From Haliotis cracherodii (taxonomy: Eukaryota), in the NCBI RefSeq assembly GCF_022045235.1, contig NW_027266265.1, positions 14,074,001 through 14,138,000 of the forward strand: a stretch of 64,000 nucleotides of DNA. The letters run 5' to 3'. Below, piece by piece: positions 1-64,000 of the stretch. The notes below the pieces were generated by a model that saw nothing but the letters and a program-made list of their open reading frames with translations, was not told the DNA's origin and made no database searches. The first letter of the stretch is position 1. The number at the start of each line of letters is the position of its first letter. The translations under genes and the position numbers were made by a program.

Positions 1-13190: not shown

Positions 13191-14046
13191 TCTGCAATTT
13201 CTTTTTAAAAACGTAGAGGGGCATTGGTCGAAATAAAACTATAATTTAAATCTTGATAAAAGATATTTTAAAATTAGTGTATTCGTAGGGTAAAGAGAAA
13301 TGTTTGCCCAGTTTTACTAAATATTAAAGCAAATGTTTGATAGAAATATAAAGCGAGTGTCCTCGATTTAAATGGTCGTTAACCCAAACGTCTGACTAAG
13401 TAACTATGCTGGCATACCCGAGAAAAGCGTGAAATATACTTTATTATTTATTTAGAGATGAAATAATATATTTATCTGAAATATTAAATCGCTATTTCAC
13501 ACTGGTGAAAATAACACTTTTTGCTATATACTTATATACTTTCAGTCTGCCTAATTGACAGTGATTTTCAGACTTAGACATATAAGATAAGTGAGTAAAT
13601 AATTAATAAAACATTGAACTTCGCATATGAAAATATCATTGTGCCTCAACATGTCCAAGTGTTCAGAACAAATCTTACAGCTGATGTTTGCAATGTCTTG
13701 AATTACATGGATTTGCCGACAAAGGGAATTTTGTTTGTGTAAGATTCAAGTCTCCGAACACCCCTGAGCGTTCACGTTACATTATAACTTTCATTGATTT
13801 TATAATCCGAATATTTCATAACAGTCCTGCATGGTAGCGACAAAGGTATGCTAAGGCACGCGTTAAATCTTGCATACCGTGCCCCTCTGTCGTTGTTATG
13901 GTGTTATCCATGGCCAGTGTTATAGTGTAGAACTAAGCGGGCACGAACTCGCATACGTTTTGTTTGACACTATACCAGCTTTATCACGGGAGCCTGGAAA
14001 TAACCGAGCCTTGGTCAGACAAACCATTGGTTGACTTAATGAGAAC

Positions 14047-14570
14047 GCGTTTACATCACGTACATGGCCACGTATACATCACGTATATGACCACGTATAC
14101 ATCACGTACATAGCATCGTATACATCACGTACATGGCCACGTATACATCACATACATAACCACGTTTACATCACGTACACAGCCACATTTACATCACGTA
14201 CATAGCCACGTATACATCACGTACATAGCCACGTTTACATCACGTACATAGCCACGTATACATCACGTACACAGCCACGTATACATCACGTACATAGCCA
14301 CGTATACATCACGTACACAGCCACGTTTACTTCACGTACACAGCCACATTTGCATCACGTACATAGCCACGTATACATCACGTACATAGCCACGTATACA
14401 TCACGTACATAGCCACGTTTACATCACGTACATAGCCACGTAGACATGCACGTACATAGCCACGTTTACATACACGTACATTACCACGTATATTTTGCAC
14501 GCCAAGTATATATTCACGTACGTATCCAAATATACAAGCACGTACACAACCACGTACACAGCCACGTGTA
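14047..14570. repeat. 23-bp minisatellite (CACGTATACATCACGTACATAGC), ~20 units, degenerating rightwards
   Basis: Direct reading. Confidence 0.9.
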
Positions 14571-14655
14571 CATTTTTTTATCTGATTATCGGACAGTAGT
14601 AGAAAGTACTTGACACATGCGTCGACCCTAGGCTGGAGCGCACGACCAATATGTT

Positions 14656-15050
14656 CATCAACTAGGTCAGACAATCTCGTGTGTATACATCAACCAGGTC
14701 AGACATGCTCGTCTGTGTACTTACACCAGGTCAGACAATCTCGTGTGTATACATCAACCAGGTCAGACAAACGCGTGTGTTTTCATCAACCAGGTCAAAC
14801 AAGCTCGTCTGTGTACTTACACCAGGTCAGACAAGCTCGTGTGTGTGCATCAACCAGGTCAGACAATCTCGTGTGTGTACTTACACCAGGTCAGACAAGC
14901 TCGTGTGTGTGCATCAACCAGGTCAGACAATCTCGTGTGTGTACTTACACCAGGTCAGACAAGCTCGTGTGTGTGCATCAACCAGGTCAGACAATCTCGT
15001 CTGTGTACTTACACCAGGTCAGACAAGCTCGTGTGTGGACCTCAACCAGT
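14656..15050. repeat. 32-bp minisatellite with alternating A/B monomers (64-bp higher-order unit), ~12 monomers
   Basis: CCAGGTCAGACAAGCTCGTGTGTGTGCATCAA alternates with CCAGGTCAGACAATCTCGTGTGTGTACTTACA. Confidence 0.9.
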
Positions 15051-15239
15051 CACTGTTAAGAGATAATCAGATTGACGTCCCCCATGCAAGTACGTAGTTT
15101 TAGACGTTGTAAATAATAACAAAAAGCAGTTTCTTCAGTGACATAATCGGCGATTATTTTATACACGGAATTACAAGAATCTATAATCAAAGAACACCAA
15201 ACAGTTTATAAAGTTTGTTCCTTATGGCGAGGGTCGTAA

Positions 15240-16653
15240 TTACATTTCGCGACGGACCTTTCCAACTGGCATTTCCTTTGTGAATCTCACAGAAAGGTTC
15301 CTGGAGGATCGGGTTGGTTTCTTTTCAGCATCATGTCCTCTTTTGCTGTCTTTCAGAATGGATCTTACACTGGAAGTGACCTTCAACTTGGTTTCATTTA
15401 TATCTGTGGCCTTGGCCTTGGCCAAGTTGTCACCGGAAGCAGAGAAGTCTGTTTTGACATGTGAGATCCTGCTTCGAACCTTGTCCTTTGACTTTCCTGT
15501 GTAAGGTCTTCGAGCCTTCCTTGGTTGAACTGGAGGACTGACGCTGGAGGAACTGGTCCGCTTATTGGCAGGAGTGTGACAGGTCAGAAGGGCAGTCTGG
15601 CGCTGGAGAGCTGCCAGCTCTTCCTCCAGCTTCTTCCTCTGCTCCACCTCTGTCTGCTTCTCCTTCTCCCAGTCCCCCGCCAGTCCATCTAGCGTCTGCT
15701 TCAGTTCCTGGACCTCAGCCTGCGCCATTGTGTAACTGAGACGATAGTTGTAATACTCCAGCCTATAGTCCTGCCTCTCCGACTCAACTTTCAGCCTTAA
15801 GGCGTTCTCCTCCCGAAGTTGTCGGGCCTGTCGCTCGTTCTCCTCTCTCAGCTTCTGGTTCTCATTGAAAAGGTGATCGAGAAGACTGAAGAAGATATGT
15901 CGATATTTAAGATGTTTTGGCTTAAATTTCTATCTTTCACAAATACATTATATCTATACAATTATAATGAGATATATTTTTATAATTTCATCATTTAGTA
16001 GGATTTATTCCAATATTAGACACATTGCAACCAAATGACAGCTGGGTACATCCAGAATGGACATTGCTGCTCTACAAAAGCAGGGTAGTAACGGTAAACG
16101 CATATCATCTACGCTGTGCAACGTTATAGCTTTTGATCTGTCAGAGAATAAGATCAATCGGTTCTTGATTAAAATCGTCAGCTTATGTGATCTCACATCG
16201 AAGGAAAGTCATACTAAATCGTGCCTACCTTTCCTCCAAATCTCCGACTTGAGCTTTCAGGTCCATGTACTGAACTGGAAACAAAAACGATTAACATTTT
16301 ATACAAACAATAGACTCTTTTCCATATTTTGAGGTAGGCTGACTGACATTTCCCTTAGGGTTTATATTTCCTATAGGAATACATGGACCTTGATCAGATC
16401 GGTACATCCATAGACTCCCATTGTAACTAACTGCTTCAATATTGTAATTTCTTCAAACACACAGATGGTGTTATTGTTTCGACTTCTATTTAGTTTGCAT
16501 AGCACGCGGAAAATAGGAGACTATCCTACCAAGTAAATCTTGATGCAGTTCTGGCGTTCTTGGACTACGAGGGTTAGACTGACGCTCGTCCGCCTCGAGT
16601 ATGGGGGAGAGTAGTTTCCTACTCTTCAGTCGTTCTTGTGGATACATCTTCAT
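15240..16653 (-). CDS. Array gene copy 1 (inverted), 271-aa coiled-coil protein; complement(join(15240..15885,16229..16274,16530..16653)); exon 1 ~16921-17035
   Basis: Exons of 124, 46 and 646 nt with GT/AG sites, identical in length to all other copies; open frame. Confidence 0.85.
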
Positions 16654-17029
16654 CTGTGGGATAAAAATACATCTAATATGAATTTAGGAATTTGAACATT
16701 TACATTGCAGACTGAGATTTGATCCACACAGAACTAATTTATCTATGACACAATAAATTGAAAGTGATCCAAATCTATAAAAAAAAATTCCGAAATTACA
16801 TTGTAGACTAGGTGTTAATGAATACAAATGTAATTTACGGATAAACAAACGTAGAGTCGTGAAATATAGATGTGAAAGTTGGTTAACAAACAAAATCTAT
16901 CAGAAAAAGTAATGGCTTACCTGATACTGAGATGAGGTGTAGACTTGTGCAAGTAGACACAGACCAGCAACAAATGTGAAGTTTTGCAGCAGCAACAGAT
17001 GTACGTCTGAACACCACCAAGTTGTGTCG

Positions 17030-17110
17030 GCGACTGATTGGGAACCATCAACGTCGTCATGGAACCATTCTGTGACGTCATTTCCACTGTTTCTGTCTAT
17101 GACGTCACTC
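17030..17110 (-). promoter_or_regulatory. Copy 1 core promoter: two TGACGTCA CREs plus TCAGTC initiator
   Basis: Same block as in all other copies; similarity to them collapses just upstream of the distal CRE. Confidence 0.6.
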
Positions 17111-17184
17111 ATTGTTGAGGACGCATGGTGCAGTCGGGGTCCGTTTTCTCCATATCCACCATTACCTGCGCAGGTTGACACCAG

Positions 17185-17293
17185 GGCCCACTTGCACAAA
17201 GCGATCTTAGCGCTGGGACTATTTTGCAAGCCTAAGATAAAGTATGGGAGTTACGATCATCTTAGCGCTAAGATCGCTTTGTGCCAGTGGGCC
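17185..17293. mobile_element. PIF/Harbinger-like MITE
   Basis: ~30-bp TIRs GGCCCACTTGCACAAAGCGATCTTAGCGCT and a perfect 3-bp CAG TSD. Confidence 0.8.
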
Positions 17294-17596
17294 CAGTATC
17301 AGCTTACATCAGTAGAAGGCTTGTAGGGAATGGAACATAGACTTGTATTGACATACCCCTATTGATATTGCAAAAAGGACATTCAAAGAAATGGGAAACA
17401 AAAAATGTCACATTTTTCTCCACACAGACAAATTTTATCTTTGTCACAAATGGTCCATGTTTTCCAGTTTTCCCCCAAAGTAAAGCTATATTGGAACGTG
17501 TTTAATATTGATTTTCTGAAGGATGAATCTGATTGAGATTTCCTCACTGATTTCGGAAGTCTGTTCTACATAAGTATTGTTATCGGCATGAAATAA

Positions 17597-17870
17597 TGTT
17601 GGTTGGTTGGTTGGTTTGTTGTTTAACGCTGCACTCAGCAATATTCCAGCTATATGACGGCGGTCTGTAAATAATCGAGTCTTGACCAGACAATCCAGTG
17701 ATTGATATCATGAGCATCGATCCACGCAATTGGGATCGATGACATGCATCAACCAAGTCAGCGAGCCTGACCACACGATCCTATTAGTCGCCTTTTACGA
17801 CAAGCATAGTCGCCTTTTACGGCAAGCATGGGTTGCTGAAGATCTATTCTACCCCGGAATCTTCACGGGT
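17597..17870 (-). mobile_element. Family C SINE-like element (well preserved)
   Basis: Full reverse-complement copy from ACCCGTGAAGA to the (AACC)n tail. Confidence 0.8.
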
Positions 17871-18007
17871 ATTGAGAGTTACGTAGGCTCGAACGTCACT
17901 GTTCATTCATAACTGCGAAATGCATATATATTAACTTCACAATACAGGTACAAACTTAAGATTCTAACTTAAAGCCATACAAGATATCGTTAAACTTCAC
18001 AAGTTGC

Positions 18008-18286
18008 GGGGACACGGGTGGCCCAGTCTTCTAAGGGGCCGCAATTCGCTGTGCAGAGTTGCGTCCCTTGTGCACGCTAGAAACCTATGATTGTGTGTTC
18101 CAATCCCGGTTCGCTCCGATTATGTTTCTAGGTTTGACATCATCATACCCGTGCTCGTGGGTTTCACCGATGTGGTAAATGTCTGAGACCTGCATCACTT
18201 CGGGATTTCCTCCCAAATTAAGCTGACACGCCGTGATATAACTGGAATAATGTTAAACCCAACTCACTCACTCACTCACTCACTCA
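18008..18286 (+). mobile_element. tRNA-derived SINE, family B
   Basis: Homologous to 926-1207; (ACTC)n tail. Confidence 0.8.
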
Positions 18287-18955
18287 CAAGCTGCATATAC
18301 ATAAGAGACACGAGCAATGCATTGCTTCATGAATCTACCAGTGTTACCACTGAATTGGAAACTTTGGTAAAACCTATTCCGCAGAATCGAGCAACATATT
18401 TTGAACACATTATCTCATATCAAAAAGCGTCAGTGTTAAAAAAAACCATCTGCCCGAAGGCCCGAGGCCGACAGATTTGTTCTCGGGCTGATAGTTTTAA
18501 ATTTCAGCAGGCCCTTACGACCTGCAGTTTATTTAAGTAATTATTTATAAAGCATTATTTAAGTAATGTTATAAGCATAACTTTCATCTATAAACAGTAG
18601 GACTAGACCTTTCAAATGGTATAAGGCATGAAGTCAAAGAGATGCGTTACAAACTGATAATATCCTGATAAACGTAGGCTTTCTATCACCATGTTAAGAC
18701 CTGCACCATGACTGTGAAATATTATAATATTAATTCTATGGGAAAAAAACCAATCTAGATATGTATACAAAAGCAAGTCTAGCTAGCTCTAGATAGCAAC
18801 GGGAACATGATTTTGTGTAATATAAGATTTCATGGAGTAAACGTTTGTCTACGTCTCTTGGAATTCGGTGTGATAGCAGTAACATTTCTGGTTGACTCGT
18901 TGTGTTTTGTAATTTATATTGCAAGAGTAGGTCTCCCTGCTTCAGCTAAGATATT

Positions 18956-19052
18956 TGGGCCTACAGTTTTTCCACTGGGCCTACAGTTTTTCCACTGGGC
19001 CTACAGTTTTTCCACTGGGCCTACAGTTTTTCCACTTGGCCTACAGTTTTTT
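18956..19052. repeat. 20-bp minisatellite (TGGGCCTACAGTTTTTCCAC), ~4.7 units
   Basis: Direct reading. Confidence 0.9.
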
Positions 19053-19130
19053 TAAGGCTCTCAGTTTACTCTGCTGAGATTTAGACACTGAGTATTAACT
19101 CGAGTTGAATGGCATGTTTATTACGACCTG

Positions 19131-19237
19131 GGCCCCGTTTCATAAAGTGATCGTACCGTTACGACTGTCGTAAGTCCATGTTAAACTAGGGGAGTTACGA
19201 TAGTCGTAGCGTTACGGTCGCTTTGTGAAACTGGGCC
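19131..19237. mobile_element. PIF/Harbinger-like MITE, specific to copy 2
   Basis: TIRs GGCCCCGTTTCATAAAG / CTTTGTGAAACTGGGCC; CTG/ATG flanks. The empty site ACAACCTGGAGTGTTAG is seen upstream of copies 4, 5, 7 and 8. Confidence 0.8.
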
Positions 19238-19846
19238 ATGGAGTGTTAGTTGAAACGTTAACGCACTAGAAGAGCTTCATGTAAATTTTCAAAGTAGGAA
19301 ATTACCAGTGAGTATTGTTCATATGAACAGATTACTGACATATATTTGAAAATCATGGATTATCTTTTTAATCAACACGGGCTGTTACATGCAATATAAC
19401 ACAAAAGACACGGGCATAATATTATAACAACGCATAACATACTTCATCCGGTAATCAGTGGCGAGTGCACCTAACAAAAAGGGACATAACTCCGCAATGA
19501 CTAATTTTAGTCCAGTGTAACCCAGCCGTGGATGATTGCGATTCATTTTCCATGTGTTTTGTTCACTTGTGATCTTAACTGCTCCACCTCGAGTATCAAA
19601 CTGTAAAATAAACTATTATGAAATGTGACCGCGTGTTAGATGTGAGTGAAACACTTGGTATTTCTAAATGTATAGTAATCATGGAATTAAAGATGCATCC
19701 TGACGTCTTTGACTGCTTTGACAGGATAATTAATCTGGTTCCCGACTCTGTGCGTCTTCAACACTCACATTTTATATGTGTCGTGAAGAGACGGAGCCCA
19801 GCTTAGGCTTACATAAAGCTGTACCGTGCATGGTAAACACTGTCAG

Positions 19847-20033
19847 TGACGTCATAGACAGAAACAGTGGAAATGACGTCACAGAATGGTTCCATGACGA
19901 CATTGATGGTTCCCACTCAGTCGCCGACACAACTTGGTGGTGTTCAGACGTACATCTGTTGCTGCTGCAAAACTTCACATTTGTTGCCGGTCTGTGTCTA
20001 CTTGCACAAGTCTACACCTCATCTCAGTATTAG
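19847..20033 (+). promoter_or_regulatory. Copy 2 promoter and non-coding exon 1: CREs at 19847-19854 and 19874-19881, Inr TCAGTC at ~19917, donor after 20033. The same block precedes every copy.
   Basis: Two perfect TGACGTCA palindromes, an initiator consensus, an ATG-free ~115-nt leader and an AG|GTAAG donor. Confidence 0.6.
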
Positions 20034-20384
20034 GTAAGCTATGTCAGTTTAACTCCTACAGTTGGTTTACTTTTACTGATAGCCTTTGTTTCCTAACCCT
20101 CGTTCACATCTATATTTCACGGCTCTGAAATTCTTTATCAGTAAATTACCTTTGTATTTATTGACACTCCGTCTCCAATGTAATTACGGAACTCAAATGT
20201 TTCTGTGTTTTTCTGATAGATTTTCACGCACAGCTGGCACGTGTAGATTGAATCACTTTGCCTATTTGTCTGATGTTTTAGTTATTGTTTTATCCATAAC
20301 TTAGTTCTGTTTGGATCAAATCTCAGTCTGCAATGTAAATACTCAAATTCCTAAATTCAAATGTGATTATGTTTTTTCCCACAG

Positions 20385-21575
20385 ATGAAGATGTATCCAC
20401 AAGAACGACTGAAGAGGAGGAAACTACTCTCCCCCATACTCGAGGCGGACGAGCGTCAGTCTAACCCTCGTAATTCAAGAAGGCCAGAACTACATCAAGA
20501 TTTACTTGGTAGGAAATCCTGAATTTATGATACAAAACAAATTAAATGCAAGATATCATTATTTGATGTGTTTGTTTGAAGCAATTACAGTTACATTCCA
20601 AGTATGTTTTGGTCTTTATATAACAGTGGAATCGAGTCGGGTGTTTGTACTTTTGTTTTTGTTTTCGTTTCCAGTTCAGTACATGGACCTGAAATCTCAA
20701 GTCGGAGATTTGGAGGAAAGGTAGGCACTGTTTCGTTCGATATTCATGAACGTTCTTTCGACGTGACAGGTCATAGAAACGACCATTTTAATTTAATCCA
20801 GAACCAACACAATCTTCTTCTCTGTCAGCCATGAGACTAATCGTATTAATCGTACTAATGTACATCTCATTCAAATATCGTAGATAAAATGACTTTGATA
20901 ACCGATATCTTCTGAACTGTCTTTTTCAGTCTTCTCGATCACCTTTTCAATGAGAACCAGAAGCTGAGAGAGGAGAACGAGCGACAGGCCCGACAACTCC
21001 GGGAGGAGAACACCTTAAGGCTGAAAGTTGAGTCGGAGAGACAGGACTATAGATTGGAGTATTTCAACTATCGTCTCAGTTACACAATGGCGCAGGCTGA
21101 GCTCCAGGAACTCAAGCAGACGCTAGAGGGACTGGCGGGGGACTGGGAGAAGGAGAAGCAGACAGAGATGGAGCAGAGGAAGAAGCTGGAGGAAGAGCTA
21201 GCAGCTCTCCAGCGCCAGACTGCCCCTCTGACCTGTCACACTCCTGCCAATAAGCGGACCAGTTCCTCCAGCGTCAGTCCTCCAGTTCAACCAAGGAAGG
21301 CTCGAAGACCTTACACAGGAAAGTCAAAAGACAAAGTTCCAAGCAGGATCTCACAGGTGAAGACAGACTTCTCTGCTTCCGGTGACAATTTGGCCAAGGC
21401 CAAGGCCACATATAAGAATGAAACCAAGTTGAAGGCCACTCCTGGTGTAAGATCCATTCTGAAAGACACAAAGAGAGGACAGGATGCTGAAAAGAAGCCA
21501 ACCCGATCCTCCAGGAACCTTTCTGTTAGATTCACAAAGGAAATGCCAGTTGGAAAGATCCGTCACGAAATGTAA
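20385..21575 (+). CDS. Array gene copy 2, 271 aa; join(20385..20508,20675..20720,20930..21575)
   Basis: Splices to MKMYPQERLKRRKLLSPILEADERQSNPRNSRRPELHQDLL-VQYMDLKSQVGDLEE-SLLDHLFNENQKLREENERQARQLREE...SILK...RNLSVRFTKEMPVGKIRHEM*; 816 nt, intron phases consistent. Confidence 0.88.
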
Positions 21576-22208
21576 TTACGACCCTCGCCACAAGGAACAA
21601 ACTTTATAAACAGTTTAATTGTTGGTTCTTTAATTCATATTGATTTCACACTCTTGTAATTCCGTGTGTAAAATAATCGCTGATTATCTTGTGCATGTGT
21701 CATTGTTTCTCTGTTAACATCTGGGTAATATATCACGTTACTGAAGAAACTGCTTTGTGTTTGTATTTACAACCTCATCAATTATGTGGGAAGTCAATGA
21801 TCACCTCTTAACTCTGACCAGGATGATGCATGTCCGTCATGCCCCAAAGTCGTGGGTCGATGCTCACGCTTTCTACCACTGGTTTGCCTGATCCTGTGCA
21901 CACACTGTCACGCTTCGCGGGAATAGATCACGATAGATCGGTATGGGGCGTTAATTTAGTTTGAAATTAACCTTAAATTTAATCTATGCATGGAGAAAAT
22001 TGAATGTGTCTATATTCGCTATACAGAAATTTGTAGAAGAGATATGAAATGCCTTGTTGAAAGTTGATAAAAAAACTTTCCTATTTGCCTTTAGGTTAAT
22101 ATCGAACCCTTATGCTATATAGTCATACTTATTACCCACGTGGTGAAGATACAGGACTACTTTTTTCATTCATAAGATTTCGCGAGACGTCATTCATTTT
22201 GGGTTTAG

Positions 22209-22377
22209 TGAGTGAGTGAGTGAGTTTGATTTTACGCCGCTTTTAGCAATGTTCCAGCAATATAACGGCGGGGGACACCAGAAATGGGCTTCACACATTG
22301 TACCCATGTTGGGATTCGAACCCGAGTCTTCGGTGTGACGAGCGAACGCTTTAACCACTAGGCTACCCGACCGCCCC
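22209..22377 (-). mobile_element. tRNA-derived SINE, family A
   Basis: Head GGGGCGGTCGGGTAGCCTAGTGGTTAAAGCG, B-box GGGTTCGAATCCC, (ACTC)n tail; TSD-like TTTTG(G/T)GTTTAG. Confidence 0.85.
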
Positions 22378-22382
22378 TTTTG

Positions 22383-24843
22383 TGTTTAGAATACAGTACC
22401 ACATCTTCTCGTGAAGACGATCTCTGCCGTATGTCACGTGTCTCAAAGACAAGCAACTAGTTTTAAAGAACTCGCGACCTTCGTATTGTTAGCCCGATAG
22501 CTAACCGACTGAGCAACGTCCACAAGTGAAATTTACCTTGTCATGAATACGCCGTTACGGAACTGAACGAACATTTTTAGATGCAAGATATGTAAAATCA
22601 AAAATTATTTCTGGGGGATTCTTTGACGAAGAACTTGAAATCATTCGCGCATTCTGATTGGTTTGTTTTTTTCGCACATAACATTCATCGATAGAGTCTT
22701 CTTGGAGGTTACGGAAAGGGGCGAGTGGTGACGAATGTCGTGACTGTAGTCTACGGACACCTACGAGTGATCCCGATGCCATTTAGCACACTCGACCCAT
22801 TCCGTAATCTACAAGAAACTGAGTGGTGAGGAATGAGCCGATATGGCGAGAACTCAAAACGGCTCTTGGCGTCAAACGTCAGACGTCGAACCTGCGGTTA
22901 CGCATGAATGACATGGAATTTAATCAATCGTCGGGTGATTTTTGTGACAGAAAAGTGTGGTAGAGAATACTGTAAGGATAATGTGGATAATTGTTAGGAA
23001 CGAGGGAGGCATAAGCATGGCTAGTGACGACACAAGGGTGGGTTCGCTTTTGAATCAGTACTTAATAAATGTAGCGTGTGTACAGTTTCCAGTAGCCAAA
23101 ATATTCGACAGAAAACCATTTCATCCTTTTTTCTCGACGTTTTTGTGTGGAGAATATTAGGAGCATCTATAGAATCAATAATAGCCACTAAACGGGTACC
23201 GGAGCACCTTTAGAATACAGTACCCCAACTTCTCGTGAGAACGATCTCTGCCGAAAGTCACATGTCTCAAAGACAAGCAACTAGTTTTTGTGAGAATCGG
23301 TCGGACGCGAACCCGCGACCTTCGGATTGTTAGCCTGACAGTTTTCCGTCTGAGCTACGTCCACAAGCAACCAGTCTTTGTGAGAATCCGTCGGACGCGA
23401 ACCCACGACCTTCGGATTGTTAGCTCGCCACTGAGCTGCGTCCCCACTGTGAAACAAAGTGCAAATTTACCTAGTCATGCCCATGACGTTACGGAACTGA
23501 ACGAAAAGGGTCGAATAGGTGACGGACACTTACGAAGTTTACGGGTAGGCATGGTGTCTCGTGACTTTAGTCTACGGACACTTAGGAATGCATTCGTCAC
23601 CACTCGCCCCTTTCCGTAGCCTGCAAGAAGACTCGTCCCCCTATTGATGAATGTTATGTGCGAACATACGACAAACCAATCAGAATGCGGGTACAATTTC
23701 AAGTTCTTCGTCAAAGAATCCATCAGAAATATTTTTTGATTTTACATATGTCTTGCGTCTAAAAATATACCCAAGACACAGTTATATGTGTTTAATCATA
23801 GTGTATAATTCCGCATGTCACGATGTGCTTTAAATTGCATTTGCAAGACATATAATGCATGGGGAAATATATGTGAACCGAGTTGACAATTGTTTTAGGT
23901 ATGCCCGTTTGCGCTTAGACGGAACCCAGTCGCAAAAATGGCCACGAGAGGGGCACGAGTCGCTATTCGGCTTGTCCCGGAATAACACGAGTTGGTCACG
24001 AATGTTAGGAATGATACCGATGCCATTTGGCACACTCGTCCCATTCCGTAATCTACAAGATACCGTGTGGTGATGAATGAGCCGATATGGCGCGAACTGA
24101 AAACGGCTCCAGGTGATTTTTGTGACAGAAAAGTGTTGTGGGGAACACTGTAAGGATGATGTGGACAATAGTAAGGAACGAGGGAGGCACCCCGGCTTGT
24201 GTGAATGTTCCAGGACAGTTTCCAGTAGCCAAAATAGTCGACACAAAACCATTGCATCCTTTATACTCGACGTTTTTGTGTGAAGAATATAAGGAGCCTC
24301 TATAGAATCTATAACAGCCACTAAACGATTACCTAACCCTAATGTTTGTAAAGGGGATCCAAGGGCTAAGGATAGAGTTCGGGGTAACCTACCCTAACAC
24401 TGGCGACATTTGGATGTATTCAGCGATATCCCTAATAAACTGCATTCTTGTGCATAATTACGAAAATTAATGAACCGGAAAAATAATATATGTATATTAG
24501 TTCCCATTTATAACCATTTTTAGCTGCTTGAATTACGAGAAATACGAAATAAAAAATAAATAAAAAATATAAGTGCTTTCGTAAACTAGCGCTTGTTCTA
24601 AAATGCGCCGCCGCAGGCTAAATATAGCAACATATATGTTTATATAGCATATAAACAAATATTCAAAACTCTCAACACCGCTAGGCGTATTCAATGACAT
24701 AGAGATGATAGATCACTGGGAGGAGCTTATGCACACTCAATGAGCCCTGACGTCGCCGGTGTGACTGGCAACAAAATACTAAAAATTACGTAATAGGGTA
24801 TTGTCACGTGTTTGAAAAGTTTGTGGTACTGTATTCTAAAGGT
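22383..24843. mobile_element. Composite, rearranged non-autonomous element(s) in spacer type A (possibly Helentron/HINE-like)
   Basis: Motif (ACC)TTTAGAATACAGTACC at 22384 and 23206 and inverted at 24825-24843; CCTAACCCTAA; internal inverted duplications and tRNA-like modules. Homologous blocks at 29364-30660 and 49480-51380. Confidence 0.45.
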
Positions 24844-26117
24844 AGGGTCCCCATGAGCGTGACGCACCCGACCACTTTCGCAACTTTCAATTTGATTTAA
24901 CGTAAAGGGATAAGCGTGGTGAAGTGAAGTCAGTTTAAACTATCTGGGCAGATATCTAGACTTACTTGGGATGTTCAGGCTCTGCCATCAGTGTCCCCTT
25001 CGAAGCGTATTTAGTGGCACTGTTTCGGGAGTTGTTTGTTCACGACCGTACGACCACATCACTCAAAGTGAACATTTCCGATACAAATCATTCGAAAACT
25101 CCACTGAAGTGTGCCTAAATATCTGATTATGTGGCCCAAAATATCCCAAATGTGAACAATAACATTCCCCATCTCCAGCGTAAAACGCTGTGAGTAGATC
25201 ACGGTTGTCTTTTCTTGTTCCGGGTGTGACCTTGCCCTTCGTTCGAAGCTGTCACTGACATGCAAGCAGACCCGAGTTTGTTGATTTTCACGTCTTCAGT
25301 ATATAGGGTGGTACAGTTGACATGAATGTCCATGGCGAACACTCTGATTTCCCTCTTCCAAAATGGTTCGGACATGATATAAATTCAGCTGATAGATCAA
25401 GGAAACCGAACCATTTTGAATGCACAGACGGGACCCCGGCAGTGCGAGTGACCTATCCTTGGTCCGATATTCAAAGCGCGGCGCTAATGTGACATTTCAA
25501 ATTTTCTTATAAAGGTTTCCTGCGTACTAACGACATGACCCTTGAACCTTAAGTTGAAATTCTTCCAAAAGGATCTTGAGCGTCGGTGCTGATTTGTTTG
25601 CAAATACAACTGCAGGCGCATGTTGTTAATGCGTATACATAGAAATGTCAACATTGCCCATATATTGGGCATATATATCAATATTCATGCGCAACCAGAT
25701 TTTGCAACCGGTTTCAGTTTGTTCTGTCAACGAACGAAAGTTGTTATGTATTTACACTTAAATATATATTCAACGTGGATCAGATACCATAGAAAGTCCA
25801 CTCGTTTCATAAATCTCGTATCTAACGAGAATGAGTGTAGTATTCTCTATATATTTCTTCTTACCGAGTAATTAGCTCCAGGAAGCAATACGTTACATGT
25901 TCAATGAGAAAGAATAAACCCTGACACAAGGTAGGTAACTCTGTACCTCTTGTGCCTGTCATGCGTGGCTCTATTTCGGGCACAATGCAAAGAAGGAACA
26001 TGAAATGTTGGAAACAGTATTTCGTTTCCCAAATTTCTTCTCCTTTTCCCCTCAAAATAGCATGACATTCCCTCGGACTAATAAGTTGGTTTCTACATAA
26101 ATAGAAAATAATATATT

Positions 26118-26165
26118 AGTGTGACATAAGTGTCCCATGTCTGTCTGACATAAGTGTGTCCCCAC
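26118..26165. repeat. 26-bp satellite, remnant array (~2 units)
   Basis: GACATAAGTGT(GT)CCC..GTCTGTCTGACATAAG. Confidence 0.75.
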
Positions 26166-26429
26166 AAATGTTGACTGTGAACAACTTACTGACATATATT
26201 TGAACGCTATGGATTTGTTTTGAATCAATACGGGCTGTTGTGTGTAATATAACACAAACAATATGAGAAAAAGACACGGACATAATATTTTTACGACGGA
26301 TCAAAGGCTTGCTCTGGTATTCAGTGGAGAGTGCACCCAAACAAAAGGGACACAACTCCGCAGTGACTAATATCAGTCCAGTGTAACCATGATGTAATTT
26401 GTGGATGATAGCGATTCTTTTTCCAAGTG

Positions 26430-26600
26430 TGTAAGTGAGTGAGTGAGAATGGTTTTACGCAGCTTTTAGCAATATTCCAGCAATATCACGGCGGGGGTCA
26501 CCAGAAATGAGCTTCTCACATTGTACCCATGTGGGGAACAGAACCCGGGCCTTCGGCGTGTCGAGCGAACGCTTTAACCACCAGGCTACCCGACCGCCCC
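26430..26600 (-). mobile_element. Family A SINE upstream of copy 3
   Basis: Flanked by TSD TTTTCCAAGTG. Confidence 0.85.
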
Positions 26601-27431
26601 ATTTTCCAAGTGATTTGTTCACTTGTGATCTTAACTGTTCCACCTCGAGTATCGAACCGTGAACTATACTATTATAAAATATGGACGCGTATTAGATGTG
26701 AGTGAAACACTAGGTTTTCTAAATGTAAAGTAATTATGGAATTAAAGATGCATCCTGACGTCTTTTACTGCTTTGACAGGAGACTTAATCTGTGCGTCTT
26801 AAACACGCATAATGTGTTATGTGTCGTGAAGAGACGGAGCCCAGCTTACATAAAGCTGTACCGAGCATGGTAAACACTGTCAGTGACGTCATAGACAGAA
26901 ACAGTGGAAATGACGTCACAGAATGGTTCCATGACGACATTGATGGTTCCCACTCAGTCGCCGACACAACTTGGTGGTGTTCAGACGTACATCTGTTGCT
27001 GGCAACTTGCTGCTGCAAAACTTCACATTTGTTGCTGGTCTGTGTCTACTTGCACAAGTCTACACCTCATCTCAGTATTAGGTAAGCAATGCCAGTCTAA
27101 CTCCTACAGTTGGTTTACTTTTACTGATAGCCTTTGTTTCCTAACCCTCGTTGACATCTATATTCACTTGTCTGAAATTCGTTATCAGTAAATTACTTTT
27201 GTATTCATTAACACACAGTTTCCAATGTGATTAGGGAACTCAAATGTTTCTGTCTTTTTCTGAAAGATTTTCACGCACATATGTAACGTGTAGATTGAAT
27301 CACTTTGCCTATTTGTCTGATGTTTTAGTTATTGTTTTGTCCATAAACTTGTTCTGTTTGGATCAAATCTCAGTCTGCAATGTAAATGCTCCAATTCCTA
27401 AATTCATATTAGATGTATTTTTATCCCACAG

Positions 27432-28660
27432 ATGAAGATGTATCCACAAGAACGACTGAAGAGTCGGAAACTACTCTCCCCCATACTCGAGGCGGACGAG
27501 TGTCAGTCTGACCCACGAAGTTCAAGAACGCCAGAACTGCATCAAGATTTACTTGGTAGGAGATCCTGAATTTATAATACAAAACAAATTAAATGCAAGA
27601 TAACATTACTTGATGTGTTTGTTTGAAGCAATTACAGTTACATTCCAAATATGTTTTGATCTTTATATAACAGTGGAATCGAGTCGGGTGTTTGTACTTT
27701 TGTTTTTGTTTTCGTTTCCAGTTCAGTACATGGACCTGAAATCTCAAGTCGGAGATTTGGAGGAAAGGTAGGCACAGTCTCGTTTAATATTCATGAACGT
27801 TCGTTTGGTGTGATAAGTCATAGAAATGAACATTTTAGTTTAATCTAGAACCGACACAATCTTCTTCTCTGTCAGTCACGAGACGAAATCGTAGCACATC
27901 TACCGTTACATTGTAGACCACGTGATGCCCATCCCTGATGCACACTGCCATGCAGGTGCAATGTGTCTAATGTTAGCGTACAAAATACAAAATAGAAAAA
28001 TAAGAAATGTATACCTCATTTAAATATTGACAAAATGACTTTGAGAAACGATATCTTCTAAACTATCGACATGTCTTTTTCAGTCTTCTCGATCACCTTT
28101 TCAATGAGAACCAGAAGCTGAGAGAGGAGAACGAGCGACAGGCCCGACAACTGCGGGAGGAGAACGCCTTAAGGCTGAAAGTTGAGTCGGAGAGACAGGA
28201 CTATAGGCTGGAGTATTACAACTATCGTCTCAGTTACACAATGGCGCAGGCTGAGGTCCAGGAACTGAAGCAGACGCTAGAGGGACTGGCGGGGGACTGG
28301 GAGAAGGAGAAGCAGACAGAGATGGAGCAGAAGAAGAAGCTGGAGGAAGAGCTGGCAGCTCTCCAGCGCCAGACTGCGCCTCTGACCTGTCACACTCCTG
28401 CCAATAAGCGAACCAGTTCCTCCAGCGTCAGTCCTCCAGTTCAACCAAGGAAGGCTCGAAGACCTTACACAGGAAAGTCAAAGGACAATGTTCCAAGCAG
28501 GATCTCACATGTGAAGACAGACTTCTCTGCTTCCGGTGACAACTTGGTGAAGGCCAAGGCCACAGATAAGAATGAAACCAAGTTGAAGGTCACTTCCAGT
28601 GTAAGATCCATTCTGAAAGACACAAAGAGAGGACAGGATGCTGAAAAGAAACCAACCTGA
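27432..28660 (+). CDS. Array gene copy 3, truncated to 248 aa by a CGA>TGA change; join(27432..27555,27722..27767,28084..28660). The normal stop is at 28729. Possible pseudogene.
   Basis: Intact splice sites; TGA at 28658-28660 where other copies have an Arg codon. Confidence 0.8.
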
Positions 28661-29363
28661 TCCTCCAGGAACCTTTCTGTTAGATTCACAAAGGAAATGC
28701 CAGTTGGAAAGATCCGTCACGAAATGTAATTACGACCCTCGCCACAAGGAACAAACTTTATAAACAGTTTAATTGTTGGTTCTTTAATTCATATTGATTT
28801 TACACTCTTGTAATTCCGTGTGTAAAATAATCGCTGATTATGTTGTGCGTGTGTCATTGTTTCTCTGTTAACATCTGAGTAATATATCACGTTACTGAAG
28901 AAACTGCTTTGTGTTTGTATTTACAACCTCATCAATTATGTGGGAAGTCAATGATCACCTCTTAACTCTGACCAGGATGATGCATGTCCGTCGTGCCCCA
29001 AAGTCGTGGGTCGATGCTCACACTTTCTACCACTGGTTTGCCTGCTCCCGTGCACACACTGTCACGCTTCGCGGGAATAGATCACGATAGATCGGTATGG
29101 GGAGTTAAATTAGTTTGAAATTAACCTTAAATTTAATCTATGCATGGAGAAAATTGAATGTGTCTATTTTCTCTATACAGAAATTTGTAGAAGAGATATG
29201 AAATGCCTTGTTGAAAGTTGATAAAAAAAATCAAACACTTTCCTATTTGCCTTTAGGTTAATATCGAACCCTTATGCTAAATAGTCATATTTATTACCCA
29301 CGTGGTGAAGATACAGGACTACTTTTTTCATTCATAAGATTTCGCGAGACGTCATTCATTTTG

Positions 29364-30132
29364 GGAGCAACTTTAGAATACAGTACCGCAGCTTCTCGTG
29401 TGGACGATCTCTGCCATATGTCACGTGTCTCAAATACAAGCAACTAGTTTTAAAGAACTCGCGACCTTCGGATTGTTAGACCGACAGCTAACCGAGTGAG
29501 CATTCACACAAGCCACTTTCACCGGCTACATTTTTTCAGTACTGATTCAAGTGTGAACTCACTGTTATGTCGTTACTAGCCATGCTCATGCCGCCCTCGT
29601 TCCTTACTATTATCCACATCATCAGTGTTCCCTACCACACTTTTCTGTTACAAAATCCACTCGACGAATTATTAAATGCCATGTCATTCATGCGTACTCG
29701 CGAGTGCGACGTCTGACGTCTGACGTCTGACGCCTGGAGCCGTTTTCAGTTCGCGCCATATCGGCTCATTCCTCACCACTCGGTATCTTGTTGATTACGG
29801 GATGAGACGAATGTGCCAAATGGCATCGGGATCATTCGTAAGTGTCCGTATACTAAAGTCACGAGACACCATGCCTACCCGTAACCTTCGTAAGTGTGCG
29901 TCACCTATTCGACCCCTTTCGTTCAGTTCCGCAACGTCGAAGGCATGACTAGGTAAATTTGTACTTAGTTTCACAGTGTGGACGTAGCTGTCGGTTAGCT
30001 GTCCGGCTAACAATCCGCGAGTTCGCGTCCGACGGATTCTCACAAAATCTGGTTGCTTGTCTTTCAGACATGTGACCTACGGCAGAGATCGTCCTCACGA
30101 GACGTTGTGGTACTGTATTCTAAAGGTGCTCC
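29364..30132. mobile_element. ~770-bp block bounded by long imperfect inverted repeats
   Basis: GGAGCAACTTTAGAATACAGTACC... / ...GGTACTGTATTCTAAAGGTGCTCC, with similarity extending ~75 bp; no clear TSD. Confidence 0.55.
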
Positions 30133-31907
30133 GGAGCCTCTATAGAATCTATAGAACAGCCACTAAACGAGTACCTAACCCTAATGATCGTAAAGGGGAT
30201 CCAAGGGCTAAGGATAGAGTTCGAGGTAACCTACCCTAACACTGGCGACATTGGGATGTGTTCAGCGATATCCCTAATAAACTGCATTTTTGTGCATAAT
30301 AATGAAAATTAATGAACCGGAAAAATAATATATGCATATTAGTTCCCATTTATAACCATTTTAGCTACTTGAATTACGAGAAATACGAAATAAAAAATAA
30401 ATAAAAAATAAAAGTGCTTTCGTAAACTAGCGCTTGCTGTAAAATGCGCCGCCGCAGGCTATATTTAGTAAACAAATATTCACAATTCTCAACACCGCTG
30501 GGCGTATTCAATGACATTGCGTGTAGAGATGATAGATCCCTGGGAGGAGCTTATGCACACTCAATGAGTCCTGACGTCGCCGGTGACTGGCAACAAAATA
30601 CTAAAAATTACGTCATAGGGTATAGTCACGTGTTTGAAAAGTTTGTGGTACTGTAGGGTCCCCATGAGCGTGACGCAGCCGACCACTTTCGCAACTTTCA
30701 ATTTGATTTAACGTAAAGGGATAAGCGTAGTGAAGTGAAGTCAGTTTAAACTATCTGGGCAGATATCTAGACTTACTTGGGATGTTCAGGCTCTGCCATC
30801 AGTGTCAAATTCGAAGCGTATTTTGTGGCACTGTTTCGGGAGTTGTTTGTTCACGACTGTACGACCACATCACTCAAAGTGAACATTTCCGATACAAATC
30901 ATTCGAAAACTCCACAGAAGTGTGCCTGATTTCTGATTATGTGGCCCAAAATATCCCAAATATGATCAATAACATTCCCCATCTCCAGCGTAAAACGCTG
31001 TGAGTAGATCACGGTTGTCTTTTCTTATTCCGGGAGTGACCTTGCCCTTCGTTCGAAGCTGTCACTGACATGCAAGCAGACCCGAGTTTGTTGATTTTCA
31101 CGTCTTCAGTTATAGGGTGGTACAGTTAACATGAATGTCTTTGGCGAACACTCTGATTTCCCTCTTCCAAAATGGTACGGACATGATATAGATTCAGCTG
31201 ATAGATCAAGGACGCCGAACCATTTTGAATGCACAGACGGGACCCCGGCAGTGCGAGTGACCTATCCTTGGTCCGATATTCAAAGCGCGGCGCTAATGTG
31301 ACATTTCAAATTTTCTTATAAGGTGTCCTGCGTACTAACAACATAAATGTTGAATTACCTTAACTTGAAGAAATTCTTCCAAAAAGGATCTTGAGCGTCG
31401 GTGCTGTTTCGTTTGCAAACACAAATGCAGGCGCATGTTGTTAATGCGTGTACATAGAAATGTCAACATTGCCCATATTTGGGCATGTATCAATATTCAT
31501 GCGCAACCAGATTTTGCAACCGGTTTCAGTTTGGTCTGTCAACGAACGAAAGTTGTTATGTATTTACACTTAATATATATTGAACGTGGATCAGATACCA
31601 TAGAAAGTCCACTCGTTTCGAAAAAATGGTATCTAACGAGAATGAGCGTAGTATTCTCTATATATTTCTTCTTACCGAGTTCAATGAGAAAGAATACACC
31701 CTGACACAAGGTAGGTAACTGTACCTCTTGTGCCGGTCATGCGTGGCTCTATTTCGGGCACAATGCAAAGAAGGAACATGAAATGTTGGAAACATTATTT
31801 CGTTCCCCAAATGTCTTCTTTTTCCCCCCTCAAAATAGCATGACATTCCATCGGACTAATAAGTTGCTTTCTACATAAATAGAAAATAATATATTAGATA
31901 TTATACT

Positions 31908-32465
31908 CTGTGTCGCCAGTCTGTCCGGCATAAGCGTGTCCCAAGTTTGTCTGACTTGAGTGTGTCCCCAGTCTGTGTGTCATCAGCGTGTCCCCAGTTT
32001 GTCTGACATAAGCGTGTCCCCAGTTTGTCTGACATAAGTGTGTCCCCAGTTTGTCTGACATAAGCGTGTCCCCAGTTTGTCTGACATAAGTGTGTCCCCA
32101 GTTTGTCTGACATAAGCGTGTCCCCAGTTTGTCTGACATAAGCGTGTCCCCAGTTTGTCTGACATAAGTGTGTCCCCAGTCTGTCTGACATAAGCATGTC
32201 CCCAGTTGGTCTGACATAAGGGTGTCCCCAGTCTGTCCGACTCAAGTGTCCCCAGTCTGTCTGACATAAGTGTGTCCCCAGTCTGTCTGACATCAGCGTG
32301 TCCAATGCAGCCTGTCTGACATAAGCGTGTCCCCAGTTTGTCTGATATAAGGGTGTCCCTTATCTGTCTGACATAAGCGTGTCCCAATCTGTCTGACATA
32401 AGGGTGTCCCCAATCTGTCTGCCATAAGGGTGTCCCCAGTCTGTCTGACATAAGCGTGTCCCCAT
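31908..32465. repeat. 26-bp satellite (GTGTGTCCCCAGTCTGTCTGACATAA), ~21 units
   Basis: Direct reading; length divided by 26. Confidence 0.95.
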
Positions 32466-33598
32466 TTGGGAACTTCACCAAACCTATTCTACAGAATCGA
32501 GCAGCATATTTAGTCTGGATAATATTATGTCAGACAGCACGTTAACTCCAGATGAATGTCACGTCTATTACAACCTGGAGTGTTAGGTGAAACGTTAACG
32601 CACTAGAAGAGCTTCCTGTCAACTATTAAACCAGAAACTCAACAGTGAATATTTGATGACAAATGTTGACTGTGAACAAATTTACTGACATATATTTGAA
32701 AGCTATGGATTTGTTTTGAATCAATAACACAAACAATATGAGAAACGACACGGACATAATATTTTTACGACGGATCACAGGCTTGCTCTGGTATTCAGTG
32801 GAGAGTGCACCCAAACAAAAGGGACACAACTCCGCAATGACTAATTTCAGTCCAGTGTAACCCTGCATTCATGATGTAATTTGTGGATGATAGCGATTCT
32901 TTTTCCAAGTGTTTTGTTCACTTGTGATCTTAACTGTTCCACCTCGAGTAACGAACCGTGAACTATACTATTATAAATTATGGACACGTGTTAGATGTGA
33001 GTGAAGCACTTGTTATTTCTAAATGTAAAGTAATCATGGAATTAAAGATGTATCCTTACGTCTTTGACTGCTTTGACAGGAGAATAAATTAATTAGGTTC
33101 CCGACTCTCCGTGCATCTTCAACACTCTCATTTTATATGTATCGTGAAGAGACGGAGCCCAGCTTAGGCTTACATAAAGCTGTACCGTGCATGGCGTCCA
33201 CTGTCAGTGACGTCATAGACAGAAACAGTGGAAATGACGTCACAGAATGGTTCCATGACGACGTTGATGGTTCCCAGTCAGTCGCCGACACAACTTGGTG
33301 GTGTTCAGACGTACATCTGTTGCTGTTGCAAAACTTCACATTTGTTGCTGGTCTGTGTCTACTTTCACAAGTCTACATCTCATCTCAGAATTAGGTAAGC
33401 CATGCCAGTTTAACTCCTACAGTTGGTTTACTTTTACTAATAGAGTTTGTTTCCTAACCCTCGTTCACATCTATATTTCACGGCTCTGAAATTCTTTGTC
33501 AATAAATTACCTTTATATTAATTGACACTCCGTCTCCAATGTAATTACGGAATTCAAATAATTCCTAAATTCAAATGTGATTATGTTTTGTCCCACAG

Positions 33599-34887
33599 AT
33601 GAAGATGTATCCACAAGAACGACTGAAGAGTCGGAAACTACTCTCCCCCATACTCGAGGCGAACGAGCGTCAGTCTAGCCCTCGTAGTCCAAGAACGCCA
33701 GAAATGCATCAAGATTTACTTGGTAGGAGATCCTGAATTTATAATACAAAACAAATTAAATGCAAGACATCATTACTTGATGTGTTTGTTTGAAGCAATT
33801 ACAGTTACATTCCAAATATGTTTTAGTCTTTATATAACAGTGGAATCGAGTCGGGTGTTTGTACTTTTGTTTTTGTTTGTTTCCAGTTCAGTACATGGAC
33901 CTGAAATCTCAAGTGGGAGATTTGGAGGAAAGGTAGGCACAGTCTCGTTCGATATTCCTTAACGTGACAGGTCATAAAAACGACCATTTTAATTTAATCC
34001 AAAACCGACACAATCTTATTCTCTGTCAGCCATGAGACGAAATCGTAGCACGATTTACCGTTAGTTTGTAGACCACGTGATGCCCATCCCTGATGCACAC
34101 TGCCATGCAGGTGCAATGTGTCTAATGTTGGCGTACAAAATGCAAAATAGAAAAATAAGAAATGTACATCTCATTTAAATATTATTCACAAAATCACTTT
34201 GAGAAACGAAATCTTCTAAACTATCGACATGTCTTTTTCAGTCTTCTCGATCACCTTTTCAATGAGAACCAGAAGCTGAGAGAGGAGAACGAGCGACAGG
34301 CCCGACAACTCCGGGAGGAGAACGCCTTAAGGCTGAAAGTTGAGTCGGAGAGACAGGACTATAGGCTGGAGTATTTCAACTATCGTCTCAGTTACACAAT
34401 GGCGCAGGCTGAGGTCCAGGAACTGAAGCAGACGCTAGAGGGACTGGCGGGGGACTGGGAGAAGGAGAAGCAGACAGAGATGGAGCAGAGGAAGAAGCTG
34501 GAGGAAGAGCTGGCAGCTCTCCAGCGCCAGACTGCCCCTCTGACCTGTCACACTCCTGCCAATAAGCGGACCAGTTCCTCCAGCGTCAGTCCTCCAGTTC
34601 AACCAAGGAAGGCTCGAAGACCTTACACAGGAAAGTCAAAGGACAATGTTCCAAGCAGGATCTCACATGTGAAGACAGACTTCTCTGCTTCCGGTGACAA
34701 CTTGGTGAAGGCCAAGGCCACAGATAAGAATGAAACCAAGTTGAAGGTCACTTCCAGTGTTAGATCCATTCTGAAAGACACCAAGAGAGGACAGGGTGCT
34801 GAAAGGAAACCAACCAGATCCTCCAGGAACCTTTCTGTTAGATTCACAAAGGAAATGCCAGTTGGAAAGATCCGTCGCGAAATGTAA
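33599..34887 (+). CDS. Array gene copy 4, 271 aa; join(33599..33722,33887..33932,34242..34887)
   Basis: Same exon lengths and splice sites as other copies; open frame. Confidence 0.88.
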
Positions 34888-35804
34888 TTACGACCCTCGC
34901 CACAAGGAACAAACTTTATAAACTGTTTAATTGTTGGTTCTTTAATTCATATTGATTTCACATTCTTTTAATTCCGTGTGTAAAATAATCGCTGACTATG
35001 TTGTGCATGTGTCATGTTTCTCTGTTAACATCTGAGTAATATATCACGTTACTGAAGAAACTGCTTTGTGTTTGTATTAACAACCTCATCATTTATGTGG
35101 CAAGTCAATGATCACCTCTCAACTCTGACCAGGATGATGCATGTCAGTCATGCCCCAAAGTCGTGGGTCGATGCTCACACTTTCTACCACTGGTTTGCCT
35201 GCTCCTGTGCACACACTGTCACGCTTCGCGGGAATAGATCACGATAGATGAAAGTTGATGAAGAAAACAAATACTTTCCTATTTGCCTTTAGGTTTATAT
35301 CGAACACTGAAGCTAAAAGGTCATTCATATTTCATCTTACCGAGTAATTAGCTTCAGGACGCAATTCATTATATGAATGAACGAATATTTTTATTTCCCC
35401 CAATGATTTGGAGAGTAGTACATACAATTACATTACATTATTTGACAACGGCAATGACAAAATACATGTAAATACAACAGATTGAGCTGGGTAAGCAGTA
35501 ATAGAAAATAATATATGAGATATTATACACTGTGTCGTAATAACTATATTAATGGTCATGAAATCATTTTGAAGTGAATTAATAAGTCCCAATTTAGTTA
35601 CGGACATGGATGTATGGAGTGAAGATAACCGAGTCCGTCATTGACCCTTTGAACCTTCACCCGCCTTTGTGACCGATGTTTGTTAACCGGTTTTCATACA
35701 TGCGCATATGGCATGCATATCTACGTTATAGATATCTTTGCAAATGTAGCGTATACACGTAATTTTACAAGGATATGCCCAGTGCAGCTATATCTCAAGA
35801 CACG

Positions 35805-36015
35805 CGAGTGTGCCACCACTTTGTCTGAGGGAATGTGCCACTGTACTGTGCCTCCAATCTGTATAAATATAGTGTGCCCCCACCTATCTATAGTAATTGT
35901 GCCCCCAGTTTGTCTGACGTAATATGCCACTGTACTGTGCCTCCAATCTGTATAAATATAGTGTGCCCCACCTGTCTATAGTAATTGTGCCCCCAGTTTG
36001 TCTGACGTAATGTGC
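35805..36015. repeat. ~85-89-bp repeat made of degenerate satellite-like monomers (2 units; also ~56415-56620 and ~60955-61245)
   Basis: GCCACTGTACTGTGCCTCCAATCTG recurs at 35837 and 35926. Confidence 0.75.
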
Positions 36016-36195
36016 ACAAGTCCTGTTTTTCTATATGACCATTTTGCAGGAATATTTACGCTTCGCATATCGGTTCAAATGCAGCGTAAAAACGTATTTT
36101 TCATTTATCTGTCGTATATAAAAAAATCTCAAGAAACACCAGGGTGTTATAATTCAGTCTAACGTAATGTGCCGCCAGCATCTCTAAATGAAATG

Positions 36196-39100
36196 CGCCC
36201 GACAGTCTGTCTGCCATAAGTGTTTCCCCAGTCTGTCTGCCATAACTGTGTCTCAAGTCTGTCTGCCATAAGTGTGTCCCCAGTCTCTCAGACATGTGTG
36301 TCCCCAGTCTGTCTGTCATAAGTGTGTCCCCAGTCTGTCTGATATAAGTGTGTCACCAGTCTGTCAGACATGTGTGTCCCCAGTCTGTCCGACATAAGTG
36401 TGTCCCCAGTCTGTCTGATATAAGTGTGTCACCAGTCTGTCTGACATGTGTGTCCCCAGTCTGTCCGACATAAGTGTGTCCCCAGTCTGTCTGTCATAAG
36501 TGTGTCCCCAGTCTGTCCGACATAAGTGTGTCCACAGTCTGTCTGCCATAAGTGTGTCTCCAGTCTGTCCGACATAAGTGTGTCCCCAGTCTGTCCGACA
36601 TAAGTGTGTCCCCAGTCTGTCTGCCATAAGTGTGTCACCAGTCTGTCAGACGTGTGTCCCCAGTCTGTCCGACATAAGTGTGTCCCCAGTCTGTCTGATA
36701 TAAGTGTGTCACCAGTCTGTCTGACATGTGTGTCCCCAGTCTGTCCGACATAAGTGTGTCCCCAGTCTGTCTGTCATAAGTGTGTCCCCAGTCTGTCCGA
36801 CATAAGTGTGTCCACAGTCTATCTGCCATAAGTGTGTCTCCAGTCTGTCCGACATAAGTGTGTCCCCAGTCTGTCCGACATAAGTGTGTCCCCAGTCTGT
36901 CCTACATAAGTGTGTCACCAATCTGTCCGACATAAGTGTATCCCCAGTCCGTCTGTCATAAGTGTGTCCCCATTCTGTCTGTCATAAGTGTGTCCCCAGT
37001 CTGTCCGACATAAGTGTGTCCCCAGTCTGTCTGACATAAGTGTGTCACCAGTCTGTGTGCCAGAAGTGTGTCCCCAGTCTGTCTGTCATGAGTGTGTCCC
37101 CTGTGTGTCTGACATAAGTGTGTCCCCACTCTGTCTGACATACGTGTCTCCCCAGTCTGTCTGTCATGAGTGTGTCCCCTGTCTGTTTCTCATATGTGTG
37201 TCCCCAGTCTGTGTGACATACGTGTGTCCACAGTCTGTCTGCCATAAGTGTGTCTCCAGTCTGTCCGACATAAGTGTGTCCCCAGTCTGTCCGACATAAG
37301 TGTGTCCCCAGTCTGTCCTACATAAGTGTGTCACCAATCTGTCCGACATAAGTGTATCCCCAGTCCGTCTGTCATAAGTGTGTCCCCATTCTGTCTGTCA
37401 TAAGTGTGTCCCCAGTCTGTCTGATATAAGTGTGTCACCAGTCTGTCAGACATGTGTGTCCCCAGTCTGTCCGACATAAGTGTGTCCCCAGTCTGTCTGA
37501 TATAAGTGTGTCACCAGTCTGTCTGACATGTGTGTCCCCAGTCTGTCCGACATAAGTGTGTCCCCAGTCTGTCCTACATAAGTGTGTCCCCAGTCTGTCC
37601 GACATAAGTGTGTCCACAGTCTGTCTGCCATAAGTGTGTCTCCAGTCTGTCCGACATAAGTGTGTCCCCAGTCTGTCCGACATAAGTGTGTCCCCAGTCT
37701 GTCTGCCATAAGTGTGTCACCAGTCTGTCAGACGTGTGTCCCCAGTCTGTCCGACATAAGTGTGTCCCCAGTCTGTCTGATATAAGTGTGTCACCAGTCT
37801 GTCTGACATGTGTGTCCCCAGTCTGTCCGACATAAGTGTGTCCCCAGTCTGTCTGTCATAAGTGTGTCCCCAGTCTGTCCGACATAAGTGTGTCCACAGT
37901 CTGTCTGCCATAAGTGTGTCTCCAGTCTGTCCGACATAAGTGTGTCCCCAGTCTGTCCGACATAAGTGTGTCCCCAGTCTGTCCTACATAAGTGGGTCAC
38001 CAATCTGTCCGACATAAGTGTATCCCCAGTCCGTCTGTCATAAGTGTGTCCCCATTCTGTCTGTCATAAGTGTGTCCCCAGTCTGTCCGACATAAGTGTG
38101 TCCCCAGTCTGTCTGACATAAGTGTGTCACCAGTCTGTCCGACAAAAGTGTGTCCCCAGTCTGTCCGACAAAAGTGTGTCCCCAGTCTGTCCGACATAAG
38201 TGTGTCCCCAGTCTGTCTGCAATAAGTGTGTCCCCAGTCTGTGTGCCAGAAGTGTGTCCCCAGTCTGTCTGTCATGAGTGTGTCCCCTGTGTGTCTGACA
38301 TAAGTGTGTCCCCACTCTGTCTGACATACGTGTCTCCCCAGTCTGTCTGTCATGAGTGTGTCCCCTGTCTGTTTCTCATATGTGTGTCCCCAGTCTGTGT
38401 GACATACGTGTGTCCTCAGTCTGTCTATCATAAGTGTGTCCCCACTCTGTCTGTCATACGTGTGTCCCAAGTCTGTCTGACATAAGTGTGTCCCCAGGCT
38501 GTCCGACTTAAGTGTGTCCCCAGTCTGTCTGACATAAGTGTGTCACCAGTCTGTCCGACAAAAGTGTGTCCCCAGTCTGTCTGCAATAAGTGTGTCCCCA
38601 GTCTGTCTGCCATAAGTATGTCCCCAGTCTGTGTGCCAGAAGTGTGTCCCCAGTCTGTGTGCCATGAGTGTGTCCCCTGTGTGTCTGACATAAGTGTGTC
38701 CCCAGGCTGTCCGACTTAAGTGTGTCCCCAGTCTGTCTGATATAAGTGTGTTCCCAGTCTGTCTGATATAAGTGTGTCCCCAGTCTGTCCTACATAAGTG
38801 TGTCACCAATCTGTCCGACATAAGTGTATCCCCAGTCCGTCTGTCATAAGTGTGTCCCCATTCTGTCTGTCATAAGTGTGTCCCCAGTCTGTCCGACATA
38901 AGTGTGTCCCCAGTCTGTCCGACAAAAGTGTGTCCCCAGTCTGTCTGCAATAAGTTTGTCCCCAGTCTGTCTGCCATAAGTGTGTCTCCAGTCTGAGTGT
39001 CAGAAGTGTGTCCCCAGTCTGTCTGCCACAAGTGTGTCCCCAGTATGTGTGTCATAAGTGTGTCTCCAGTCTGTCTGACAATAAGCGTGTCCCCAGTCTG

Positions 39101-40128
39101 TCTGACATGAGCGTGTCCCCAGTTTGTCTGACATGAGCGTGTCCCCAGTCTGTCTGCCACAAGTGTGTCCCCAGTCTGTCTGACATAAGTGTGTCCCCAG
39201 TTGGGAACTTCTCCAAACCTATTCTACAGAATCTGTGTGACATACGTGTGTCCTCAGTCTGTCTATCATAAGTGTGTCCCCACTCTGTCTGTCATACGTG
39301 TGTCCCAAGTCTGTCTGACATAAGTGTGTTCCCAGTCTGTCCGACATAAGTGTGTCCCCAGGCTGTCTGACATGAGCGTGTCCCCAGTTTGTCTGACATA
39401 AGCGTGTCCCCAGTCTGTCTGACATAAGCGTGTCCCCAGTCTGTCTGACATAAGTGTGTCCCCAGTTTGTCTTACATTAACGTGTCCCCAGTTTGTCTTA
39501 CATTAACGTGTCCCCGGTCTATCTGCCATAAGTGTGTCCTCAGTCTGACTGACATTAATGTGTCCCCAGTCTATCTGCCATAAGTGTGTCCCCAGTCTAT
39601 CTGCCATAAGTGTGTCCCCAGTCTATCCGACACTCTCTGACATAGGTGTGTCCCCAGTCTGTCTGTCATGAGTGTGTCCCCTGTGTGTCTGACATAAGTG
39701 TGTCCCCACTCTGTCCGACATAAGTGTATCCCCAGTCCGTCTGTCATAAGTGTGTCCCCATTCTGTCTGTCATAAGTGTGTCCCCAGTCTGTCCGACATA
39801 AGTGTGTCCCCAGTCTGTCCGACATAAGTGTGTCCCCAGTCTGTCCGACAAAAGTGTGTCCCCAGTCTGTCTGCAATAAGTTTGTCCCCAGTCTGTCTGC
39901 CATAAGTGTGTCCCCAGTCTGTGTGCCAGAAGTGTGTCCCCAGTCTGTCTGCCACAAGTGTGTCCCCAGTATGTGTGTCATAAGTGTGTCTCCAGTCTCT
40001 CTGACAATAAGCGTGTCCCCAGTCTGTCTGACATGAGCGTGTCCCCAGTTTGTCTGACATGAGCGTGTCCCCAGTCTGTCTGCCACAAGTGTGTCCCCAG
40101 TCTGTCTGACATAAGTGTGTCCCCAGTT
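36196..40128. repeat. 26-bp satellite, ~150 units, with kb-scale higher-order duplications
   Basis: Direct reading. Near-identical ORF translations are offset by 1082 bp (36364/37446, 36635/37717). Confidence 0.95.
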
Positions 40129-40570
40129 GGGAACTTCTCCAAACCTATTCTACTGAATCGAGCAGCATATTTAGTTCGGATCATCTATGTCGGACAGCAT
40201 ATTAAGTCGAGATGAATGTCACGTCTATTACAACCTGGAGTGTTAGGTGAAAAGTTAACGCACTAGAAGAGCTTCCTGTCAACTATTACACCAGAAACTC
40301 AACAGTGAATATTTGATGACAAATGTTGACTGTGAACAAATTTACTGACATATATTTGAAAGCTATGGATTTGTTTTGAATCAATAACACAAACAATATG
40401 AGAAACGACACGGACATAATATTTTTACGACGAATCACAGGCTTGCTCTGATATTCAGTGGAGAGTGCACCCAAACAAAAGGGACACAACTCCGCAGTGA
40501 CTAATTTCAGTCCAGTGTAACCCTGCAGTCATGATGGAATTTGTGGACGATAGCGATTCTTTTTCCAAGT

Positions 40571-40742
40571 GAGTAAGTGAGTGAGTGAGTATGGTTTTAC
40601 GCAGCTTTTAGCAATATTCCAGCAATATCAGGGCGGGGGACACCAGAAATGAGCTTCACACATTGTACCCATGTCGGGAATCGAACCCGGGTCTTCGGCG
40701 TGACGAGCGAACGCTTTAACCACCAGGCTACCCCGCCGCCCC
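40571..40742 (-). mobile_element. Family A SINE upstream of copy 5
   Basis: TSD TTTTCCAAGTG. Confidence 0.85.
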
Positions 40743-41416
40743 ATTTTCCAAGTGTTTTATTCACTTGTGATCTTAACTGTTCCACCTCGAGTTTCAAACT
40801 GTGAAATATATTATTATGAAATATCGACGCGTGTTAGCTGTGAGTGAAGCGCTTGGTTTTCTTAATGTAAAGTAATCATGGAATTAAAGATGCACCCTGA
40901 CGTCTTTTACAGCTTTGACAGGAGACTTAATCTGTGCGTCTTCAACACGCATAATTTGTTATGTTTCGTGAAGAGACGGAGCCCAGCTTACATAAAGCCG
41001 TATCGTGCATGGTGAACACTGTCAGTGACGTCATAGACAGAAACAGTGGAAATGACGTCACAGAATGGTTCCATGACGACGTTGATGGTTCCCAATCAGT
41101 CGCCGACACAACTTGGTGGTGTTCAGACGTAAATCTGTTGCTGCTGCAAAACTTCACATTTGTTGCTGATCTGTGTCTACTTGCACAAGTCTACACCTCA
41201 TCTCAGTATTAGGTAAGCAATGCCAGTCTAACTCCTACAGTTGGTTTACTTTTACTGATAGCGTTTGTTTCCTAACCCTCGTTCACATCTATATTTCACG
41301 GCTCTGAAATTCTTTATCGATAAATTACCTTTGTATTAAATGACACTCCGTCTCCAATGTAATTACGGAACTCAAATAATTCCTAAATTCAAATGTGATT
41401 ATGTTTTGTCCCACAG

Positions 41417-42538
41417 ATGAAGATGTATCAACAAGAACGATTGAAGAGTAGGAAACTACTCTCCCCCATACTCGAGGCGAACGAGCGTCAGTCTAGCCCT
41501 CGTAGTCCAAGAACGCAAGAACTGCATCAAGATTTACTTGGTAGGAGATCCTGAATTTATGATACAAACAAATTGAATGCAAGACATCATCACTTGATGT
41601 GTTTGTTTGAAGCAATTACAGTTACATTCCAAGTATGTCTTTATATAACAGTGGAATCGAGTCGGGTGTTTGTACTTTTGTTTTTGTTTTCGTTTCCAGT
41701 TCAGTACATGGACCTGAAATCTCAAGTCGGAGATTTGGAGGAAAGGTAGGCACAGTCTCGTTTAATATTCATGAACGTTCGTCTAAAATATACAAAAAGG
41801 AAAAACAAGAAATGTGCATCTCATTCAAATATCATAGATAAAATGACTTTGAGAAATGATATCTTCTAAACTATCGACATATCTTTTTTCAGTCTTCTCG
41901 ATCACCTTTTCAATGAGAATCAGAAGATGAGAGAGGAGAACGAGCGACAGGCCCGACAACTCCGGGAGGAGAACGCCTTAAGGCTGAAAGTTGAGTCGGA
42001 GAGACAGGACTATAGGCTGGAGTATTTCAACTATCGTCTCAGTTACACAATGGCGCAGGCTGAGGTCCAGGAACTGAAGCAGACGCTAGAGGGACTGGCG
42101 GGGGACTGGGAGAAGGAGAAGCAGACAGAGATGGAGCAGAGGAAGAAGCTGGAGGAAGAGCTGGCAGCTCTCCAGCGCCAGACTGCCCCTCTGACCTGTC
42201 ACACTCCTGCCAATAAGCGGACCAGTTCCTCCAGCGTCAGTCCTCCAGTTCAACCAAGGAAGGCTCGAAGACCTTACACAGGAAAGTCAAAGGACAATGT
42301 TCCAAGCAGGATCTCACATGTGAAGACAGACTTCTCTGCTTCCGGTGACAACTTGGTGAAGGCCAAGGCCACAGATAAGAATGAAACCAAGTTGAAGGTC
42401 ACTTCCAGTGTAAGATCCATTCTGAAAGACAGCAAGCGAGGACAGGTTGCTGAAAAAAACCCAACGCGATCTTCCAGGAACCTTTCTGTGAGATTCACAA
42501 AGGAAATGCCAGTTGGAAAGACCCGTCACGAAATGTAA
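41417..42538 (+). CDS. Array gene copy 5, 271 aa; join(41417..41540,41700..41745,41893..42538)
   Basis: Same exon structure; open frame. Confidence 0.88.
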
Positions 42539-43757
42539 TTACGACCCTCGCCACAAGGAACAAACTTTATAAACTGTTTAATTGTTGGTTCTTTAATTCA
42601 TATTGATTTCACACTCTTGTAATTCCGTGTGTAAAATAATCGCTGATTATCTTGTGCATGTGTCAGTGTTTCTCTGTTAACATCTGGGTAATATATCACG
42701 TTACTGAAGAAACTGCTTTGTGTTTGTATTAACAACCTCATCAGTTATGTGGGAAGTCAATGATCACCTCTCAACTCTGACCAGGATGATGCATGTCAGT
42801 CATGCCCCAAAGTCGTGGGTCGATGCTCACACTTTCTACCACTGGTTTGCCTGCTCCCGTGCACACACTGTCACGCTACGCGTCACGATACTTAATCCGT
42901 ACGTCACACGTGTTTTGCATTCGTGTCTAACTGTCACGCTTCGCGGGAATAGATCACGATAGATGAAAGTTGATGAAGAAAACAAATACTTTCATATTTA
43001 TCTTTAGGTTTATATCGAACACTGAAGCTAAAAGGTCATACATATTTCTTCTTACCGAGTAATTAGCTTCAGGACGCAATTCGTTACATGTTCAATGAGT
43101 GAGTATACACCCTGACTCAAGGTAGACAACTCTGTTCCCCTTATTTCGTGGAGGGACATGAAATGTTGGAAACATTATATCGTTCCCCAAATTTCTTCTT
43201 TCTTTTCCTTCAAAATAGCATGACATTCCCTCGGATTAACATTTGTTCGGCGGGAACAAGGAACCAGGTTGTTTTCTACATAAATAGAAAATAATATATG
43301 AGATATTATACACTGTGTCGTAATAACTATATTAATGGTCATGAAATCATTTTGAAATGGATTAATAAGTCCCAATTTAGTTACTGACATGGATGTATGG
43401 AGTGAAGAATACCGAGTCCGTCATTGACCCTTTGAACCTTCACCCGCCTTTAGGACCGATGTTTGTTAACCAGTTTTCATACATGCGCATATGGCATGCA
43501 TATCTACGTTATAGATATCTTTGCAAATGAAGCGTTTAATTGTGCCCCCAGTTTGTCTGACGTAATGTGCAAAAGTCCAGTTTTTCTATATGACTATTTT
43601 GCAGGAATATTTACGCTTCGCATATCGGTTCAAATGCAGCGTAAAAACGTATTTTTTCATTTATCTGTCGTATATAAAAATATCTCAAGAAACACCAGGG
43701 TATTATAATTCAGTCTGACGTAATGTGCCGCCAGTATTTCTAAATGAAATGCGCCCA

Positions 43758-46459
43758 ACAGTCTGTCTGCCAGAAGTGTGTCCCAAGTCTGTCTGACTTA
43801 AGTGTGTCCCAAGTCTGTCTGACACAAGTGTGTCCCCAGTCTGTCCGACATAAATGTGTCCCCAGTTTGTCTGACATATGTGTCTCCAGTCTGTCTGTCA
43901 TAAGTGTGTCCCAAGTCTGTCTGCCATAAGTGTGTCCCCAGTCTGTCTGACTTAAGTGTGTCTCCAATCTGTCTGACATAAGTGTGTCCCCAGTCTGTGC
44001 GACTAAAGTGTGTTCCAAGTCTGTCTGACATAAGTGTGTCCCCAGTCTGTCCGACTAAAGTGTGTCCCAAGTCTGTCTGACATAAGTGTGTCCCCAGTCT
44101 GTCTGACATAAGTGTGTCCCCAGTCTGTCCGACATAAGTGTGTCCCCAGGCTGTCCGACTTAAGTTTGTCCCCAGTCTGTCTGATATAAGTGTGTCACCA
44201 GTCTGTCCGACATAAGTGTGTCCCCAGTCTGTCTGTCATAAGTGTGTCCCAAGTCTGTCCGACATAAGTGTGTCCCCAGGCTATCCGACTTAAGTGTGTC
44301 CCAAGTCTGTCTGATATAAGTGTGTCACCAGTCTGTCCGACATAAGTGTGTCCCCAGTCTGTGTGTCATAAGTGTATCCCAAGTATGTCCGACTTAAGTG
44401 TGTCCCCAGTCTGTCCGACTTACGTGTGTCCCCAGGCTGTCCGACTTAAGTGTATCCCCAGTCTGTCTGATATAAGTGTGTCACCAGTCTGTCTGACATA
44501 AGTATGTCCCCAGTCTGTCTGACATAAGTGTGTCCCCAGTCTGTCTGATATAAGTGTGTCACCAGTCTGTCTGTCATAAGTGTGTCCCCAGTCTGTCTGT
44601 CATAAGTGAATACCCAGTATGTCCGACTTAAGTGTGTCCCCAGTCTGTCCGACTTACGTGTGTCCCCAGGCTGTCCGACTTACGTGTGTCCCCAGTCTAT
44701 CCGACATAAGTGTGTCCCCAGTCTGTCTGTCATAAGTGTGTCCCCAGTCTGTCTGTCATAAGTGTATCCCCAGTATGTCCGACTTAAGTGTGTCCCCAGT
44801 CTGTCCGACTTACGTGTATCCCCAGGCTCTCCGACTTACGTGTGTCCCCAGTCTGTCTGACATAAGTGTGTCCCCATTCGGTCTGTCATAAGTGTCTCCC
44901 CAGTCTGTCTGACATAAGTGTGTCACCAGTCTGTCCGACATAAGTGTGTCCCCAGTCTGTCTGCCATACATGTGTCCCCAGTCTGTGTGCCAGAAGTGTG
45001 TCCCCAGTCTGTGGGTCATATGTGTGTCCCCAGGCTGTCCAACTTAAGTGTGTCACCAGTCTGTCTGATATAAGTGTGTCACCAGTCTGTCCGACATAAG
45101 TGTGTCCCCAGTCTGTCTGTCATAAGTGTGTCCCCAGTCTGTCTGTCAAAAGTGTATCCCTAGTATGTCCGACTTACGAGTGTCCCCAGGCTGTCTGACA
45201 TAAGTGTGTCCCCAGTCTGTCTAACATGTGTGTCCCCAGACTGTCTGATATAAGTGTGTCCCCAGTCTGTCTGATATAAGTGTGTCACCAGTCTGTCTGA
45301 TATAAGTGTGTCACCAGTCTGTCCGACATAAGTGTGTCCCCAGTCTGTCTGTCATAAGTGTGTCACCAGTCTGTCTGTCAAAAGTGTATCCCCAGTATGT
45401 CCGACTTAAGTGTGTCCCCAGTCTGTCCGACTTACGTGTGTCCCCAGGCTGTCCGACTTAAGTGTATCCCCAGTCTGTCTGATATAAGTGTGTCACCAGT
45501 CTGTCTGATATAAGTGTGTCCCCAGTCTGTCTAACATGTGTGTCCCCAGTCTGTCTGATATAAGTGTGTCCCCAGTCTGTCTGCTATAAGTGTGTCACCA
45601 GTCTGTCTGACATAAGTGTGTCACCAGTCCGTCTGACATAAGTGTGTCCCCAGTCTGTCTGTCATACGTGTGTCCCCAGTCTGTCTGTCATACGTGTGTC
45701 CCCAGTCTGTCTGTCATAAGTGTATCCCCAGTATGTCCGACTTAAGTGTATCCCCAGTCTGTCCGACTTACGTGTGTCCCCAGGCTGTCCGACTTACGTG
45801 TGTCCCCAGTCTGTCTGACATAAGTGTGTCCCCAGTCTGTCTGTCATAAGTGTATCCCCAGTCTGTCTGATATAAGTGTGTCCCCAGGCTGTCCGACTTA
45901 AGTGTATCCCCAGTCTGTCTGATATAAGTGTGTCACCAGTCTGTCCGACATAAGTGTGTTCCCAGTCTTTGTGCCAGAAGTGTGTCCCCAGTCTGTGGGT
46001 CATATGTGTGTCCCCAGTCTGTCTGCCACAAGTGTGTCCCCAGTCTGTGTGTAATAAGTGTGTCTACAGTCTGTCTGACAATAAGCGTGTCCTCAGTCTG
46101 TCTGACATAAGTGTGTCCCCAGTTTGTCTTACATTAACGTGTCCCCAGTCTATCTGCCATAAGTGTGTCCTCAGTCTGTCTGACATAAATGCGTCCCATG
46201 TCTATCTGACATAAGTGTGTCCCCAGTCTGTCTTTCATACGTGTGTCCCCAGTCTGTCTTTCATACGTGTGTCCCCAGTCTGTCCGACATAAGTGTGTCA
46301 CCAGTCTGTCCGACACAAGTGTGTCCCCAGTCTGTCTGACATACGTGTGTCCCCAGGCTGTCCGACTTAAGTGTCTCCCCAGTCTGTCCGACTTAAGTGT
46401 ATCCCCAGTCTGTCTGCAATAAGTGTGTCCCCAGTCTGTCTGCAATAAGTGTGTCCCCA
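43758..46459. repeat. 26-bp satellite, ~100 units
   Basis: Direct reading. Confidence 0.95.
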
Positions 46460-46712
46460 ACTTACTGACATATATTTGAAAGCTATGGATTTGTTTTGAA
46501 TCAATACGGACTGTTGTGTGTAATATAACACAAACAATATGAGAAAAAGACACGGACATAATATTTTTACGACGAATCACAGGCTTGCTCTGGTATTCAG
46601 TGGAGAGTGCACCCAAACAAAAGGGACACAACTCCGCAGTGACTAATTTTAGTCCAGTGTAACCCTGCCTTCATGATGGAATTTGTGGATGATAGCGATT
46701 CTTTTTCCAAGT

Positions 46713-46862
46713 GCGTAAGTGAGTGAGTGAGTAATTTTCCAGCAATATCACGGCGGGTGACACCATAAATGAGCTTCACACATTGTACCCATGTCGGGAA
46801 TCGAACGCGGGTCTTCGGCGTGACGACCGAACCCTTTAACCACCTGGCTACCCCGCCGCCCC
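46713..46862 (-). mobile_element. Family A SINE upstream of copy 6 (short internal deletion)
   Basis: Same insertion site as in copies 3, 5, 7 and 8. Confidence 0.8.
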
Positions 46863-47536
46863 ATTTTCCATGTGTTTTATTCACTTGTGATCTTAACTGT
46901 TCCACCTCGAGTTTCAAACTGTGAAATATACTATTGTGAAATATCGACGCGTGTTAGGTGTGAGTGAAGCGCTTGGTTTTCTTAATGTAAAGTAATCATG
47001 GAATTAAAGATGCACCCTGACGTCTTTTACAGCTTTGACAGGAGACTTAATCTGTGCGTCTTCAACACGCATAATTTGTTATGTGTCGTGAAGAGACGGA
47101 GCCCTGCTTACATAAAGCCGTATCGTGCATGGTGAACACTGTCAGTGACGTCATAGACAGAAACAGTGGAAATGACGTCACAGAATGGTTCCATGACGAC
47201 ATTGATGGTTCCCAATCAGTCGCCGACACAACTTGGTGGTGTTCAGACGTACATCTGTTGCTGTTGCAAAACTTCACATTTGTTGCTGATCTGTGTCTAC
47301 TTGCACAAGTCTACACCTCATCTCAGTATTAGGTAAGCCATGCCAGTCTAACTCCTACAGTTGGTTTACTTTTACTGATAGCGTTTGTTTCCTAAGCCTC
47401 GTTCACATCTATATTTCACGGCTCTGAAATTCTTTATCAATAAATTACCTTTGTATTAAATGACACTCCGTCTCCAATGTAATTACGGAACTCAAATAAT
47501 TCCTAAATTCAAATGTGATTATGTTTTGTCCCACAG

Positions 47537-48659
47537 ATGAAGATGTATCCACAAGAACGACTGAAGAGTAGGAAACTACTCTCCCCCATACTCGAGGCGA
47601 ACGAGCGTCAGTCTAACCCTCGTAGTCCACGAACGCAAGAACTGCATCAAGATTTACTTGGTAGGAGATCCTGAATTTATGATACAAAACAAATTAAATG
47701 CAAGACATCATCACTTGATGTGTTTGTTTGAAGCAATTACAGTTACATTCCAAGTATGTCTTTATATTACAGTTGAATCGAGTCGGGTGTTTGTACTTTT
47801 GTTTTTGTTTTCGTTTCCAGTTCAGTACATGGACCTGAAATCTCAAGTCGGAGATTTGGAGGAAAGGTAGGCACAGTCTCGTTTAATATTCATGAACGTT
47901 CGTCTAAAATATACAAAAAGGAAAAACAAGAAACGTGCATCTCATTCAAATATCATAGATAAAATGACTTTGAGAAACGATATCTTCTAAACTATCGACA
48001 TATCTTTTTTCAGTCTTCTCGATCACCTTTTCAATGAGAACCAGAAGCTGAGAGAGGAGAACGAGCGACAGGCCCGACAACTTCGGGAGGACAACGCCTT
48101 AAGGCTGAAAGTTGAGTCGGAGAGGCAGGACTATAGGCTGGAGTATTTCAACTACCGTCTCAGTTACACAATGGCGCAGGCTGAGGTCCAGGAACTGAAG
48201 CAGACGCTAGAGGCACTGGCGGGGGACTGGGAGAAGGAGAAGCAGAAAGAGATGGAGCAGAGGAAGAAGATGGAGGAAGAGCTGGCAGCTCTCCAGCGCA
48301 AGACTGCCCCTCTGACCTGTCACACTCCTACCAATAAGCGGACCAGTTCCTCCAGCGTCAGTCCTCCAGTTCAACCAAGGAAGGCTCGAAGACCTTACAC
48401 AGGAAAGTCAAAGGACAAGGTTCCAAGCAGGATCTCACATGTGAAGACAGACTTCTCTGCTTCCGGTGACAATTTGGTGAAGGCCAAGGCCACAGATAAG
48501 AATGAAAGCAAGTTGAAGGTCACTTCTGGTGTAAGATCCATTCTGAAAGACACCAAGAGGGGACAGGATGCTGAAAAGAAGCCAACCCGGTCCTCCAGGA
48601 ACCTTTCTGTTAGATTCACAAAGGAAATGCCAGTTGGAAAGATCCGTCACGAAATGTAA
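47537..48659 (+). CDS. Array gene copy 6, 271 aa; join(47537..47660,47821..47866,48014..48659)
   Basis: Same exon structure; open frame. Confidence 0.88.
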
Positions 48660-49297
48660 TTACGACCCTCCCCACAAGGAACAAACTTTATAAACAGTTT
48701 AATTGTTGGTTCTTTAATTCATATTGATTTCACACTCTTGTAATTCCGTGTGTAAAATAATCGCTGATTATCTTGTGCATGTGTCAGTGTTTCTCTGTTA
48801 ACATCTGAGTAATAAATCACGTTACTAAAGAAACTGCTTTGTGTTTGTATTTACAACTTCATCAATTATGTGGGAAGTCAATGATCACCTCTTAACTCTG
48901 ACCAGGATGATGCATGTCAGTCATGCCCAAAAGTCGTGGGTCGATGCTCACACTTTCTACCACTGGTTTGCCTGCTCCCATGCACACACTGTCACGCTTC
49001 GCGAATAGATCACGATAGATCGGTATGGGGCGTTAAATTAGTTTGAAATTAACCTTAAATTTAATCTATGCATGGAGAAAATTGAATGTGTCTATATTCG
49101 CTATACAGAAATTTGTAGAAGAGATATGAAATGTCTTGTTGAAAGTTGATAAATAAATCAAATACTTTCCTATTTGCCTTTAGGTTAATATCGAACCCTG
49201 ATGCTAAATAGTCATATTTATTACCCACGTGGTGAAGATACAGGACTACTTTTTTCATTCATAAGATTTCGCGAGATGTCATTCATTTTGGGTTTAG

Positions 49298-49474
49298 TGA
49301 GTGAGTGAGTGAGTGAGTGAGTTTGATTTTACGCCGCTTTTAGCAATGTTCCAGCAATATTACGGCGGGGGACACCAGAAATGGGCTTCACACATTGTAC
49401 CCATGTTGGGATTCGAATCCGGGTCTTCGGCGTGACGAGCGAACGCTTTAACCACTAGGCTACCCGACCGCCCC
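49298..49474 (-). mobile_element. Family A SINE in spacer type A (same insertion as 22209-22377)
   Basis: Same flanks as the 22209 copy. Confidence 0.85.
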
Positions 49475-49479
49475 TTTTG

Positions 49480-51380
49480 TGTTTAGAATACAGTACCGCA
49501 GCTTCTTGTGAAGACGATCTCTGCCGTATGTCACGTGTCTGAAAGACAAGCAGCTAGTTTTAAAGAACTCGCGACCTTCGTATTGTTAGCCCGATAGCTA
49601 ACCGACTGAGCAACGTCCACAAGTGAAACTTGTGCAAATTTACCTTGTCATGAATACGCCGTTACGGAACTGAACGAACATTTTTAGATACAAGATATGT
49701 AAAATCAAAAATTATTTCTGGGGGATTCTTTGACGAAGAACTTGAAATCATACGCGCATTCTGATTGGTTTGTTGTATTTTCGCACATAACATTCATCGA
49801 TAGAGTCTTCTTGGAGGTTACGGAAAGGGGCGAGTGGTGACGAATGTCGTGACTGTAGTCTACGGACACCTACGAGTGATCCCGATGCCATTTGGCACAC
49901 TCGTCCCATTCCGTAATCTACAAGATACTGAGTGGTGAGGAATGAGCCGATATGGCGAGAACTCAAAACGGCTCTTGGCGTCAAACGTCAGACGTCGAAC
50001 CCGCGGTTACGCATGAATGACATCGAATTTAATCAATCGGCGGGTAGCCAAAATATTCGACAGAAAACCATTTCATCCTTTTTTCTTGACGTTTTTGTGT
50101 GAAGAATATTAGGAGCATCTATAGAATCAATAATAGCCACTAAACGGGTACCGGAGCACCTTTAGAATACAGTACCACAACTTCTCGTGAGGACGATCTC
50201 TGCCGAAAGTCACATGTCTCAAAGACAAGCAACTAGTTTTTGTGAGAATCGGTCGGAAGCGAACCCGCGACCTTCGGATTGTTAGCCCGACAGTTTACCG
50301 TCTGAGCTACGTCCACAAGCAACCAGTTTTTGTGAGAATCTGTCGGACGCGAACCCGCGACCTTCGGATTGTTAGCTCGCCACTGAGCTGCGTCCCCACT
50401 GTGAAACAAAGTGCAAATTTACCTAGTCATGCCCATGACGTTACGGAACTGAAAGAAAAGGGTCGAATAGGTGACGGACACTTACGAAGGTTACGGGTAG
50501 GCATGGTGTCTCGTGACTTTAGTCTACGGACACTTACGAATGATACCGATGCCATTTGGCACACTCGTCCCATTCCGTAATCAACAGGATACCTCGTGGT
50601 GATGAATGAGCCAATATGGCGCGAACTGAAAACGGCTCCAGGTGATTTTTGTGACAGAAAAGTGTTGTGGGGAACACTGTAAGGATGATGTGGACAATAG
50701 TAAGGAACGAGGGAGGCACCCTGGCTTGTGTGAATGTTCCAGGACAGTTTCCAGTAGCCAAAATAGTGGACACAAAACCATTGCATCCTTTATACTCGAC
50801 GTTTTTGTGTGAAGAATATAAGGAGCCTCTATAGAATCTATAACAGCCACTAAACGATTACCTAACCCTAATGTTTGTAAAGGGGATCCAAGGGCTAAGG
50901 ATAGAGTTCGGGGTAACCTACCCTAACACTGGCGACATTTGGATGTATTCAGCGATATCCCTAATAAACTGCATTCTTGTGCATAATAATGAAAATTAAT
51001 GAACCGGAAAAATAATATATGTATATTAGTTCCCATTTATAACCATTTTTAGCTGCTTGAATTACGAGAAATACGAAATAGAAAATATATAAAAAATAAA
51101 AGTGCTTTCGTAAACTAGCGCTTGTTCTAAAATACGCCGCCGCAGGCTAAATATAGCAACATATATGTTTATATACCATATAAACAAATATTCAAAACTC
51201 TCAACACCGCTGGGCGTATTCAATGACATTGCGTGTAGAGATGATAGATCACTTGGGGGAGCTTATGCACACTCAACGAGTCCTGATGTCGCCGATGTGA
51301 CTGGCAACAAAATACTAAAAATTACGTAATAGGGTATTGTCACGTGTTTGAAAAGTTTGTGGTACTGTATTCTAAAGGTA
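49480..51380. mobile_element. Composite element homologous to 22383-24843, with internal deletions
   Basis: Inverted ACCTTTAGAATACAGTACCACAA motifs at ~50158 and ~51357. Confidence 0.45.
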
Positions 51381-52656
51381 GGGTCCCGATGAGCGTGACG
51401 CACCCGACCACTTTCGCAACTTTCAATTTGATTTAACGTAAAGGGATAAGCGTGGTGAAGTGAAGTCAGTTTAAACTATCTGGGCAGATATCTAGACTTA
51501 CTTAGGATGTTCAGGCTCTGCTATCAGTGTCCCCATTCGAAGCGTATTTTGTGGCACTGTTTCGGGAGTTGTTTGTTCACGACTGTACGACCAGATCACT
51601 CAAAGTGAACATTTCCCATACAAATCATTCGAAAACTCCACAGAAGTGTGCCTGATTTCTGATTATGTGGCCCAAAATATCCCAAATATGAACAATAACA
51701 TTCCCCATCTCCAGCGTAAAACGATGTGAATAGATCACGGTTGTCTTTTCTTATTCCGGTGGTGACCTTGCCCTTCGTTCGAAGCTGTCACTGACATGCA
51801 AGCAGACCCGAGTTTGTTGATTCTCACGTCTTCAGTTATAGGGTGGTACAGTTAGCATGAATGTCCATGGCGAACACTCTGATTTCCCTCTTCCAAAATG
51901 GTTCTGACATGATATAAATTCAGCTGATAGATCAAGGAAACCGAACCATTTTGAATGCACAGACGGGACCCCGGCAGTGCGAGTGACCGACCCTTGGTCC
52001 GATATTCAAAGCGCGGCGCTAATGTGACATTTCAAATTTTCTTATAAAGGTTTCCTGCGTACTAACGACATGACCCTTGAACCTTAAGTTGAAGAAATTC
52101 TTCCAAAAGGATCTTGAGCGTCGGTGCTGATTTGTTTGCAAATACAACTGCAGGCGCATGTTGTTAATGCGTATACATAGAAATGTCAACATTGCCCATA
52201 TATTGGGCATATATATCAATATTCATGCGCAACCAGATTTTGCAACCGGTTTCAGTTTGTTCTGTCAACGAAAGAAAGTTGTTATGTATTTACACTTAAA
52301 TATATATTCAACGTGGATCAGATACCATAGAAAGTCCACTCGTTTCGTAAAAATGGTATCTAACGAGAATGAGTGTAGTATTCTCTATATATTTCTTCTT
52401 ACCGAGTAATTAGCTCCAGGAAGCAATACGTTACATGTTCAATGAGAAAGAATAAACCCTGACACAAGGTAGGTAACTCTGTACCTCTTGTGCCGGTCAT
52501 GCGTGGCTCTATTTCGGGCACAATGCAAAGAAGGGACATGAAATGTTGGAAACAGTATTTCGTTTCCCAAATTTCTTCTCCTTTTCCCCTCAAAATAGCA
52601 TGACATTCCCTCGGACTAATAAGTTGGTTTCTACATAAACAGAAAATAATATATTA

Positions 52657-52784
52657 GTGTGACATAAGTGTGTCCCATGTCTGTCTGACATAAGTGTGTC
52701 CCCAGTCTGTCTGACATAAGTGTGTCCCCAGTCTGTCCGGCATAAGCGTATCTCAAGTCTGTCTGACATAAGTGTGTTCCCACT
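52657..52784. repeat. 26-bp satellite, ~5 units
   Basis: Direct reading. Confidence 0.9.
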
Positions 52785-53242
52785 TGGGAACTTCTCCAAA
52801 CCTATTCTACAGAATCGAGCAGCATATTTAGTACGGATCATCTGATGTCAGACAGCACGTTAACTCGAGATGAATGTCACGTTTATTACAACCTGGAGTG
52901 TTAGTTGAAACGCTAACGCACTAGAAGAGCTTCCTGTCAAATATTAAACCAGAAAAACTCAACAGTGAATATTTGATGACAAATGTTGACTGTGAACAAC
53001 TTACTGACATATATTTGAACGCTATGGATTTGTTTTGAATCAATACGGGCTGTTGTGTGTAATATAACACAAACAATATGAGAAAAAGACACGGACATAA
53101 TATTTTTACGACGGATCAAAGGCTTGCTCTGGTATTCAGTGGAGAGTGCACCCAAACAAAAGGGACACAACTCCGCAGTGACTAATATCAGTCCAGTGTA
53201 ACCATGATGTAATTTGTGGATGATAGCGATTCTTTTTCCAAG

Positions 53243-53415
53243 TATGTAAGTGAGTGAGTGAGAATGGTTTTACGCAGCTTTTAGCAATATTCCAGCAATA
53301 TCACGGCGGGCGTCACCAGAAATGAGCTTCTCATATTGTACCCATGTGGGGAACAGAACCCGGGCCTTCGGCGTGACGAGCGAACGCTTTAACCACCAGG
53401 CTACCCGACCGCCCC
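53243..53415 (-). mobile_element. Family A SINE upstream of copy 7
   Basis: Same site; shares diagnostic variants (GGGGAACAGAACCCGGGCC) with the copy 3 SINE. Confidence 0.85.
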
Positions 53416-54235
53416 ATTTTCCAAGTGTTTTATTCACTTGTGATCTTAACTGTTCCACCTCGAGTATCGAACCGTGAACTTTACTATTATAAAATATGGA
53501 CGCGTATTAGATGTGAGTGAAACACTAGGTTTTCTAAATGTAAAGTAATTATGGAATTAAAGATGCATCCTGACGTCTTTAACTGCTTTGACAGGAGACT
53601 TAATCTGTGCGTCTTCAACACCCATAATTTGTTATGTGTCGTGAAGAGACGGAGCCCAGCTTACATAAAGCCGTACCGAGCATGGTAAACACTGTCAGTG
53701 ACGTCATAGACAGAAACAGTGGAAATGACGTCACAGAATGGTTCCATGACGACATTGATGGTTCCCACTCAGTCGCCGACACAACTTGGTGGTGTTCAGA
53801 CGTACATCTGTTGCTGCTGCAAAACTTCACATTTGTTGCTGGTCTGTGTCTACTTGCACAAGTCTACACCTCATCTCAGTATTAGGTAAGCAATGTCAGT
53901 TTAACTCCTACAGTTGGTTTACTTTTACTGATAGCCTTTGTTTGCTAACCCTCGTTCACATCTATATTCACTTGTCTGAAATTCTTTATCAGTAAATTAC
54001 TTTTGTATTCATTAACACACATTCTCCAATGTAATTAGGGAACTCAAATGTTTCTGTCTTTTTCTGATAGATTTTCACGCACATATGTAACGTGTAGATT
54101 GAATCACATTGCCTATTTGTCTGATGTTTTAGTTATTGTTTTATCCATAAACTAGTTCTATTTGGATCAAATCTCAGTCTGCAATGTAAATGCTCCAATT
54201 CCTAAATTCATATTAGATATATTTTTATCCCACAG

Positions 54236-55364
54236 ATGAAGATGTATCCACAAGAACGACTGAAGAGTCGGAAACTACTCTCCCCCATACTCGAGGCGGA
54301 CGAGCGTCAGTCTGACCCACGAAGTTCAAGAACGCCAGAACTGCATCAAGATTTACTTGGTAGGAGATCCTGAATTTATAATACAAAACAAATTAAATGC
54401 AAGATATCATTACTTGATGTGTTTGTTTGAAGAAAATACAGTTACATTCCGAGTATGTTTTAGTCTTTATTTAACAGTTGAATCGAGTCGGGTGTTTGTA
54501 CTTTTGTTTTTGTTTTCGTTTCCAGTTCAGTACATGGACCTGAAATCTCAAGTCGGAGATTTGGAGGAAAGGTAGGCACAGTCTCGTTTAATATTCATGA
54601 ACGTTCGTCTAAAATATACAAAAAGGAAAAATAAGAAATGTACATCTCATTCAAATATCATAGATAAAATGACTTTGAGAAACGATATCTTCTAAACTAT
54701 CGACATATCTTTTTTCAGTCTTCTCGATCACCTTTTCAATGAGAATCAGAAGCTGAGAGAGGAGAACGAGCGACAGGCCCGACAACTTCGGGAGGACAAC
54801 GCCTTAAGGCTGAAAGTTGAGTCGGAGAGGCAGGACTATAGGCTGGAGTATTTCAACTACCGTCTCAGTTACACAATGGCGCAGGCTGAGCTCCAGGAAC
54901 TGAAACAGACGCTAGAGGGACTGGCGGGGGACTGGGAGAAGGAGAAGCAGACAGAGATGGAGCAGAGGAAGAAGCTGGAGGAAGAGCTGGCAGCTCTCCA
55001 GCGCCAGACTGCCCCTCTGACCTGTCACACTCCTACCAATAAGCGGACCAGTTCCTCCAGCGTCAGTCCTCCAGTTCAACCAAGGAAGGCTCGAAGACCT
55101 TACACAGGAAAGTCAAAGGACAAAGTTCCAAGCAGGATCTCACATGTGAAGACAGACTTCTCTGCTTCCGGTGACAACTTGGTGAAGGCCAAGGCCACAG
55201 ATAAGAATGAAACCAAGTTGAAGGTCACTCCTGGTGTAAGATCCATTCTGAAAGACACCAAGAGAGGACAGGGTGCTGAAAAGAAGCCAACCCGGTCCTC
55301 CAGGAACCTTTCTGTTAGATTCACAAAGGAAATGCCAGTTGGAAAGACCCGTCACGAAATGTAA
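54236..55364 (+). CDS. Array gene copy 7, 271 aa; join(54236..54359,54526..54571,54719..55364)
   Basis: Same exon structure; open frame. Confidence 0.88.
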
Positions 55365-56804
55365 TTACGACCCTCGCCACAAGGAACAAACTTTATAAAC
55401 TGTTTAATTGTTGGTTCTTTAATTCATATTGATTTCACACTCTTGTAATTCCGTGTGTAAAATAATCGCTGACTATGTTGTGCATGTGTCAGTGTTTCTC
55501 TGTTAACATCTGGGTAATATATAACGTTACTGAAGAAACTGCTTTGTGTTTGTATTTACAACTTCATCAATTATGTGGGAAGTCAATGATCACCTCTCAA
55601 CTCTGACCAGGATGATGCATGTCAGTCATGCCCCAAAGTCGTGGGTCGATGCTCACACTTTCTACCACTGGTTTGCCTGCTCCCATGCACACACTGTCAC
55701 GCTACGCGTCACGATACTAAATCCGTACGTCACACGTGTTTCGCATTCGTGACTAAATGTCACGCTTCGCGGGAATAGATCACGATAGATGAAAGTTGAT
55801 GAAGAAAACAAATACTTTCATATTTACCTTTAGGTTTATATCGAACACTAAAACTAAAAGGTCATTTATATTTCTTCTTACCGGGTAATTAGCTTCAGGA
55901 CGCAATTCGTTACATGTTCAATGAGTGAGTATACACCCTGACACAAGGTAGACAACTCTGTTCCCCTTATTTCGTGGAGGGACATGAAATGTTGGAAACA
56001 TGATTTCGTTCCCCAAATTTCTTCTTTCTTTTCCTTCAAAATAGCACGACATTCCCTCAGATTAACATTTGTTCGGCGGGAACATGGAACCAGGTTGTTT
56101 TCTACATAGATAGAAAATAATATATGAGATCCTATACACTGTGTCGTAATTACTATATAAATGGTCATGAAATCATTTTGAAATGGATTAATAAGTCCCC
56201 ATTTAGTTACTGACATGGGTGTATGGAGTGAAGAATACCGAGTCCGTCATTGACCCTTTGAACCTTCACCCGCCTTTGTGACCGATGTTTGTTAACCAGT
56301 TTTCATACATGCGCATATGGCATGCATATCTACGTTATAGATATCTTTGCAAATGTAGCGTATACACGTAATTTTACAAGGATATGCCCAGTGCAGCTAT
56401 ATCTCGAGACACGCGAGTGTGCCGCCACTCTGTCTGACGTGATGTGCCACTGTACTGTGCCTCCAATCTGTATAAATATAGTGTGCCCCCACCTGTCTAT
56501 AGTAATTGTGCCCCCAGTTTGACGTAATGTGCCACTGTACTGTGCCTCCAATCTGTATAAATATAGTGTGCCCCACCTGTCTATAGTAATTGTGCCCCCA
56601 GTTTGTCTGACGTAATGTGCACAAGTCCAGTTTTTCTATATGACTATTTTGCAGGAATATTTACGCTTCGCATATCGGTTCAAATGCAGCGTAAAAACGT
56701 ATTTTTTAATTTATCTGTCGTATATAAAAGTATCTCAAGAAACACCAGGGTGTTATAATTCTCTCTGACGTAATGTGCAGCCAGTTTCTCTACATTAAAT
56801 GCGC

Positions 56805-57472
56805 CCCCCAGTCTTTCTGCCATAAGTGTGTCCCCAGTCCGTCTGCCATAAGTGAGTCCCAAGTCTGTCTGACATAAATGTGTCCCCACTCTGTCTGACA
56901 TAAGCGTGTCCCAAGTCTGTCTGAAAAACGTGTGTCCCCAGTCTGTCCGACTTAAGTGTGTCCCCAGTCTGTCTGACATAAGTCTGTCCCAAGTCTGTCC
57001 CCAGTCTGTCTGACATACGTGTGTTCCCAGTCTGTCTGACAAACGTGTGTCCCCAGTCTGTCTGACTTAAGTGTGTCTCCAATCTGTCTGACACAAGTGT
57101 GTCTCCAGTCTGTCTGACATAAGTGTGTTCCCAGTCTGTATGACATAAGTGTGCCCACAGTCTGTCTGACATACGTGTGTCCCCGGTTAATCCGACATAA
57201 GTGTGTCTCCAGTCTGTCCGGCATAAGCGTGTCTCCAGTCTGTCCGACTTAAGTGTTTCCCCAGTCTGTCTGACATCCGTGTGTCTCCAGTCTGTCCGAC
57301 TTAAGTGTGTCCCCAGTCTGTCTGACATAAGTGTGTCCCCAGTCTGTCTGACATAAGTGTGTCCCCATCTGTCTGACATAAGTGTGTCCCCAGTTTGTCT
57401 GACATAAGCGTGTCACCAGTCTGTCTGACATAAGTGTGTCCTCAGTCGATCTTACATAAGTGTGTCCCCAGT
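56805..57472. repeat. 26-bp satellite, ~26 units
   Basis: Direct reading. Confidence 0.95.
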
Positions 57473-57938
57473 TCGGAACTTCTCCAAACCTATTCTACAG
57501 AATCGAGCAGCATCTTTAGTATGGATCATCTTGTATCAGACAGCACGTTAACTCGAGATGAATGTCACGTCTATTACAACCTGGAGTGTTAGTGAAAACG
57601 TTACCGCACTAGAAGAGCTTCCTGTCAACTATTACACCAGAAACTCAACAGTGAATATTTGATGACAAATGTTGACTGTGAACAACTTACTGACATATAT
57701 TTGAAAGCTATGAATTTGTTTTGAATCAATACGGACTGTTGTGTGTAATATAACACAAACAATATGAGAAAAAGACACGGACATAATATTTTTACGACGA
57801 ATCACAGGCTTGCTCTGGTATTCAGTGGAGAGTGCACCCAAACAAAAGGGACACAACTCCGCAGTGACTAATTTCAGTCCAGTGTAACCCTGCAGCCATG
57901 ATGGAATTTGTGGATGATAGCGATTCTTTTTCCAAGTG

Positions 57939-58109
57939 CGTAAGTGAGTGAGTGAGTATGGTTTTACGCAGCTTTTAGCAATATTCCAGCAATATCACGG
58001 CGGGGGACACCAGAAATGAGCTTCACACATTGTACCCATGTCGGGAATCGAACCCGGGTCTTCGGCGTGACGAGTGAACGCTTTAACCACCAGGCTACCC
58101 CGCCGTCCC
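57939..58109 (-). mobile_element. Family A SINE upstream of copy 8
   Basis: TSD TTTTCCAAGTG. Confidence 0.85.
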
Positions 58110-58783
58110 ATTTTCCAAGTGTTTTATTCACTTGTGATCTTAACTGTTCCACCTCGAGTTTCAAACTGTGAAATATATTATTATGAAATATCGACGCGTG
58201 TTAGGTGTGAGTGAAGCGCTTGGTTTTGCTAATGTAAAGTAATCATGGAATTAAAGATGCACCCTGACGTCTTTTACAGCTTTGACAGGAGACTTAATCT
58301 GTGCGTCTTCAACACGCATAATTTGTTATGTGTCGTGAAGAGACGGAGCCCAGCTTACATAAAGCCGTATCGTGCATGGTGAACACTGCCAGTGACGTCA
58401 TAGACAGAAACAGTGGAAATGACGTCACAGAATGGTTCCATGACGACGTTGATGGTTCCCACTCAGTCGCCGACACAACTTGGTAGTGTTCAGACGTACA
58501 TCTGTTGCTGCTGCAAAACTTCACATTTGTTGCTGATCTGTATCTACTTGCACAAGTCTACACCTCATCTCAGTATTAGGTAAGCAATGCCAGTCTAACT
58601 CCTACAGTTGGTTTACTTTTACTGATAGCGTTTGTTTCCTAACCCTCGTTCACATCTATATTTCACGGCTCTGAAATTCTTTATCGATAAATTACCTTTG
58701 TATTAAATGACACTCCGTCTCCATTGTAATTACGGAACTCAAATAATTCCTAAATTCAAATGTGATTATGTTTTGTCCCACAG

Positions 58784-59907
58784 ATGAAGATGTATCCACA
58801 AGAACGACTGAAGAGTAGGAAACTACTCTCCCCCATACTCGAGGCGAACGAGCGTCAGTCTAGCCCTCGTAGTCCAAGAACGCCAGAACTGCATCAAGAT
58901 TTACTTGGTAGGAGATCCTGAATTTATGATACAAAACAAATTAAATGCAAGACATCATCACTTGATGTGTTTGTTTGAAGCAATTACAGTTACATTCCAA
59001 GTATGTCTTTATATAACAGTGGAATCGAGTCGGGTGTTTGTACTTTTGTTTTTGTTTTCGTTTCCAGTTCAGTATATGGACCTGAAATCTCAAGTCGGAG
59101 ATTTGGAGGAAAGGTAGGCACAGTCTCGTTTAATATTCATGAACGTTCGTCTAAAATATACAAAAAGGAAAAACAAGAAATACTGCATCTCATTCAAATA
59201 TCATAGATAAAATGACTTTGAGAAACGATATCTTCTAAACTATCGACATATCTTTTTTCAGTCTTCTCGATCACCTTTTCAATGAGAATCAGAAGCTGAG
59301 AGAGGAGAACGAGCGACAGGCCCGACAACTCCGGGAGGAGAACGCCTTAAGGCTGAAAGTTGAGGCGGAGAGGCAGGACTATAGGCTGGAGTATTACAAC
59401 TATCGTCTCAGTTACACAATGGCACAGGCTGAGCTCCAGGAACTGAAGCAGACGCTAGAGGGACTGGCGGGCGACTGGGAGAAGGAGAAGCAGACAGAGA
59501 TGGAGCAGAGGAAGAAGCTGGAGGAAGAGCTGGCAGCTCTCCAGCGCCAGACTGCCCCTCTGACCTGTCATACTCCTGCCAATAAGCGGACCAGTTCCTC
59601 CAGCGTCGGTCCTCCAATTCAACCAAGGAAGGCTCGAAGACCTTACACAGGAAAGTCAAAGGACAAAGTTCAAAGCAAGATCTCACATGTCAAGACATAC
59701 TTGTCTGCTTCCGGTGACAGCTTGGTGAAGGCCAAGGCCACAGATAAGAATGAAAGCAAGTTGAAGGTCACTTCCAGTGTAAGATCCATTCTGAAAGACA
59801 GCAAGAGAGGACAGGTTGCTGAAAAAAACCCAACGCGATCTTCAAGGAACCTTTCTGTGAGATTCACAAAGGAAATGCCAGTTGGAAAGACCCGTCACGA
59901 AATGTAA
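58784..59907 (+). CDS. Array gene copy 8, 271 aa; join(58784..58907,59068..59113,59262..59907)
   Basis: Same exon structure; open frame. Confidence 0.88.
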
Positions 59908-61431
59908 TTACGACCCTCGCCACAAGGAACAAACTGTATAAACTGTTTAATTGTTGGTTCTTTAATTCATATTGATTTCACATTCTTGTAATTCCGTGTG
60001 TAAAATAATCGCTGACTATGTTGTGCATGTGTCAGTGTTTCTCTGTTAACATCTGGGTAATATATAACGTTACTGAAGAAACTGCTTTGTGTTTGTATTT
60101 ACAACCTCATCAATTATGTGGGAAGTCAATGATCACCTCTCAACTCTGACCAGGATGATGCATGTCAGTCATGCCCCAAAGTCGTGGGTCGATGCTCACA
60201 CTTTCTACCACTGGTTTGCCTGCTCCTGTGCACACACTGTCACGCTACGCGTCACGATACTAAATCCGTACGTCACACGTGTTTCGCATTCGTGACTAAA
60301 TGTCACGCTTCGCGGGAATAGATCACGATAGATGAAAGTTGATGAAGAAAACAAATACTTTCATATTTACCTTTAGGTTTATATCGAACACTAAAACTAA
60401 AAGGTCATTTATATTTCTTCTTACCGGGTAATTAGCTTCAGGACGCAATTCGTTACATGTTCAATGAGTGAGTATACACCCTGACACAAGGTAGACAACT
60501 CTGTTCCCCTTATTTCGTGGAGGGACATGAAATGTTGGAAACATGATTTCGTTCCCCAAATTTCTTCTTTCTTTTCCTTCAAAATAGCATGACATTCCCT
60601 CAGATTAACATTTGTTCGGTGGGAACATGGAACCAGGTTGTTTTCTACATAGATAGAAAATAATATATGAGATCCTATACACTGTGTCGTAATAACTATA
60701 TAAATGGTCATGAAATCATTTTGAAGTGAATTAATAAGTCCCCATTTAGTTACTGACATGGGTGTATGGAGTGAAGAATACCGAGTCCGTCATTGACCCT
60801 TTGAACCTTCACCCGCCTTTGTGACCGATGTTTGTTAACCAGTTTTCATACATGCGCATATGGCATGCATATCTACGTTATAGATATCTTTGCAAATGTA
60901 GCGTATACACGTAATTTTACAAGGATATGCCCAGTGCAGCTATATCTCAAGACACGCGAGTGTGCCGCCACTCTGTCTGACGTGATGTGCCACTGTACTG
61001 TGCCTCCAATCTGTATAAATATAGTGTGCCCCCACCTGTCTATAGTAATTGTGCCCCCAGTTTGACGTAATGTGCCACTGTACTGTGCCTCCAATCTGTA
61101 TAAATATAGTGTGCCCCCACCTGTCTATAGTAATTGTGCCCCCAGTTTGACGTAATATGCCACTGTACTGTGCCTCCAATCTGTATAAATATAGTGTGCC
61201 CCACCTGTCTATAGTAATTGCCCCCAGTTTGTCTGACGTAATGTGCACAAGTCCAGTTTTTCTATATGACTATTTTGCAGGAATATTTACGCTTCGCATA
61301 TCGGTTCAAATGCAGCGTAAAAACGTATTTTTTAATTTATCTGTCGTATATAAAAGTATCTCAAGAAACACCAGGGTATTATAATTCTGTCTGACGTAAT
61401 GTGCAGCCATTTTCTCTACATTAAATGCGCC

Positions 61432-63361
61432 CCCCAGTCTTTCTGCCATAAGTGTGTCCCCAGTCCGTCTGCCATAAGTGAGTCCCAAGTCTGTCTGACA
61501 TAAATGTGTCCCCACTCTGTCTGACATAAGCGTGTCCCCAGTCTGTCTGACTTAAGTGTGTCCCCAGTCTGTCTGACTTAAGTGTGTCCCCAATCGATGT
61601 GTCATAGGTGTGCCCACAATCTGTCTGTCATAAGTGTGTCCCAAGTGTGTCCGACATAAGTGTGTACCCAGGCTGTCCGACTTAAGTGTGTCCCCAGTCT
61701 GTCTGTCATAAGTGTGTCCCCAGTCTGTCTGTCATAAGCGTATCCCCAGTCTGTCTGCCATAAGTGTGTCCCCAGTCTGTCAGACATAAGTGTGTCCCCA
61801 GTCTGTCTGTCATAAGCGTATCCCCAGTCTATCTGCTAAGTGTGTCCTCAGTCTGTCTGACATAAGTGTGTCCCCAGTTTGTCTGACATAAGTGTGTCCC
61901 CAGTCTGTCTGCCATAAGTCTGTCCCCAGTCTGTGTGCCAGAAGTGTGTCCCCAGTCTGTCTGTCATAAGTGTGTCCCCAGTCTGTCTGACATAAGCGTG
62001 TCCCCAGTTTGTCTTACATTAACGTGTTCCCGGTCTATCTGCCATAAGTGTGTCCTCAGTCTGTCTGACATAAATGTGCCCCAAGTCTATCTGACATAAG
62101 TGTGTCCCCAGTCTGTCAGTCATACGTGTGTCCCCAGTCTGTCTGACATAAATGTGTCCCCAGTCTGTCTGACATAAGTGTGTCCTCAGTCTGTCTGTCA
62201 TAAGTATCCCCAGTCTGTCTGACATAAGTGTGTCCTCAGTCTGTCTGTCATAAGTATCCCCAGTCTGTCTGACATAAGTGTGTCCCCAGTCTGTCTGACA
62301 TAAGGGTGTCCCCAGTCTGTCAGTCATACGTGTGTCCCCAGTCTGTCTGACATAAATGTGTCCCCAGTCTGTCTGACATAAGTGTGTCCTCAGTCTGTCT
62401 GTCATAAGTATCCCCAGTCTGTCTGACATAAGTGTGTCCTCAGTCTGTCTGTCTTAAGTATCCCCAGTCTGTCTGACATAAGTGTGTCCCCAGTCTATCT
62501 GACATAAGGGTGTCCCCAGTCTGTCAGTCATACGTGTGTCCCCAGTCTGTCTGACATAAATGTGTCCCCAGTCTGTCTGACATAAGTGTGTCCTCAGTCT
62601 GTCTGTCATAAGTATCCCCAGTCTGTCTGACATAAGTGTGTCCTCAGTCTGTCTGTCATAAGTATCCCCAGTCTGTCTGACATAAGTGTGTCCCCAGTCT
62701 GTCTGACATAAGTGTGTCCTCAGTCTGTCTGTCATAAGTATCCCCAGTCTGTCTGTCATAAGTATCCCCAGTCTGTCTGACATAAGTGTGTCCCCAGTCT
62801 GTCTGACATAAGGGTGTCCCCAGTCTGTCTGTTATGAGTGTGTCCCCAGGCTGTCTGTCATGAGTGTGTCACCAGTCTGTCTGTCATAAGTATCCCAGTC
62901 TGTCTGACATAAGTGTGTCCCCAGTCTGTCTGTCATAAGTGTGTCCCAAGTCTGTCTGTCATAAGTGTGTCCCCAGTATTTTTGACATACGTGTGTCCCA
63001 AGTCTGTTTGACATACGTGTGTCCCCAGTCTGTCTGACATACGTGTGTCCCCAGTCTGTCTGACATACGTGTGTGCCCAGTCTTTCTGCCATAAGTGTGT
63101 CCCCAGTCTGTCTGCCATACGTGTGTCCCCCGTCTGTCTGACATACGTGTGTCCTCAGTCTGTCTGTCATAAATGTGTCCCAATCTGTCTGACAGGCGTG
63201 TGTCCTCAAGCTGTCTGTAATAAGTGTGTCCCCAGTCTTTCTGTCATGAGTGTGTCCCCAGTTCCATCATAAGTTTGTCCCCAGTCTCTGACATAAATGT
63301 GTCCCCAATCTGTCTGACATACGTGTGTCACCAATCTGTCTGCCATACGTGTGTCCCCAGT
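61432..63361. repeat. 26-bp satellite, ~75 units, including a local expansion of shortened (~22-bp) variants
   Basis: Direct reading; CATAAGTATCCCCAG variants cluster at 62200-62780. Confidence 0.95.
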
Positions 63362-64000
63362 TGGGAACTTCTCTAAACCTATTCTACAGAATCGAGCAGC
63401 ATATTTAGTGCGGATCATCTTATGTCAGACAGCACGTTAACTCGAGATGAATGTCACGTCTATTACAACCTGGAGCGTTAGGTGAAAAGTTAACGCACTA
63501 GAAGAGCTTCCTGTCAACTATTATACCAGAAACTCAACAGTGAATATTTGATGACAAATGTTGACTGTGAACAACTTACTGACATATATGTGAACGCTAT
63601 GGATTTGTTTTGAATCAATACTGGCTGTTGTGTGTAATATAACACAAACAATATGAGAAAAAGACACGGACATAATATTTTTATGACGAATCACAGGCTT
63701 GCTCTGGTATTCAGTGGAGAGTGCACCCAAACAAAAGGGACACAACTCCGCATTGACTAATTTCAGTCCAGTGTAACCCTGCAGCCATGATGGAATTTGT
63801 GGATGATAGCGATTCTTTTTCCAAGTGACGAAGTGAGTGAGTGAGTATGGTTTTACGCAGCTTTTAGCAATATTCCAGCAATATCACGGCGGGGGACACC
63901 AGAAATGAGCTTCACACATTGTACCCATGTCGGGAATCGAACCCGGGTCTTCGGCGTGACGAGCGAACGCTTTAACCACCAGGCTACCCCACAGTCCCAT
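63362..64000 (+). other. Upstream region of a presumed ninth copy (array continues past the window), including a family A SINE at ~63828-63998 (-)
   Basis: Co-linear with the regions upstream of copies 5 and 8. Confidence 0.8.

What the first reader, a model, noticed from the sequence alone, without database searches (positions are those of the whole stretch)
15240..64000. Tandemly amplified, unrecognised 271-aa gene that looks like a dual PP2A-B56/PP1 phosphatase scaffold
Seen: at least 8 copies (1 inverted, 7 direct; a 9th unit starts at the window edge) of a gene with coding exons of 124, 46 and 646 nt. Seven are full length. The spliced protein has LSPILE at residues 15-20, a long predicted coiled coil, and a K/R/S-rich tail with SILK (232-235) and LSVRF (254-258). 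These motifs are invariant at codon level in all copies while neighbouring residues vary. Established: LxxIxE recruits PP2A-B56 and SILK/RVxF recruit PP1; the two docking types occur together in cell-division regulators (RepoMan, or the KNL1-BubR1 pair). Inference: a lineage-specific phosphatase adaptor amplified for dosage or through genetic conflict, plausibly in meiosis or spermatogenesis. I cannot assign it to a known family.
Basis: partly seen in the sequence, partly recalled or inferred. Interest (0 to 1): 0.85.

Follow-up and report, generated by a model that had tools for sequence, protein, structure and literature searches.

The report
Abalone-only amplified coiled-coil phosphatase-docking gene
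A gene found only in abalones, repeated at least 23 times on one black-abalone chromosome, is spliced and transcribed and encodes a paired-helix protein whose best-conserved short motif is the classic docking site for the phosphatase PP2A-B56; binding is not shown, and the proposed second docking site for PP1 is weaker and confined to this subfamily.

Summary
The window (Haliotis cracherodii chromosome C2, 14.07-14.14 Mb) carries 8 copies of a gene with coding exons of 124, 46 and 646 nt. Seven are intact; one has a premature stop. The array runs on to 16 copies, and a second array of 7 lies 2.1 Mb away.

RefSeq already models it as a 271-aa "uncharacterized protein", so it is not unrecognised. 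Contigs from four probable RNA runs of three coded organisms carry the predicted junctions and reveal an extra non-coding 5' exon. Copies evolve under purifying selection (dN/dS 0.33).

The family has at least 40 loci in this genome. Searches of 5.8 and 1.84 billion proteins found it only in Haliotis, and it has no Pfam or PDB relative.

The predicted structure is one long helix (34-154), modelled as a parallel dimer, between disordered ends. LSP[IV]xE is present in every full-length member of all six subgroups. This makes PP2A-B56 docking the best reading, though it is untested.

SILK and SVRF occur only in the amplified subfamily, and SVRF lacks the basic residues of the RVxF consensus. A dual PP2A/PP1 scaffold is therefore only partly supported. 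A role in meiosis or genetic conflict was not tested.

The parts
15240..16653 (-). Copy 1 (inverted), intact. Exons 16653-16530, 16274-16229, 15885-15240.
   Evidence: Its introns barely align with those of the direct copies, while its exons are 92-96% identical.
20385..21575 (+). Copy 2, intact. Exons 20385-20508, 20675-20720, 20930-21575.
27432..28729 (+). Copy 3. Exons 27432-27555, 27722-27767, 28084-28729. A premature TGA at 28658-28660 removes the last 25 residues, including SVRF.
   Evidence: RefSeq models a 248-aa product (P0029).
33599..34887 (+). Copy 4, intact. Exons 33599-33722, 33887-33932, 34242-34887.
41417..42538 (+). Copy 5, intact. Exons 41417-41540, 41700-41745, 41893-42538.
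47537..48659 (+). Copy 6, intact. Exons 47537-47660, 47821-47866, 48014-48659.
54236..55364 (+). Copy 7, intact. Exons 54236-54359, 54526-54571, 54719-55364. Product identical to RefSeq P0001 (XP_071084294.1).
58237..58579 (+). Non-coding 5' exon of copy 8. Its start is uncertain (58237 to about 58382). Donor GT at 58580; intron 58580-58783.
   Evidence: An RNA contig joins 58237-58577 directly to 58782 (record 20). Sequence. The exon is present in the other units.
58784..59907 (+). Copy 8, intact. Exons 58784-58907, 59068-59113, 59262-59907. LSPILE at 58826-58843, SILK at 59785-59796, LSVRF at 59851-59865.
   Evidence: The 59113|59262 junction appears in contigs of 4 runs, and the exon 1-2-3 joined form in records 11 and 20.
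58393..58450 (+). Conserved promoter/5' UTR module with two TGACGTCA palindromes (CRE-type) and a TGACGACG, shared with paralogs on other chromosomes.
63437..64000 (+). Start of the ninth unit, cut by the window edge.
   Evidence: Its exon 3 lies at G000:C2:14139151-14139792.
36203..40127 (.). 26-bp satellite between units. Other arrays are at 31910-32464, 43759-46459, 56806-57472 and 61432-63361. Their length accounts for most of the variation in unit length.
   Evidence: All of the roughly 100 listed genome matches of the 26-mer (of 205 in total) lie in this array.

Best explanation
What is shown: this is a transcribed, protein-coding gene family restricted to Haliotis. Tandem duplication, probably by unequal exchange between the 26-bp satellite blocks that separate units, has amplified one subfamily to 16 + 7 copies on black-abalone chromosome C2.

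What is modelled: each product is a 271-aa protein with a roughly 120-residue helix, predicted to form a parallel, in-register homodimer. A short disordered basic N-terminus and a 117-residue disordered K/R/S/T-rich tail flank the helix.

What is inferred:
- The N-terminal LSP[IV]xE is the family's hallmark and most likely docks in the conserved LxxIxE pocket of the B56 subunit of PP2A. The Ser-Pro at motif positions 2-3 would let a proline-directed kinase strengthen binding, as in BubR1.
- The dimer would then present two B56 docking sites. It could act as an adaptor that brings PP2A-B56 to whatever the basic tail binds, or, at high dosage, as a competitor for the B56 pocket.
- In the amplified subfamily only, the last 42 residues are under strong constraint and carry SILK, a 19-residue spacer and a degenerate SVRF. 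This may add PP1 docking, and is the weaker inference.
For: Real gene:
- Exon sizes and AG..GT sites are kept in 23 of 23 copies; 21 are intact.
- dN/dS is 0.33 overall, 0.24 in the coiled-coil part of exon 3 (residues 58-157) and 0.20 in residues 230-271, against 0.67 in the mid tail.
- Spliced contigs occur in 4 runs from 3 coded organisms.
- RefSeq models are identical.

Structure:
- AlphaFold2 gives helix 34-154 with pLDDT above 90. Residues 1-33 and 155-271 score low, about 37-58 in 10-residue blocks.
- The homodimer model scores 0.44 against a best control of 0.00, with i-to-i contacts from 55 to 154. The mark was reached by 21 of 30 solved homodimers and 0 of 23 monomers.

B56 motif:
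- LSP[IV]xE is present in every full-length member of six subgroups, including paralogs about 31% identical.
- It is the second best conserved 6-residue window of 140 in the disordered parts.
- Acidic or Ser-Pro residues follow it.
- The motif definition and its phospho-enhancement are given in PMC6363451.
- Two B56 genes and PP1-type genes exist in this genome.

PP1 part:
- SVRF is invariant in the subfamily across 4 species.
- SILK lies N-terminal to it, in the same order as in inhibitor-2 (PMC11536154).
Against: - No binding test was possible. Both partners are multi-exon genes, and joined models could not be submitted.
- L..[IVL].E alone is common by chance.
- The conserved island could serve another partner, or simply be a phosphorylation site.
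- RNLSVRF fails the RVxF consensus because it has no K/R at -1 or -2.
- SILK is followed by Asp and is SIVK or SIMK in two species.
- Both PP1-type motifs are absent from five of six subgroups.
- The tissue and timing of expression are unknown.
Confidence: 0.5

Rival explanations
1. A dual PP2A-B56/PP1 scaffold. One dimer holds both phosphatases at once, like RepoMan or the KNL1-BubR1 pair, in cell division or gametogenesis.
For: All three motifs lie in disordered regions. The C-terminal 42 residues show dN/dS 0.20 with the highest synonymous divergence. SVRF is invariant across four species in this subfamily, and the SILK-to-SVRF order and spacing are plausible.
Against: SVRF lacks the basic residues of RVxF. 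SILK is not conserved outside the Californian species. The PP1 motifs are absent from the other five subgroups. There is no homology to RepoMan, KNL1 or BubR1, and no tissue or binding data.
Confidence: 0.25
2. A structural or nucleic-acid/cytoskeleton-binding coiled-coil protein. The conserved islands (LSPIxE, RPYTGK) would be kinase sites or ligands for partners other than phosphatases, and the resemblance to phosphatase motifs would be coincidental.
For: The best conserved disordered island is RPYTG, which is not a phosphatase motif. The tail is strongly basic, with pI 10.9. The D/E subgroups read SPIP, which also fits an SxIP-type pattern (the SxIP pattern is from my own knowledge).
Against: The exact five specified residues L-S-P-I/V-x-E are kept while the flanks change completely. 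SxIP does not fit the other subgroups.
Confidence: 0.2
3. Non-functional ORFs carried along by a satellite or transposon-driven amplification.
For: Units alternate with a 26-bp satellite. A tRNA-derived SINE sits upstream of most units, with copies in the fifth to ninth units and divergent copies near the second to fourth. One copy in each array is broken.
Against: dN/dS is well below 1. Splice sites are intact in 23 of 23 copies. Spliced RNA contigs exist. Orthologues are conserved in four species, with a shared promoter module among dispersed paralogs. No transposon domain was found.
Confidence: 0.03

Closest known systems
LxxIxE / LSPIxE-containing PP2A-B56 interactors (BubR1 KARD, RepoMan/CDCA2, Kif4A, RacGAP1)
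   Same: The six-residue motif is identical in form, with Ser-Pro at positions 2-3 and acidic or phosphorylatable residues after it, in a disordered region. RepoMan also carries a PP1 site.
   Different: There is no sequence homology to any of them. This is a small dimeric coiled-coil protein restricted to one gastropod genus and present in dozens of copies. Binding is untested.
PP1 regulators with SILK plus RVxF (inhibitor-2, KNL1, RIF1, CSRNP)
   Same: A SILK-type motif lies N-terminal to a V-x-F motif, separated by about 20 disordered residues.
   Different: The basic residues before V are missing (L-S-V-R-F). SILK is followed by Asp and varies between species. The pair exists in one subfamily only.
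Shugoshin (coiled-coil PP2A-B56 recruiter)
   Same: A homodimeric coiled coil associated with PP2A-B56, with a basic C-terminal region.
   Different: Shugoshin binds B56 through the coiled coil itself and has no LxxIxE (PMC6363451). No match to any Shugoshin Pfam model appeared at E up to 10.
Ampliconic lineage-specific gene families (mouse Slx/Sly, Drosophila Stellate)
   Same: A young, tandemly amplified, lineage-restricted coding gene, with ongoing copy turnover and exon-biased homogenisation.
   Different: There is no evidence here for sex linkage, germline expression or conflict. This comparison rests on my own knowledge only.

Membership tests
PP2A-B56 docking motif class (LxxIxE / LSPIxE) | Sequence L-x-x-[I/V/L]-x-E | tested here: met
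   LSPILE or LSPVLE in all 23 copies. LSP[IV]xE in all full-length members of six subgroups, and FSPIIE in one.
PP2A-B56 docking motif class (LxxIxE / LSPIxE) | Located in an intrinsically disordered, accessible region | tested here: met
   Residues 1-33 have pLDDT 47-49 and no secondary structure.
PP2A-B56 docking motif class (LxxIxE / LSPIxE) | Motif conserved while its flanks diverge | tested here: met
   Mean top-residue fraction 0.94, rank 2 of 140 windows. Kept in paralogs about 31% identical.
PP2A-B56 docking motif class (LxxIxE / LSPIxE) | Motif-dependent binding to the B56 pocket | not testable with these tools
   The B56 genes are multi-exon, so no unspliced reference could be handed to complex prediction.
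PP1 RVxF motif | (K/R)-(K/R)-(V/I)-{FIMYDP}-(F/W) (PMC6363451) | tested here: not met
   The sequence is L-S-V-R-F. V, x and F fit, but the two basic positions are L and S. The regex [RK].{0,1}[VIL][^P][FW] finds no hit in the tail.
PP1 RVxF motif | Conservation among orthologues | tested here: inconclusive
   SVRF is invariant in the 271-aa subfamily of 4 species (one array-2 copy has SVSF), but absent from the other subgroups.
PP1 SILK motif | [G/S]-I-L-[K/R], N-terminal to RVxF | tested here: inconclusive
   SILK in H. cracherodii and H. rufescens; SIVK or SIMK in H. rubra and H. asinina. The order relative to SVRF is right.
RepoMan, KNL1, BubR1, Shugoshin or any Pfam family | Detectable sequence homology | tested here: not met
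   No Pfam hit above cut-off for six subgroup representatives. No PDB sequence hit below E 0.04. Every homologue found is a Haliotis protein whose name is 'uncharacterized' or an automatic '-like' label.
Transposon-borne ORF | Transposase, RT or other mobile-element domain, or shared flanks at dispersed copies | tested here: not met
   No such domain was found. Dispersed paralogs share only the exons and a 60-70 nt promoter module.

The most novel reading that the evidence does not exclude
An abalone-specific ampliconic family of dimeric proteins has evolved to capture the conserved B56 pocket of PP2A. In the most amplified branch it also captures PP1. It would act as a dosage-dependent decoy or adaptor in germ cells, and its copy number would be driven by genetic conflict over meiosis or gamete function.
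Probability: 0.1. Interest if true: 0.8.

Novelty: new variant of a known kind. Interest (0 to 1): 0.45.

Why it matters
If the LSPIxE island really docks PP2A-B56, this would be a clear case of a young, genus-restricted gene family built around an ancient phosphatase-docking motif. It would show how lineage-specific regulators can plug into a universal signalling enzyme. The family expanded to dozens of copies and one branch later gained PP1-like motifs, so it offers a natural series for studying how short linear motifs are gained. It also gives abalone biology a candidate regulator that can be tested directly with peptides and motif mutants. If binding fails, it remains an ordinary, uncharacterised lineage-specific coiled-coil family.

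Tried and rejected
No result:
- Pfam on the exons and on six subgroup representatives gave nothing above cut-off.
- PDB sequence and profile searches gave nothing meaningful.
- The ESM Atlas gave only unnamed clusters and no structure.
- The profile search of 1.84 billion representatives and two word-indexed searches of 5.8 billion proteins found only Haliotis proteins.
- Rfam found only a tRNA.
- Paper searches for the RefSeq locus names, and for Haliotis with B56, found nothing relevant.
- The upstream 14 kb holds no convincing gene.

Not possible:
- Complex prediction with B56 or PP1c. Both are multi-exon genes with no intronless copy.
- The spliced product of this gene was never joined for a search. 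Exons were searched by reference, and the identical RefSeq protein returned by the search served as the full-length form.
- Run labels were coded, so tissue could not be read.

Rejected: the idea of a transposon-borne or dead ORF (see rivals). Also rejected: using within-array invariance of the motifs as evidence, because the array is too young.
Full report
**Observation**

The window is G000:C2:14074001-14138000. C2 is 59,495,813 bases long, which matches the Haliotis cracherodii chromosome that carries RefSeq protein P0001.

ORF listing and motif scans show eight copies of a large exon and of an upstream exon encoding MKMYPQERLKSRKLLSPILE.... Aligning the exons of copy 8 to every unit gives exons of 124, 46 and 646 nt with AG..GT borders in all eight window copies. 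The same holds in the eight further copies beyond the window edge. The seven copies of a second array at C2:16.23-16.26 Mb differ only in exon 3, which is 640 nt in five of them and 628 and 657 nt in the other two.

In the first array 15 of 16 copies are intact; copy 3 has a TGA 25 codons before the end. In the second array 6 of 7 are intact; one has a frameshift.

Units are separated by a 26-bp satellite of variable length. All of the roughly 100 listed genome matches of the satellite unit (of 205 in total) lie in this array. A ninth unit begins at 63437.

**The gene is real and already modelled**

The copy at 54236-55364 encodes exactly P0001 (XP_071084294.1, 271 aa, "uncharacterized protein"). 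Its 90% cluster holds 23 sequences from H. cracherodii and H. rufescens.

Contigs of four runs, guessed to be RNA and from three coded organisms, were laid on 57600-60900. All four carry the junction 59113|59262 (GT..AG). Two contigs join exon 1, 45-46 further letters (the size of exon 2) and exon 3. One of them also joins an upstream non-coding exon (58237-58577/9) directly to the acceptor in front of the ATG at 58784. The gene therefore has four exons.

I did not send a joined spliced model to any search tool. Exons were searched by reference, and the identical database protein served as the full-length form.

**Selection**

Among the 16 copies of array 1, mean dN is 0.029 and mean dS 0.090, a ratio of 0.33.

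| Region | dN/dS |
|---|---|
| Exon 1 | 0.47 |
| Exon 2 | 0.09 |
| Coiled coil | 0.24 |
| Tail 158-229 | 0.67 |
| Last 42 residues | 0.20 (highest synonymous divergence) |

The three motifs are invariant at the amino-acid level in all 16 copies, and LSVRF has one synonymous variant. In so young an array that invariance is weak evidence.

The inverted copy has exons 92-96% identical to the direct copies, but its introns barely align. This points to exon-biased homogenisation or constraint.

**Family and range**

The genome holds at least 40 related loci:
- the two C2 arrays;
- singletons or pairs on C1, C3, C12 and C78;
- tandem clusters on C7 and C56 whose products are about 31% identical.

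A word-indexed search of 5.8 billion proteins, a profile search of 1.84 billion representatives and a second search with a family-wide profile returned only Haliotis proteins, from H. cracherodii, H. rufescens, H. rubra and H. asinina. No Pfam family or PDB sequence matches any subgroup.

In a tree of the exon-3 region, H. rufescens copies interleave with H. cracherodii array-1 copies, and one H. rufescens copy is sister to array 2. Five copies (copy 8 and L010-L013) form a near-identical recent block. Amplification therefore began before these two species split and is still going on. Most of the forks behind this have moderate support; only the recent five-copy block and the array-2 clade are strongly supported.

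**Architecture**

AlphaFold2 with the family alignment gives a single helix, 34-154, with pLDDT above 90. Confidence is low in residues 1-33 and 155-271, about 37-58 in 10-residue blocks.

A two-copy model of residues 30-160 scored 0.44 against a best control of 0.00. The runs agree in at least 97% of contacts, and the partner's pLDDT is 83. The mark was reached by 21 of 30 solved homodimers and 0 of 23 monomers in the tool's calibration, with weaker figures for eukaryotes. Contacts are i-to-i from residue 55 to 154, so the model is a parallel, in-register dimer. The model supports dimerisation but does not demonstrate it.

The tail has pI 10.9.

**Motifs**

LSP[IV]xE occurs in every full-length member of all six subgroups, and one H. 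asinina copy has FSPIIE. Examples are RKLLSPILEADE, RLSPVLEEPD and VLSPIPESP / VLSPIPELPEE. Models that lack it are N-terminally truncated or annotated differently.

In the alignment of subgroups A-C it is the second best conserved six-residue window of 140 in the disordered parts. It fits the LxxIxE definition, and phosphorylation within and after the motif is known to strengthen B56 binding (PMC6363451). The genome has two B56 genes.

SILK and LSVRF, by contrast, rank 89 of 144 and 119 of 142 family-wide and exist only in the 271/267-aa subfamily. RNLSVRF lacks the two basic residues of the RVxF consensus. SILK is SIVK or SIMK in two species. The SILK-linker-RVxF order matches known regulators (PMC11536154).

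The PP1 reading is therefore possible but clearly weaker. The strong constraint on the last 42 residues shows that they matter for something.

**Mechanism proposed**

I propose a dimeric coiled coil that presents two phospho-tunable B56 docking sites. It would act as an adaptor or a competitor, and a basic tail would determine what it binds. The amplified branch may have gained PP1 docking. The dimer is modelled; the docking and the adaptor/competitor role are inferred. No tissue, binding or phenotype data exist.

**Other points**
- A second conserved island, PPVQP(K/R)KAxRPYTGKSK, is the best conserved disordered window and remains unexplained.
- A 60-70 nt module with two TGACGTCA palindromes lies in the promoter/5' exon and is shared with paralogs on C1, C3 and C12.

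**Verdict**

The family is novel as a family, but the proposed mechanism is of a known kind.

Noticed in passing
window 58393-58450 (and the same place in other units; L003:2250-2307, L004:2656-2696, L005:1112-1179): A conserved non-coding module with two perfect CRE-type palindromes (TGACGTCA) and a TGACGACG lies in the promoter/5' exon. Paralog groups whose exons are only about 67% identical share it, which suggests common CREB/ATF-type regulation of the family.
   Followed up: partly
window 57943-58100 (copies at 40577-40743, 63833-63999, 26435-26601, 53250-53416, 49300-49465, 22208-22368, 46730-46863): A tRNA-derived SINE-like element on the minus strand lies about 140-290 nt upstream of the 5' exon of copy 8, with copies in several other units. 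It is hugely abundant in the RNA contig sets (summed depth above 10^6).
   Followed up: partly
P0001 residues 174-190 (window 59611-59661 in copy 8): PPVQP(K/R)KAxRPYTGKSK is the best conserved stretch of the disordered tail across the whole family, including the paralogs about 31% identical. No known motif could be assigned.
   Followed up: partly
window 15141-17133 compared with the direct copies: The inverted copy has exons 92-96% identical to the direct copies, but its introns barely align and are longer. dS (about 0.09) is far below intron divergence. This suggests exon-limited gene conversion or constraint on exonic nucleotides.
   Followed up: partly
window 11793-11866 (-): A tRNA-Thr (CGT) gene, found by both ARAGORN and Rfam.
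   Followed up: no
window 13011-13188, 14048-14492, 14652-15049, 1503-1918: Other short tandem arrays (periods 25, 23, 32/64 and 103 nt) lie just upstream of the gene array. The long ORFs they create are artefacts of the repeats.
   Followed up: no
G000:C7:33349773-33375088 and G000:C56:10543169-10614992: The distant paralogs (about 305-323 aa) are themselves in tandem clusters of five or more, so tandem amplification recurs across the family.
   Followed up: partly

What the first reader, a model, noticed from the sequence alone, without database searches (positions are those of the whole stretch)
20412..20453. BubR1/RepoMan-type B56 docking motif K(R/S)RKLLSPILEA(D/N)E in an exon the ORF track misses
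Seen: LSPILE followed by acidic residues in all 8 copies. Established: LSPIxE is the high-affinity form of the LxxIxE motif (BubR1 LSPIIE, RepoMan LSPIPE), and phosphorylation of the SP serine and downstream acidic residues strengthen binding. The D/N difference just downstream (D in copies 1, 2, 3, 7; N in 4, 5, 6, 8) could tune affinity. The preceding basic patch could act as an NLS (inference).
Basis: partly seen in the sequence, partly recalled or inferred. Interest (0 to 1): 0.7.

Follow-up and report, generated by a model that had tools for sequence, protein, structure and literature searches.

The report
Abalone gene family with phosphatase-docking tag
Eight tandem copies of a spliced gene, found so far only in abalones, encode a predicted rod-shaped protein whose front end carries a six-residue tag kept in 41 of 42 otherwise diverged gene copies, and this tag likely docks the phosphatase PP2A-B56, probably more tightly once phosphorylated, so the family would steer that enzyme to a still unknown site.

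Summary
All 8 copies read LSPILE, with D in copies 1, 2, 3, 7 and N in 4, 5, 6, 8. The exon is spliced in at GT..AG joints in likely-RNA contigs, and only this frame is open. It is not hidden from annotation: copy 7 equals a RefSeq protein, 271/271.

The motif looks like a real LxxIxE site:
- It is kept in 41 of 42 family loci in this genome, including a clade about 30% identical, while flanks diverge.
- Its codons vary synonymously, and amino-acid changes stay inside the B56 consensus.
- It lies in a low-confidence, likely disordered end.
- The abalone B56 pocket is intact.
- A predicted complex puts it in that pocket (0.79, best control 0.03), though solved look-alikes may explain the pass.

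Two side claims are weak. D/N tuning is unsupported: that position is free across the family, and Asp there did not change BubR1 affinity. The NLS pattern occurs only in copy 2; the basic stretch better fits B56's known basic-patch site. The family has no Pfam match or hit outside Haliotis. Verdict: new member of a known motif class in an undescribed, amplified family; binding untested.

The parts
20427..20444 (+). LSPILE (residues 15-20), predicted PP2A-B56 docking motif, copy 2
20406..20423 (+). Basic stretch RLKRRK (residues 8-13) upstream of the motif; candidate B56 basic patch; NLS pattern only in this copy
   Evidence: PMC7108865 passages
20448..20450 (+). Codon 22, GAC (D) or AAC (N); motif position 8
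19847..20033 (+). Exon 1 of copy 2, likely non-coding; 5' end not defined; donor at 20034
   Evidence: joint 20031>20383 GT..AG (cut +2); upstream ATGs give only short ORFs
20385..20508 (+). Exon 2 of copy 2, starts with the ATG; residues 1-41
20675..20720 (+). Exon 3 of copy 2 (46 nt)
20930..21575 (+). Coding part of exon 4 of copy 2; protein 271 aa
20484..21221 (+). Genomic span coding for the predicted long helix (residues 34-154), likely coiled coil
   Evidence: heptad signal only in about 97-145
21303..21320 (+). RRPYTG (residues 182-187), second conserved island, in the basic tail
19847..19881 (.). Two TGACGTCA palindromes 27 bp apart (CRE-like; label recalled)
15240..16653 (-). Copy 1 coding span (271 aa; motif 16594-16611; D22)
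27432..28660 (+). Copy 3 coding span (248 aa, early stop; motif 27474; D22)
33599..34887 (+). Copy 4 coding span (271 aa; motif 33641; N22)
41417..42538 (+). Copy 5 coding span (271 aa; motif 41459; N22)
47537..48659 (+). Copy 6 coding span (271 aa; motif 47579; N22)
54236..55364 (+). Copy 7 coding span (271 aa, identical to P0001; motif 54278; D22)
58784..59907 (+). Copy 8 coding span (271 aa; motif 58826; N22)

Best explanation
The eight copies are spliced genes for a 271-residue protein whose LSPILE tag likely binds the substrate pocket of PP2A-B56, probably more tightly after a proline-directed kinase phosphorylates Ser16, so that the protein would act as a switchable adaptor bringing the phosphatase to whatever its predicted rod and basic tail bind. 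Shown: gene structure, reading frame, motif conservation, intact B56 pocket sequence. Predicted: disorder of residues 1-33, helix 34-154, docking pose. Inferred: real binding (about 0.85); the Ser16 switch (Ser and Pro are invariant although unphosphorylated BubR1 does not need them for binding); a helper role for the upstream basic patch in this subfamily; dimerisation; and the adaptor role with RRPYTG in the tail as target contact or phosphosite (about 0.5). Tissue and target are unknown.
For: Splicing: exon 3/4 joint in 4 of 4 likely-RNA runs; GT..AG exon 2/3 joint in 3 of 4; exon 1/2 joint in 3 of 4. Two intron-covering runs show none of the three joints. Conservation: LSP[IV][LP]E in 41 of 42 family loci of G000, and [LF]SP[IV]xE in 34 of 40 database proteins, the 6 misses being models that start downstream of the motif position. 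Among 11 subfamily representatives L, S, P and E are invariant with 2-3 synonymous codons each, position 4 is I or V only, and none of 24 flanking columns is invariant (pairwise identity 0.05-0.38). An unanchored alignment of 10 first coding exons gives the same island; the motif sits 9-17 codons after AG|ATG in 40 of 41 loci; shuffled loci give a match in 5 of 330. Both deep clades of the tree carry it. All changes at positions 1, 4 and 6 fit [LMFI]xx[ILV]xE (PMC10970375). pLDDT is 46-48 over residues 1-30. Abalone B56 (P0161) keeps all 13 BubR1-contact residues named in PMC4930772, plus R188, R201 and the four acidic-patch residues. Complex model: score 0.79, best of 3 controls 0.03; the mark was reached by 51 of 78 solved and 2 of 108 mismatched microbial pairs (eukaryotes 39 of 65 and 2 of 126); runs agree in at least 50% of contacts; partner pLDDT at least 48. 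Ten of the 13 contact residues are in the predicted interface, with I18 against H187/Y190/S230/I231 as for BubR1 I672. Among the 8 copies dN/dS is about 0.36.
Against: No binding was measured. B56-peptide complexes are solved (entries 5jja and 5sw9), so the pass may be from memory; it shows likeness, and the tool is untested on peptides and disordered chains. S173, K240 and H243 were not in the confident interface. The basic patch and acidic positions 7-9 are weak or absent in the distant clade (0-3 basic residues in the 12 upstream). The motif class is common (a FIMO scan lists 897 human proteins, PMC10915630). The RNA status of the runs is a guess, their contigs are mostly under 99% alike, and all four carry T at 20417, so expression of copy 2 itself is not shown. 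Heptad periodicity is significant in only 4 of 15 windows, uncorrected. Nothing here identifies a target, so the adaptor role is inference from architecture.
Confidence: 0.55

Rival explanations
1. The motif binds B56, but only to control the protein's own phosphorylation (it is a substrate, not an adaptor), for example at Thr186 of RRPYTG.
For: R183 and T186 are invariant in the 17-protein alignment, and an RRPYT-like word is found in 39 of 41 loci. B56-regulated sites tend to have basic residues upstream and no +1 proline (PMC7327492 passages), which fits this site.
Against: About 165 residues, including a helix of about 18 nm if straight, separate motif and site; the same paper finds that motif position affects which sites are reached. 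It also could not confirm the basic preference in vitro.
Confidence: 0.2
2. The proteins are decoys: high copy number makes a dose-tunable sink that blocks the B56 pocket and lowers PP2A-B56 activity in one cell type.
For: 16 copies in this array, 7 in a second one and about 42 loci in all; a strong-form motif; no catalytic domain. LxxIxE peptides work as B56 inhibitors in cells (PMC7327492).
Against: A sink would not need the conserved helix (lowest dN/dS, 0.27) or the RRPYTG island. Tandem amplification is common in this genome according to other scan notes (unchecked).
Confidence: 0.12
3. LLSPILE is kept as another phospho-SP signal, such as an Fbw7/Cdc4 phosphodegron (pS/T-P-x-x-E with hydrophobic residues before it; consensus recalled, not found quoted).
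For: S, P and the +4 E are invariant and the residue before the motif is mostly hydrophobic.
Against: The +2 position is always I or V and never P, and the phosphosite is never T. That is what B56 requires, and not the recalled degron preference. No Fbw7 model was run.
Confidence: 0.08
4. The match is chance, or reflects a DNA or RNA element, in a recently duplicated gene.
For: The 8 window copies have identical motif codons, so alone they prove nothing; the loose consensus arises in 54% of shuffles.
Against: Third codon positions vary while amino acids stay fixed across clades about 30% identical.
Confidence: 0.03

Closest known systems
BubR1 KARD motif (KKLSPIIEDS) bound to B56gamma1 (PMC4930772, passages and section 9 read; PMC10970375, passages read)
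   Same: L-S-P-I-x-E core, basic residues before, acidic residues after; predicted to use the same pocket residues in the same register.
   Different: BubR1 is a conserved multidomain kinetochore protein; this protein has no sequence relation to it. Position 8 is D or N here, a phosphorylatable Ser in BubR1.
RepoMan/CDCA2 (PLLpSPIPELPE) and the basic-patch class KIF4A, NHS, AIM1 (PMC7108865, passages read)
   Same: LSPIPE is the exact form in the distant abalone clade; the window subfamily has 5 basic residues in the 12 before the motif.
   Different: RepoMan is a PP1 targeting subunit (recalled); the abalone family has no conserved PP1 motif. The basic patch is not family-wide.
Haliotis RefSeq 'uncharacterized' proteins (XP_071084294.1 and relatives, with automatic labels such as Cep83-like, paramyosin-like, NST1-like)
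   Same: These are the same genes or their orthologues and paralogues, with exon 2 included.
   Different: No motif or function is attached in the names shown; no Pfam family passes its cut-off for the first member and the best E-value of any member is 0.0017.
Shugoshin-type PP2A-B56 adaptors (architecture recalled)
   Same: Small protein with a helical rod, a basic tail motif and a PP2A-B56 link: works-like analogy only.
   Different: No shugoshin Pfam or PDB match; shugoshin binds B56 at a site far from the LxxIxE pocket (PMC4930772 abstract).

Membership tests
PP2A-B56 LxxIxE interactors | [LMFI]xx[ILV]xE core | tested here: met
   L15, I18, E20 in 8 of 8 copies; it is the only loose match in each protein; consensus
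PP2A-B56 LxxIxE interactors | Motif in a flexible, accessible region | tested here: met
   pLDDT 46-48 over residues 1-30, no helix before residue 34; prediction only
PP2A-B56 LxxIxE interactors | Motif conserved above its flanks at protein level | tested here: met
   41 of 42 loci; synonymous codon variation; flanks 0.05-0.38 identity
PP2A-B56 LxxIxE interactors | A B56 with an intact pocket in the same organism | tested here: met
   Two B56 genes on C45; P0161 exons match one of them; contact residues identical. The second gene's pocket was only partly inspected.
PP2A-B56 LxxIxE interactors | Modelled docking in the canonical pocket | tested here: met
   0.79 against best control 0.03; solved look-alikes exist, so it shows likeness only
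PP2A-B56 LxxIxE interactors | Measured binding, lost on L/I/E mutation, raised by phospho-Ser at position 2 | not testable with these tools
   Needs ITC, FP or pull-down
Basic-patch subclass (KIF4A, RepoMan, NHS, AIM1) | Conserved basic stretch within about 15 residues upstream | tested here: inconclusive
   3-5 basic residues in the near clade, 0-3 in the distant clade
Classical monopartite NLS | K-[KR]-x-[KR] (pattern recalled) | tested here: not met
   Present in 1 of 8 copies; other NLS types not tested
PP1 interactors (SILK plus RVxF) | Canonical, conserved RVxF and SILK | tested here: not met
   Strict RVxF 0 of 8, relaxed LSVRF 7 of 8, SILK 8 of 8; SILK becomes SIVK or SIMK in other species' closest relatives and both words are lost in other subfamilies
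BubR1, RepoMan or shugoshin orthologues | Sequence homology | tested here: not met
   No such hit in Pfam, PDB profile search or the 1.84-billion-protein HMMER search
Fbw7/Cdc4 phosphodegron | Phospho-dependent Fbw7 binding and turnover | not tested
   Pattern fit only, consensus recalled

The most novel reading that the evidence does not exclude
Abalones evolved their own family of about 40 phospho-switched PP2A-B56 adaptors, transcribed from paired CRE-like sites and amplified in tandem arrays, that supplies a lineage-specific, shugoshin-like targeting (or dose-tuned blocking) layer for the phosphatase in germ cells or cell division.
Probability: 0.22. Interest if true: 0.7.

Novelty: new member of a known kind. 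Interest (0 to 1): 0.42.

Why it matters
It gives a first testable molecular handle on a large abalone gene family that RefSeq leaves uncharacterised or labels by coiled-coil resemblance. It also shows a six-residue docking motif outlasting nearly all similarity around it. If the adaptor reading holds, a core mitotic phosphatase has been given a new, copy-number-amplified targeting protein in one mollusc genus. The motif class itself is well known and common, which caps the surprise.

Tried and rejected
1. PP1 dual-docking idea (SILK 232, SVRF 255): rejected as not canonical and not conserved.
2. D/N tuning: D in 5 and N in 11 of 16 array copies, both states also in other species; no support for function.
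3. Alternative frames of exon 2: closed in all copies.
4. Processed (intronless) copy as source of the joints: no match in G000 spans both sides of residue 56/57 in one frame (best candidates only), and two intron-covering runs lack the joints.
5. Known family: Pfam at E<=0.1 gave only weak hits, best 0.0017; PDB profile best E 0.013, short helical stretches; ESM Atlas gave unnamed clusters at 0.92-0.93 for P0001 and only leads under 0.9 for the P0021 helix. No fold search was run, since a single helix is uninformative.
6. Mobile-element origin: no support from Pfam or from the long ORFs I read by eye on the flanks; no repeat library was searched.
7. Expression: no RNA holder on record was listed; the one raw-read run, a miRNA library, laid 0 reads and is no test; tissue could not be learned.
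8. Scan look-ups by place, sequence and words were empty.
9. Wang et al. 2016 (Structure) is not held and Hertz et al. 2016 was not read; both are known here only through citing papers. PMC7776573, PMC11694028 and PMC10185843 (passages seen) added nothing used. No supplements were opened; expression tables in supplements could bear on tissue.

Full report
OBSERVATION. Window 20412-20453 is codons 10-23 of an exon that begins AG|ATG at 20385 and reads KRRKLLSPILEADE. LSPILE occurs eight times in six frames of the window, once in each copy of a repeated gene: one on the minus strand, seven on the plus. The eight copies have identical motif codons, so they count as one observation. The loose B56 consensus appears in 54% of shuffles of the protein and LSPIxE in 0.025%.

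GENE STRUCTURE. Copy 2 has exon 1 ending at 20033, exon 2 at 20385-20508, exon 3 at 20675-20720 and exon 4 coding at 20930-21575. This gives 271 aa in seven copies and 248 aa in copy 3; the other two frames of exon 2 are closed in all eight. Contigs of four likely-RNA runs from four studies show the exon 3/4 joint in 4 of 4, a clean GT..AG exon 2/3 joint in 3 of 4 (the fourth joins with a diverged exon end) and the exon 1/2 joint in 3 of 4 (the fourth has a near-identical join). A fifth such run covers only exons and shows two of the joints plus a join from within exon 2 to exon 3; two larger runs cover the introns and show none; a miRNA library laid nothing. RNA status is the tool's guess and the contigs come from paralogues or relatives, so use of the exon is shown for the family, not for copy 2. 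Copy 7 is identical to RefSeq XP_071084294.1, named by the source as an uncharacterized Haliotis cracherodii protein. The exon is therefore already annotated.

FAMILY. A word-based search with exon 4 gave 18 proteins, all Haliotis. A profile of them against 1.84 billion representatives gave 7 hits at E<=0.001, six named Haliotis and one unnamed. In G000 I grouped 70 matches into 42 loci: 16 in this array, 7 in a second array, the rest on seven other contigs, many near 30% identity; this is a lower bound. A tree of the helical region (56 rows; L041 and L053 left out because their exon 4 was not extracted) splits into two deep clades, with a long-branch warning for P0023. Pfam, PDB and ESM Atlas name no family. 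AlphaFold2 gives one confident helix at 34-154 and low confidence at both ends, with pLDDT 46-48 over residues 1-30. A heptad pattern is significant only around 97-145. The tail has 28 basic against 9 acidic residues. Among the eight copies dN/dS is about 0.36, and 0.27 in the helix (uncorrected, pairs not independent).

THE MOTIF IS SELECTED. LSP[IV][LP]E is present in 41 of 42 loci; the miss is a stop-broken locus of which 5 kb were fetched. It is present as [LF]SP[IV]xE in 34 of 40 database proteins. The six misses begin downstream of the motif position, and I could not check their DNA; only 15 of 23 members of the main cluster were listed. In 11 representatives that I chose, L, S, P and E are invariant with two or three codons each, position 4 is I or V, and none of 24 flanking columns is invariant. 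That table was anchored on the motif, so I repeated it unanchored on 10 first coding exons and got the same island. The motif lies 9-17 codons after AG|ATG in 40 of 41 loci, and shuffled loci matched in 5 of 330. Every change at positions 1, 4 and 6 fits [LMFI]xx[ILV]xE (PMC10970375, passages).

THE PARTNER. G000 has two B56 genes. P0161 matches the exons of one and keeps all 13 BubR1-contact residues named in PMC4930772, the phosphate contacts R188 and R201, and the acidic patch E276/E310/D313/E316 of PMC7108865. Folding P0161 86-480 with P0001 1-40 scored 0.79, best control 0.03. The mark was reached by 51 of 78 solved and 2 of 108 mismatched microbial pairs, and by 39 of 65 and 2 of 126 eukaryotic ones; the runs agree in at least 50% of contacts, partner pLDDT is at least 48, and my alignments were not used. 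Ten of the 13 contacts are in the interface, in the BubR1 register. Such complexes are solved and peptides are untested for this tool, so the pass shows likeness, not binding.

SIDE CLAIMS. In BubR1, phosphorylation at position 2 raised affinity about 11-fold, while S670A and P671A changed little (PMC4930772, passages and section 9). An invariant S-P in this family is therefore best read as a kept phospho-switch (inference). D/N sits at position 8. A review lists acidic residues there as helpful, but Asp at that position left BubR1's Kd unchanged, and six residues occur there in the family. The NLS pattern is met in copy 2 alone. A basic patch within about 15 residues upstream is a described B56 contact that the same paper notes resembles an NLS (PMC7108865, passages); it is clear in the near clade and weak in the distant one.

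MECHANISM AND RIVALS. Most likely the flexible front end docks PP2A-B56, enhanced by Ser16 phosphorylation, and the rod and basic tail with RRPYTG place it at a target: binding about 0.85, adaptor role about 0.5. Rivals are self-regulation as a substrate, which fits B56's tendency toward basic, non-proline sites (PMC7327492, passages); a dose-amplified decoy; an Fbw7-type degron (recalled consensus, disfavoured by the I/V-only position); and chance.

NOVELTY. Three full-text searches found nothing on this family: six gene ids, abalone with PP2A and B56, and Haliotis lineage-specific tandem coiled-coil expansion. Subscription papers and supplements were not searched. One scan note, e1-9847235, describes an abalone coiled-coil gene pair whose closest record carries a label like that of P0007 and P0008; it may be this family, and I did not check it. 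The motif class is established and common (PMC10915630, passages). Verdict: a new member of a known kind, in an undescribed family; interest 0.42.

Noticed in passing
window 19847-19854 and 19874-19881, and the same place in all 8 copies: TGACGTCA occurs 16 times in the window, always as a pair 27 bp apart at exon 1. At least one such palindrome lies within the up to 1.2 kb available upstream of the motif in 36 of 41 family loci, which suggests CREB/ATF-type control. Some likely-RNA contigs reach upstream of it, so it may lie inside the 5' UTR.
   Followed up: partly
window 19830-20033: A 67-codon upstream ORF in the main frame stops with TAG exactly at the exon 1/2 joint in copy 2; copies 3-8 have the same TAG and copy 1 has CAG. 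RefSeq models P0034 and P0020 translate this as an N-terminal extension.
   Followed up: partly
window 21303-21320: RRPYTG is a second conserved island in the basic tail, RRPYT-like in 39 of 41 loci; candidate kinase site.
   Followed up: partly
window 28658-28660: Copy 3 ends at 248 aa through a CGA to TGA change.
   Followed up: yes
L057, L041, L035, L056: Several paralogues look broken: an in-frame stop after the motif (L057), an apparent frameshift in exon 2 (L041), a split exon 4 (L035) and stops with no motif found (L056). This fits birth-and-death turnover or assembly error.
   Followed up: partly
P0021, P0022, P0023: The distant clade has LPPIKD, LPPITD or LPPVSE just after the RRPYT-like island, a possible second, weaker LxxIxE-like site.
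   Followed up: no
window 31910-32464, 36203-40127, 43759-46459, 56806-57472, 61432-63361: A 26-bp minisatellite of very variable length separates the gene copies and may favour unequal crossing-over.
   Followed up: no
window 63659-64000 and G000:C2:14139145-14177812: A ninth repeat unit begins at the window's end; the array has 16 copies, and a second array of 7 lies about 2.1 Mb away.
   Followed up: yes
L058:1666-1794 and 2993-3118: The abalone B56 gene has two tandem versions of one late exon, used alternatively in P0161 and P0165.
   Followed up: no
L061:8289-8594: An ORF that looks ankyrin-like by eye lies just beyond the right end of the array.
   Followed up: no
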